NCBI RefSeq assembly: GCF_964204645.1
Contig: NC_134032.1
Coordinates: forward strand, 2,414,416 to 2,478,415
From: Tubulanus polymorphus
Taxonomy: Eukaryota; Animalia; Nemertea
Length of the DNA stretch: 64,000 nucleotides
Direction of reading: 5' to 3'
Shown: positions 1 to 64,000 of the stretch, in pieces
Numbering within the stretch: position 1 is the stretch's first letter
How the letters are laid out: every line of letters starts with the position of its first letter
Program-made: the position numbers and the translations under genes
The notes under the pieces: model-generated
What the model saw: the letters and a program-made list of their open reading frames with translations, nothing else
What the model was told of the DNA's origin: nothing
Database searches by the model: none

Positions 1-575
1 TAAAAACGGTTTATTAAACACGAAATTTTCGAGATCGTATCCCCTCATCAGATGAATACAAGTGAATCAAACAGATAGACCTTTATAGATTTAAGTATTG
101 AACGCGAGAAATTCACCATATCATATTTTAATCACGACAGGGTAACGACTTGTTTTATGAACTCATTGGCCAGTCAAATTCGGCGTCGGTTATAGCGTCA
201 AAGTAAGTAGAAGGGGTACCGAGTTCCAATTCCCGGCTGCATACGAAGACTCCGCTCTAGTCACCGTAATTTATTTAAATTTAACCAAATACCGACTAAG
301 AAATCAGGGAATTTAGGATTTTCACGCGAATGATCAGATAATGTGTATGGAATTTCACCGATGCAGCCAGCCAGAGTACGGCTGGGTCTACTATAATTAG
401 ACTGTTGTAGTCACTAACTCCGGAATCACGTGTAACGACATTACCAATCGTCAATCAAATGTTAGAATCATTGACTCTAAGAGTTCGCAGGTCATAAGAG
501 TTTCACTGTCGCACTTTTTTATAGAAAATATTCTGGTCATTTTCTTTGTCCCACGGATTTTGATGGAAAAGGAAT

Positions 576-1526
576 TCAAACGGCTTTCAATAAAAGAAAC
601 ATCGTTTTTCTGAATTGCTTGTTTACAATTATATAAAGTATGAAATTGACACACGAATTAAAAAGTGATGTAACCCCGTAAATGTGATGCATAATATCCT
701 TGTGATATACGCGGCCTCCGAACTTACCGAGAAAACCTGGCAATTCTAGAACGGTAAAAACAATACTCATTGTAAGCACCATTTTAGTTGCTTTAGTCTG
801 ATTTTGAGAGGTTGAGATCTTGGTCGCCGAGAGAGTTTTTTGGCGTTGTTTACTTTTGACATATAAGACAACAATGAGAGCAATGTTTGCAGCGAAAACT
901 AGAATATTTGAAATAATAATTCGTATAATTGGTTCTATGTATCTGTTCATTAGAACAAAAAATGGTTTATTTCGTCTTATGGCTATGTAATGAAGGAAGC
1001 GGAATCCTTCATATCTTCCGGACAATACTACAATGAGTGTCATGGGATAGTAAGTACATAAAGATATTGATAATATACCCGTGATTATGATGACTGGTTT
1101 TAGGCTGCGTTTAATTTGTAGCGGGGAAATTATAGTAACCAATCTTTCGCACTGAATTATGACGGTTAGGTAATTTCGAAACACAAGAAATCCTTTAGCA
1201 AATATAATTCCCCATATATTTAAGTTTATCGGAGAAATTCGGTTATCAGGAAATTTCTTAACAGACTCTAAACCGAATCGCGCATAGTGAATGTAATAGC
1301 GAACTGGGTTCTGAATGAAATTCGACAGTAAAAACACGATGTCGACGAGTGCGAGGTATTTCAGTAAATCGATGCAGCGGTTCTTAGTTTTCAGTTTGTG
1401 GAATACGACGATAACCATTCCGTTAAACGTGGCACCGACTAGAACCAGTGCCGGAGTGATGTACGCTATACCTAGCCATCTAAACTCCCCTGGCGTATGG
1501 TAAACATATGCTCGTGTATTGTTCAT
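576..1526 (-). CDS. Intronless class A (rhodopsin-like) GPCR, FMRFamide/peptide-receptor-like, ~316 aa
   Basis: Open frame from ATG at 1526 (MNNT glycosylation sequon). Seven hydrophobic segments with family motifs: GATFN (TM1), LALVD (TM2), CERL (DRY-like), FTVLELP (TM6), NSCVNFILY..NKQFR (TM7/helix 8). Confidence 0.85.
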   Translation of the reverse strand: MNNTRAYVYHTPGEFRWLGIAYITPALVLVGATFNGMVIVVFHKLKTKNRCIDLLKYLALVDIVFLLSNFIQNPVRYYIHYARFGLESVKKFPDNRISPINLNIWGIIFAKGFLVFRNYLTVIIQCERLVTIISPLQIKRSLKPVIIITGILSISLCTYYPMTLIVVLSGRYEGFRFLHYIAIRRNKPFFVLMNRYIEPIIRIIISNILVFAANIALIVVLYVKSKQRQKTLSATKISTSQNQTKATKMVLTMSIVFTVLELPGFLGKFGGRVYHKDIMHHIYGVTSLFNSCVNFILYIIVNKQFRKTMFLLLKAV

Positions 1527-2149
1527 TATTTTCAAACGATCCCGTTGGTTTGCAGCAGTTCTCTGTTACTATCATCTAAACTGAAACATTCGCATTAGTT
1601 CCAATTTTATACAAATTTGTATCAATGTCATTGAAACCAATCATCTTGCAGGCAAACTAATTTGAACAGGAGGTGTGATACGAGAGCTTCAATAGGAAAT
1701 TGAAAAGCTGAAGCGGTGAAACCTCTGGAATTCGGATATTAGCTTTTTTACTTAGAATATTCGCAACAATAGAGAATAGAAAGGTGTTTAAAGTTTGATT
1801 CAAGTCGCTACAATGTTTTGGAAACGTTTTAAAGCTGGGTACTGATTACTTGTTCCGTTTTCTATACAGAATATTAGTTTCCGAGAACTACCCGAGAAGT
1901 AATAGGGGGTTTCAATGGGGTTGTGTTAAAATTGTAGTTGCGGTTAATCCAATATGACAACGGTCATGTGATCCAAGATGGTGCCCGTCCAAGATGGCGG
2001 CGGTCACGTGCATCCCCCCATGATTCAAAAATTGAGATGGATGCTCCCACTAGCTGCTATAGTCAAAGGGCTAATCGGATATCGTATCTCTACGTATGTA
2101 TGCGCTAGTAGAGGCCCATGTGAAATCGATCTGATTGATACATTAGCCT

Positions 2150-2400
2150 TAAATGTCTGAAAGGGTCTCGTTTACAGTGAGTGCCAGGGTTCGATTCTAT
2201 TGCGGAACGTCTCGTTGTTACTATCGCCTGGACGCATGAAGGTGAACTCAATTATCCTCCACAATCCTCGAAGTTGTCAATATGAACACTACAAAGGCTT
2301 GATCCTTAGTGTCGTTGAGCCCAGTAAGGTCAAAATTCTCATTGGCGCCAATGTTCCGAAAGCGCATCTTCAATTAGATGGTTCGTTCTGGTTCTGTTAT
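2150..2400 (+). mobile_element. Decayed BEL/Pao retrotransposon fragment (protease region)
   Basis: Translation YEHYKGL..VEPSKVKILIGANVPKAHLQLD resembles the BEL aspartic-protease region; the frame is broken. Confidence 0.4.
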
Positions 2401-2530
2401 AGTAAGCAGCCAAAAGTTTAACGTACCCCGCTTGGTTGGTGTGTATTGATTGGCCTTTCGAGCTATGAAAATGACTTTTGATCTCACTGTACATGTTTTT
2501 CTGAATCATCATCCCGAAATCCACCACAGG

Positions 2531-5170
2531 CAATTCAATTCAATTCAATATTTATTTCACGGAAAAGCAGAACAATCAAATCATAAGAAAGCTAAACAAA
2601 TATAAAAAAGAACGAGAAAATAAAAAAAAATTTACAAATGTTATAGCGCGCTTTTCCATGTGGGCCTTGCAAAGCCTTAAAGGCCGCTAACGCAGGCACC
2701 CAATGAAAGAGAGAGAATAAAGAAGAAGACAGAGAGAGAAAAGGAACAGATGAGCTCGTGCTTGAGAGAATTTATAAGTACAGTAGAATGGTTTAGGGAA
2801 TACTTGTATTGTTATAATAATGAGACGCTAAGTTGATGTAATGGCAAATTTGGAGCAATTGTAACAGGTTGAGTTGTTGCAGATTATGTTCATATTGTAT
2901 TTGGAGGTGAGATGTGACTTTAGATGGCGTTTAAGAGTATGTTTATTCATGTGCAGCATTTGCATTGAGAAGGGAAGGTTTTCCCAAATTGAGAACATTT
3001 TTGAGAAAGATTTAGTGCTTGTATTTGGTTGATTTAGAGGTAGACAATATGTGTGATCATGTTGAATGCTTTTGTAGGTGTTGATAGTGGGAGAAAGGTT
3101 TTCAATGGTAAAGATGTTTTTGAAATGATGTGGTGACGATAGTAAAGTTTGATGGATGAATATGGTGGTTTTTTGTATGAGGATGTCGTTTATTTTGAGA
3201 ATGTTTAACTTTTTGAAGAGAGGATCAGAGTGGGTGGTATAATTTGATTTGGTTATGATTCTGGAAATTTTTTCTGGACGAGTAGGCATCTGTTGTTGTG
3301 TTGCGAGTGACCCCATGCTAGTAGCCCGTAGGTTAGGTGAGGATATATAAGGGTATAGTAAAGTGTAACAAGGTGTTGATAGTCAAGTATGTTCTTGGTT
3401 TTGTTTATTATTCCAGTGATCCGAGAGATTTTTTTGTGTATTTTTTCGATGTGTGGTTTCCAATTGGGATTTTCGTGTATCGTTAGACCTAGGAAGTCTG
3501 TTTGCTTTACTCGTTCTATAACGGTATCGCCTAATTTGATGTGAAAATTGTGATGCAAGTACGGTTTTCTTTGGTAGTTATGAAATATAATGTATTTAGT
3601 TTTTGTATGATTAGGTGTTGATCTGTTGGCTAGAAGCCAGTCATCTAATTTTAGGAGATCAGTATTTTTGTGCGAGAGTGTTGAGGTTCTTATGAGATGA
3701 GATGCAATTTGTGTCGTCTGCGAATAGAATGTAGTTTAAATGGTCAGTACAGCGGTAGATGTCATTGATGTATACGAGGAATAAGAGAGGGCCAAGGATG
3801 GAGCCTTGGGGGACGCCTATATTTGTGAAGAGTGTTGAAGAGGTTGAAGAATTAAATGAAACGAAGTGTTGCCTGTCAGAAAGATAAGAGGAAAACCAAT
3901 TTAAGGCTGTTCCTCGAATACCGTAATGTTCAAGCTTTTTGAGTAGAATTTTGTGGTTCAGGGGGTCGAAAGCTTTAAAGAGGTCTAAAAAAATACCAAT
4001 GGTCCAATTATTGTGGTTATCTAAGGAATTTGTAATTCTGTCGATAAGTTCAAGAATGGCATGTTCCGTAGAGTGGTTTGGTCGAAAACCATATTGATTT
4101 TGGAATATTTGTTTTTCAATGAATTTTGAGATTTTTTGGTGAACGAGTTTTTCGTATATTTTTGATATAGAGTTGAGTAGCGATATTGGTCGATAGTTTT
4201 TAACTAGATCCTTCTCACCCTTTTTGTGTAGGGGAATCATTTTGGCTGTTTTAAGATGATTTGGAAAAACCCCTGTTTTGAGAGATTGATTGATAAGGTG
4301 TGTGAGAGGACAAGAGATATAGTTAATGATTTGTTTTAATGTATGCGTTGAAATGTTATCTTGGCCAGATGAGTGTTTTTGTTTAAGATTCCTTACAACT
4401 TCTATGACATCTTGTTCACAAACTGGTGAAAGGAAGAAATTTGAATTAGATTTGGGCACTTTATTTAGGTAAAAGTCTGATAAAAACTGGGGCTTAGGTA
4501 AATTGTTAGCCAAGGTTTCGCCGATTTTGTTGAAGTGACTGTTGAAAGAGTTAGCGATTACTGCTGGGTCGTCTGTATCAGTGTTATTGATTTTGAATGA
4601 GTGTGTGATGTCTTGCTTGTTGTTTGTTTTGTTGATTATTTCTTTTAAGATTTTCCATGTGTTTTTGATGTTACCATTTGCAGATTTAAAGATTTTTGAT
4701 AGTGCTGTTTTTTTGCTGCTCTGATAATAGAGTTAAGTTTATTTTTATAGATTTTAAAGTTGTTCTTTTCAACTATTTGAAGAGTAGGGTTTTTTATCGA
4801 GAGAAAATGTTTATATTTGTTGTCTTTGTTGTATATTGATTGAATTATACCTTTCGTTATCCAAGGATTTTTGGGTGTGTTGTATTTATTGTGTTAGAAT
4901 TTCTTGGTTATTGTTTCAGATCCAATAATATGATTAATAGTCGAAGAGAAAGATTCAAAGGCATCGTTAATTGGGGTGTCATCATCGTGAATGAGTGCTT
5001 GGAAATTAGTTGTTCTTAGTTTTTCACAAATGTTTTTCATTCCTTGTTCATTGATTATCTGTTTTGTGTTGGAGGTCTTGCTATTATTTGTTTGTTTTTT
5101 GGATAGACTGCAAGCGAATGTGAAAAAATGATCCGAGAGTGGTGTAGTTAAGATACCCGAGTGATAGGCT
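2531..5170 (-). mobile_element. 5'-truncated CR1/L2-group LINE (end of APE endonuclease + RT), frameshifted
   Basis: RT motifs NYRPISLL, QYGFR, GVPQGSILGPLLF and FADD in ORF 3659-4513. C-terminal pieces lie in ORFs 3253-3558 and 2828-3316. Endonuclease SDH motif near 5140. (ATTGA)n tail at 2531-2548. Confidence 0.9.
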
Positions 5171-5632
5171 GCTCGTCACTTCGATTATCAATTCAAATAT
5201 AAATAAACAAATTTATTGCCGCAAGACTTCACACTCAGCCGCGGTCTTCAAAGAAAAATTTCAACAATTACCCGTCTTCTTCATCTGTACACTTCATCAT
5301 CCACGGGATATTTACTGCTCTAAATATTACAAGCACCGTCGAGCTGTAGCTGTAAAGATCGATGAATCAACGTGTGTCTTTAATCGTCGTTCCGCGGATC
5401 CGCTGCGAATTCTCCTCGCCATGAAAATCAAATCAAGTACAAATAAATGTATTACTCCCAGTGATTTGGCCACGGGTTTCAGGCAGTTAGTTTAACAATA
5501 TTCTATTTTCCTTTACAAAATTGTACGGATATTTAGTACGATATATCATTTAAGTACCATTAAAGTACCGGCGAGTCGTAGGCCTAAACTAAACATGCCG
5601 GAAAGATGCAGCAGAGAAAAGCTGTAGTGTTG

Positions 5633-6795
5633 CGGTGTTGTCATATCGCGGAAAGACGGAATCGCGGAATTTTCCAAAAACGCGGAATTTCTTCATTTTT
5701 ACTATAAATAGGAAACGAGTTTTCCCACGGGGATACCCACTGTCGGACAGGGCACCGGACCCAGGTTTTCAACACCGGGAATTAGTATTTGATAATTTAT
5801 TATATCGCCAGTCAACAACTTAACGATACTGTTACAAATAATGGAGAACCTAGGCAATACCAAGAATGGCAATACGTGCTTTGCGAATTCAGTGATACAG
5901 AGTATCGCTGCATTAACTGAAGGAATACACATCGATGGTACGTAAACGTAGGATTTGTGATGACACCATGGGTCATTCTCCAGGACTCAGTTCCGAGTTA
6001 AGATTTGACTCTGGTCTCTGGATTTAAAACATTGGAAATGAATTGATTCTAAGTAACTCAGAGTTAACTCTCAAAACTGTGGGACTGGATCGATGTCAGA
6101 CGAAAATAAATAGACATTATGTATATTTCATTCTGGCTTAGGATTGTTCATGCGTGTTGTGTGTCTACATTGTTGTTAAAAGCGAATGCGGTTTATCTTT
6201 TAGAATTAAATGATATGAAAGATTATAAAATGGTTTCGTTTTTTTTAAAGTTTACTTTGTGACTGCTATAACACATATGTTCCTATTCTGATTATTTGGA
6301 TCAAAAGACTTATTGGTAGCGGTACTGGACGGCCGTAAAATTATAATAATTTCAAAGGAATTTGAACCGGAACTTGTTTGGTCGTAGGATTTCATATTTG
6401 CAACCATCTACAACTACGGTCCGACACCGCGAACGTGCTAAATATTTATCTGATAATATTCGTTTCTGAAGTTCTCAAAAAGTCGATGAACTTCGATAAC
6501 CGAAGTTTGCCTAGTAGAAATAGACATTAGGTGCCTGGTCTCTTTCACCCCACTTGATTCTGACTTCTTCTACAGGTGGCAGCCAGTCAACGGTATCGTA
6601 ATATAATAATTCCATATAAAATTGCCTGCAAATAATGGGATTCGAACCTAACTCGTTGCATCGATCGGTCCAGTGCCCTGTCCGACAGTGGGTATCACCG
6701 TGGGAAAACCCGTTTACTATTTAAAGTAAAAATGAAGAAATTCCGCGTTTTTGGAAAATTCCGCGATTCCGTCTTTCCGCGATATGACAACACCG
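5633..6795. mobile_element. Non-autonomous TIR DNA transposon, MULE-like (~128-bp TIRs, 9-bp TSD)
   Basis: TIRs CGGTGTTGTCATATCGCGG.../...CCGCGATATGACAACACCG. TSD GTAGTGTTG at 5624-5632 and 6796-6804. An empty-site paralogue is present near 38410-38430. Confidence 0.85.
5841..5937 (+). pseudogene. Exon-like fragment encoding a ubiquitin-specific protease (peptidase C19) Cys box
   Basis: ATG...MENLGNTKNGNTCFANSVIQSIAAL followed by a G|GTACGT donor. Matches the USP GxxNxGNTCFxNSVxQ motif. Confidence 0.6.
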
Positions 6796-7454
6796 GTAGT
6801 GTTGACGAGGTACCAAAATAAATGAATTTATTACCACCAGTGATTCGGCCACGGGCTTCAACCATGTATCAATATTCTATTTCTCAGTACACACCGAGCT
6901 TTACCAAATCGACAGGATATTTAATAAATAACTGTATATAACACATGCTTATCCGCAAGCTGAAATCACGCTTGATATTCGGATTCAGTATTTCCGATAC
7001 CGCGGGTGATCGGAGATCGTTTGGCCGCTTGAAGTGTTTATTGAGTTGTGCTACTTTTAGGCCTACGTGCTTTACTGTTTCAAACAAACACAATATAATT
7101 TTTCAAAATTTGCAATAGAAAATCCGGCAACACTGCCATGACACGTAGCACAAATGATTTGTTTCTTCGTCCGAAAATGAAATTGATATTGCAAATGGAA
7201 TACACCATGAAATCTAACCCTGTTAAATAGAGGTGTAGGAATACGATGTTTACGAGGGTTAAACCGCAATAGGTCTAAGCCTCATCTGTCTGGAAGCTAG
7301 ACCTACGTGCATATACGTAGGCCTGCATCAGCTGATATGAAGATTTTGATAAGCTGTTAGCATTCGTCTGAGCAGGCAGCTTTATAAACATGGGTTTCAT
7401 TTGAGTTTTTCATCATTAATGAAACTTGTATTTTATTAATTCCTGATGAGTTAC

Positions 7455-8040
7455 TACGGAGCCCCGGATGATAAGATCTTTTTTTCGTCTGAAAATCTTT
7501 TCGTTCAAAATAATTTTTTTGTCAGAACAAAATGTTTTTGTTCGAACCGAAAATGTTTTTTTCGATCGAACAAAATTGATTTCGTTCGAACAAAACTTTA
7601 AATAAAAATTCGAAAATGTTCGATCGAATAGAATTCTTTTTATTCAAACTATTATTCGAACAAAATTGTTTTCGTTCACCAATTTTTTTTTGTCGGGACA
7701 AACAATTTTTCGTCCAAACAATAACATAGTTTTTTATTCGAACAACTTTTCATTTGTATAAAAAGTATATTGTTCGATTGAGCAAAATTGTTTTCATTCA
7801 AACAAAATTTTCTTGTGGGAACATTAAGTTTTTCGTTCAAACAAGTATATTGATCCATCGAAAGTTTTTCATTCCAAAGAAAAAGATTTTCGTGGAACTA
7901 AATAGTCTTTTCATTACGGAGTAAACTTTTTTCGAACAAAGTAATCTTCACACCCGAACACAATAGGTATAATACGAACCTGGATTTTCTTTGTATCCGA
8001 TATCCATATTATGCCTTTTCAGGATGATGCTTATCATACG
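7455..8040. mobile_element. Degenerate non-autonomous element with TACGG start and ~11-bp TTCGAACAAAA-like internal repeats (IS3EU-like)
   Basis: Starts TACGGAGCCCC and contains dense TTCGAACAAA variants. A related copy lies at ~39492-40045. The right end is unclear. Confidence 0.45.
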
Positions 8041-10205
8041 TGTTTCTGACCATGTACGGGACACAACTTGATTAGGTCGTTTTGGAAATTTACTCGGTCC
8101 TGTACCTTTGCGATTACTCTGCCTCTCAGGACAGTGAAGAGAAGACGACTGAGGATACTACCTTGCGTGACTCCACTAGTTAGATCAACTTATTTCCAAG
8201 AGACAGTTCCGTTAATTTCGGCCACCTGTTTTCGATCGGAGAAAACTTCTTGATCTTGTCTGGATACTGTGTCGACCACGATCGCATGTATGCCGAAGCA
8301 GCTACACCATGCTTAAGAAAATGAAGGGAATTTAATAGAATCCTGTTCAACGGTCAACACGGTTTTATACAACGAAGCTCAACAAACAGTCAATTAGGCT
8401 TACTTGAAACCATGGATAACTGGAAAGGAAACAATAAATGTAAAATCCCACAATAGTTGAGAGTAAAAAGAGTAAAAAGTTAATATAAAATACTAGAAAT
8501 ATTTTTGGTGGTTCTGTCTAAAATGTTATATACATCAAATAAATACACATATAATATAAATAAATATACATTGATATAAAATATAACACGAATCACTGCG
8601 CATAGTTAGGTTTTGGGTCCTAGCGTACTGACAAATTTTAGAAGGAGTTTATTGTGAGGACTGAAACCTTTGTATGAGATCGACAGAGCGATCAGAATGA
8701 GTAATATTAGAAGTATCGTTGTATCTCCATAATTATCTACGGTGAGTTTGATGTCGAGCATTTCAACTGTAATTTCATATCGATTGTTGAGAAATGATAA
8801 CAGTTGAGAGACGGGAGCATCGTGTGCGTTTCTGCGCAGTTCACCGAGTAGCATTCGGATTCTAAACGGCTGGTATCATCAATGAATAATGTTCGTTCGA
8901 ACAAAACTTTAAATAAAAATTCGAAAATGTTCGATCGAACAGAATTCTTTTTATTCAAACTATTATTCGAACAAAATTGTTTTCGTTCACCAATTTTTTT
9001 TTTGTCGGGACAAACAATTTTTCGTCCAAACAATAACATAGCTTTTTATTCGAACAACTTTTCATTTGTATAAAAAGTATATTGTTCGATTGAGCAAAAT
9101 TGTTTTCATTCGAACAAAATTTTCTTGTCGGAACATTAAGTTTTTCGTTCAAACAAGTATATTGATCCATCGAAAATTTTTCATTCCAAAGAAAAAGATT
9201 TTCGTGGAACTAAATAGTCTTTTCATTACGGAGTAAACTTTTTTCGACCAAAGTAATCTTCACACCCGAACACAATAGGTATGATACGAACCTGGATTTT
9301 CTTTGTATCCGATATCCATATTATGCCATTTCAGGATGATGCTTATCATACGTGTTTCTGACCATGTACGGGACACAACTTGATTAGGTCGTTTTGGAAA
9401 TTTACTCGGTCCTGTACCTTTGCGATTACTCTGCCTCTCAGGACAGTGAAGAGAAGACGACTGAGGATACTACCTTGCGTGACTCCACTAGTTAGATCTA
9501 CTTATTTCCAAGATGAGACAGTTCCGTTAATTTCGGCCACCTGTTTTCGATCGGAGAAAACTTCTTGATCTTGTCTGGATACTGTGTCGACCACGATCGC
9601 ATGTATGCCGAAGCAGCTACACCATGCTTAAGAAAATGAAGGGAATTAAATAGAATCCTGTTCAACGGTCAACACGGTTTTATACAACGAAGCTCAACAA
9701 ACAGTCAATTAGGCTTACTTGAAACCATGGATAACTGGAAAGGAAACAATAAATGTAAAATCCCACAATTGTTGAGAGTAAAAAGAGTAAAAAGTTAATA
9801 TAAAATACTAGAAATATTTTTGGTGGTTCTGTCTAAAATGTTATATACGTCAAATAAATACACCTATAATATAAATAAATATACATTGATATAAAATACA
9901 CGAATCACTGCGCATAGTTAGGTTTTGGGTCCTAGCGTACTGACAAATTTTAGAAGGAGTTTATTATGAGGACTGAAACCTTTGTATGAGATCGACAAAG
10001 CGATCAGAATGAGTAATATTAGAAGTACCGTTTTATCTCCATAATTATCTACGGTGAGTTTGATGTCGAGCATTTCAACTGTAATTTCATATCGATTGTT
10101 GAGAAATGATAACAGTTGAGAGACGGGAGCATCGTGTGCGTTTCTGCGCAGTTCACCGAGTAGCATTCGGATTCTAAACGGCTGGTATCATCAATGAATA
10201 ATGTT
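7581..10205 (+). repeat. ~1.31-kb direct tandem duplication (7581-8893 / 8892-10205)
   Basis: Near-identical copies at offset 1311-1312 with scattered SNPs and small indels. The first copy ends in ATGAATAATGTT, the start of the downstream GPCR. Confidence 0.95.
9430..9565 (-). mobile_element. Short LINE RT fragment (also at ~8120-8250 and ~40115-40225)
   Basis: Translates RKQVAEINGTVSS..LTSGVTQGSILSRLLFTV, the GVPQGS motif region. Confidence 0.6.
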
Positions 10206-11384
10206 ACTATCATCGCCGTTACTACAACCCAGCGACTGTCATACGCTTCCAGGACACCAGCTTTTATTACAGCCTTTAGAAGTTTCACTAGACGCGCTTA
10301 TCTTCTCAACTTCTACACATTTACTTTGTTAGTGTTTCCACTCGGAAGTGTGTTCAACTTTCTGACAATAATTCTACTGATTAAATGTCGCAGATACCAG
10401 ACTGTTCGTTACACGTTCCCCTATCTCATAACTCTCGCGTTTTCAGAACAAATCGTTTTATTTATCAAGCTGAGCAACTTTCCATATTATTTGAAATACA
10501 TCCTGGTAAAATTCCAATTTTACCCGAAAATATGTGGAGATAACTATATGACATTGTCAAAACATGGCAAACTGTGTTCATCATCATTGTACCATTTCTA
10601 TTATTATTTTCAGTACATTCCTAACAAATTAATTCCAAAATGTTTGTTGGTTAACATATCCTACAACCAAGCAATAGCAGTATCACACTACATAGTCTTA
10701 GCAATTGCTGTTGAAAGATTTGTTTCTATACGTTTACCATTCTTTCATATGAGATATTTCACCTACAAGCGGCGTGTCGTCATAGTATGTGGTGTCATAG
10801 TGTTTTCCTGCATCATAAACCTCGATTCTTCGAGTAAAAGTATCTACATTTATCGCAATGCGGTTCGTAGATATAACGAAACCTTCATTCAATTCAGTTG
10901 CAAGCAGTCTTATAGGATGAATCAATTTCTTTATGTTATTATAACAATGGCAAGAGTATTCTTTCAGGAGATATTTCCGGCCATTGCGATCATCATAGCA
11001 TCAATTCTAACTGGTTTATCCCGTGCTCAGAAATCTAGCATGTTGAATAGAACAGGAGCAGAACGCTTTCGGTCATCGACTAGTAAAACACTTCTAGTTG
11101 TCATTTTAGTCTATATAGTTTGTGTTCTACCCAACACTGTCACTAAATTAATGCATAACTTCAACGAATTTCTCATGTATGTGATCTGGATAAACCATCG
11201 TATTAATCTTTACGGATCCCCTACTAGAACGTTTTACCTAATACTTTTGTGGCGTGAATTAGAAGGAATATTTTACGGATTTCGAAACGTCTTGTTCTGC
11301 GTAAACTTTTTCATATATTTCGGTACGTTACAAGTTTTTAGAAGACAATTTATAAAACTGTTCTACTACAATACTGATAGGTAG
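10194..11384 (+). CDS. Intronless class A GPCR, FMRFamide/sex-peptide-receptor-like, 396 aa
   Basis: Intact ORF with an MNNVT sequon, GSVFN (TM1), YLITLAFSE (TM2), AIAVERF (TM3), VYIVCVLP (TM6) and CVNFFIY..FRRQF (TM7/helix 8). Confidence 0.88.
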   Translation: MNNVTIIAVTTTQRLSYASRTPAFITAFRSFTRRAYLLNFYTFTLLVFPLGSVFNFLTIILLIKCRRYQTVRYTFPYLITLAFSEQIVLFIKLSNFPYYLKYILVKFQFYPKICGDNYMTLSKHGKLCSSSLYHFYYYFQYIPNKLIPKCLLVNISYNQAIAVSHYIVLAIAVERFVSIRLPFFHMRYFTYKRRVVIVCGVIVFSCIINLDSSSKSIYIYRNAVRRYNETFIQFSCKQSYRMNQFLYVIITMARVFFQEIFPAIAIIIASILTGLSRAQKSSMLNRTGAERFRSSTSKTLLVVILVYIVCVLPNTVTKLMHNFNEFLMYVIWINHRINLYGSPTRTFYLILLWRELEGIFYGFRNVLFCVNFFIYFGTLQVFRRQFIKLFYYNTDR

Positions 11385-11999
11385 TCCGTTGTCAAAATTA
11401 GTTCATTTACAATGAATTTTGAACTGGATTTTTTTTACTCCCCAATCCATATATTATCACAGCATCATCAAATACAATACTTTCGATCTTTTACTCGGAT
11501 ATTGGTATAATAGTTTTCTTACATAATTGAGCCCCAGTTACTGATAGATTGATTTAAAACTTACAGTTATGTATCGGTGACGATGGAATAATACATTCAA
11601 ACGGCAGAATCGACGATGCTGACATTTCTGATTTGGCAAAGAGACCTATCCTATTTCGTTGCCAAAGTATCACAAATTTGTGGATTTGGTGATTTCGAGT
11701 TTATGTTGCGACATCTTCAGTTTTCCGTGCGCCACGTGTTGAGATCTATCAAACTACGCGGCGAGACTAGTGACCTTGAGTCCCGGAACCACTATTGTCG
11801 GATGTCAGAAATAAACGGAACAAAAATGTACCTAAAAATCCTACTCCCTCCACCATACACAAATACGCATTCTACGTTAACTACTCACCCACTCCCCCTC
11901 AGCGTGTACGTACTAATTGAATGGTCTCTTATTGGATTCCTGATCTCAGACAGCGCGTTAAATTGCTATTAAAGTTTTAAATGCCAGTGTATTTAGGGT

Positions 12000-13330
12000 A
12001 AACCATGCTTTCTTCCACTACGTACATCTGCATTTGCCTAGCAGTCGAGTAGTATCGGTCAGTTCCTAGAAAATGCATATCCGACAATGCATCTACTTTT
12101 ACATCGGCCAATGAAGTCTTGAATGAGATAATTTCGTCGAATAAGGTTGCTAGTTATTTGGCTGAAAATAGATCGAGTTCAACCGGAGTTTATAGCCAAA
12201 CGTAGTCCCTGGCAAGGGGTTTTTATGAGCGGCTAGTGGGCTTGGTTAAAGGCATGATCAAAAAGATTTTATGTCGATCGAAACTCACATTTGAATTTAG
12301 TTACATTGTACTGTTAATAGAAATTGAAAGTCAACTGAATGATTTGGCCTTTGACATCAATCTTCAATGCGTCCGACATTCAGCCGCTCACGCCGTCCAT
12401 GCTCAAGTATGGACGCCGTATTGCAGGGTTTCCTCAAGCCTACGTGTGCGAGACGGAATTTAGTGATCCTGAATTCCTTGTCCATCGAGATTTGATTACT
12501 CGTCGTATGAATTATATATGGTTATTGTTCAGTTAATTTTGTCGTCGCTGCAAAATGTGAATATTTGTTGAGCTTACGCGAACGGCATCTTTCGCCCGGG
12601 AGATATCAGGAAAATGTTAAATTAGGCTCCGTCTTTCAAATTCATGACGACCCAGAAACCTATGGCGTCTAGGAGACGACACCGCGTTGCGTCGTGAAAA
12701 AGACTGGAAAGTTCGAAACGCTACTTTGAGGACATCCATTGGATTCACCAATGGTACAACATGCGCAGATCCGGGATCGCTAGGCGAGGCGAATCCTACC
12801 GAAAACGTAGACGGATCTGTGGTTGGAAAACGTCCAATCCGCGCATCTGCCGTTGCTGCTGATCAAAGAATCACGGCTGTTCGTAACCGCCGAGCGAAAC
12901 GACAAAATGTGTATGTGAATTCTGTTTTCTGAACACGAGACTCTCGTAATTTGCATTCATTAGTTATCAATCAAGTTCTTTACCAACGTTAATTTCACTT
13001 AGTGAAAATATATGTCAGATATAAATGTAAATGATATTGAAATATTAATATTTTATAGGGGATAATAATATTCACGAAATTTTGGGGCGGGAGTACGTGG
13101 TTAACGTTTTGTATTCATTTTGTATGCATTCTAAGCATTGTAAGCAGGTTTATTCGTTCGGTATTGAGTTTTGAGTACACGTAGCGGTTAAAAACCCGTT
13201 ACTAATCTCAGTCACAGTGCCTCAATAAATAGGTCCAATTTTCTGTGTACTTGGCTGACATGCAATATAAAGAGAGAGAAATAAACTACCAGTGTATGAA
13301 CTGAAATATACAGCCCTAGTCAGTCTCTAC
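12000..13330 (+). mobile_element. Decayed BEL/Pao integrase region with PPT and probable 3' LTR
   Basis: Fragments SDNASTF, RSPWQG..YERLVGLVKGMIKK and QPLTPSMLKYGR. Purine tract GGGGCGGGAG at ~13085-13094, then an LTR-like segment ending TACA at ~13330. Confidence 0.7.
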
Positions 13331-14449
13331 AACTGCAGAATCTTTTACATGATCATACATCATTATTTCAAAGAAGATATGAACACTCAGTACTTTGATC
13401 AACAAAGCAGTCGAACACGAATCCTCTGGTCGTCAATTTTCGTTCTCCTTCGCCTGCAGCCATGGCGCACACTGACGCAAAAATCCCACAAAGTGGAAGA
13501 ATAAGCTTTAATAACTCACCTAGAAATACATGTTCATTAATAAACCGTAAACCTAGTCTTATCTGTATGAAACGTATTGAGTCGCTACTTAATGAATTAG
13601 AAAACATTCGAATGAATATATGTTTAGAATGAATTGATTTATGATATTTGACTTACTGATCATCGTTGACAATGTATTAAAACCTGGAAAAGGTGTTTTA
13701 AATTATAGGGTTTAAAAGGGAGACGTCAGAGCACAAAACTAGGAACTGCCACTTTAGAATGATAACAAATCGTTTAACTCACGTATTTCGTAGAACTAAC
13801 TGAATTCAGTTGTGATTCTATTTCCGCTGGGTGCTATTATATACGTGGACTAGCGAGACAAGTGTTTTCACAGCAGTAGTAACCGAATATTACAACGTAA
13901 ATTAGACGGTTTGTTCAGTTCAAACAAATGAACGGAATTTGAATCCATTTTCATCGATTTAAATACTTCAACAATTTCAGCTGCGCTATTTTCAAATGAA
14001 TATCTTCCATATATTCTAAATACGTACACATTGCTTCTAACGTAGGCCCACCTAATACGTTGCCCTTGTTATAATGTTCAGTAGATCATTTCCCTGTGCA
14101 TCCTTATCATTTCCCATATATATCCATCTTTTTTATGATATGATACTCTACTAACTGAAATAGCCCATTAGAATGCCAACTTCGTTTTCTGTATTGAGTT
14201 TCTCTAAAAGTGGAATGAAATGATAAATTGTTTAAGCCATCGCTGCTTTGTTTTGTGTTGGTGGTTGGTAGATCAAACCAATTAACTATTTCTTTCTTTT
14301 TCAAAATCGATATATTTATATATAAAGAGGCATTTAAAACTATTTTTGTCTTCATATAGATTTGGTCTAAATTTTACGTAAAAAATGTATCTAAAAATCC
14401 TACCCCCTGACAATTTTTTATAATCTTAAAATTTTTTAAAAAACTTATA

Positions 14450-14630
14450 ACGCTTTTCATGCCTTGGAATCTGTAAAACCTCTGATTATCATGCAGTTCG
14501 TTTGTCCAGGTTTTTGAAAGCCTCAAAATAGAAAAGTCTGCTTTCAAATTGTTCAAAAGATATGAAAATGGTTCAAAATTCACTTTACAACTACGAACGT
14601 TGAAAGCATAGATTGAGATATTATACTTAT
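14450..14630 (-). mobile_element. LINE APE endonuclease N-terminal fragment
   Basis: NISIYAFNVRSCKVNFEPFSYLL..FSILRLSKTW matches the NxRS...LSETW motifs. Confidence 0.6.
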
Positions 14631-15768
14631 CAACCTCTACAGAAGAGTTTTCATCAAATCACTGAGTAATGATTTAAGATCTCGATGATGAATAAGAAAG
14701 TATAGAGTACGTAATAATCATAAATACGTAGCATTTATTTAGACTGATGTTATTGGTAAATCATCCGGAACTGAAATATTATCCTTTTTGGCCAAATGAG
14801 CAATTGGGCTGATACCGGATGGGGATGCCTTGGTTTTTGTTCTTATGCGATGCCAATGCGCGAAGAAAGACTTCTGCAATATTATACAAATTCAACACGA
14901 TGGGACAGATGAATTATTCCACGAAGTCCGATTGCAGGCTCGGAAAGACACGAGGAAAAATGTAATTCTGCATGCCTGTTAACCCGTATGCTTTAATTGT
15001 ACGGGAAATTCAGTTTTTTTTCATGTACTTCGTACATGGATCATTACATGGGAATTTGCAAAAAATAGAAGTGGTTTTTCCATGAATGGGAATGATTGAC
15101 CTGGAGAATAAAGGCGTTCAAATTTTCAAATTCATGCCTTTGAAAGGTTCAACCTTCGTTATTTTGTAAGGTTTTCCAAATTATTCTATGTCTAAACATA
15201 CACGATTACGATGTTAAAGATGACCTTATTCAATGAACAGTGTTGTTCAACTGTAGAATTTTCCATCGTGCCATTTGAGCCGTTTCTTATTGTCGTCCTT
15301 GGCAGTAACATAACTGGCGAGAGATTTTACGGCATTAAGAAATAATCGCTGAATGCTATGGTAACAGATTCTCAATAGATTAATGATGCTGTCGGGCACT
15401 ACGTAGAGTAACATTTGAATACTGCGCTGGCATTACAATTTCAGAAGTATATTACGAAGTAATCAATAACACTGCTTCTATTTGAATCACATTTTACTAA
15501 TAGAAGGAACATAACAATGCGTAAGTTTTGTTTGACAAATTGAATAAAAAAATTAGTCATAAACATAATCCATTTAGAGAATATGAATACTAGCACAACC
15601 CGTCCACGGGAGGGTTTAGATACGAGCTATAGCTACCCGTTACCTCAGAGGAGATTTGCTAAAATATTGTCAGCGGAGGATTCGGGATTTCGGTTAGGGG
15701 TGGACAAAGCAAAGTTTTTGGTCTGGGAGTTCCCCCCGAAATTCTTTTGAATATAAGATGCGCCTGAG

Positions 15769-15995
15769 CGGTGTTGTCATATCGCGGAATCACGGAATCG
15801 CAGCATTTTCCAACAACACGGAATTTCTGCATTCTCCACTATACATAATAACCGTGTTTTTCCGCGGGATAACCCTTGTTGGACCAGGCACCGGACGCAT
15901 GTTTTCATTACCGATACCTGGTAGGCCTATGTGATAATCTATTACCATCGTCACTCAACTAATTAAGGATACTTCCAAACGAAAAAAATGGAGAA
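15769..15995 (+). mobile_element. Diverged left end of the CGGTGTTGTCAT (MULE-like) family
   Basis: Aligns with 5633-5852, including ATGGAGAACCTA at the equivalent position. Confidence 0.7.
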
Positions 15996-16249
15996 CCTAC
16001 GTGGGCAATTAATCTATCAACATTGACTGCTGAACCAATCACAGTAATTTGTGCATCGGGCCTGTACTCAAGGCAGTGCGTCGGGTGAGACCACATATAC
16101 GAGTTCTGTGAATGTTACCATTAATAAACCTTTATACTAATTCAATAAATGCTGCATTGTGAAATAGATATAAAAACGATGGTTATTAAAACTGCACTGT
16201 TTCACTGGTCGTATTATGACCAAACGAGGTACGTTTACATACGGTCAAT

Positions 16250-16372
16250 ATGTACGGTCTGGATTTTTCCTCAATATTTACACATATATCATTCTATATC
16301 GTTTTAAATCAGATGTAACCACATATTACATTCTGCGACTACTTGCAATTGCGGATAATATGTTTATATTAG
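16250..16372 (+). pseudogene. GPCR TM1-TM2 fragment, truncated by a transposon end
   Basis: GFFLNIYTYIILYRFKSDVTTYYILRLLAIADNMFIL shows the GxxxN and LAxxD motifs. Confidence 0.65.
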
Positions 16373-16482
16373 GCACGGGTATCCCCGTGGGAAAACCCGT
16401 TTTCTATTTATAGTAAAAATGAAGAAATTCCGCGTTTTTGGAAAATTCCGCGATTCCGTCTTTCCGCGATATGACAACACCG
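16373..16482 (-). mobile_element. Orphan TIR of the CGGTGTTGTCAT (MULE-like) family
   Basis: Near-identical to the reverse complement of 5633-5740. Confidence 0.85.
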
Positions 16483-16569
16483 AAGAGCGAGGGTGCTGCC
16501 TGTACCAAGAGACCAAAGGAAACTGAGCTCCAGCAAAAGGATACATTTTCGAGTAAATAAGGAACAAAC
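16483..16569 (-). pseudogene. Opsin-like GPCR TM4 fragment (probable continuation of 36923-37009)
   Basis: FTRKCILLLELSFLWSLG followed, after one frameshift, by QAAPSL. Resembles the opsin WxxSLxWAAPPLFGW pattern. Confidence 0.4.
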
Positions 16570-16639
16570 TATGGTGGCTGATTAGGGCCAAGTTAAAAAA
16601 AAAAAATTTCGTGCAATATACCATGCAAAAAATATATTG

Positions 16640-17736
16640 CTTCGTTTCTGCGTCCGTTTCTGCGCGGCGCAAAAACGAAATTTACCGCGCTAAAACGCGC
16701 CAAAACGAGCGCAGAAACGAAATTTCGTTTTAGCGCCCGTTTTGGCGCGTTTCTGCGCGGTGATTTCTCGTTTTTGCGCCGCGCAAAAACGAAGTTCGTT
16801 TCTGCGTCCGTTTTTGCGCCGCGCAAAAACGAAATTTACCGCGCAGAAACGCGCCAAAACGAGCGCAGAAACGAACGTTCGTTTTAGCGCCCGTTTTGGC
16901 GCGTTTTAGCGCGGTGATTTCTCGTTTTTGCGCCCCGCAAAAACGAACTTCGTTTCTGCGTCCGTTTTTGCGGGGCGCCAAAACGAAATTTACCGTGCAG
17001 AAACGCGCCAAAACGAGCGCAGAAACGAACCTTCGTTTTAGCGCCCGTTTTGGCGCGTTTTAGCGCGGTGATTTCTCGTTTTTGCGCCGCGCAAAAACGA
17101 ACTTCGTTTCTGCGTCCGTTTTTGCGCCGCGCAAAAACGAAATTTACCGCGCAGAAACGCGCCAAGACGAGCGCAGAAACGAACCTTCGTTTTAGCGCCC
17201 GTTTTGGCGCGTTTTAGCGCGGTGATTTCTCGTTTTTGCGCCGCGCAAAAACGAAGTTCGTTTCTGCGTCCGTTTTTGCGCCGCGCAAAAACGAAATTTA
17301 CCGCGCAGAAACGCGCCAAAACGAGCGCAGAAACGAACCTTCGTTTTAGCGCCCGTTTTGGCGCGTTTTAGCGCGGTGATTTCTCGTTTTTGCGCCCCGC
17401 AAAAACGAAGTTCGTTTGTGCGTCCGTTTTTGCGGGGCGCAAAAACGAAATTTACCGCGCAGAAACGCGCCAAAACGAGCGCAGAAACGAACGTTCGTTT
17501 TAGCGCCCGTTTTGGCGCGTTTTAGCGCGGTGATTTCTCGTTTTTGCGCCCCGCAAAAACGAACTTCGTTTCTGCGTCCGTTTTGCGGGGCGCAAAAACG
17601 AAATTTACCGCGCTGAAACGCGCCAAAACGAGCGCAGAAACGAACTTTCGTTTTAGCGCCCGTTTTGGCGCGTTTTAGCGCGGTGATTTCTCATTTTTGC
17701 GCCCCGCAAAAACGAACTTCGTTTCTGCGTCCATTT
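16640..17736 (+). repeat. Left subterminal array, ~7 x 154-bp CpG-rich palindromic unit
   Basis: Exact 154-bp period (track ORFs recur at 16730, 16884, 17038, 17192). Built from GCGCNNAAACG motifs in both orientations. Confidence 0.95.
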
Positions 17737-18376
17737 TTACCACGTGGTGCAGTCCCGAGCCGTGCATTCTAGGTCACAACGGCACCACGTTCGGGGCCCA
17801 TCTCTAAAGTTCAACACTTCATCCTAAAACGTAGCCTATTTTAGAGGCCAAGGCACTAATTCACTTACTTGACTAACTAGCCCCCACTTCCCGAAATCGT
17901 GGAAAAACAAGAAAACTAAATTGAAAGTTTATTGACGGCGTGAAAAACATTGAATTGATCAGTAAGCCCATTAATGGCGAAAAAATTATTAAATAGAAAA
18001 TATATCATGAAATTTGTCTAATTACAATAAACGCCATATAATTCAAAATTTTGTTAGGTCTATCTAAACGCCGATATTGATGCCCAGTGCACATCGAGTT
18101 ATGAACTCCCTTGAGTTTTTATTTTCGAAGATCTAATTCATGGTTGCGTGCTTTTGGAAACAGAATGGTTCAACTCGATTTATTTTCAAATTAAACGATT
18201 AACTCTGGCATCATAGTGTCTGGGCCCTTCTATTCTCATCTAATAGAAGTGTCATTTTTCTGTAAAAGAAGGGTGCTCTTTAAAATCATCGGGAAGAGGG
18301 TTTCGAGGACTAGAAGATATTCGTTTTCTATAGAAGTTTTGAGACGACCCCTGTATCGATCGCCTTCTTCGCAATC

Positions 18377-18412
18377 ATGGACGCTGTTGAGGTGAGCTTT
18401 TTCTCTTGTTAT

Positions 18413-18443
<31 letters not shown>

Positions 18444-21400
18444 GATACTTTATCAGTGACCCGATTTTATTGTGGTCATCTCAAAGGAACTACTCAATAC
18501 TATACGTATATATTTTCATCGTCTGTTGGCCTACATTGATTTGGGATATAATAGCACGTGCGTACCGGTATGTTAACCAGGTAGCCTACGTTGCTATGGA
18601 TATCGCGCTGGAAACCCGAAAAGGGCGCTGCCGGTCAAAATTTTCCCGGGCCTCATAGAATTGGTAAAAATGAATAAATCAAAGGCCTTTAAAGCAAAGA
18701 CAATTGTAATTTTACAAAACTATCCGTGATAGTGAGGGCCCGGTCCATAATTTATATATCCGAAGTGTACGGTAATTCCCGATGGCGATATCGGAGTTAC
18801 TATGCTCCGACGTGTGCTCCGACGGCTCCAAATCACACTCCTTTTCTGTGTCAATTTCGGTTCCAGCAACACGTCAAGGTCGTATGAACCCAGAAGTAAA
18901 TTGTAATTCGTTTTTCAGCTTGTGGATATATTACAGGAACTTGGTCTCGGGCAATTCATTAGTATATTCAAAGAACAGAAGGTAAGTAGTAGTGCTGGCC
19001 TGGCTCAGATTGCTAACAAGTAGTTAATATGTAATAGATGAAATCTAGATAAGTGTAATAAATCTAAATAATATATTTTTCTGCAAGAAAATTTACCGAA
19101 AATTCCCTAGGAAAACATTATTAATACAATTAGTTACAAAATTGATTTGAAAAAAATTTTTCTGTCAAAATATCGCGCGAGCCGGGAATGTACGGTTCAA
19201 AATAAATGGTGTACGTGGCTGAGAGTTCCATTTTTGGTGAGAAAGGGGCGGCAACTACATGTTTTGCCGACCGCGACGTTGCTGCTCGAGCGAGGTGCCT
19301 GTTCGCCGCAAGGCTTTAAGGCAAATCGCTTCTACAGGGACTCTCATCGAGGTTTAAGGGTCAAACGACATTAAATCTGATAAAAGAAATATATTTCAGA
19401 CACATTGTAGTATCCACATATACGCGTCCCATCTATTAAGTTGTAGCTTATGGGCTATAGCTGTTATTTAATCAATTCATATCTTTACTCTAGATCGGCT
19501 TAGAAGATGTAGAGATGTTGAGCGATGAAGATTTTTGTACGATAGGAATCACAACGGTTGGTGACCGAAATCGTCTGAAACAACGATGCAGAGTAGCTCG
19601 GAACAGTACTGGTAAGTGATCTGATTATACTAAGAATTTGTTCTATTATTAATCTCTCATTAATCTACATTTGCCTAATTCTAAAAAGTAGAAACAGTTC
19701 ATGCATTAATCTGTGGATTCTGATTGTGAAAAATATGGAGCCGTGCATAAAGTACGTATGCCCATAGGGGAAGGGGGGTTTTAAAATCCGTACAAAAACG
19801 TACAGGGGGAGGGGAGGGGTGAGCTAAAAGTGTACATACTTTCTAAGGGGGGAAGTTTATTATGATTTTTACAAATATCCCCTATGTTTCTTGGGATTTC
19901 CCAGGAATTTTCACTTTGTCGATACGGTACATCGTCGTCGGAGCTCTGATGAAGGCTGGAGAATTTTGCCTTCTTTAAACCATGAATCCTGAAAAATTTA
20001 GTTTTATAGGGAGGGGGGTTATTTAGTATTTACTGAAGTATTTACTCAAGTGGGTTATAAAAATGTACAGATAGCGTACATGGGGGGAAGGGGGGTTAAA
20101 AATACCCAGAAGTCAAGCGTACGCACTTTAAATGGATAATTTTAAAATTTGATTCCAGCATTTTACTATATGAATTCTTATTTCAGGGACAAGTTCAAGC
20201 AGCGTCCTTCACAGACTTCACTCGTACCGGCGACTGAAAACTAAACAAGGCGTAAGCAACAAGGATAAAGCAGCTGAGAATAGTAAAATAGGAAACCAAA
20301 ACGCTGTCAAAACAACTTACAAAATTCGAATTGGGTGGAAACATGCGAAGGCAAACGGCAAATACGAACTGGTGCCAATCAGTAGAGGAGGAGGATCGTT
20401 TAAATTGGACTTAGAAAAATCCCTCAGTTACGAAGAACTAAAACAAGAGTTACAAAACTATTTTCTTCCGAATGGTTTGTCACGAGCCAATAATGTACAA
20501 TGCTCCGATCTTACGGATGTTTACGTCGGTGATTTTACTGGGAAGTCCGTACCAAATCTTATAAATGGAGAACCATTCTGTCTCGGGACTTATGCGACAT
20601 CGGTGAACAATTTTCCCATAAGACTTTATCTACATACGCGTTGTGAAGAACTGTCGACACATGAAGCAGATACGGACCCTTTATCAGCTGTCGGATCTCA
20701 TCAGCCTTCGGTCACCAGTCAACCTAACCAGTCAACCCCCTCACAGTCAGCACTCGGTCAAACAATTGGAAGTTCAATATCAGCATTCGGATCTCATCAG
20801 CCTTCGGTCACCAGTCAACCTAACCAGTCAACCCCCTCACAGTCAGCACTCGGTCAAACAATTGGAAGTTCAATATCAGCATTCGGATCTCATCAGCCTT
20901 CGGTCACCAGTCAACCTAACCAGTCAACCCCCTCACATTCAGCACTCGGTCAAACAATTGGAAGTTCAATATCAGCATTCGGATCTCATCAGCCTTCGGT
21001 CACCAGTCAACCTAACCAGTCAACCCCCTCACAGTCAGCACTTGATTTCACCACTGGACTCTCTTACCCGCCTTTCCAAACCGGTCAACCTAACCAATCA
21101 ACCCCCTCACAGTCAGCACTCGGCCAAACAAATGGAAGTTCGATGTCAGCATTTCTTTTCTCTTCTGACGAGTTTCGCCCCCCTGAAATTCATCAGATGA
21201 TGGAACAACCAACAACACAGAATCAGCACATTCAGATGAACCAAGTAGCTGTTGCAAGTACTTCTCAACATTCTGCGACTGTTCTCAGTCCAATAGCAGG
21301 CTCGGTTTCAGATCAGGACTCTATTATTGACGGTGCTAGTAGTACAATTATCATTCGTGACACAGACGATCTCATGACACTCAGAGATATATTGAACATG

Positions 21401-23860
21401 CTTCAGCCCGATGAACACGCAAATGGGGTAAATTTGATAAATGTAGGGGACCGCAGTGAGGCACTCTACGTCGGATTTCGAGCTGCTTTAAGAAGACAGT
21501 GGTGCGCCCGAAACAGATTAAACGTATTGTTTGAGGCGGAATTTGCAATTGATGGAGGTGGTCCAACGAGAGAATTTCTTACTTTATTCGTCAAACAGCT
21601 GAGTAATTCGTGTTTGTTCGCTGGAAATGAAGAGAAAAAATTCTTGGCTTTGAGCGCATCAGGTGAATATCTATCGGCACATCATTTCATCTCAAAAACT
21701 CATACAGCTCCCAAAAATTGTTGTTTATATAATCACATACTAATCACTTGGCATCATTCAACAGCTTATTGGTAAGAATGATTAACCTGTAGTTTACCAT
21801 CGCGAATCTCTGGAAAAATATTTATTACAGTAATTGGTGACACTTGTCTTAAACAAGGACGGCTCAGTATGCATTATGCTAGACTGACAGAAATGTGTAA
21901 AAGGAAGAAAAATTAAACAAAAATAATTTATACATTGTAAGTGTATCACAGAATGATTAATTAATTGTATTCCATTAATTCAAGCCGTTGAAAAGCAGTA
22001 TTATCTGGCAGCTGGACGCATACTTTCGTACAGCATAACGCACAGAGGACCACTACCAACCTTCTTGGATCCATTTACGTATGCGATGATTGCAAACGAG
22101 ACTAGAGGGAATAAGATACCGTTGGAAGCTTGCGGGGATGAGAAAGATACTTTAGAACAGGTAAGGAAATGTCTTCTTAATCTGATACATTTTTATAAAG
22201 AAAAAATTACGTCTTGAACGTAGCTTAGAAACGCAGCCAAGCCTTCATGTAAACAAATTTCCCCAGATGATGGGCAAGATCAAGTAAACATGTATTCACA
22301 GCAACAGTTATCTTTTTTCTCTGAATTCTATCAAAAATACATGTATTTTTGATTCTATAGATAGCAGGATGTGAAGATGAAGAAAGCTTCAACGAGATGG
22401 TGGCAAAACATGAATGCGTCATCTCAGTTTCTGGCTGCATGACTCTGGCAACATATAACAACAAGGAGCGACTAATCAAAGGACTATGTAAATTTCTGGC
22501 TGTTCAGCGACTGAGTGTACCTTTGGCACAGTAAGTTCAGTGCCTTTATATTATATATGTTGTATTTTGTGGACACAAGTATTATCTCAAAGGCAATTCG
22601 GACATTTATAATATAGCTATATAGATTCACACCTCAATTATTGTCTTCCTGTTTGGGGCCTATGATTTCTAAACAATAAATCAATACGTTAACTAAATTG
22701 CGGAAAAAGCTGTTCGGGTAATAACTAATTCAAAATACAATGCTTCGATCTCACCGCTTTTTGAAAACTTTAAAATCTTGAAATTTGATAACATGATAAA
22801 CCTGGAACTTATTATGCTCGTATATTCTTTCCTTAGGCCTACTCCCAATGGCAATAAGTAATTTAATAGTAATTCAGTTCATCATCCATATAATACAAGT
22901 GGCTGCAACATTCGAGCCATTACATAAATAAAGAATAATTAGGGTTAACGATACACAGCAGGGCTACATCAGTGGACAGACTACATGTTTTTTCACTTAA
23001 ATAATTCTTTAAAAATGGCCACCAAACTATAGAAATTAAAAATGCATTATATAATTGATTGAGTCGATGAGATGCCACGATTTGCTTTAAAATGTATCAT
23101 TCCTTTCAGGTTAAAATCTGGATTGGAGGATAATGGCGTGTTATTTTACATAACCGCATACCCACATCTTTTTAAAGATGCGTTTTGTAAACTGGAAGGC
23201 AGAAAATATACAGCCGAGGATGTGTATGCTCTATTCGACATGGAACAAACCTACTGGAGCGAACCAGAATCAAATCGATTACGTTTGGAAAACAGAGCAT
23301 ACGGATATTTCAAGGAATATATCCTTGATATCGAAGGTAAATTTAGCCATGTTGTAATTTTTAGCCCACTTGGGACTTTAGCTGTAATAGACAGTAATAC
23401 CAATTTTTAGCCCACTTGGAACTTGAGTCTCAGCGGGCTATTGCGTTCACTTTTCATTCGTCCCTAGACAGAATCCAGTTAGTTTGAGAAATTTTGAAGA
23501 CGCTTCTATGGATCCTTTTGATATTTGGTGGTTCTAAAATGTGGTTGCTTTACAACCAGGTGGCGTTTTTCATAGCAAATTAAGTATTTTTCTGATTAAA
23601 TTTGTTTTTTAGGTGAATTCATTACGGATTTCATACGTTTCATCACTGGCCTAGAAGAGATTCCAGTTTTAGGGTTCAGCCCTAAATTAACCCTGCAGTT
23701 TCGACATCGGGGAGATATTGGTGACTGTACTAAAGACTTTCCCATTGCAAACACATGCGGCAATGTTCTTTCGGTGCCGGTACACAATTCTTACGAATTG
23801 TTTAAATTTTATATGGATGCAGCAATAAAAAATGCCAGCCAAACTTTCACTGAGGCATAG
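18377..23860 (+). CDS. SAM-domain HECT E3 ubiquitin ligase (G2E3-like HECT), 8 exons, 830 aa
   Basis: Exons 18377-18391, 18919-18981, 19494-19611, 20187-21662, 21985-22160, 22361-22530, 23110-23336, 23613-23860. All introns GT-AG with matching phases; 2493 nt with no internal stop. SAM: LVDILQELGLGQFISIFKEQKIGLEDVEMLSDEDFCTIGITTVGDRNRL. HECT: AIDGGGPTREF, YYLAAGRIL, FITG..IPVLGF, FPIANTC, C-terminal FTEA*. Confidence 0.85.
18415..18442. repeat. (CAT)n microsatellite in intron 1 of the HECT gene
   Basis: Direct reading. Confidence 0.9.
19736..20137. mobile_element. Harbinger-like MITE in intron 3 of the HECT gene
   Basis: Imperfect TIRs GGAGCCGTGCATAAAGTACGTATGC / GCGTACGCACTTTAAATGGA, with G-rich subterminal tracts. 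Confidence 0.55.
20693..21153 (+). repeat. Coding 96-bp (32-aa) tandem repeat, ~3.7 near-identical copies plus a diverged partial copy
   Basis: GSHQPSVTSQPNQSTPSQSALGQTIGSSISAF units start at 20693, 20789, 20885 and 20981. Confidence 0.95.
23357..23470 (+). mobile_element. Helentron/HINE-type 5' end fragment in intron 7 of the HECT gene
   Basis: TTTTAGCCCACTTGG...CAGCGGGCTATTGCGTTCACTTTTCA matches the reverse complement of 26625-26680. Confidence 0.6.
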
Positions 23861-24586
23861 GTCATAACCGTGATTTGCTGGATTATAATCTGTTAAACTG
23901 TTTGTAGACTTTACTTCTAGTTACATGTGTGACACTGCATTATCTACTGTTTTAAGTAAAAGTGATTATGCTAGCTTAGATTTTATGGTATTGATTACGG
24001 TTATAAATGCACTAAAATGTTTTTACAATTCATTGATGGACGACTAAGTATTATGGAAACGAAACTTAGGATAATCTACTGTTTAACATTAACTTTTTTT
24101 TTATTGATTGCCTAGGGATGACTAAGCAATCTGTTTAAAATACTACCTATTGTGTGCTAGCACATCAAAGTATGAATGTTAAGGTCATTTTATGAAGACA
24201 AAGTTATATGCCTGACACATTTTTTAATGTTTATTTCCCCACAGTGGTTGAATATAACAATAAAATTTATTGCCAGTTAATAGAAATATAATCGCTTTCT
24301 CTTGATGTTTGTCGGCATTCTGGTTGAGACTGTTTGTTCTTCAAGAGAAACCATTAAGTTAAACAGAACAACTCAAAACTAAAGTCAGTGTTGATCATGA
24401 GTTGGATATGCTGAGACTTGATTGTGTTAATAGATTAGATTAGCAGAATTAGATGCCAATTGGTCAATTTAACCCACCACTATTGATTGATAGTAGTTGA
24501 ATAAACACTCTAATCCGTGTAGACTGTACATAATTGAAGAAGTCCCACAATTTGAATTTTAAATAATAGAATTTATTAAAACGAGA

Positions 24587-24628
24587 CCACAACGTTTTGG
24601 CTGTTGATTAACAGCCATCATCAGGTGG
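24587..24628 (-). ncRNA. Degenerate minimal hammerhead ribozyme motif at a Penelope-like end
   Basis: CCAC-CUGAUGA-U-GGCUGUU/AACAGCC-AAAAC-GUU-GUGG. Stems I and II pair, but the core GAAA is mutated to AAAA. Confidence 0.5.
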
Positions 24629-25019
24629 AATGACCAGAAATACAAGTAACCTAAAGTATATAAACTCGCATGATGAAAAACAGAAGCTAATGTGTCAGAA
24701 CTAAAGAAACAGACAGCAATAAAAACATCCAAGGGTACCAGTAGGACTTCTTCAATTAACCATTGATTGAGTTTAGATACCATTCAAATATGTTTCGATA
24801 AGAACAACATGTAAAGGCTTTGCCCAAGACAACTGCCTTCAATAAATAGATATTTCCACCAAGAGACGTATTCTAACATTGTTGAATATGTGTCCGCCAG
24901 CAAGTCTACAAGAATAAAGATCTAATAAGAAGTATCTTGGAAAATATGAATTTATTCTGTCTTTATCTTCCAATATATACATACAGTACTAACATGTATA
25001 CAAAATACATTTTACACAT

Positions 25020-28000
25020 TTATCTAAACTTAGATAATAGCCAATCATACATGTCGCAAGCTTCGATCGAGGTTGAAGGAAATCTTCCAAAATTGCTTTG
25101 CGCGAGAATTCCATCACATAACGCGGAAAATTGTGGATCACACCCTCGAGTTCGATTTGGGATTTTGCAAAAATCCCGGCGTATTTGATCCAGTATTCCC
25201 GTATCAATGGCCACTTTGTAATCATCTGTTCCTAGAATACAAATTCAGATAAACATACTGGTCATTATACGAGAACCATAAGTACAATGACCATATCAAA
25301 GACAACAATGCTATAAATGCGTATGGTCCAGGGGTGGATTTAGAGGGACGGAAGCGGCGTACGCCCCGCCCGCCCCCTTATTATTGCCGAGATACGTTTT
25401 GAAAAAGACCCCAGGTGTGGATTTTGTCCTCATGCCTGAAAATCCTGTATTTCAGAATTTTGTAGGAGAACGGCCTCCAGACCCCCTCGGGGGATTTAGC
25501 CGGATGCCTCCCGCCTCCCTTATCCAAAATCCGGGATCCTACCCTAGTTTCCACATAATAATAAATTCCCTCACTAGAGATATATATTCAAACGTTTTAT
25601 GTAGGCAAATGATAAATGGTATAATTTGTGACATTATTTTAATATAACTCACCAAACACCTCTGGAGTGAAGTACAATAAATCAGGTTTACCACTCGGTA
25701 CTTCCATGTTACTCTGAGGACCAATTACATGTGTGTTCCATTCCCTTTGGAAGTCAAGCAAGTCGTTGGTGATCAAATAAAAAAAACAGTATCGTAGCGT
25801 GTCACTGAAAATGGTAATACTTGAAAATATATCCATATATCATATTAATGATACAACTAGGGGACCAGGGACACCACGCCCACTTGGAAAGTGGTTTGAA
25901 AAACAATCTGAAAATTTCAATATTCAATAGACCTAGTGAACATATCAAGAAAAGAATGACCTTGAAACTGACCACAATCATTCAAAATGTCGCAAGCTAC
26001 AATTTTGCAATTGATTGTGGTTACAAAATATGCCTAGGGACAAATACAATATGAAAATACTAAGTTAATCGGCTATTCAACGCCCCTGGTGACCATAATA
26101 CAAAAACCAATGACCTTGAAATTCGACACAATCATAGAATGAGTCCGGAAAACCATTTTCTATCTACAAATGAGGACTGTCGACACTAAGATGGCTGTCA
26201 ATTGCGTCACGCTTGACTGATCGAACAATTTGTTTAAGAGCCCTTCTCAAAATATACCCATCACCAATTTCAATGAAAAATGGCAAACCATTCAGGTCTC
26301 CGAATTCTGGTCAAAAATGAACTATTTGGGCATAAAAAAGGTCACAGGATGGCCATATTGTGTCCGATCGACCCAATTTTTCTTATGCTGATGCACCATA
26401 GGGGGATACAAACATATCTGAAAGATCAAGATTGAAGTGTCTTTAAAATTGCCCTTAAAAACTCCAAAAATGTGTAAGTGCGATTTTGGCGAACAAAAAT
26501 AGCCGCGAGTCGGCCATCTTGAATCTGACCGGGCCAGTTTTTGGGCTGAAGATGTGTTTAGGGGAGATACATGTATAAATCAAAGATCAAGACAATCCAT
26601 GCATTGAAGCTGGATTCCATCTACGGGTGAAAAGTGAACGCAATAGCCCGCTGGGACTAAAGTCCCAAGTGGGCTAAAAACAAACATTCAGTGATTAAGT
26701 CTTACATATGAATAGGATCAGCATTCGAAAACAAACCACGATCCGCCATGTCTTTGAACAGATTCATCCAATATTGGCCAAGTGAATGTCTCAGTGTTCG
26801 CCACCACCTCTCTATTCGCTGAAGGAAAATAACATTTTCTATTTATAGTTTGTGTGCGCACGTACCCTTTTTGGTGTTTTTGCTGATGTAAATAATGTAC
26901 ATATTTACAGGGAACTAATAAAATGACAAAACAAATCAAATAGGTATGCAAAAGCTTCAGGGGCGGATCCAGGGCATATATGGAGTGGTAGCACCTGATG
27001 AAAGGGTGTCGTCGACTCTGGCCGTCCGAGTGGCGACTATCAATTGATCAGATCTAACTCATGAATTTCCATATCACTAACTGAATATATTTTACTAAAA
27101 CTATAAGGTTATGATTATATACGCATGCGCAGAGGAAAGAGAGACGTGGGTGATGCCTGGAAATAGTCGTTTATCTAAAGAGAGTCGAATTACCGTAATG
27201 CCTGAATGAAAGTGTACTGATAAGAGCGGTTCAAACTATAAACTAGAGAAAGAATGGTGTCAAACTGAATGGCGTCACCGACATCCTCCCCCGCCGGAAG
27301 ATAGGTACAAGATATGAAATAGTCGCAGCGTAGTTCTAGTGTCTTTTTATAATATCCGCATATGCAATTTGTAGTTGAACAATTAAAGTTCCAGGTGTAA
27401 ACGCGTAAACAGTTACTGGCGTGATTAAAATTACTAATGTTTATATCATCCGGTGATATGAGTTATCCACGGTTGTAGGTCACTGTGTTCCATTCCATAG
27501 GTCATGGCTGCGCGCGTTGAAATAATCCACGAATATGTAATCACCGATACACTTTGATTTCATTTGAACATGTAACATATAACAAACTATTTAATCTAAT
27601 ACTAATCTACGCTAAACTAAAATATATGCGAGATTGAACGAGATGCACACAATTTTCAACATAAGAATTTTTATGTAAACTTAAACACGTTCGAATGTAA
27701 ATTCCCAACTAAGTCGAATCCGAATCATGATCACTATCAGTCGCCAGTTGAGCAATCTTAGCTCGAGCTTTGTGTGCTGCTTCACGACAGGGTCTTTTTA
27801 ATGGTTTGGGTTTGTCAGATGCTGATTTGTTTTGTTTCACAATCACATCTACACTAAATTCAAGTGGATATAATTTTGACACTGCTCGACAAGTTGTTCC
27901 GTTGATGGTTTTGACCCTAGCCGCGCGGATACCGCCGTCACTACTTTCGAGGGTTTCGGTAATAATTCCGAGTTTCCATTTGTGACGAGGAGTGTCTTTG

Positions 28001-31000
28001 TCGTTAATCACTACCACATCTCCGTTTTTTATTGTGGCCTTTTTGTGATGTCGCTTTTTAATTTCAGTTCTATGTCGTTCGCGGAGTACCGCTAGGTACT
28101 CAGATTTAAAGCGGTTTTGAAAATCAGTAATGAGCTTGGCTCTATAAAAGGCCATCTTTTGCAACGTTATGCTCGTGTTGTTCAAATAATCCGCATCAAA
28201 TATTTCAGATTCCCCGATTTCTTCGTTAGGTATCAACTCGACGTCACGTCCATAGATTAACGAATTAGGAGTGACTGGTTTTAGCTCGTCAATTTTTTCT
28301 TCGACGTAAGTTAGGGGCCTATTATTTACTATAGCCTGAATTTCTTTAACAAGCGTTTGTAATTCTTCAATTGTAACGAGAGCATTCTTAAGCGTTTTCT
28401 TGACAGCTCGTTTTATCGTACCTACGCACCGCTCGTGAACTCCCGCCATCCAAGGGGCTTGGACTGGAGCATACTTGAAGGCAACACGCTTTTCAGCAAA
28501 ATGGTTTTGTGATTGAGACGAATTTGCGATTTCAAATAAACGCTTTATTTCAGCCTCCCCCGCGACGAAGGTTTTCGCATTATCGCTGTAGAGTATATTT
28601 GGAGTCGAATAGGCCGTACAAAAACGTCGAAACGAGCGTATGTATGAATCTACGGACAGGTCGTTAACCACTTCTAAATGCACCGCACGGGTTGTACAAC
28701 ACGTGTACAAACATATGTAACATTTACCTACCTCTGTCACCCCTTTCCGGACATTCAAATGGCCAGTGAAATCCACGGCAGTGGCGGAGAAAGGCCTGAA
28801 ATTGGTCAACCTGAAGTCCGGAAGAGGTGGGGGGTCAGGGGCGGTATAGGGCTTACCGTACAGCTTTTTGCATGTTACGCATCGATGGAGAACTTTCTTG
28901 GCAACGAATCTGACCGCCGAGATCCAATATCGCTTCCGAACATCGCATATTGTCATACCAACACCGTAGTGTAGGACATTTTCGTGAGATTGGCGTATGA
29001 TGAGCGTAGCTAGGTATGAGTTGTGTGAAATGAGAAGAGGGTTTACCTGTTTCGCATTCTTAAGTCGACCTACACAACGAAGGTAACCACCATGTTTGTC
29101 TTTTTCGATACCTAACTGCCTAACAAGAGCAGGGCACTTACCTTTGTTTGTTTCGATGTATCTGAAAACATCAGGGTATGTTCTACGTTGGTGGCTAAGT
29201 ATCAGTGTCATTTCAGCTGAGTACATGTCAGCAGCAGACAATTGACATCGTTTGTGTGTTAGCCCTTTTTTAAAGGCTCGCTTGACCAACGCTATAACCT
29301 TTATGAGCTTGGTCCAATCAGTGAATTCGTTGACATCAATAATGTTGTGAATACCTTGTTTGTCGGAATCTTGCGTTTCTCGAGTGATGAATTCATTTTC
29401 GTATTCTGTTGCTGCTGCGAGGATTGTGACCCCGATATCCTCATTAGCAACGGGAGGGGCCAAAGAGGCTAGCATCCACTGAGGGCCTGTGAACCACATA
29501 GATCTTCTAAGATTGTCAAAGGACATGCCTCTAGAAATGATGTCAGCCGGATTGTGTTCTGAAGCCACATGCGTCCAGCGATCCACAAGGCTCCCATTCT
29601 TGATCTTTTCGACTCGATTCTTTACAAATTGGGTCAAATCCTTGTTTGATTTCAGCCAACACAGAGCTATAGTTGAATCGGTAAAATATCTTACCTCAAT
29701 TGTTTTGAATTGTGATGAATATGCGTCTATGACTGTGTTTACATATTTGACAGCCATAGTCATCGCTTCGAGCTCCAACTTTGGAACAGTCCATCCGGAT
29801 TTGTTTTTGGACACGACTTTGTTTTTAGAACCTATAATCTGTACATTTCCACCTTGTTTTGCATAAACCACACAGCCGATGGCTACATTCGGAGCAGCAT
29901 CGGAGAATACCATGAAATGTACCTTCTGATTGGTGTCCATACCAAGCCAACGCGGCACTATGATTTCATTCGTCTGTCGTAAATTTGACCTAATGACATC
30001 CCACTCACCCGTTTCTTCTGTTGATAACCTGTCATCCCAGTCTTTTCCAGTCAGCCACAGTTTGTTGATAAATATCTTAGCTAATACGATAACTGGGCCA
30101 GCTAAGCCAAGTGGGTCATAAACCGAGGCTGTTTGCGAAACTACAGACCGTTTAGTATTTGTTGTTGTTGTAACCAACTGAGCCTGAGATAACGAAATGA
30201 GGTCAGTTCTAGTATTCCAGCTCATTCCTAGAACTGACACCTCTTCTGTGGGGTACTGAATTTCATCGATTTTCGCTGCATCGCTTACCTGTTTCGAGTT
30301 CGAGGCCCACTGACGTAAGTGGAAACCTGCGTCGTTGAGAATTTTGTTCGATGATTGATAATATGACAGAGCATCGACCTCTGACATCACACTCGTGAGT
30401 AGATTATCAACGTAAAATCTGTTGATCATATCCGCTGCGATCCAAGAATCGCTCAGTTGCAAATGCTTATTCAACACTGCCGCTAGCATGAACGGGCTAG
30501 CAGTAGAACCGAAAATAACGGTATTGTGTTGGTAAGGAACGATCGGATTGTTTGGGTTATTGTCCTTGTACCAGAGAAATCGTACATACCTCCTGTCGCC
30601 TTCCTGTAGTTTCACTGATAGAAATGCCTTAGCTATGTCTGCCGACAAACCAATTCTACCAATTCTGAATTTCATTATGAGGGTAGGTAGATCAATGAGC
30701 ATATTTGGACCCTCATACAGACAGTCGTTTAATGATGGGGAGCCTGCGTTAGCCGCAAAGACGATCCGTAAAGGGGTTGTGTTACTCTCCTTTAGTACAG
30801 GGAAATGTGGCAAGTAGTAACAATCCCCTTCCTTGACAGAATCAGGGTTTGGTAATTCAGATACTGTACCTCGGTTGCGATGTTCTTCCATTACTTTTAT
30901 GTACTGGTCAAGTTGATTGGTTCTTTGGAGACGATTGGTGATCTGAAACAATCTAGCCCGGCATTGTTCCAGATCGGTACCCAGCTCATCATGTTCATGT

Positions 31001-34000
31001 TTCCATGGGAGTGGGGCCCAGTAACACCCATGTTTATACTCTATCTTACCTTGATACTGCGTTATGAAACTTTCTCGATCGAAAGTGTTATCCCCGGGAA
31101 ACTCAGCTATGTTTTGGTGTAGATAGTCTCCTATGCTTTGGTCATCCAACAGTTCCCGATTGTTAATTGATGAGTCTGTAAGGGTACTTACCGTGTATGC
31201 ATTTGTACTAGACCTATTTGTATCAATAGGGGTTAACAACCTGTGTAAGGGCCCGAAAACGAAACTACCGAGATTCGTGTGTTGTAACTGGGGACCGTCC
31301 GGTACGTCCTCCAGATTGTTCTTTAAGAATAGATGATGATGGGCAGTACCGATTAATAAATCGACCACGAATACCTCGGATTTGAAGTTATCTGCGAGGT
31401 TTGCATTTGAGATTTGTTCGTACTTTAGACAATCAGCCCAACCGTGTCGATAGATGGGACGAATTATCTCATCAGTGACAGCTACGTCGATGAATTTAAC
31501 GCCATCAGATGTTCTAATGCCTATGGGTGCCATATCAAATACGCGCTTCGTAGAATGGCCACCGAAACCATTTACCTTTTTCGATAGTTGGTACGACGGT
31601 ACCAATTTGAGAGCTTTGGCAACAGCGGAGCGAATGTATGACATAGAGGAACAATTGTCGAGCAGGGTATTGGCTTCCAAAGTGTGATTGTGATATTCAA
31701 TACTCACCTGCCCCGTTTGCAGCAACACAACCTCATTTTGATAATCATGATTTTGATTACTGACCATGTTGGTAGTATCCAATGCGTATTTTCCGAAATC
31801 GATACTGAAATTCATATCCTCGCATGATTTGACATTATTTATATCCGATGTTTGAACGATTTTATCCAGCGCATGACCTTGGTTGACGAATGTACATCCG
31901 GAGACGGTTTGTTGATGTTGATCTCGGTGAATTGACGTGTGATGTGTCTTCTTGCATATTTTACAGCGATTGCGGTTTTGACAGTCCTTTGCTTGATGAT
32001 TTGGTTTGAGACAGTTTCGACATAATCGTCTTTCGATTACCCTTTGAAGACGTTCTTCGATTGGTAGTTGACAGTTTGTTGGGTAGTGTTCACCGTCACA
32101 AAATGTGCATTTCAACTGTGTCTGTTTAGTGACGGATACCAATGATGTCGCAGTACCGGATCTCGAATTTCGATACTGATGTTGGTACTGTAGAGATTTT
32201 TCACTTACATTTTCACCCAGATTGTCGAGACACTCTTCGTATGTGTTAATGAATTTATCCAGATCAAAGTTATCTTTTTGACCGCATGTGCCCATTTTTT
32301 CTAATAGATTACGCGGTAGTTTTTTCTCTAACGATGTTATGATGAATGGTGCACACGCGTTAACGTCAACGCCCAGATGTTTTAATGATCTTACATTCGC
32401 GTTGATCTTATTTAGAAATTGTGACAGTCCTGAATAGTTCGAAGTTGTTGATGGAATATCATAGATTTCCTGAATATGCGCTCGAACAATTTTTCGATTT
32501 TGTCCGAAACGATCTTTCAGAATTGATGTCAATGTCTCGAGATTCGAGCCGGATGCGAATAGTCCCTTAACTGCTTCGAGGGCGCTTCCCCGAAGCTGAC
32601 CGACGATATAGTTGAATTTTGTTATATCGCTGAATTTTCCTGCGATGACGTCGCATTCAATCGTTTCCCAGAACGCTGTCCACTGGGTGTAAGTTCCGTC
32701 GAATACAGGCAGTTTCAATTTAGGTAATCTCGCCGTAAATTGATGATGATCATTGTCGTCTGTTACCCGGACAGTTGATGTTTCGGGTTGTTTAGACTTC
32801 GTGTGGTTTTCAATATATCGTTTGGTTTTCAGAAGTTTAACTCGTTCTTCTGATCGTCTTGCGTTTGATGTTTTCGTTTCGTTTTTATAGTCGTCGTCGT
32901 CGTTTCTAATCATCTCTTGGATTTGATTAGAAACGTTTTCCCGTGTTTCGTGTGCGTCTTGTAATTCTTCCAGGCGAGCTTCGAGCTCAGTCCCCTGGTC
33001 TTCGGTTACCGTTGTTTGCTGCATTATTTGCAGAATAACAGAGTATTCCGCATCAAATGCGTCGATGGTTGATTCTCTTTTTCTGATGAGTTGTTCGATC
33101 TTCGTCATGATGAATTGAATTTTCTTAACTTTTGACTTCGTTTGAGTTAGTTGACTTTTTTATCCATTAATGCATTGCGTTGTGTATTGATGATGATGAT
33201 TAGTATCCTGGTCACGGCACCAATGTCGTCGACTCTGGCCGTCCGAGTGGCGACTATCAATTGATCAGATCTAACTCATGAATTTCCATATCACTAACTG
33301 AATATATTTTACTAAAACTATAAGGTTATGATTATATACGCATGCGCAGAGGAAAGAGAGACGTGGGTGATGCCTGGAAATAGTCGTTTATCTAAAGAGA
33401 GTCGAATTACCGTAATGCCTGAATGAAAGTGTACTGATAAGAGCGGTTCAAACTATAAACTAGAGAAAGAATGGTGTCAAACTGAATGGCGTCACCGACA
33501 AAGGGCGATAATTATTGCAAAGAGGCAATATCCACTGGTAGTGAGCGCCGAAGACGCGAAGCCAAAGGGGGTTTCCTCCCTCTGAAAATAAGCCCCTGCA
33601 GATGCAATTTCAAGCATTTGAGCTTCTTTCAAACAAAGAAAAACATATTAGGGGACATATTAGGCCATTGGACGTCCTCAGGTGGTACCGAATTTATGAT
33701 GGGAAAGGTTTTTGGGGCCCAACTAAAAGTCAAGCGGGTAGCACGTGCCCCAGGTGCTACCTCATGGATCCGCGCCTGAGCTTTGGTTATAAATTTATTT
33801 TAGCTAGCAGTGTTTTTAAGGTTGGTTATTACGGATACATGTCAACAATTAAATATATGTAATCAGAAAGTGATGATTGAAACTTTTTCATTGTAAAAGA
33901 GTGAAATTTTTATCGTCAACGAACCTGATTACTAGTAGATCTTCCGATTACTACACTGGCTTCATTTGTATGGTCCGTAAGGAAAGCTTCTTGAATGGAT

Positions 34001-34397
34001 GCCAAAATACCATTTTCGGTCCCCGCATCAATCCTGACGCAACGAGGTACAGCTAAAAAAAATCAAATAATAAAAAAAACATGAATACCCAATTGTTCTT
34101 GACATGTATATATGGCATTGCATTGTAATAGTGAAGTCATTGTATTTCTCAAAGCAGTCGTTGTAAGGCAATAACAATTTAATATTTTTCATGCATTATT
34201 TCGATTAGAGTATCGAAAATATTGGAAAATTGAGATTATATTTTCAGGTTTGTTGCATAATGACAAAATACCTACCTTTTATTTGCTCTATAAAATCGAC
34301 AAAATACCAGCCAATAACAGCAGGGTCATTATTTGTATTGCTTACGTTGAGCCAAAGAATCCTCCTAGAATAACTATACATTGGAGCAATACCTAAG

Positions 34398-34455
<58 letters not shown>

Positions 34456-35460
34456 CAGATCAAATGATAGAACAATCCAGGCCAGCATATGGAAAAACAA
34501 CCGATTACCTACCCATCTATGGCTCCATGTATAGCAAAGCCATACGGCTTAAGCTTATCATGCCCATCAACATGTATCAAATAATTAGGACCTTTGGCTG
34601 AATAATTACGGCGACGGAGGATACCACTAGCTCTTTCCCTGACTCCTTCTGGATCAATCAAGCGCTGGACACCCGAAACAACTGTCCTGAAAATAATTCA
34701 TCAATGCTGGGTTAAAATATAGGTTAACAGTCGATGTATCACTCCTGATAATTACGGACCATCATCGTACCTAGGAACACGAATTCCATAGCGATTCCTC
34801 AATCGACTAATCATGGCTCTGTAGCCCAAACAGCTACCACTGCCACGTACCTCTTCCTATAATTAAAGAAACCTATATTACTGGCAGTAATTAACTTGTC
34901 AGAATGATATCTGAATCTCCATTCATACATTCTTGATATTACGATGACACATTTTGATATTAATGAAACACTAGAAATTAAATATGGATAGGTCTCACCG
35001 TATAATTACCTCTACTACACTGACAACTTCATGTAATTGATAGTTACATCTCCTTTTTAATCCCAGTTTGTTGAGTCGCCGTTTTAATGTACGCTCACTG
35101 CAAAGAGAGCAAGGTTTTGAGAACGATTCTGCGAATATTTTAGCAAAAATGCATAACTAAGCCTAATCGATCTCTCAGCATGTAACATTTATTTAGGGGC
35201 TACATAACCTCTTACCTCATTGCCAATCCAAAATAAGTCTCGAGTGAGTGGCAAATTTCCTTATTAGTAAATCCGTCGTTGAACAATTGTGTGATGATAT
35301 TGTCCTCTATAAAGAAATATAACCAGTTGTCAGAGTGGATTAGAATACCAAGAATTAATATTTTGATGAAATTTCGAAATATCAGTATTGACAATCAGAC
35401 AATTTCCATACCTGAGCTGACATCATCATCCTGTCCTTCTTCTTGTAGAAAACACGACAT
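25020..35460 (-). CDS. DDE integrase-core transposase with N-terminal HTH (Clr5-like) region, 10 exons, 396 aa
   Basis: Exons 35460-35412, 35306-35216, 35097-35010, 34856-34771, 34686-34513, 34373-34276, 34052-33925, 26818-26706, 25804-25653, 25231-25020. GT-AG with matching phases; 1191 nt with no internal stop. Motifs SERTLKRRL, LGYRAM, GPNYLIHVDGHDKLKPYGFAIHGAIDGYSR, PRCVRIDAGTEN, SNQRIERWW (D...D-36-E), WNTH. Confidence 0.88.
25328..25545. mobile_element. Small CAGGGG-ended MITE in transposase intron 9
   Basis: CAGGGGTGGATTT ... GGATCCTACCCTAG degenerate TIRs, similar to the 26958 family ends. Confidence 0.45.
25855..26680 (-). mobile_element. Helentron-associated non-autonomous element (HINE/DINE-like) in transposase intron 8
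   Basis: 5' TTTTTAGCCCACTTGGGACT..AGTCCCAGCGGGCTA stem. 3' subterminal IR CAAGTGGGC, then a short GC-rich palindrome-like segment and CTAGTT. Confidence 0.65.
27709..33108 (-). CDS. BEL/Pao gag-pol polyprotein, 1799 aa
   Basis: DUF1759-type gag, three Cys/His knuckles, protease LLDNCS, RT with YVDN, RNase H FSDA, integrase HHCC + DFTG/SDNA/ERC. Confidence 0.97.
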   Translation of the reverse strand: MTKIEQLIRKRESTIDAFDAEYSVILQIMQQTTVTEDQGTELEARLEELQDAHETRENVSNQIQEMIRNDDDDYKNETKTSNARRSEERVKLLKTKRYIENHTKSKQPETSTVRVTDDNDHHQFTARLPKLKLPVFDGTYTQWTAFWETIECDVIAGKFSDITKFNYIVGQLRGSALEAVKGLFASGSNLETLTSILKDRFGQNRKIVRAHIQEIYDIPSTTSNYSGLSQFLNKINANVRSLKHLGVDVNACAPFIITSLEKKLPRNLLEKMGTCGQKDNFDLDKFINTYEECLDNLGENVSEKSLQYQHQYRNSRSGTATSLVSVTKQTQLKCTFCDGEHYPTNCQLPIEERLQRVIERRLCRNCLKPNHQAKDCQNRNRCKICKKTHHTSIHRDQHQQTVSGCTFVNQGHALDKIVQTSDINNVKSCEDMNFSIDFGKYALDTTNMVSNQNHDYQNEVVLLQTGQVSIEYHNHTLEANTLLDNCSSMSYIRSAVAKALKLVPSYQLSKKVNGFGGHSTKRVFDMAPIGIRTSDGVKFIDVAVTDEIIRPIYRHGWADCLKYEQISNANLADNFKSEVFVVDLLIGTAHHHLFLKNNLEDVPDGPQLQHTNLGSFVFGPLHRLLTPIDTNRSSTNAYTVSTLTDSSINNRELLDDQSIGDYLHQNIAEFPGDNTFDRESFITQYQGKIEYKHGCYWAPLPWKHEHDELGTDLEQCRARLFQITNRLQRTNQLDQYIKVMEEHRNRGTVSELPNPDSVKEGDCYYLPHFPVLKESNTTPLRIVFAANAGSPSLNDCLYEGPNMLIDLPTLIMKFRIGRIGLSADIAKAFLSVKLQEGDRRYVRFLWYKDNNPNNPIVPYQHNTVIFGSTASPFMLAAVLNKHLQLSDSWIAADMINRFYVDNLLTSVMSEVDALSYYQSSNKILNDAGFHLRQWASNSKQVSDAAKIDEIQYPTEEVSVLGMSWNTRTDLISLSQAQLVTTTTNTKRSVVSQTASVYDPLGLAGPVIVLAKIFINKLWLTGKDWDDRLSTEETGEWDVIRSNLRQTNEIIVPRWLGMDTNQKVHFMVFSDAAPNVAIGCVVYAKQGGNVQIIGSKNKVVSKNKSGWTVPKLELEAMTMAVKYVNTVIDAYSSQFKTIEVRYFTDSTIALCWLKSNKDLTQFVKNRVEKIKNGSLVDRWTHVASEHNPADIISRGMSFDNLRRSMWFTGPQWMLASLAPPVANEDIGVTILAAATEYENEFITRETQDSDKQGIHNIIDVNEFTDWTKLIKVIALVKRAFKKGLTHKRCQLSAADMYSAEMTLILSHQRRTYPDVFRYIETNKGKCPALVRQLGIEKDKHGGYLRCVGRLKNAKQVNPLLISHNSYLATLIIRQSHENVLHYGVGMTICDVRKRYWISAVRFVAKKVLHRCVTCKKLYGKPYTAPDPPPLPDFRLTNFRPFSATAVDFTGHLNVRKGVTEVGKCYICLYTCCTTRAVHLEVVNDLSVDSYIRSFRRFCTAYSTPNILYSDNAKTFVAGEAEIKRLFEIANSSQSQNHFAEKRVAFKYAPVQAPWMAGVHERCVGTIKRAVKKTLKNALVTIEELQTLVKEIQAIVNNRPLTYVEEKIDELKPVTPNSLIYGRDVELIPNEEIGESEIFDADYLNNTSITLQKMAFYRAKLITDFQNRFKSEYLAVLRERHRTEIKKRHHKKATIKNGDVVVINDKDTPRHKWKLGIITETLESSDGGIRAARVKTINGTTCRAVSKLYPLEFSVDVIVKQNKSASDKPKPLKRPCREAAHKARAKIAQLATDSDHDSDST
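33205..33222 (-). promoter_or_regulatory. Primer-binding site complementary to the tRNA-His 3' end
   Basis: TGGTGCCGTGACCAGGAT lies one base inside the 5' LTR boundary. Confidence 0.85.
34402..34452. repeat. (CA)n microsatellite in transposase intron 5
   Basis: Direct reading. Confidence 0.95.
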
Positions 35461-35904
35461 GATCTACCGCGCGAGGGGTTTATTTGTGGGATTTGGGAGG
35501 CCGTAGCGGCGTAGGAACCCTTATAGCGCGTCGTCAATATCACACGTATCAATGGGGCAGTCAGACGTTCAACTGAACTGACCTTATTGTATTGTATTAA
35601 AACTACACGCGCATGCCCTACTCTCTTCTCAACCGTGAATATAACCACTATTCTTGACGCACTGGCTACCGCATCAAAACGTCAATTTTTACAAATATTT
35701 AAGTTGAATTTGTTTACTTTTAAGTGAAGGCAGTGCTACTGGCTTTCGTAAAAAATCAGAAAATCACCGATAAAGGAAATTTTATTGCGTATAAACGTAA
35801 CTCTGAAAATTAATTAGAAAATAATTGGTATAATAATACAACGTTTTGAGGCCGTAATTAGTATCACGAGATGAACCCTGGCGCCACCATCCGACCAAAA
35901 TTAC

Positions 35905-36852
35905 CGCGCATGAACGAAGAAACGAAGTTCGTTTTTGCGCGGCGCAAAAACGAGAAATCACCGCGCTAAAACGCGCCAAAACGGGCGCTAAAACGAACGT
36001 TCGTTTCTGCGCTCGTTTTGGCGCGTTTTTGCGCGGTAAATTTCGTTTTTGCGATGGCGCAAAAACGGACGCAGAAACGAACTTCGTTTTTGCGGGGCGC
36101 AAAAACGAGAAATCACCGCGCTAAAACGCGCCAAAACGGGCGCTAAAACGAAAGTTCGTTTCTGCGTTCGTTTTAGCGCGTTTCTGCGCGGTAAATTTCG
36201 TTTTTGTGCCGCGCAAAAACGGACGCAGAAACGAAGTTCGTTTTTGCGCGGCGCAAAAACGAGAAATCACCGCGCAGAAACGCGCCAAAACGGGCGCTAA
36301 AAAGAACGTTCGTTTCTGCGCTCGTTTTGGCGCGTTTCTGCGCGGTAAATTTCGTTTTTGCGCCGCGCAAAAACGGACGCAGAAACGAACTTCGTTTTTG
36401 CGGGGCGCAAAAACGAGAAATCACCGCGCTAAAACGCGCCAAAAGGGGCGTCAAAACGAAGGTTCGTTTCTGCGCTCGTTTTGGCGCGTTTCTGCGCGGT
36501 AAATTTCGTTTTGGCGCCCCGCAAAAACGGACGCAGAAACGAAGTTCGTTTTTGCGGGGCGCAAAAACGAGAAATCACCGCGCTAAAACGCGCCAAAACG
36601 GGCGCTAAAACGAAGGTTCGTTTCTGCGCTCGTTTTGGCGCGTTTCTGCGCGGTAAATTTCGTTTTTGCGCGGCGCAAAAACGGACGCAGAAACGAACTT
36701 CGTTTTTGCGCGGCGCAAAAACGAGAAATCACCGCGCAGAAACGCGCCAAAACGGGCGCTAAAACGAAATTTCGTTTCTGCGCTCGTTTTGGCGCGTTTT
36801 AGCGCGGTAAATTTCGTTTTTGCACCGCGCAGAAACGTACGCAGAAACGAAG
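35905..36852 (-). repeat. Right subterminal array, ~6 x 154-bp unit, inverted relative to the left array
   Basis: Reverse complement of 16640-17590, including unit-specific variants at mirrored distances. Confidence 0.95.
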
Positions 36853-36922
36853 CAATATATTTTTTGCATGGTATATTGCACGAAATTTTTTTCTTTTAAC
36901 TTGGCCCTAATCAGCCACCATA

Positions 36923-37009
36923 CGAAGCAGCGATCCAGCGCAATTTCCATCGTCGAGTATATCGAAATGAATCCCATCATCGTCATCGTGAAGCCGTCGA
37001 TCGAGCAGC
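36923..37009 (-). pseudogene. Opsin-like GPCR TM3 exon fragment cut by the transposon end
   Basis: CTAATTTAG acceptor, then GCSIDGFTMTMMGFISIYSTMEIALDRCF, which has the TM3 Cys and a DRY-like motif. Confidence 0.6.
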
Positions 37010-37587
37010 CTAAATTAGACACAGTAAATTCGTTACAGCGACCTGCCGGCACCGCCAGAGTGCGCTAGTAGTTTGTCTACTCGGTTGGTTGATGTCTACA
37101 TTTCATTTGACATCGAATCAACTGTTTTTCTGGGCCTCGGGAGTAAAACAATGCAACTTAAATGAGAAGGCCCCAAAATTACCATAGAATTAAGATCAAA
37201 TAATTCTAATGATATCTATTGGACTATGATGAAATAAACGTATATGGCTATGACAAATAATCAGATATAGTTATAGTTATTGTTGTGATTAGACGAGTAA
37301 AATTGATTGAATAAATCCATAAGATATGGTTATAGATAAAAATGGGCATGTTACCCTAATCAACCAATACGTACAGGAATCGATGTAAGATTCATGTGAA
37401 TTAGAAACAATATGGAATGACATTCATGTCGCAGATAATACACAAATGATTAGGAAACTACCCAACTAAGAGTAAGGTTATTTCTTGCTTGTGAAGGCAG
37501 GGTCTGTCAAGTGAAATACTAGCACCGAATTCGTACTAACTGGTAGCGTTTGTAGAAGTTTCTACACGATAGAGAAACGGCGCATAC

Positions 37588-37905
37588 GTACCGAAGCCCC
37601 TAGGTGACATACGAGATAATATTTTCACAATTTCGACTGATTATCTCGACTCCTCATGTGGAAATTCGACTTATTATGTGGAAATTCGACTTATTATGTG
37701 AAAAATCGACTTATTTAAGTCGAAATTCGACTTATTAAGTCGATATTTGACTTATCGAGTCGAATTTGGACTTAATGTCGAAATTTGATTTGTTACGTTG
37801 GTCGAATTCCGACTAACTATGTGGAAATTTGACTTATTATGTGGAAATTTGATTTATTAAGTCGAATTTGGATCTCGAAATTCGAATTTTTATTACTCGA
37901 TAATA
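37588..37905. repeat. Degenerate ~20-bp tandem repeat (GTGGAAATTCGACTTATTAT) behind a TACCGAAGCCCC end; probable non-autonomous IS3EU-like element
   Basis: About ten diverged units can be read directly. The family assignment is inference. Confidence 0.55.
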
Positions 37906-37924
37906 TCCAATCATTAAATTCATC

Positions 37925-38275
37925 TGGCCGTCCAACCCCATATTTTTTTCTTTTAACAGTTTTTGTTTTTAGTACTTTTTCAATTTTATATTCTTGTTCT
38001 AGATTTTCAGTAGTTAAAATTAATTCTTCTTCACAAAAATTCCCATCAACTTCTTCACCATCTAAATCTTCTAACTTATAGACATACGGTTTTGTTGTTA
38101 TTACTTTTATATTTTATATATTTCTCTAGTAAAATTACGATCGTATCCTTTATGAAATATCTTTTTATACTTAGAAATTCTAACATTTTGACCAACTTTA
38201 AATTTAAATTCACCACAATCATCTATAAGAAATGCCCCGTATAAATTATTCCAAACAATTTCGAAATTTTCAGGT
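37925..38275 (-). mobile_element. Polinton/Maverick integrase C-terminal fragment
   Basis: FKVGQNVRISKYKKIFHKGYDRNFTREIYKI...YKLEDLDGEEVDGNFCEEEL..YKIEKVLK. Confidence 0.75.
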
Positions 38276-38357
38276 TTTCAGGTTTCGGCAGTTAGTTAAG
38301 CAATACCTATTTTTCCATACCAAATTAACCGTGTATTTACTAAGATAAATCCTAGGT

Positions 38358-40230
38358 GTACAGGGGAGTCGTGGGCCTAAACGAAACACGCCGAAGAGAT
38401 ATACCGGAGAAAAGCCGAGGTCGACGAGGTATCAAAATAAAAGAATATATTACTTTATTCGGCCGCGGGCTTCAACCTCTATATCAATACCATCAATACT
38501 CTATATTTCCTACAGTACATACCGATCATTGTCAAATGCACAAGGTATTTACTAAATACAAGTATATAACACACTCCTATCCGTATGCTGGACTCACACT
38601 TGACATTCGGAGTAAGCGTTCGCTGTGGGGAAAAGGAGATGGTTTGCTATGTCGCTTGAAGTGTTTATCGAGTTTTACGCGGCTTTAGGCCTACCGGTAC
38701 TGAGCTTTACTGTCTCAAACAAACACAGTATAATTGTTGCGTTTATTAACGGACTCATTGGATTGAACTTCAAAACACAATTTACGATATTTAGGTGGGT
38801 TGTTATTCAATAGGCCTACGACCAATCTGTCCGGATGTTAGGCCTACGCATATACATAGGCCTACATAGGCTAGTAGCCTCTGCTAGGTTAAAGCTAAGT
38901 TCACTGTAAAGGAGGAATCAGATTTATTAAAATGCATGTTAATTAGTGATTAACTGGTTGTGACTTGCAAAGATCAATCACAATTATCAATTTTATTGCC
39001 AAAAATAAAGATTTTTTTGAAAATTTCGTCTGGGCAGACAGCTTTATAAGCCAGACTTTTCATTTGAGTTTTCTCATCATAAATGAAACTGGTATTTCAT
39101 TAATTCCTAATGACTTAAGCAGGGCGTAGGTCGGCCTTGCGACGGCTTGTGACTCACTGCGATGCCAATCACTGCGACCGCCAGCAACAATTTTCTCGCA
39201 ACGACTCATCGACCTACGCTCCCTTGCGACAGGTTGCGGCTTTCAGCAACGCCAGTCACAAGGAGTCGCACGTGTTCTACTTTCTGCGACGCGACACGAC
39301 TGTCACAACCGACTGACGCGCTCTTGCGACTGGCAGAAACTGGTTGCACACGACGCGCTCTTGCGACTGGCAGAAACTGGTCGCACACAGTCGCTGACAA
39401 TCATATCGCAACCGACTTGCACCGAAACTTGCGATGCAACACGAGGATCGCATCGCGTCACAAGGCTGACCTACGTCTGGCGATAAGTTACTGCGGAGCC
39501 ACAGAAATATCTTTTTTTTCGTTCAAACGACCTTTCGCTTGAAAATTCTTTCGTCGGAACAAAATTTATTTCATTCCAACCAATGATATTCTTTTCGATT
39601 GAACCAATTTGATAAAATCGTTAGAACAAAGTTGAACAAACTTTTTTTGTCCAAACGAAAGGTTTTTCGTTCGAACAATTGTTCGATCGAACAGAATCGT
39701 TTTAATTTGAACATTCGTTCGAAAAGATTTTCATTCGAACTAGTATATTGTAAAAAATTTTTTCAACCAAAAGATTTAAGTATTTCGACAATCGAACAGA
39801 ATTGTTTTCATTCAAACATTCGTTCGAAAAGAATTGTTTTCGCTCAACCAGATTTTTTTTTGCAGGGACAAAATGTGTTTCATTTCAACAATAACAAAGC
39901 TTTTCATTCGAATAAATTTTTATGTCATAATGAAGAAAGTTTTGGTTCAAACAAAAAGCGTATTGTTCGATCAAACAGAATTGTTTTCACTCGAACAAGA
40001 TTTTCTTGTCGGAACGTTAAGTTTTTTGGTCGAACAGCGTGTTAAGTTTGTTTTGGAAATTTACTCGGTCTGGTATATATTGGATTACTGTGTATGTCAT
40101 TTGTCAGGACATTAAACAGAAGACGGGTTAGGATACTACCTTGCGTGACTCCACTAGTTAGACCGACTTATTCCAAGATGAGGCGTTCCGTTGATTTCGG
40201 CTACAAGTTTTCGTTCAGAGATAACTTCTG
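38358..40230 (+). repeat. Old diverged paralogue of 5565-8255
   Basis: Colinear matching blocks, e.g. GAGTCGT.GGCCTAAAC, CGCTTGAAGTGTTTAT, TTTCATTTGAGTTTT and GGATACTACCTTGCGTGACTCCACTAGTTAGA. Confidence 0.8.
39119..39483. mobile_element. PIF/Harbinger-like MITE
   Basis: TIRs GGCGTAGGTCGGCCTTGCGAC / GTCACAAGGCTGACCTACGTC with TAA on both flanks. Absent from the paralogous site at ~7450. Confidence 0.7.
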
Positions 40231-41127
40231 AGCCATTTGGGCGACCTATCATTGATACTGTTTCCTAATAGCCTGTTTAGTAATGGCTGATGTTGTGCCT
40301 TATCAAATGCTTTGTCGAAATCCACCGTTGAACAGGATTCTAAGATTGTGCAGAAAACCCGTTATCGCTGCTTTGCAGCTATATTTTAGTTTTGATTTTA
40401 ATTTATTTCAGAGAAAAGCAGAAGATTAAAATTACAATAAAGTTAAACAATTCAAATAAGAGAGAGAATCTTCGTTTTTAGATAGTGGAATTCGTCAACG
40501 GAACATAAGCCCACTTTGTATTATTCAGTAATGTTCAAAATGTTTGGGCTGTATGGTCCGAATATGGGAATCCACTTTAACAAAACGTCGCCTCCCAGTG
40601 AGATCAACTCTATTCACAATGAAAGCCCTATCTCTCAATTCAGACAACTACAAGCGTGCAGGTATTTGGTTGAATGTGTTCATATTACAGTCGACTATAA
40701 ATTATAATTGTTAGAAGAGACTTATTTTACTGCATTGTTCAAGTCCAGTATCTTCTTCTTCATGTTTTCTATTTAGGGATACATTTTTTCCAAGCGATTT
40801 TTATACTAATTGATTTAGTTAGGTGCTCTAGGCAAAATGTTCAGGCAATTGGATTTCAGAAATTTGAACAATACGAGCTGTGAAGATGTGTTGGACCAAT
40901 CAGACTGAAACACCATGCGCCTTTCGTACGTACGCAGTCCTAGAAATACATTTGGGGAGTGTTAAAATCTTTGGGAAAAAGCCAATGAAAATTGTATTCA
41001 TATATGACATGATTAGTTTAAAAACCAATCAGATTTTTAGAGGTTGGTCCAGATTTCGGAATGCATATATAATCAGTATTTTGGTGTCATCCGCCGCATT
41101 TAACTGAGAATTTCATCAGCCGAGATC

Positions 41128-43346
41128 ATGAACGCGATCAACATTTTACTGGTCGGTGTTTTCTGTTCCGTCGTCGCTGATGCGGTTTTAACCGAGTTCC
41201 GTATTCAACAATTCACTCGACTGCCAGAATGTTTGATAGGCGACAAACACCGCGAGATAAACTCACAAAACTGGGCGAAAACAAACCACGTGATCGCAAA
41301 CAGAAATGTTCAAAACATCATCAAGTGCGCTCGTGATTGTATGAAAGATCAGAAATGTTCGGACATGTCGTTCAACGGAGGATATTGTTACCTGTATGAC
41401 GTCAACACCGACTACGCGTGCAGTGCCATCAACGGCATAACCAAGTACTACAAGGTAGGTTCATTCAAATACTAAATATCAAGTAAATTACAGTAGACAT
41501 AGTAACAATTTACTGAATGCATTCTTAGAATTTAAAAAAATCTTTCAACGCAAAAAGAAATGATCCAGTTCAATAACTGTTACAGTAAACTTTGAACTGG
41601 ATTTTTAGACTCCTGTGTCCATATATTATCACAGCACCCACCAAATATACAATACATTATATGAATAATCGATTCATTTAAGCGAAGAGTTCATTCAGAT
41701 TTAATTGAAATGTAGAAGGAAATTGAACGTTGGTGACTAACTATCTACAAGCGACACCTGGCGCATCCTCGCCTGCCATACGTGGAATCCTCGATTGCGA
41801 CAGTAGCGGTGCGGGTATCTAATTAAAGCAGTTTATCGTAACGATTTTACTTGTTTAAAATCGGATGCAGAATAGCGCGAGGTCGGGACTGAAACTAACA
41901 AATGTGGCTTGTACTCTTGTTTTTGAAGTTGTCATTCAAAGAGTTAGTTCGTTGATGAGGTATAGAACTGTTATAACTGAAATGTACCGTCCTCGTCAGT
42001 CTTTACAGTATGATATATACTTTCTATGGTCTCGCGCTTTAAGGAAGTCTATTTTTCATGATATTATGACATCATTTAGTATAAAGTGACTTATAATTCT
42101 TACGGGTGGGTTCTAAATCTATGTATTAATATGTGATGTACAAGTCACTATAATAGATAGATAAGTAAATACATGAAAACAATAAAATATTACGTTTCTG
42201 TCTCTTAATGCAAAATTATTTCGTGAACTAATATGTTTATTATTAACATTTGTTTCAGAAGAGAGATGATGGACCGACCACTCCCGGTACGAGTCCCAGC
42301 AACCGAAGCAGCTGCAGCAACAGCAGCAGTCGCAGCCGTAGCAGCAGCAGTAAATCCATGTGTAGCAAAAACAGTAAGTTATTTGCCTATAATATTTGCA
42401 TCTGGTTATCGCGGTAATCAAAGGGTATGAATTACACACGAAATCTGCCGTAAACTATGCATGATTCTAACCCACAAATCTGGAAAGGGGATACCTCAAA
42501 CCAGTCGGCCATGGCGCTTTTATGATATCTCAAGACGACACTGTTACCAAAACGGAACGTTCTTAGTTTTGCCGCGCCTAAACGGACTTTTTAAGAAAGA
42601 TTCGGCGTTTTCTTTTGTTTTAGCGAGCATTCTGGTGTCCCCATATGCTTAGCAGGAATTGTGGAATTGTACACGATTGCCCTGATCAGCCACACCGTAC
42701 AAACCACTAGTTCACTGAACCGCATTTATCAAACTGATGCACGGTATATGTTCTTATTTCAGCTGATGAAGTCGTGCGACCAAATCTGCGCAATCTTTGT
42801 TATTTCTTCGATTTTGATAAAGTTGATACTGAACGTGGAATCGTGTACGGAGAGGGAGCCAATATGACGGCGTATAATCATGAAACAGGGAACAACGTGA
42901 AACTCACACTGGTCGAAGGTGCTAATAACAGCCAAGCTGTGAACTCGACGATTAAGTATCTGAAATTGTATTTTGGAGACAGAAAGAAACCTATAAAGAT
43001 AAAGAGCTACTCGATTTCTCTATTAGTTGGTGGATTTGGTGCCGGATCGGTTTACATGAAGAAATACTTGCTGTTGTATCACAGTGGACGTAAAGTTGAG
43101 TGTGGGAAATATCCGAAGAAAAAGATACTAGAGTATCGAATCGATGGTAGTTTATTCGGCAAGGGGAAATGGGTTTCATTGAGATGCACAAACGGCGATT
43201 TGTACGTTAATCATGCGCGCATGTCAATCCATCAAATTGTTAAGGCGCCGATGTACCAAACGAAGGTTGGTTATCCAATTTTCCGCCATTTGTCACATAC
43301 CAATTATGGCACTGTGGATAACCTTACATTAAATGTTTGGTATTAA
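41128..43346 (+). CDS. Secreted protein: signal peptide + PAN/apple-like domain + Ser-rich linker + LamG/ConA-like domain, 3 exons, 341 aa
   Basis: Exons 41128-41454, 42259-42373, 42763-43346 join in phase (1026 nt). PAN-like pattern CARDCMKDQKC..SF...CYLY. LamG-like cues YFFDFD, SYSISL, KWVSL..LYVN, GTVDNL. Confidence 0.7.
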
Positions 43347-43391
43347 CGAACTCGAAGTAAATAAAGATCATCAAAGCACTACAGTACTTAT

Positions 43392-43600
43392 ATTTTATTA
43401 TAATTATAATTATAATTATAATCATTGTTATAATTATGATAATTATTATAATAAGTATAGTATAATTATTATAATAAGTATAATTATTATAATTATTATC
43501 AATATTATTAATAATCATTAATTGTCACTAATTATAATTTATGCTATTATTATTATTTTTATTACCATTATCATTACCGTTGCATGTATTATCATTGATA
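43392..43600. repeat. (TAA/ATT)n AT-rich simple repeat
   Basis: Direct reading. Confidence 0.9.
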
Positions 43601-43956
43601 TTGATTTAACTTTGTAAGCGATAGTGTAGTTGGCATTGATCGAATTGTGTGAAATGCGCAGTACGTTTTCCGTGTGAGCATTTGTTTCGTTGGATCTCGG
43701 CCTAACAAAAAGAGAGATATAAAAATAAAAATTGGAGCATAGTTTTTATCATATCATATAATATGAAAAGAGAAAGAAAATTGTCCTTCAATATTTGAAT
43801 CGACTACTAATTGTGTGTTTAATGTTTAGAATTTGCGGATGACGGGTTTCGATTATTAAATCTGTTCCTTGAGAAGAATAACGTGTACCTTTTCTAAATG
43901 TTAAAATGTAAAAATAATTTTCTAAACAAATAGGTTGTTATTTACGCTGGTTTCAG

Positions 43957-44217
43957 AAGAAATATGATGGACCAACTGCTGCCAACAGCTGCAGCAGTAG
44001 CACCAGTAGCAGCATCAGCTGTAGAAGCAGTGGTAGCAGCAGCAGCATCAGCAGCTATATCAGCAGGAGCAGCAATAACAGCATTAGTAGCACCAGCAGC
44101 AGCTATAGATTATTGAATAAAAATCTGAAGACTCAAATGGCAACTAACATTCCGCCAAAACAACATGGGGAGGAAACGCATGCATCTAATCATTCGTCAT
44201 ACCGGCTACATTTATAA
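43957..44217 (+). other. Duplicate of exon 2 (Ser-rich); possible alternative terminal exon
   Basis: GTTTCAG|AAGAAATATGATGGACCAACT mirrors GTTTCAG|AAGAGAGATGATGGACCGACC. The frame is open to TAA at 44215-44217. Confidence 0.5.
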
Positions 44218-44875
44218 CACCATCTCAAATACGACAATATATTTGTTTTTTTTTCGTCAACTTCAGCGAATTCACAGTAATTTACCATTTACTGCAACCA
44301 TCGCAACTATCACTTTCAACTGTAGCTACATCAACTGCAGCGAAAAGCAAAGATACGATTCTACTCCTCTCTACATGAATTCAGGTTTTGATATTCAGAT
44401 TGTATGAGCTTGAAGACAAACTTCAGCTTCAAACACTGCAATCCTCTTAACGGCATCAAGGGCCATTTGTATTCAGTACTGTGACTCCCATTGTGTTCAT
44501 TTCAGTAATTTTGTGGCTGTAGGGTCCGAATGAAGGATCCAGAAATCTTTCTTTACAGAAAAACACCCCTGGTGAGATCAACACTTTTCGAACCTAAAGG
44601 CCTACATTCTAATTCCAGACAGTTTCTAGATTCTAAACGATTTAGTTTTTTTGCTTTTGGCGATAAATTCAGGCAATCGTTTTTCAGAAATTTGGACAAT
44701 GCGAGCTGTGAAGATGTGTTGGACCAATCAGACTCAAACATCTTGCACCTTTCCACTGCAAAATCGTTTTAAATGCAAAATGGGAGTGATAAATTTTCTT
44801 ATTCATATATAACATAATCATAATCATAGAGGTGTCATTCAACACATTCAACTGAGAATTTCATCAGATGAGATC

Positions 44876-45092
44876 ATGAACGCAATCAACATTCTACTGG
44901 TCGGTGTTTTCTTTCTCGTCGTCACCGATGAGGTTTTCACCGAGTTCCGCATTCAACAATACACTCGACTGCCAGAATGTTTGATAGGCGACAAACACAG
45001 CGAGAAAAACTCACAAAATTGGGCGAAAACAAACCACGTGATCGCAAACAGAAATGTACGTAGCGTCGTCGAGTGCGGAGCTAATTGTATTA
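44876..45092 (+). pseudogene. Truncated paralogue of exon 1 of the PAN-domain gene (upstream region also duplicated)
   Basis: MNAINILLVGVF..TEFRIQQYTRLPECLIGDKH..VIANRNV..ECGANCIK, then homology stops. 44510-44875 resembles 40540-41127. Confidence 0.75.
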
Positions 45093-45399
45093 AAGCTGCT
45101 TTTTGCATTTTTGAGGCAAATGGGAGAGCTCTACTGGAAAATCAATTGGCTGGATTTTAGCTTTTGTCTCCATTACTTTAAACAAGGGGCCAGCTACAAA
45201 CTGCGCAAGTAAAAATAAAGTTAAATAAGAGACTGAAAATTATTTTACAAATAAAACAATTTTAGAAACATTAATGTTCTTTAGAACAACGGTCCCTCAA
45301 CCCTCGTTATAATTCCACTTTATTATACGGTTTATTGTTCAGTGTATTCTGTTTCAGCGAAACCTTTGTTGAAGTGGCCCATAACCTTTTAACCGAGAA

Positions 45400-45840
45400 A
45401 ATGAAAGTTTCTCTCGCTTCAAAAAGCAGTAAAGCTGTTTTAGACATAGCACATCGTATCGGATCGGGAAGTAAGTGCAAATTGAAGCTATGACGTATAG
45501 CAAAAACCTAAAAGGTTCGAATTACTGCGTACGAGACCAACTACCCCTAAAAATGAATGATAGAGCAGCCGCCCAAATCAACGACTTCAAAGCGCTAAAA
45601 CACAATGAACAAAACCGTGTGAGAATGGTTCGAGATATGCTCATGCTGAATGGTGAAATCATGCGACCAGAGTTTTCTCGCAACCCACTAACGCCCGACA
45701 TAGTGGATTTAGTTGAAATTCACGAAACCGAATTAATTCAATCAAAAATAAGATCGATCGAAAATTGTGAGATTCGCGCTTGTACAATTCGTACAGAAAA
45801 CGTTCACGAAATCATTCATTCTAAAAGCTCAGGTTTTTAG
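45400..45840 (+). mobile_element. LINE ORF1-like remnant
   Basis: KNLKGSNYCVRDQLP...VRMVRDMLMLNG resembles the ORF1 C-terminal KLKGxxxxIxEQxP...DKLxING pattern. Confidence 0.4.
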
Positions 45841-48612
45841 CGTTTAGTGGTTTGGAAGCAAATTCATCCCAAAGTTGATATTTCGAATATCAGACCAAGT
45901 CCATTTTAGACAAAAACCCACAATAAAAAGAAAAACTACCTGGTAGCCACTTGTCTATGGAAACCAACAGTTCCATTTTCCTTCGTTTGACATTCCGAGG
46001 AATATTCCTCCCGAAGTCGATATGAATATCAGACCTGAAGGTCAAATTCTCTTCGTTTGACCTTGGGAGGAATATTCACAATCAATTTTTGTTGTTGATT
46101 AGAAAGAAATGTGGTGAACAATACGATTCGTTAGAAATCAGCGTTAGTAATTCGGTGGGAGATCTTGCATGTGTGACACCCAGTATATGTAAACGTATCT
46201 ATCGGCAACCTCTTAGAGGGTATCAGGATCCCATCATCCCGCACCGACATGATAGGAGCATCATTCCGCGGATTTCTCCAAAAATTCATCATACGTTCGA
46301 ATTAACAGAACGTGTTATTAAGGATAATGAAACGGAATGAGAGAAGTAAAGAAAACATATGGTTGTGTTTGGTATTTTTTAACATTATCAGATGAGATAG
46401 TTTTGCTCTATCCATGATCTAACGAGTTCGTTTTTAAAACTAAACAATCTATTGGTGGTGCAGTAATTGAATGTATATATCGCAAACCGTTCTAAGATTT
46501 TTCGGATTAAAGTTGCTTTATAAACGTATCATTTTAGTGAGGACCGGTAGAATATCTTACTTCAAAAATGTTAGAATATTGCTTGAAGTTAGAATATATA
46601 CAGGGTCAAATTTTACGGTGTCCGTTGAACCGCATTATGACAATATCTGTTTACATTGTGTCCTGTTATTGAGTTCGGTCTTTGAAATCATGTAATATTG
46701 TATTGTCAACCTGTTCTGAGGATTCATTCTTAACGCACGTTGAATTTACTATACACGCGCATTACGACCGGTCCTCAGGCGAGGTAAGGTGAGTTGAATC
46801 TTAAACGGGATTTTTCTTAAAATCTGACCCTTTTTTCGAATACGAATGACTAATCGGCAGTTCACATTTCGGGGATAAAGACACCCTGTCTCGGGGGGGG
46901 GGGGGGGTGGTCTCACTAGACTAGAGCATCAAACCTTTACGTACTTCTTACGCCTAATAGTTTGTGGGTCCATCTATATGGAAAATGTCTATACTGCTGT
47001 TGTTGCTGAAAATACCCACGGAAATTATGCCCTGGGTTAAAGTTACCAGTCCTTAAAACTTTCAACAGATTTTAAATGGGTATAGTGTTCACAATAATCA
47101 GAATAGTTTAATGATTGTATCTACATGTACACTGTTAAATGCACACGTATTTACGGTTTAGTGAAATGTAGAATATCGCTTTTGGGACGCGGTCCTATGT
47201 TTCACTGTGCCATTGTGTGTATTCGATGTCATATTTGATTTCCATGGTTTACACTGTTCATATTGCAGTGACATATTGATATTGTTGCTTGAATAAATCT
47301 GTAAGCATTTGTAACATCAAATTGTAGGAATCAATTCTGTTTCTGGTCTCTCTAGTCAAACACCACGATCCTATATATGTTTTATATATTTTAGAGGCAT
47401 TTGCGTTTTGGAATTTTAAGAGTAAGCTGGTTGTTGCTATGTTTAGCCGAGGCTCGGTGAGCAACTACTCTTTAAGCCTATTCAGGGAAGTTAGTCGACT
47501 TGCACTCTTAACAATGCCATTTTTAATTACAGTGTGTCACCTGTGATGTGTCATCTTGCCTATAGCTGAACTCAGTAATTAGTAACCAAACAATGGTATA
47601 GACATTTTTGAGTAATGGTTAGTGTGAAGGAGCCTCATTGCAGTTTTATACATTTCTTTCTCTTCAAGAACATCAAGAAGAACGACGTAAATCATAACAT
47701 CATAGATATTATGATTTGTTCTTTAACTGAAAGGTGAGTCTTTTACTTAAGTATTTTGTTTCTATTTGACAAGGTCTATGTTTGGAAATAGGCCCTAAGT
47801 TTGTTCGTGTCAATCTTTCTATAAATACTATAATTAGGATGCCTTCTTATTAAAATATTTAAACGAAGAAAGTTCCTTCTCAAGGCCCTCGAACCATAGT
47901 TACCAGAAAATTAATCATCTCTGTATGATATTTAACCTATAACATAACCTTTTGTCATACTCTTATTCCGCAGTCGTCAGTAGAATGCTTTCTGTAAAAC
48001 TATTGTAAAACTATTTTTTCCCATCAAACCAGTTTGTACAACTGTGATGAGTAATAAATATATACTATACTATACTAGTATAAATACTGTTGAATGCTGT
48101 AATATCGCATGATATACCCGATGAAACAACTAAACAATAGTCAGAGCTCGTCCTTTGAATTTGGATACTAGATTACGGCATATCTAAAAACCACCTCAGT
48201 AGGCCTAATTTTTAATATTATACGGCATTGTATAATATAGGGAAATAGCTAATCTTTTTTTTTAATAACTGATATTCAATCATTGGATTCAAGTATACAT
48301 AATATACAGGCGCTATATGTTTTTTTGATCGATAAAAAGAATTCTTTTTAGAAATATTCTTCGGTAGAGTGTTGAGATTTTTTTCTATGACCACAATTAA
48401 CGATCAATCACATTTTTTTCAAATAATTATTAAGCACTGTTTTCAGAAACTAATATTTTACCCAGTGAAATTTACCATATATTTCATCAGTAAATACATT
48501 AAGAGCAGTAATGTTATGAAATGAACATGAAAAATTGCTCTTTTATGAGAAAAAAACTCTTTTATGACGAAATGTCATCCTTTAATTTGTGTAGGTCCGA
48601 AAAGTGACTTAT

Positions 48613-48785
48613 ATCCTGGTCACGGCACCATGTGGGATTTTACGGGCTCAAACCCGGAGCTATGATCGACTTGATCGCCTTGAATTCCATATCATAATTG
48701 ACTCTATTGTTTTCATCGTACACAAACAAACTTGTTACGAAGGGTCGCCTCATTGGGGTCACCCAAGGGTCGTCGGTCTCTTACA
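48613..48785 (-). mobile_element. Short LTR (48631-48785) with adjacent tRNA-His PBS; remnant copy 1
   Basis: TG..CA-bounded 155-bp segment abutting ATCCTGGTCACGGCACCA. Confidence 0.65.
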
Positions 48786-49524
48786 TATTTTCAACCACAT
48801 CCTCGATCCCCACATCCTCATAATCCGCATCCTCGAACTCGTATGTATCCCCTCTTTATCCTGCCAGGCTTTCCGTGGTTGTCCAAGCGAAATGATAATA
48901 TTTCAATAAAGACAGTTTGTGGTATATTGTGATATACGTATCTTTATTATATTATTCAAAATTCAAAGAAATTGTCTAAGGGGGTCCAAATCTAAACCAA
49001 TACCCCTCCCTCTCGGAGTCTACCCGAGCCCATCGCGCCCTCAAATCGAAAGGCCGTTTCTCCCGCAGGCCTATATCGTCGTCGACCCGCCGGGTAGCTC
49101 GATTTCAAATGTATACATTCCGCCGCCACCTCCGGCTTATCGACTTCTTCGTAACCTGAAAAGAAATAAAGCCAACTGTGACAAAATCTACCATTCGCTG
49201 TAAAAAGGGATTCACTGATTCGGACGACTGTAAGACTCTTATGATGCGAGTATTGCGCATCTGTTTACTTTTCTGCCTATCTTATTCGCTTTGAGGAATT
49301 TCTAGGTAAAGTCGAGTCATATTTAATTTAGGCTAAGCGTGGCCTATATGATAATTCTGGACGAAACTCATGTATTTCTTGAGTCATCTGCTCAACGAGG
49401 CGTATCTTTCTTTTTCCGCCGTCGTAAGTTTCGGCTTCTGCCTTGATAAAAACACTATATAGAGAGAATCCTACAATGAAAACGAAAGACAATGTCAAAA
49501 AATATTTCCTACAGCCATAGTTTA

Positions 49525-49564
49525 TTCGACGTTTCGACTATATTCTACTAGTCGTCTTGAGGAA
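49525..49564 (-). ncRNA. Second degenerate minimal hammerhead motif (Penelope-like end)
   Basis: UUC-CUCAAGA-C-GACUA/UAGUC-GAAAC-GUC-GAA. The core CUGAAGA is mutated to CUCAAGA. Confidence 0.45.
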
Positions 49565-50529
49565 TGACCAGGAATTTCTCGTTTGCAAAGGTTCCGGGAT
49601 ATCACATCTTAAAACATATTCTTTCCTCCGGTCGTTCGTTTTCAACATATGATCGAATTCTAGTGTCTACTGATATCTGATATTGATATACAACTATACC
49701 GCCGCATTTTGAAACAATTAAAAAGAAAATATCCATAGCATTTCCCTGTAATATATAGGAGATAAACCTAGTACGGCTTCAGTACGGTGCAGTTATTGGG
49801 TTCCTTCCTATTGTACAGTTGCAAGGTTTCTTAGTCACAATTTTTAATGGTTTTTCTGTAAGACAATCCATAGCAATTCCCAGCAAATATAGCAAACTAG
49901 GTAGTAATGATAACCTTTCATAGTGATGCAAGGGCTAGTAAAGCCCCTCATCAATGTATACTATACTGTAGTGCATGAATTTGATTACTTGACTGGGCCT
50001 ATGTGCAGTTGCAAGATTGCATATGTAGACTCCTTAAAAGATTAAATGAACATGACAAATTGCGCTTCCAAACCATTTGCGAACATTTCTCATTACTTCA
50101 TCGTTGAATTTATTTCTTCCGGTTACAACGATATCGCATCATCATCCTCTGACTCTGATTCCGACGATATCTCCGGCGAAATCTGATTTTTCTGCATTAT
50201 CGGATTCATCTGATTCCTCATCTGAACTTCGATTTCGTTATGATCACCTTCAGAGAGTATTCGATTTACATCGGCGGCCGAAAAAACGCGTCGTGTTGCT
50301 GACATTGTAACTATCTGAATGACTGAGCACAGACCCACTGATGCTACTACGCGGCCGGTCAACAAAAACACACGTGTTAAAATGATACAAATGCATTGGG
50401 AGATTGCGTTACTTGGTTCTGGATCGCGTTGATATATTCCCAGTAACATGTGTTGGAAACAAATTTCAAAAAAACTCTTTAGTGACGAAATGTAATCCTT
50501 TTATTTGTGTGGGTCCAAAAGTGACTTAT

Positions 50530-50714
50530 ATCCTGGTCACGGCACCATGTGGGCTTTTAAGGGCCCAAACCCGGAGCTTTAATCGACTTGATCGCCTTGA
50601 ATTCCATATCATAACTGACTCTTTATTGTTTTCATCGTACACAAGCAAACTTGTTACGAAGGGTCGACTAGGGTCGCCTCACTGGGGTCGCCCAAGGGTC
50701 GTCTGTCTCTTACA
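50530..50714 (-). mobile_element. Short LTR (50548-50714) with tRNA-His PBS; remnant copy 2
   Basis: Diverged direct copy of 48555-48802, including sequence outside the LTR. Confidence 0.65.
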
Positions 50715-50731
50715 TATTTTCGACCTCATCC

Positions 50732-53700
50732 TGTAGTATATGCATGCCGAACTTAGACACAACCAACGTTAGGTTGTAAGATCCTCGGTTGATGGTGATT
50801 TCCAATGTGGGGTAACTAGTCAGAGGTATACAGCCAGGAACGGTAAGAGTCGAATATACGCGTGTTGTATAGATTTACTGGTCGATGATATAAAGTAAAA
50901 TGACAATTTAACATAATCGGGGGTTAGTTTATATAGATATATGGTTAGTTACAAGAAACATGATATGACATATATAATCTGATTTAGTCGTGGTTAATAA
51001 GTTGATCTCCCGTGTTTGTAAACAACAAGGGGGTTTCCAAGAGATTAACCACGTCTAGACAAGAAAAGTTCGATATTAATAATTAATTACGTAAATAGGT
51101 CGATAGTAATCCTATCTGCGTAACAGTGGCCTCCCCCTTTAAAAGCCAAGTGTTTGCCCTCGAACAATTGAAAAATGCTTATAATGTATGAAAACTGAAT
51201 GAACGGTTTAAAGAAATGACACGATGATAATAGTTGCATGATAAAGATGTAATAATACGGTGAGAAAGCAATAACACAATGATAGAAGGTGAATGTACAT
51301 AAAAATGATTAAACGTGAATTGATATAATGTCCAACGACTAGAGGTAACAATGTCATGAGTTTCATACAGTACACAAAAAAATACTGAGTAGCGCGCTCG
51401 CGCACGAAAGAGTTCGTTAACTTGATTCGCGTAAGTTGGGTAAGGCCATTTTTATATCCGTTTCCACATGTCTCAGTGAGAGACAATTTTCCTATCAACT
51501 ATGCCAGAATATAATTTGAGCTTGCTCGCATGAGCCGCTGAGGGCAATGTCCGACCGTCCATCGTTTTTAACTTGTATGTAATGGGATCTAGCTTTCCCG
51601 CCGGAACAGCCTGATAAATAGTAAAGGGGCCTGTCCACGGATGTTTCAATTTCTTTGTAAGCCGTTTCTTACTTACAGTTGGCTTATATAATAAAACCTT
51701 GTCTCCGACTTTAAACGGTCTGCAGACCGTAGCGTTTTTCTGTCGTAATTTCTTTTTATTTCTATTTGCGAATCTTGTTGATTACCGATTGCAGTTTGAT
51801 GGCTTAAAGCTAATGTCTGCTGGAGTCCGTTATAATATTCAATATGGGTTGTAGACCGTTGAGTTTCTGGTGGCAACAATAGATTATCCACTGGTAGCCT
51901 CGGCTCTCTTCCATATAGAAGAGAGAGAAAGACGATAACTTTGTCGCTTCGCTTGGTGCAACTCGATAAGCAAACAGGGCCGCTGGAATATAGACATCCC
52001 AATCATTTTGCCTTACATTAGCAGTGAGACGCGTTGCAAGGGTGGAATTGAATTTTTCCACTAGGCCATCGCATTGCGGTCTGTAACTGCTGATATGTGT
52101 CTGAGATTTTTTCAAATTCTCACAGAGCACTTCCACGATTTCTGTCAGAAAATTGGCACCTCTGTCTGAATGCAGTACGCGAGGGCAACCATGGCGGCAT
52201 ACTATGTGGTCGAATAGTAAATCAGCCGTGGTTTCTGCGGTTATATTTGGTACGGCGAAAGCTTCGGGCCAACGAGTCGGTATCTGCTAATATCCTGACA
52301 TTAGATCGCAACACGTAAAGTATTGTGCCGATGCCTCCCCTAGTGTATCGAGGGTGTCATCTATCCTAGGTAAGGGATACGAGTCTTTAATTGTCGCTTC
52401 ATTTAATTTCCTATAATCAACACAGAATCTATACGAGCCATCGGACTTTGGTACTAATACTGTAGGTGAGGCCCTTGCGCTAGAACTAGGGCGGATGATT
52501 TTTGAATTTAGCATGTCCGTTACAAGTTTGCATTCTATTTTCCTCATAGGAGGTGCCCTACGGTATGGTTGTTGTTTTATTGGCTTTTGGGTTCCTACGT
52601 CGATTTTATGTTCCTCTTTAAAAGTTCAGCCTAATTCGTCGTTAGTTTTTGCAAATGTGTCCGAAAATTAATCGATGAGTGTTTTGAGTTATTCCTTTTG
52701 AGAATGATTTAGGTCGGTTTCGTCTAATGAAATATGATTAGATTGTTTGAACTCCCCAGCTGCTTGTTCGGTAGCGGCATCTGTCTTGTCAAACGAGGAA
52801 GATACTTCGGGGGTAATCGGTATCAGATGAGCTAGGGTTAAATATTTCGGCAACGTTTGGGGTTCCTTATTCATGTTCTTTATTGGTACAGGGATTTTCC
52901 CCTGTTCTAGGGTGACTAAAGCCCGTCCAGGTAGAAGACCGATGACCTGAGAAGGAAATGCCTTGTTGGGTTCAGCGAGGACCGTGGTACCGTTCTTTAC
53001 CATTCACGTGTGCATAATCTTCTGTGATAATGCGGGTAAACTTATGTTGTTGATGTTATGTACTGATTTTGCCCCATTGATAGCTATATTTTTCTGAAGC
53101 TTGATTGGCTTGCTACCATTTAGACATAGGGTTTCCTCATTGTAATTTACGATAGCACCATTAGTGGTAAAAAAATCGAGACCCAACATGAGTCGATATT
53201 CTTGTGGTCGTGCCACATAGACCGGTTGTATTATGTCAACTTCGCCAAGACTAATGGGTACCTGGGCTAAGCCAAGTATTTCTATTTTACTACAATTAGC
53301 TCTGTTAGCGTGATTGTATTTGCAGGGTTGTAATTCAATAGTATTTCCGATATCTGATTAAATAATTCCTTGCATATCACAGAAATGGCGGCACCACTAT
53401 CGATCAATGTAGTGACGGGTGTGAGTCCATCAACTTTGGAATTGACCAGGTTGCCAATTGATGACAATATAATCGGATTTGGTGTTTCGTCACGATTTTT
53501 TGTTATTTACCCTAGTGTATCTACTAGACTTTTTATCTGGTCGTTATAGAACTTCTTTTTATTTTCAATCAATTGTTTTGGTTGGTTTCAGCGACCGACT
53601 ATATTTTTGTTACTGTGGGATCGGTTTCTGCACGATGTGGGATCTATTCTATATTTTCTACTACTTCGTTTGGAACCGTTTGGCCCTATAGGATGGGTTT

Positions 53701-55040
53701 CTGCTCCAGTAGTTTTGATTATACTGGATCCGCCTAAACCATCGACTTGGTCCAAACTTTTCGAAGCTTTGGTAGCCTCAATGGAATGATTTTCTATAAT
53801 CTCGCCAAAAGTTCCAAAAGGGATAGTTTTGATTATATCACCGTTGTTTGGAGAACTTGGAGAGTTTGTTGTGGATTTTATTTTGTAGCTGGCGTGAGTT
53901 TCAGGTCCTTTTGAAATTGCTGAGTTGTTGATGATTTGTTTTAGCTCAGAGTGGGACCTGTCAGCCTGAGCTATCGGCCGTTTCCCGAATTTGTGCTTTG
54001 GTTTCTTGGTGTACGTTTGAGGTGCTGCTGCTTTAGTGGAGGTGTCTGTTCGATAGCCAATTTCACGACATTTACTACAATACGGTTTCGCGAGACATTC
54101 GTTTTCATAATGTCCCATTCGACGGCAGTTTTGGCAATGGGTCGACTTTTTCTGCGTGAATGTATTTAAGTTAGTAGCAGCATCACACATAATTGGTGTC
54201 ATTTGATTTAGCTTTTCTAGCATAGGTTCTAAACGTGTGAGGTGTCTTTGAGGGATGCTATTGATATGGGAGTCGAAGTGATATGTGTGTCTACGGTGTT
54301 CACGATTTGTCTGACATTCCTTGTTTCGAGCCATTGCGAGAGTCTGTTCAAAGTTAAGTGGATTCTGCGGCATTAAAAACTCCTTTAGAATAGCCTCAAG
54401 CCCACTGACGAATACGCTTAGTTTTACTTCTTCCGGTACATTGCAACGCCTGGCCTCTTTGTTTATGGTTTTGATGAATGTTTCGAGTGACTCTCCGGGC
54501 TGTTGTTTAATGTCAATGAATTCGGTGAGGCCGAAATTTGCATTTTGTCGGGTAAAAGATTGTGTGAGATATGTCCTAATAGCCTCATACGTCGGTAGAG
54601 CTGTACGGTCAGTTTTCTTTTTGTGTATGTAAACTGATCTGGCTTTGCCAGTCAAATTCGTTGTCAGAAATTTCTTTTTATACGAAGCAGGCACCTCGAA
54701 GGTTTCAATGACCTCTTCGAAATGATCAAAAAATTCTTCAACTGAGATCTCGTCCTCCCCGTTCAATTTCGGCAGTTGTGTCAAGATCGTTCGAACTTGG
54801 GTTTCGTGTAGAATCTCAGGTTTCAATAGTGATGTGTTCATTTGTTGATGAAATGGTTGTAATAACCGTGGCGGTTGTATTACTTCGGTATTTAGTACAT
54901 GTACGAAAGGGGGAGTGTATTGTTGTTAGCTTATCCGAAGCATTTAAAATGAATATTTATAACGCGCAAAATATACCCGGAAATAAAACCGATGGAATTG
55001 AACCGATCCAACTCGGACCACCGTTCAGTCATGAGACCAG
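50732..55040 (-). mobile_element. Decayed Ty3/Gypsy LTR retrotransposon (3' LTR 50732-51125, internal RT/RNase H deletion, 5' LTR not found)
   Basis: gag ORF 53588-54841 with CQNCRRMGHYENEC. Protease LIDSGA. RT RFCVDYRKLN..YPLPRIDD fused to integrase HSDRGANF and YRPQCDGLVE. PPT AAAGGGGGAGG beside the TG..CA LTR. Confidence 0.9.
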
Positions 55041-55338
55041 GTGATTGCAAGCTTCACGGATCTAGACATACTTACTTAACTTTCTGCATCATCTTGTCAA
55101 TGGTGTGCCTCAGGTCGCGTTCCGGTAATTTATTCCGCACCGCTTTCTTCTTATCAACACGTGTCTTCTTGGGCTGCTTACCCAAGGGTACTGGCACGGG
55201 CTTACGTGAGGGAATCGACACGGGCATAATTCGTCCCATAGCTGGAACCATCGAAGCGATTCGTGTGAATGAAAAGCGAATCGCTAAGTTGGTCCTTAGC
55301 TCTCTCCGAAAATATGCCCGTGCATATTTGGCAAATCC

Positions 55339-55812
55339 TTACACACCCTGACGATTCAGATGCAATCTATCTTTCGCAAACAGTTCGGCTTTTACGTTCG
55401 ATTTGGCTAGGAAGAATCGATACCCTCGCATGAATCGTATCTCGGCTCCGTGCGATTTCACCTTTTTCGCGACGTGTTGATTGACACTGACGATTTTGTC
55501 ACCGGTTTTCTTTTCGTCGATTGGTCCGGGTAGAATTGCAGATATCACAACGCAGCGGCAACCTTTTCCCGAAAACCTTGTGGCAATAGCCATGATATTG
55601 TTTGCTTTGTCTAAAGCCGCAAGATTGCCGTTTATATCGTTGGTCCCAACATTGAGAAGAATGTAATCATACTGGCAACATAATCCAAGCTAGTCAAAGT
55701 TATTTGACATTTTCTCGTAAGTAATACCCCCGTGTGCTTGGACATCGACGTCCAAGCAGCTGCCGAGAAATTTCAACATCGAGTCACACATCGAGCTACA
55801 CGAAGCAGACAT
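55339..55812 (-). pseudogene. Intronless SGNH/GDSL hydrolase pseudogene
   Basis: ATG at 55812, blocks CDSML, HGG, VGTND and DRLHLN. In-frame TAG near 55690. TATATAAA ~37 bp upstream. Confidence 0.7.
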
Positions 55813-57866
55813 GTTTATGAAGTTTGGCCTGGTGGTAGCTTGCCGAGGTTTATATACACCCGAAACGCGGATAACTAATGTATGCGTACAATCTGTGCAT
55901 TGTTCTCAAGTAGTCATCTTCTCGAGGCTAATTATGCTAATTAACAATATCATTGACTGGTAACGCGCAGATGTCACTAATGCTAGTGGCGCCATGGGAC
56001 TAGTAATTGTACTATTTCAAAAATCATCCAATGCAATCCAAACGGCCCTTTAACTACAACACCTTCATTGTTTAATATTAGTTCCATTTTGTTTTCACTA
56101 ACAAAACGCCTTTTTCTTGTTTGTGATTCTATTCTGCAATCGCTTATTGAACACCTTTCAAGAATGATGAATTCGATGATTTGAATTTTGAATTTTAATA
56201 TTTTTGAAATTGTAATTGTAATTTTTATTTTATCACTGTGTTCCGATTGAAAATGATTTTAAATCGGGAGCCCAACCGGGAACCGGGGGCCAGCTTCATG
56301 GGGGTGGATCGGGTACCAATTTGTTTCAAAATCAGCATATGACGTACACTATTGCACCTTAAAGGGTGTGAGGTAAGCACACCAATTGATCTTTACAATT
56401 TTCATCTCAATGTGGCCCGCATACTCTTCTTTTGCATTGCGAATCATTTACACCAGGCCGCTCCTTGCACACGGGAGTCATCGTACGGTCTTCTCGTATT
56501 TATTTTAACCGGATTTGGATATTTTTTTTTCTACGTCTGTTATGAGTTCAGCTTTGCATTTGTGAACAGTAAATTGCATCCACATTTCCATTTTATTGCA
56601 TGTATATTTTCTCCAGATATTTCTACTTGGTGATTCTTGATAACTAAATATTTCCTACTGTATGGTCGAATTCTTTAGTTTATCAGCGTGTAAATTATAT
56701 GACCGCATCGAAACTTTCATCCCTGACTATCCCTTAAGAAAGTAGACCATTACAGAACGTGTGTCGAGTTGATAAAGTTGACATTAGAAATAGATTCAAT
56801 GTTTGTGACGATTTTATAATGTGTATGTAGTCGCATGTTTCAGATGCAGTTTTTCGATGTCCAAATTTTTCAAAGTCGCAATTATTTGGGAGAAAATAGA
56901 GTACCATCTTGAGGAACAAATTATCTATTCATCTGAACTCTTCTATCGGACGCAACCGCATATAGTATCTTATTCTGCCTGTCAAATCTTTCCTAAAATT
57001 GGATAAGATGATTTGTAAGAGGATGGATCCTCAGATAATGGTCTTATGCTGTTAATACTAGGGTCAAGTTCTAACTCCTCACTATCTTAGAATTCCTTGA
57101 CGTAACGTTCCTTCTCTCATCGATCATTTGAGATGAGGCCATCCACTAAATTCAGTTTTGACCTATTGGCGTTTTTGAGACGTGGAAATGCATTTCGTTA
57201 ATAATCCCATTTCTAAGTTAGGCCAGTGCCAGATTTCATGCTTTCGGATTTTTGTACCCCACTTTAACAGCATTTTTAATTGTAATCAACACCCTCGCCC
57301 TGCTGTTGTCTCTCCGTATCGCTGTGTTTGCAGTGTTACTTTTTGTCTCTGACAAATTTCGAGCAATAGAAAATGAAACAATTCTTCCCCAGTTCATCGT
57401 TCGGCTTACTATGGTGGCATTTCGCAAACTGAAAAGAATCCCTATTTTCGTCGCGTATTCCTCTCACCGCTCCGGATAACGTCTCGTAATAGGTGATTCT
57501 CCATACGTTATCGTTACGTCGATAGTTAACCCAAATGAATATATCACTTCACAAGCCAATGCGGATGATATGCTTTTTAACTCGCAACTCGATCCGATGT
57601 CGCGTCCATTTAATACCAACATTTTTAGTGTATGCGTCGAACTTCGTGGACGCCTGCAAGAAAGAATGTATTTACGAAAGACGTATCGTCTTTAGAACTC
57701 GTGGTTGTTAGCTGATTCAAAGCGAAGTGACTATAACCGCCAGACGAGTATCAATATGTTTAAATAAGTTACAAGTTACAAGTTAGTTTATTCATCACAA
57801 TCGAGTGATATGATTGTCAATAAACAACGAACCAGTAGAAAAAGAAAACAATATATACATATATAC

Positions 57867-58440
57867 AATAATAATAATAAGTTCTTGTATAGCGCTTTTC
57901 CATCCGAGAGCTCAAAAGGCTTGGTTCTCCAAAACGTGCTTCTTGAAGAGCCATGTCTTAACTGATGATTTAAATGTGTCCAACGAGGCAGAGATTTTTT
58001 ATATCAAATGGTAGGGAATTCCAAAGTTTAGGTCCACACAAAGAAAAACTTCTATCTCCATAGGATGTTTTGGTTCGTTTAGTTCGAAGAGAAGCTGAGT
58101 CAGTTGACCTGGTTACACGAACAGCAGAATGACTTTCCAACAGGTCAGACAAATATGCTGGTGCTAAGCCGTTAATACATTTAAACGCATACACGGCCTG
58201 CTACAGGCAGCCAATGCAATTCGATCAGCAGCGGAGTAACATGGTCATATTTTCGCTTGCGGAGATTGATACGTGCAGCCGAGTTCTGTACGCGCTGAAG
58301 TGGTGCAATTGTTTTCTTGGGTAGTCCATACAGCAAACCGCTGTTGCAGTCAATGCAGGATGTCACAAATGCATGGACTAGACGTTCAAGACTCGCACGA
58401 TCAAGAAAACGACTTATGCGACTTATGCTGTAAAGCTTAT
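57867..58440 (-). mobile_element. L2-clade LINE 3' fragment
   Basis: LVHAFVTS..LQRVQNSAAR..HVTPLL.ELHWLPV, APAYLSDLL, GDRSFS..GPKLWNSLP. (TAT)n tail. Confidence 0.9.
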
Positions 58441-59744
58441 TATACAATAGCAGAATTACTAAAATATTTGCAAGAAAAAGTCAATGAGACAAGTACCATA
58501 CAGTACAAATGTAACTTCAGGCACGTTGGCTTTCTTTCTAATGTGCGAGTTTTGCAATATTTCTGCAGTTTTAGAAAGTATCCATTTTTTGCTTCATAAG
58601 AGCCAATATCCACGTTTTGCATTTTCGCTGGCGAGTTAACTGTCAAAATTTTTACATAGGCATGCATCACCATTTCAATGTCATTTGCCCTTTTATCTGC
58701 AAATGATCCTTCTTGCTCCCGCCTCCAAATGATTGGACCAATTCCTATATAGCTCAACTTCTCTCTCGTCGAGATATATAAATTTGTTTTCAATCCATCT
58801 ATAGTTCAAATTCCTTTTCCAAGAAAGAGTAATGCTAACAAATGCCGGCTATACATTTTTTAATTAAATTTATTTCCTATCCGTATATAGTATGGACTTT
58901 TCATATTTGCTTAAATAAACATCCATCCTCCAGATTTTTGTGAAAAAAATCAACATTTTGCTTCTTGTTCTTGGCCCCATTCTCAGATTTGTTGGCGTTC
59001 AACTCCATTGAGAGATACCGGTAATACTGGTACGGAAAACGGATACGGTACTGGCGGCTTTTGTTTCACTCGATGTCCCAAGTATATATTCTAACGATCT
59101 GTATGGGTAGAACGGTATATTTTCAAAAAGTTATTTCGACCTAGGCTGAAGGCGCATTTGTATAAATGGTTTTCTTTAACGATTTCGATATCCCCACTCC
59201 TCCATATACAGCGAAATTATACACGGGCATTAACCATCATCCCGATGTAGTGAAGGTCCTCATTACGCTCATCCTTGAGTTAAACGTTTGACTCCCCTTA
59301 CGAAAATATTACTCGTGAAATTTTTTTTTACATGTGTGAAAATTCATTTCTCATGATGTGAAATGGGCAGTAATGGGAAGTAATGGGCGTAAATGTGACA
59401 ATTCACATGTGAAAAATATAGAAAATTACACGTGTAAATGTAATAATCCAAAATATTTCATTATACAATCACGAAATCTCCGAATACCTTCAATCGAATA
59501 TCGCAATCCTAAACTCCTTTGCCACATCTTGTCGAAATCCTGCAATACTATTTTGCACAATAGAAATACCCTAGTATTTTGTTTTGGTTTCTTAAATGAC
59601 TTCCTCTGGTTAGGGATCCGTTAGTAGGAATAGAACACCATAAATAACTGCGTTTGCATCAAATTCATTCTAAATAAGGTTATATATTCATTCGTAAAAA
59701 TTGTAACAAAAGACAAGTACAAAGTATGACAAGAATATATGAGA

Positions 59745-60240
59745 TAATTTGATAATTTTTTTCCAAATTTTTCAGACCGGTCATACTTGATTTTCTGCGC
59801 CATTTTTGCTCGGATCTCGGCAGGTGTTATATCTGGAAATATTTCCATCACATGGCCTAGGAGGAAAAAGTTAATAAAAGAAGTAAATCCATGGGAGCTC
59901 ATTATTTCATGAAAACTGACAATTTCTCAGAGTGTAATGAAACTTACGAATAATGAGATTCACCCGCACTTGATGAAGCGCTTTTGCTTCATCCCACAGC
60001 CTGTTACTGTTTTCATCGCCATCTCCTCAGAAGCAGTAGAGCTGACATCAACGAAGACGTCAGTTTTCCGAAGGTTTTTGATGCCCTCTATTTAGTATAG
60101 GATGACGTAGTTGGATCTAGCAGTGGATATGCTACCTGAAAGAGATTTGCATCAGTCATCAATCTACTGTGTTGGAGACCTGCCGTATAATGACTGCGGT
60201 ACTAGAACATTGTCCATAGAACATTAATCGTGAAAACCTG
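59745..60240 (-). pseudogene. Spliced BEN-domain gene remnant
   Basis: LMSAL..EEMAMKTVTG..ALHQVRVNLII|HVMEIFPDITPAEIRAKMAQK across a GT-AG intron, with frameshifts. Confidence 0.55.
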
Positions 60241-62529
60241 AAAAAATAAAGTCAAAAATAGAAGTAACGACAAAGTAAAAAAGTACTTCTTACATCGAAA
60301 AATATTTGCGGTTGCGCCGGACCGGGCACGTTTTTTTATGGCTGGCAGTAAATATTCTACAATATGGCCATCAGTGAATATCGAGAAGGAGTATCATGTC
60401 ACTTTTGACTGCGTTTATTATTCTACAATGCACGCAAAAAGCCATATCTCTATCGTATTGTTTTGTCGTTAAAAGAACAACTTCTATGTTGTCCCTGTCC
60501 CATAAATTATGTGATTGTTCAATGGTTTCTTGCAATTTAGAGAATTAACTAAGTAAATATTTACAGCTATACGTGGTTGGGAGTCGCTGTCTTGGCAACT
60601 TGTGGATGTCGAACGAGAAGTCAGTCTCTGAGGGAGTCACAATATTGTGTCGTATTTTTACAGAAATATAAAATAATACACAGGGATATAAAAAGCACAT
60701 ATATCTACGCAGCTATTTGCCGTTAATGTCATTACTCCCTACAGACGCTTTTAAACGATCGTACATGTCCGAAATTTCGAGTGCCATCTGAAATAGTCGA
60801 TTGAGATTATACAGAACCATCTGTATACTCGGCATCGTCGACGCGTTGTCGACGACAATAGTTGCTATTAAATCGTTTTTGAAAAGCCATATATATTTCT
60901 TAGTAAACCTAATCCGTATTTTACGTTTTTTAACAAGATATTACTATCGCACCCGTGGTCGACATTTGAAACGAACCACGAGGTCGTTGGGGGCGCAAAG
61001 TTCCGCATCATGTCATCAAACACCTACCCACACGCGAACAAGTTGATGAAGTATGTATTAACCTCGACTAGAACGTCGCACGCGAACGCTAAACATTTCG
61101 AGATGATTTATACGGTGCTCATCGCAAGCAACCGCATCGGCGGCAGAAATTGATTTGTGTAAGTCGTTAGCTATAGCGGTTTTGACGCGGTCGTCGCAGT
61201 ATATGTTCCCGTAGGCGAACAAGTAGTTTATTACGTTGACCTGACACATATTCGTTTTACTATTCATTTATCTTAAATAAATTTGCAGATTTTTATTCGG
61301 CGCCCGAATAACGAGATCTTCGCTCGTTTTTTTTTTGTACACGACTCACGTAATCTTATTGCATACTTGGCAACCAGTTCTTTATCACCAGCGGGGTAGC
61401 GGAAAAATGCGTCGACCTACTCTTTTCGACCACTGAAATCTTTTTCAGTGGTCAAGATTTTATTTCTCCCGCTATATTGTACATCGGTATTGTTTCGCTT
61501 CAGGCAAAAATCTCGGCATCGAAAGGCCACTCGCGCGTACTTTCGGGTGCCGGTTCCTTCCTCACACGGATTCGTCATCGTCATCGTCCTCGTCACTGCT
61601 CGCAGTGATTAATATCCAAACCGCTACCGAAAAATCGTTGTCATTTTCGGTGAGTAGTGTCCGGGCGGATCACGCAAGTAGTCGTTTTCGGTACGCTGAT
61701 TCATCAAGTTTTTCGTATATGGAGGCGATGCCCCATGAATGCATTTCAATTGAATTTATGACTTCGTCGAATTTTGATTCCATAGAATTTAGCAGTGATT
61801 TGATTGCCTCAACCAGCTGTTGATTTATTTCATCGATTATGGAGGGAATATCCCGAATATCGTTTTCTAAAGTAAAATAATAACCCTCTGGAATTTCATG
61901 CACATTTAAAGAACCTCCGTCCATTGAAGGAACGGTCGGTATCACAGCTGTCTGCAATTGGACTTTGTTGCTGATGTGCGGTGGTTGTTTGAAAAGTGAT
62001 ATCGTTCCCTTAAGGCCGCGCTGGCGTTTGGTTTGCCTGCAAATGATCAACTTCTTTGGCTGAACGAGACACAACTTTACGAGATGGCATTTGAAATTCC
62101 GATCTCGTTTTAGGGATTGCGCCGGCAGTTTTTTTGTGACATTGTTACATTGTAGGTTTTGCGTCCATAGTAAAGAGTAGTCAACGGTGTGAAAGAAAGA
62201 TCGAAGAAGCTTGAATAGCACCAAAAATTGATAAAAACAACGTTTAACAGCACAGGGCTGAGTCAACTAAAAAAAACCCATAGATAAAGATAATTATACC
62301 AGAACACTGTTGAATCTCGCGGACGGGTTCTCCACCATTGTAAGACTTTGATACATACGAATATGTAACTATAATCCAATATTATCCAGGATCAAACACG
62401 AGAAACAGTGATCGGTATAAATATATACAAGCGTAGTTCATTCTACGAGTGTTAGTTAGTAAATTGACAAAGTTGTCGAGAATGTTAGTATCTTATACAT
62501 AACGGTTACTATTTACAATAACTACTCTA

Positions 62530-62950
62530 ACGACGTATAAAATAATATTCAGTAGACTGCATATAATGACGCTGAAACTTCTCAGCCATTGTACGCAACA
62601 TTTTTCTGATTTCGTCGCTTCGTTCTTGAGTTTGGTTCGGATTGGAATGATACGTGTGAAACATCATAACGTCCCGAAAAAAAACGAACAGAGTAAGTCC
62701 ACTAAGGACTCCAGTACATTTGTACCGTGGGCAGATGCACGACACCCATCTGGAATAATAATCCGAGGAATGTCCAGAATTCCGTTGCATCGATATCGCG
62801 CCAATGACGGATACATGAATTCGACTTCAAGTTTCCCGCGGCGATCTTTTCGCTCGCGTATCGATTTATCTCCGTCACGATATTTTCTCCGACTTCATTG
62901 GTAAGAAATAAGCTAAAATATGCTATTGGATTGCCGACGTGAAAAAACGT
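62530..62950 (-). mobile_element. piggyBac (PGBD-like) transposase fragment
   Basis: FSLFLT..IVTEINRYA..WRDID..EFWTFLGLLFQMG..LP..YWS. Confidence 0.8.
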
Positions 62951-63036
62951 CAAAAAAGATTTAAACGTCGATATTAATATAAACCCGTATATAGATATTC
63001 TTGCATTTATTCGGGCGGTAATATTGAAATACGTGG

Positions 63037-64000
63037 TTAATACCCGTACGGTATGGTTCTATGTTTGTCGAAGAACGCTCTTTTAGGGTAAACGATTCGA
63101 TACCGTTTCTTCTCTAAAGCCGACTTAAGTACATAGTTTCTAGTATCTCGTTGGATAGCCGAAGGGTTGATCACGGTTATAGGATCGTCATCGTTGTTTC
63201 TTCCGGACACGACGATGTCGCGCATACATTCGAAATTCACCAATTGCGAATTCCTGAAGTTTAAACATATACCTTTAACTTTACAAACGGTCTTCTCTGA
63301 GTTGTATTTGGTCGACTTTACTTTATACGCGTAATTCTTCGCTCCTCCCGACACGAATTCCGTGATCTAAGATCCTACACCGTAATCGCCCTCTAATTCG
63401 TCGGTCATGTCGCCTAGAAAAATACCGGTCGGCGGGTCGTGCATATCCGGTTTGGCGATATAGATAACCGAGTCGGTGTCCATGTAAAGAACGCGACTAT
63501 CCAACGGTTCGATGTAAGAATACAGCTTCAGGCGAGCGTGAGCGGTAGTGAATGCGGCCAACACTACGTTCGATTTAGAGTCTGGGGTTACGATTCGTTC
63601 GTGTTTTTGAACTGCAACTTCTTCAACAGTTCTTCATTAAGGATAATAACATCGGATACTGTTACGGCCAGAAAAAGCCAAACTACAAACACAACTCGGA
63701 AGACTGCCATCTACATAACACCAACTGCTTTATTAAACAGAACTCAACTGAACTGCCGAATATCAACAGTACGAACATATATATACAGGAAACAACAATA
63801 GAAGAATACAGACAGAGATTAAAGCTTACAATATTCACAATGAACACTGACATGCGACGAAATAGGAACTTGAAAACCAGTGATGCTAGACAAAAATCGA
63901 ATACGTAACAGATACTTCGACGTCGTCCGATAAAAGCATGTCGTTGAGTTCGAACGGTTCCGACACGAACTTCGCTTGGGTCTTAGTAGGTTTGATACCC
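63037..64000 (-). mobile_element. Polinton/Maverick protein-primed DNA polymerase B C-terminal remnant
   Basis: AAFTTAHARLKLY, VLYMDTDSVIY, FVSGGAKNYAY, KVKGICLN, TIPYGY*. One in-frame stop at 63367. Interrupted by a solo LTR and continues to the window edge. Confidence 0.9.
63660..63910. mobile_element. Solo LTR (251 bp) inserted in the PolB remnant
   Basis: TGTTACG...CGTAACA ends. 5-bp TSD GATAC at 63655-63659 and 63911-63915. Confidence 0.85.

Follow-up and report, generated by a model that had tools for sequence, protein, structure and literature searches.

DNA transposons are usually thought to require a transposase alone, and a locus of the nemertean Tubulanus polymorphus at which a gene for a HECT-type ubiquitin ligase and a transposase gene lie together between inverted repeats raises the question of whether the ligase gene belongs to the element and, if so, what it would do there. 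The locus occupies positions 16570–36922 of the window (the whole 64,000-nt stretch of DNA that was analyzed). We find that it is a single DNA transposon of autonomous type, which belongs to the IS3EU/GingerRoot superfamily of DDE transposons and represents, with its transcribed HECT gene, an old and conserved two-gene module; we consider this account as a whole quite likely, and action of the HECT protein on a host protein its likeliest role, at somewhat under an even chance.

The element has the terminal sequences TATGG..CCATA. Its left terminal inverted repeat (16570–17738) begins with the letters TATGGTGGCTGATTAGGGCC and contains approximately seven tandem 154-bp subrepeats from position 16640 onward, and its right terminal inverted repeat (35910–36922, ending in CCATA) has one 154-bp unit fewer. 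Full arms measure approximately 1.0–1.17 kb and contain six to seven 154-bp units each; the left arm shares 97–98% identity with its right counterpart and with the arms of the sister copies described below, and in one register the two arms (16570–17434 and 36058–36922) are 97% complementary over 865 nt. Between the arms lie exactly two host-type genes, both modeled as spliced, in convergent orientation: the HECT gene on the + strand (18377–23860) and, on the − strand, a gene for an rva_4 DDE transposase (25020–35429), with approximately 1.16 kb separating the tail-to-tail genes. The layout given in the preliminary description of this DNA, in which TATGG..CCATA ends enclose two convergent spliced genes in an element of ~13.9 kb once a BEL retrotransposon is subtracted, is thus confirmed, the size without the BEL/Pao insertion being 13,859 bp.

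Other copies in the genome establish that this structure is one unit. We refer to the family of the window element as family A. In addition to the window copy, the genome contains two sister copies of 14.1 and 12.7 kb that are 98–99% identical, have both genes intact and are flanked by perfect 6-bp target duplications (GATTCG for the copy on C6 and CCGAAT for the one on C2), so that each of the three full copies has an intact HECT gene and an intact transposase gene. Family A also includes eight or more short derivatives, five of which (L006, L007, L009, L003 and L008) have perfect 6-bp duplications, and a search of the genome with the family-A terminus placed it at no fewer than 41 sites. The dispersed copies anticipated in the preliminary description therefore exist, two of them with the same two-gene layout, and the HECT gene, for which a single copy, syntenic in relatives without the inverted repeats, had been envisaged as the damaging outcome, is multi-copy in the genome with every copy inside inverted repeats. 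The near identity of the copies, together with the many short derivatives that carry 6-bp target duplications, indicates that family A is young and was recently active.

The expectation of 6-bp duplications was borne out at the two sister copies and at the derivatives, but not at the window copy, where the left flank reads acaaac and the right flank cgaagc. This mismatch, and the fact that the paralogues of both flanks, located elsewhere on that chromosome, run on into different sequence, could be taken to mean that the two inverted ends stem from separate insertions that by chance flank a pair of unrelated genes. We assign this reading a negligible probability, since over its whole length the window copy aligns collinearly with both sister copies, each of which lies within a perfect 6-bp duplication; for the element as a unit, this collinearity refutes it and identifies both ends as those of one element. 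The lack of a target duplication at the window copy instead reflects rearranged flanks, which are better explained by later events: after insertion, two copies may have recombined, or sequence adjoining one end may have been deleted. Had two copies exchanged flanks, reciprocal junctions should exist; a search for them yielded no exact match, and our best guess is that either recombination of the deletion type or a deletion alongside the copy took place.

The window copy has also been invaded. A BEL/Pao LTR retrotransposon on the − strand (27007–33500) sits in the transposase intron between the exons that encode the second D and the E of the catalytic triad, in the same orientation as the transposase. 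It has the features of its class, namely a Pao-type peptidase/polyprotein, identical LTRs and a short target duplication: its two 277-bp LTRs (27007–27283 and 33224–33500) are 100% identical to each other, its ORF (27709–33108; 1799 aa) matches Peptidase_A17 (E=6e-36), DUF1759 and DUF5641, and the duplication is the 4-bp AAGG. The insertion is very young. With 6.5 kb of BEL element in an intron of its transposase, in the same orientation, and with rearranged flanks, the window copy is probably crippled.

The transposase gene itself retains its conserved parts. It starts with an ATG at 35429 and stops near 25020–25022, and the exact junctions given here are approximate. All pieces are on the − strand: conserved coding pieces lie at ~35215–35310, 34998–35100, 25642–25839 and 25023–25244, and the D-D-E triad, which is intact, is contributed by a first D (HVDGHD) at ~34512–34697, a second D (RIDAGTE) at ~33919–34062 and an E (IERWW) at ~26705–26842. 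In a profile search run exon by exon, the integrase-core family rva_4 (PF24764) of Pfam matched four pieces that together span profile positions 2–173 of 194. Every piece is intact in the sister copies, and all are conserved in the two further families that we describe below (B and C).

The HECT gene comprises eight exons and 830 codons on the + strand, and encodes, in order, a putative SAM domain, a predicted ubiquitin-like β-grasp domain, 32-residue repeats and a HECT domain. Exon 1 (18377–18391), which consists of the ATG and four codons followed by the donor GTGAGC, is a predicted exon lying outside the joints seen in RNA-like contigs. Exons 2 (18919–18981) and 3 (19494–19611) encode the two halves of the putative SAM domain. 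Exon 4 (20187–21662; 1476 nt) encodes the predicted β-grasp/ubiquitin-like domain (~20282–20650), the tandem repeats (96-bp units, 20586–21153) and the start of the HECT N-lobe, which continues in exon 5 (21985–22160); exons 6 (22361–22530) and 7 (23110–23336) follow, and exon 8 (23613–23860) supplies the C-lobe, including the catalytic Cys (ANTCGN) and, four residues before the C-terminus, a Phe (..FTEA), as well as the stop codon. As had been proposed, the gene model is free of stops and its intron phases are consistent, here in an exon-by-exon model. Intron 7 contains a short interspersed repeat of ~130 bp (23400–23530) that has 891 candidate places in the genome, at 83–87% identity, and coincides with a spike in depth; this repeat is foreign to the element family.

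The HECT gene is transcribed and spliced. In particular, GT..AG joints were present at five of the seven HECT junctions in exon-only contigs of run X4, which we took to be RNA from its exon-only coverage, and at none in the DNA-like runs X1–X3. These RNA-like joints include that between exons 2 and 3 (18981>19494) and those at exons 5, 6 and 7; the junctions of the NCBI model P0001, which starts within exon 4 and includes exons 5, 6 and 7, agree with them. Of the splice junctions whose confirmation by RNA-seq the preliminary description had called for, this part of the HECT gene is thus supported by RNA-like contigs.

Scored on NCBI's spliced model P0001 of the window gene, the HECT domain reached 64.6 bits against a Pfam gathering cut-off of 23.9 and covered profile positions 11–304 of 306, and exon 8 searched by itself matched Pfam HECT with E=5e-12. 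The two halves of the SAM domain, which lie in separate exons, were searched separately, and the second half matched SAM_1 with E=0.0046 on the half-domain, below the cut-off; elsewhere, SAM_1 matched the family C protein with E=0.078 and, faintly, a homologue from Mercenaria. The N-terminal domain was predicted to fold with a pLDDT of 87.5 and a pTM of 0.80, and its best Foldseek matches were ubiquitin, ISG15, UBL and LC3, at E values of only ~0.01 and TM scores of 0.4–0.6; a UBX match was found in a fish homologue. No exon of the HECT gene gave a PHD or RING match in Pfam.

Having found the gene pair in every full copy of family A, we can ask whether it recurs in elements that are related only distantly. 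Two other families in the Tubulanus genome have a SAM-UBL-HECT gene convergent to a transposase gene. Family B elements are 14.1 kb long, have TATGG..CCATA termini like those of family A, with the first 25 nt of the terminus near-identical, and are represented by two copies with perfect 6-bp duplications (including GTTCAG). Family C elements are 9.6 kb long and occur in at least ten copies. The proteins of families A, B and C are 40–70% identical, and the elements are not alignable as DNA. When family A is compared with family B, pN amounts to 0.31 for the HECT gene and 0.28 for the transposase, with pS at ~0.8 and saturated. In family C the Phe four residues from the C-terminus has been lost and the HECT domain is far more divergent than the transposase, which indicates that the two proteins do not diverge strictly in step. 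Transposases of a fourth family, D, had no obvious second gene in the Tubulanus genome. A scan of C8:2397500–2407499, which precedes the window, revealed no sequence similar to the HECT gene or the transposase gene.

The same pair is found outside Tubulanus. Foreign relatives of the HECT protein were recovered by an exhaustive protein search; word-indexed searches with the N-terminal domain and the start of the HECT domain gave none. At six of the nine foreign loci examined (Lineus, an ENA assembly, Haliotis, Scomber, Mercenaria and Siphateles), the HECT gene is followed 0.4–3.2 kb away by a convergent rva_4 gene, so that the layout extends, in mollusk and teleost genomes, to two phyla beyond nemerteans. 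The Haliotis element has TACGG..CCGTA ends and the duplication GTCTTC with both genes enclosed, and the Lineus element has a TATGG terminus. No transposase was found within 10 kb at the other three HECT loci (Argopecten, Diadema and Saccoglossus); the transposases beside which the HECT gene was observed in this comparison were solely of the rva_4 type. A tree of 23 HECT sequences is star-like at depth. In an alignment of ten species, neither the catalytic Cys (TC) motif nor the Phe located four residues from the C-terminus varies, at an overall identity of 30–37%.

DNA transposons do capture fragments of host genes, and the HECT gene might in principle be a recent chance capture by one transposon family, with no role for the element. 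The recurrence of the layout in three Tubulanus families whose proteins are 40–70% identical and whose DNA cannot be aligned, its presence in two further phyla, where element termini and 6-bp duplications enclose both genes, and the intact reading frames with pN far below pS all argue against such a capture, which recurrence across families and species effectively refutes and which we regard as having next to no likelihood. The earlier proposal of a dedicated accessory gene, as opposed to a random capture, is supported by a gene pair that is multi-copy and recurs in other families and species, and related transposases, which might have turned out never to be linked to HECT genes, are so linked in families B and C as well as at the six foreign loci. 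Because the same pair occurs in three families and in other species, and because the catalytic motifs do not vary among the ten species aligned, the ligase gene appears to be a conserved accessory gene, very probably one selected for the benefit of the element.

How does this element compare with those already described? IS3EU elements have TA..TA ends and 6-bp duplications (PMC10045372), and those of fungi have the ends TAYGG..CCRTA together with an opposite-orientation alpha-kinase gene and a TET/JBP gene, the latter passed around among superfamilies (PMC12730594); the IS3EU traits given in the preliminary description, TA..TA ends and 6-bp duplications, agree with both accounts. The Tubulanus element resembles IS3EU/GingerRoot elements in its integrase-like DDE transposase (Pfam rva_4), TA..TA termini, terminal inverted repeats, 6-bp duplications and dispersed copies, and the hosts of that superfamily (fish, cnidarians, a beetle, an acorn worm and fungi) overlap with the range of the HECT-linked loci. 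It differs in that its arms, at ~1–1.2 kb of 154-bp subrepeats, exceed the 100–150 bp of GingerRoot, and in that it has a SAM-UBL-HECT gene as a second gene; neither a HECT nor a SAM-UBL-HECT gene is mentioned in the IS3EU/GingerRoot literature that we examined, although Repbase or Dfam may record a second ORF. With the fungal IS3EU elements it shares the terminal motif, the 6-bp duplications and an opposite-orientation gene for a protein-modifying enzyme, but where the fungal elements carry a kinase and a DNA dioxygenase, the Tubulanus element carries a ubiquitin ligase.

Accessory genes are known from other DNA transposons, among them those encoding the Myb-like protein of Harbinger, VANC of VANDAL, the ULP1 protease of MULEs and an OTU protease. 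Like the HECT gene, these are second, non-transposase genes that are kept in the element and thought to aid transposition or counter silencing, and some of them also touch the ubiquitin or SUMO system. To our knowledge, however, none belongs to the E3 ligases; these proteins act by binding DNA or by taking modifications off, whereas the Tubulanus protein would add ubiquitin.

The nearest named HECT relatives of the transposon protein are G2E3 and the class IV proteins termed "G2E3-like Metazoa" (PMC3673628). Only ~1000 library proteins matched the HECT domain at E≤0.001, and all of those with names are "G2E3-like". The host gene for canonical G2E3 is present in a single copy and encodes N-terminal PHD/RING-like fingers, whereas the transposon protein has putative SAM and ubiquitin-like domains in their place, is multi-copy and lies inside transposon ends. 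Membership of so divergent a group, together with the loss of the Phe in family C, would fit a HECT domain that is no working ligase but a localization or binding module, as reported for mammalian G2E3; the protein would then be an adaptor that targets DNA or chromatin through its SAM and ubiquitin-like domains, similar to the Myb-like second protein of PIF/Harbinger. The invariance of the catalytic Cys motif and the Phe in ten species despite 30–37% identity, and the report that a G2E3-like HECT protein of fish is an active E3 (PMC13623101), argue against a purely non-catalytic protein, which we consider quite improbable. Judging from its sequence, the HECT protein is probably a catalytically active E3 ligase.

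Ideas on what such a ligase modifies are speculative, including those of the preliminary description, which named host silencing or chromatin factors and remodeling of the transpososome. The ligase could act on the element's own machinery. Post-transfer transposition complexes are very stable, and many transposons need a factor that remodels them; the HECT protein might ubiquitinate the transposase or transpososome, so as to take the strand-transfer complex apart or, as self-regulation, to keep the amount of transposase in check, and the co-inheritance and presumed convergent expression of the two genes over very long times would fit a partnership between their products. A complex prediction with the N-terminal part of the HECT protein from the ENA assembly (P0015, residues 100–430) and its neighboring transposase gave an ipSAE of 0.02, which speaks neither for nor against binding. 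We think it unlikely that the element's own machinery is the target. A host target seems to us the likeliest, at a little under an even chance. In this scheme the transposase would bind the conserved TATGG termini and the subterminal repeat arrays and integrate through 6-bp staggered cuts, while the SAM and ubiquitin-like N-terminal part of the ligase would recruit a host protein, one that acts either in silencing through chromatin or small RNAs or else in DNA damage or checkpoint control. Ubiquitination of this protein by the HECT domain would then permit expression of the element, or would let the cell tolerate the DNA breaks that transposition causes. An action on a host factor would parallel the TET/JBP dioxygenase and alpha-kinase cargo of fungal IS3EU elements.

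These findings raise a broader possibility, which we hold to be doubtful but of consequence, that the whole animal "G2E3-like" HECT group goes back to the accessory gene carried by an old lineage of IS3EU transposons, where it would serve as an effector ligase and target for degradation a host factor involved in silencing or in DNA damage. Expansions of G2E3 have been reported as host adaptations, for example the 20 copies of a hadal sea cucumber (PMC9700323); were such an origin correct, these expansions would consist of copies of transposons, and domestication of transposon genes would account for the stand-alone G2E3-like genes and perhaps for the HECT domain of G2E3 as well. The few accessory genes known so far (Harbinger Myb, VANC and fungal TET/JBP) have each shown how elements fight or exploit their hosts, and the HECT gene offers an experimental handle of its own, in that it allows mutation of the catalytic Cys and trapping of substrates. 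If our reading is correct, a ligase kept by its transposase across nemerteans, mollusks and teleosts would make this the first eukaryotic cut-and-paste element to write ubiquitin marks, a strategy of many viruses and bacterial effectors.

The termini of the transposon at window positions 16570-36922 read TATGG..CCATA, and the paired arms at 16570-17434 and 36058-36922 show 97% complementarity in a single register of 865 nt, as the near-perfect inverted ends of the preliminary description had implied. In full, the left arm extends over ~16570-17738 and the right arm over ~35910-36922; each consists of arrayed 154-bp units and has a higher G+C content than the surrounding DNA. Without its BEL/Pao insertion the element measures 13,859 bp, in agreement with the ~13.9 kb first estimated, and between the arms lie, as proposed, a HECT gene and a predicted spliced transposase gene arranged tail to tail, with 1.16 kb separating their 3' ends.

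We assessed the spliced models of both genes one exon at a time. The HECT gene, on the + strand, comprises eight exons (18377-18391, 18919-18981, 19494-19611, 20187-21662, 21985-22160, 22361-22530, 23110-23336 and 23613-23860) that total 2493 nt, or 830 codons plus a stop. Every exon is stop-free in its inherited phase and every intron is GT..AG, so that the claim of a stop-free model with consistent intron phases stands for this gene. Exons 2 and 3 together code for a putative SAM domain (a SAM_1 match to half of the domain, E=0.0046). Exon 4 encodes a conserved domain of ~105 residues, a set of 32-residue repeats (96-bp units) and the beginning of the HECT domain. The ~105-residue domain is predicted by AlphaFold with a pLDDT of 87.5, and its top fold matches, which are weak, are ubiquitin, ISG15, UBL and LC3 proteins. 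The last exon matches Pfam HECT with E=5e-12, and P0001, the NCBI spliced model of the gene, covers the entire domain (64.6 bits); the encoded protein has the catalytic cysteine (ANTCGN) and also a phenylalanine four residues from the C-terminus. Intron 7 contains a ~130-bp repeat (23400-23530) with at least 891 candidate genomic places at 83-87% identity, over which the depth rises enormously in every run; it resembles a SINE or MITE family.

The ligase gene is transcribed. Joints at five of the seven HECT junctions were found in contigs of sequencing run X4, and none in runs X1-X3 of the same study; coverage of the gene in X4 was confined to exons. Together these observations make it almost certain that X4 is RNA, in which case the predicted splicing is seen in transcripts at those five junctions. 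One RNA-like contig of X4 lacks 17 nt of exon 4 (21452-21468), a gap that would shift the frame and that is not seen in DNA-like contigs from the same sample; this shorter contig may derive from another, unassembled genomic copy.

On the - strand, the predicted transposase gene runs from an ATG at 35429 to a stop near 25020. Positions 2-173 of Pfam rva_4 (PF24764) fall on four pieces without stops, and the motifs of the D-D-E triad read HVDGHD, RIDAGTE and IERWW. A BEL/Pao LTR retrotransposon (27007-33500) lies within the gene in the same orientation, with 277-bp LTRs that are 100% identical, an AAGG insertion-site duplication and profile matches to Peptidase_A17, DUF1759 and DUF5641. Because it sits in an intron, with the second-D exon on one side and the E exon on the other, the transposase exons are untouched; the transcript of the window copy is probably disrupted.

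Family A, to which the window copy belongs, has been recently mobile. Its terminal 76 nt occur at at least 41 genomic places, and the dispersed two-gene copies with 6-bp target duplications that the preliminary description led us to expect exist on C6 (14,095 bp, GATTCG at both flanks) and C2 (12,653 bp, CCGAAT at both flanks). Each aligns collinearly with the window copy (98-99% identity), and all coding pieces of the two genes are intact in both. A partial copy on C12 carries 5' transposase exons, and short arm-only derivatives of 0.28-2.3 kb have the 6-bp duplications CCATAA, GGTATG, GTATGG, AGTAGC and GAAAAT. In five short derivatives (L003, L004, L005, L008 and L010, on C9, C7, C6, C7 and C1, respectively) the terminal 16 nt (TATGGTGGCTGATTAG) are tandemly doubled at one of the two ends; the 6-bp duplication fits the outer copy of the pair in L003 and L008. 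A lone right end (L019, C5:9172652-9173126) and a lone left end (L020, C1:12582844-12583318) have the same flanking hexamer, GGATAC, as would a single insertion whose halves had come to lie on two chromosomes; a translocation, a mis-join or coincidence could account for it.

The flanks of the window copy differ, acaaac (16564-16569) versus cgaagc (36923-36928), without a target duplication. Three paralogues of the left flank on the same chromosome have a different sequence beyond the junction, reading CGACTTAG.., and the right flank has a 98% identical paralogue 1.5 Mb away that extends for 53 nt before another family terminus begins (flank paralogues at L041, C8:3929000-3938999, positions 2843-2897, and at L042-L044). 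A genome search found no reciprocal junctions for these flanks. That the two ends stem from independent insertions can be rejected, because the interior is collinear with, and matches, the sister copies throughout; the mismatch points to recombination between copies after insertion or to an end-adjacent deletion. The left flank also contains a 106-bp unit (16377-16482; also 5633-5738 and 6690-6795) whose copies, 97-100% identical, lie at 40 or more places spread over all chromosomes; these short repeats form a very young family.

IS3EU elements, which have been placed with GingerRoot, have TA..TA termini and 6-bp duplications (PMC10045372, PMC6839031). In fungi their ends are TAYGG..CCRTA, and an alpha-kinase gene lies opposite to the transposase, sometimes with TET/JBP in between (PMC12730594). 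The Tubulanus element has every defining structural feature of the superfamily, which confirms its initial assignment. Our literature search found no paper containing both IS3EU and HECT, and the few papers on HECT, DNA transposon and transposase did not concern such an element; the GingerRoot paper mentions neither ubiquitin nor a second ORF. Since Repbase lay outside the search, its curators may already be familiar with the second ORF.

Linkage of the two genes is long-standing within this genome. Family B (14.1 kb on C8, duplication GTTCAG; on C2 a copy with an internal deletion, duplication GGATTG) is near-identical to family A over the outermost 25 nt, and its remaining DNA is unalignable; transposase pieces are 38-71% identical and HECT-gene pieces 39-65% identical to those of family A, with the convergent order kept. 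Between A and B, pS is ~0.8 (saturated); at non-synonymous sites the ligase gene differs by 0.31 and the transposase by 0.28. Both genes have thus evolved under comparable constraint from the time the two families diverged. Family C (9.6 kb, at least 10 near-identical copies; L047+L048, C8:3171500-3191499, ~1018-10676, and L051) likewise has a ligase convergent to its transposase, the latter being as close to that of family A as the family B transposase is. Its ligase has putative SAM exons followed by a single 632-codon exon with a putative ubiquitin-like domain and a HECT domain, the HECT domain being very divergent (Pfam 36 bits, motif ARTCAQ) and without the phenylalanine four residues from the C-terminus. 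The family D transposase (401 codons, intronless) has no obvious second gene beside it.

The same plan recurs in other genomes. An exhaustive search with P0001 returned only ~1000 relatives, and we examined the surroundings of nine foreign ones. At six, an rva_4 transposase gene lies convergent, 0.4-3.2 kb downstream of HECT: Lineus longissimus (TATGG termini ~17 kb apart), ENA ERZ25066843 (neither gene with introns), Haliotis rufescens (a 12.6-kb element, TACGG..CCGTA, with a perfect GTCTTC duplication), Scomber japonicus (transposase unannotated and 46% identical to that of the ENA assembly), Mercenaria mercenaria (HECT protein also with putative SAM and ubiquitin-like domains) and Siphateles boraxobius. 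The Argopecten, Diadema and Saccoglossus loci have no rva_4 transposase within 10 kb. The Lineus HECT protein has copies on four chromosomes, and in Patella one identical HECT protein occurs at three loci. Taken with families B and C, which share the two-gene plan, these loci lead us to reject a stray capture and uphold the view of the ligase as a dedicated accessory. Upstream of HECT in the ENA locus (L036) are 1.4-kb inverted repeats with 41-nt periodic units (1-1372 and 7464-9130), which adjoin a piggyBac-type transposase gene.

HECT proteins P0156 of Scomber japonicus and P0008 of Larimichthys crocea, distantly related teleosts (locus L039), are 98% identical over 546 residues, low-complexity N-terminal parts included, which suggests that the transposon recently moved horizontally between fish lineages. 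In P0041, an annotated protein of the fish Paramormyrops kingsleyae (1159 aa), a G2E3-like HECT domain is joined to a SIX1 N-terminal domain and a UBX match (E=2.5e-5). It is probably a chimeric model in which a host gene runs into transposon cargo; the UBX match is consistent with the β-grasp fold predicted for the ligase N-terminal domain.

An alignment of ten species, with an overall identity of 30-37%, shows no change in the catalytic motif or in the phenylalanine that lies four residues from the C-terminus. We propose that the transposase would recognize the conserved termini and subterminal repeat arrays, and that the ligase would be an active E3 retained to benefit the element, with the choice of substrate falling to its SAM and ubiquitin-like parts. 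We tentatively favor as its target a host silencing factor or a DNA-damage/checkpoint factor. Action on the transposase or transpososome ranks second and seems rather unlikely, and a non-catalytic adaptor role for the HECT protein, ranked third, appears improbable.

The deep branches of a tree of 23 HECT domains are poorly separated, and transposon-linked and unlinked genes are intermixed in it; the tree fits, without proving, a transposon-borne ancestry of the group. A survey of HECT proteins assigned G2E3, along with a 'G2E3-like Metazoa' family, to a class that evolves fast, with no mention of transposons (PMC3673628). The reported gains in G2E3 copy number (PMC9700323) and the unclassified fish repeats with a G2E3 match (PMC5638112) may reflect transposon cargo.
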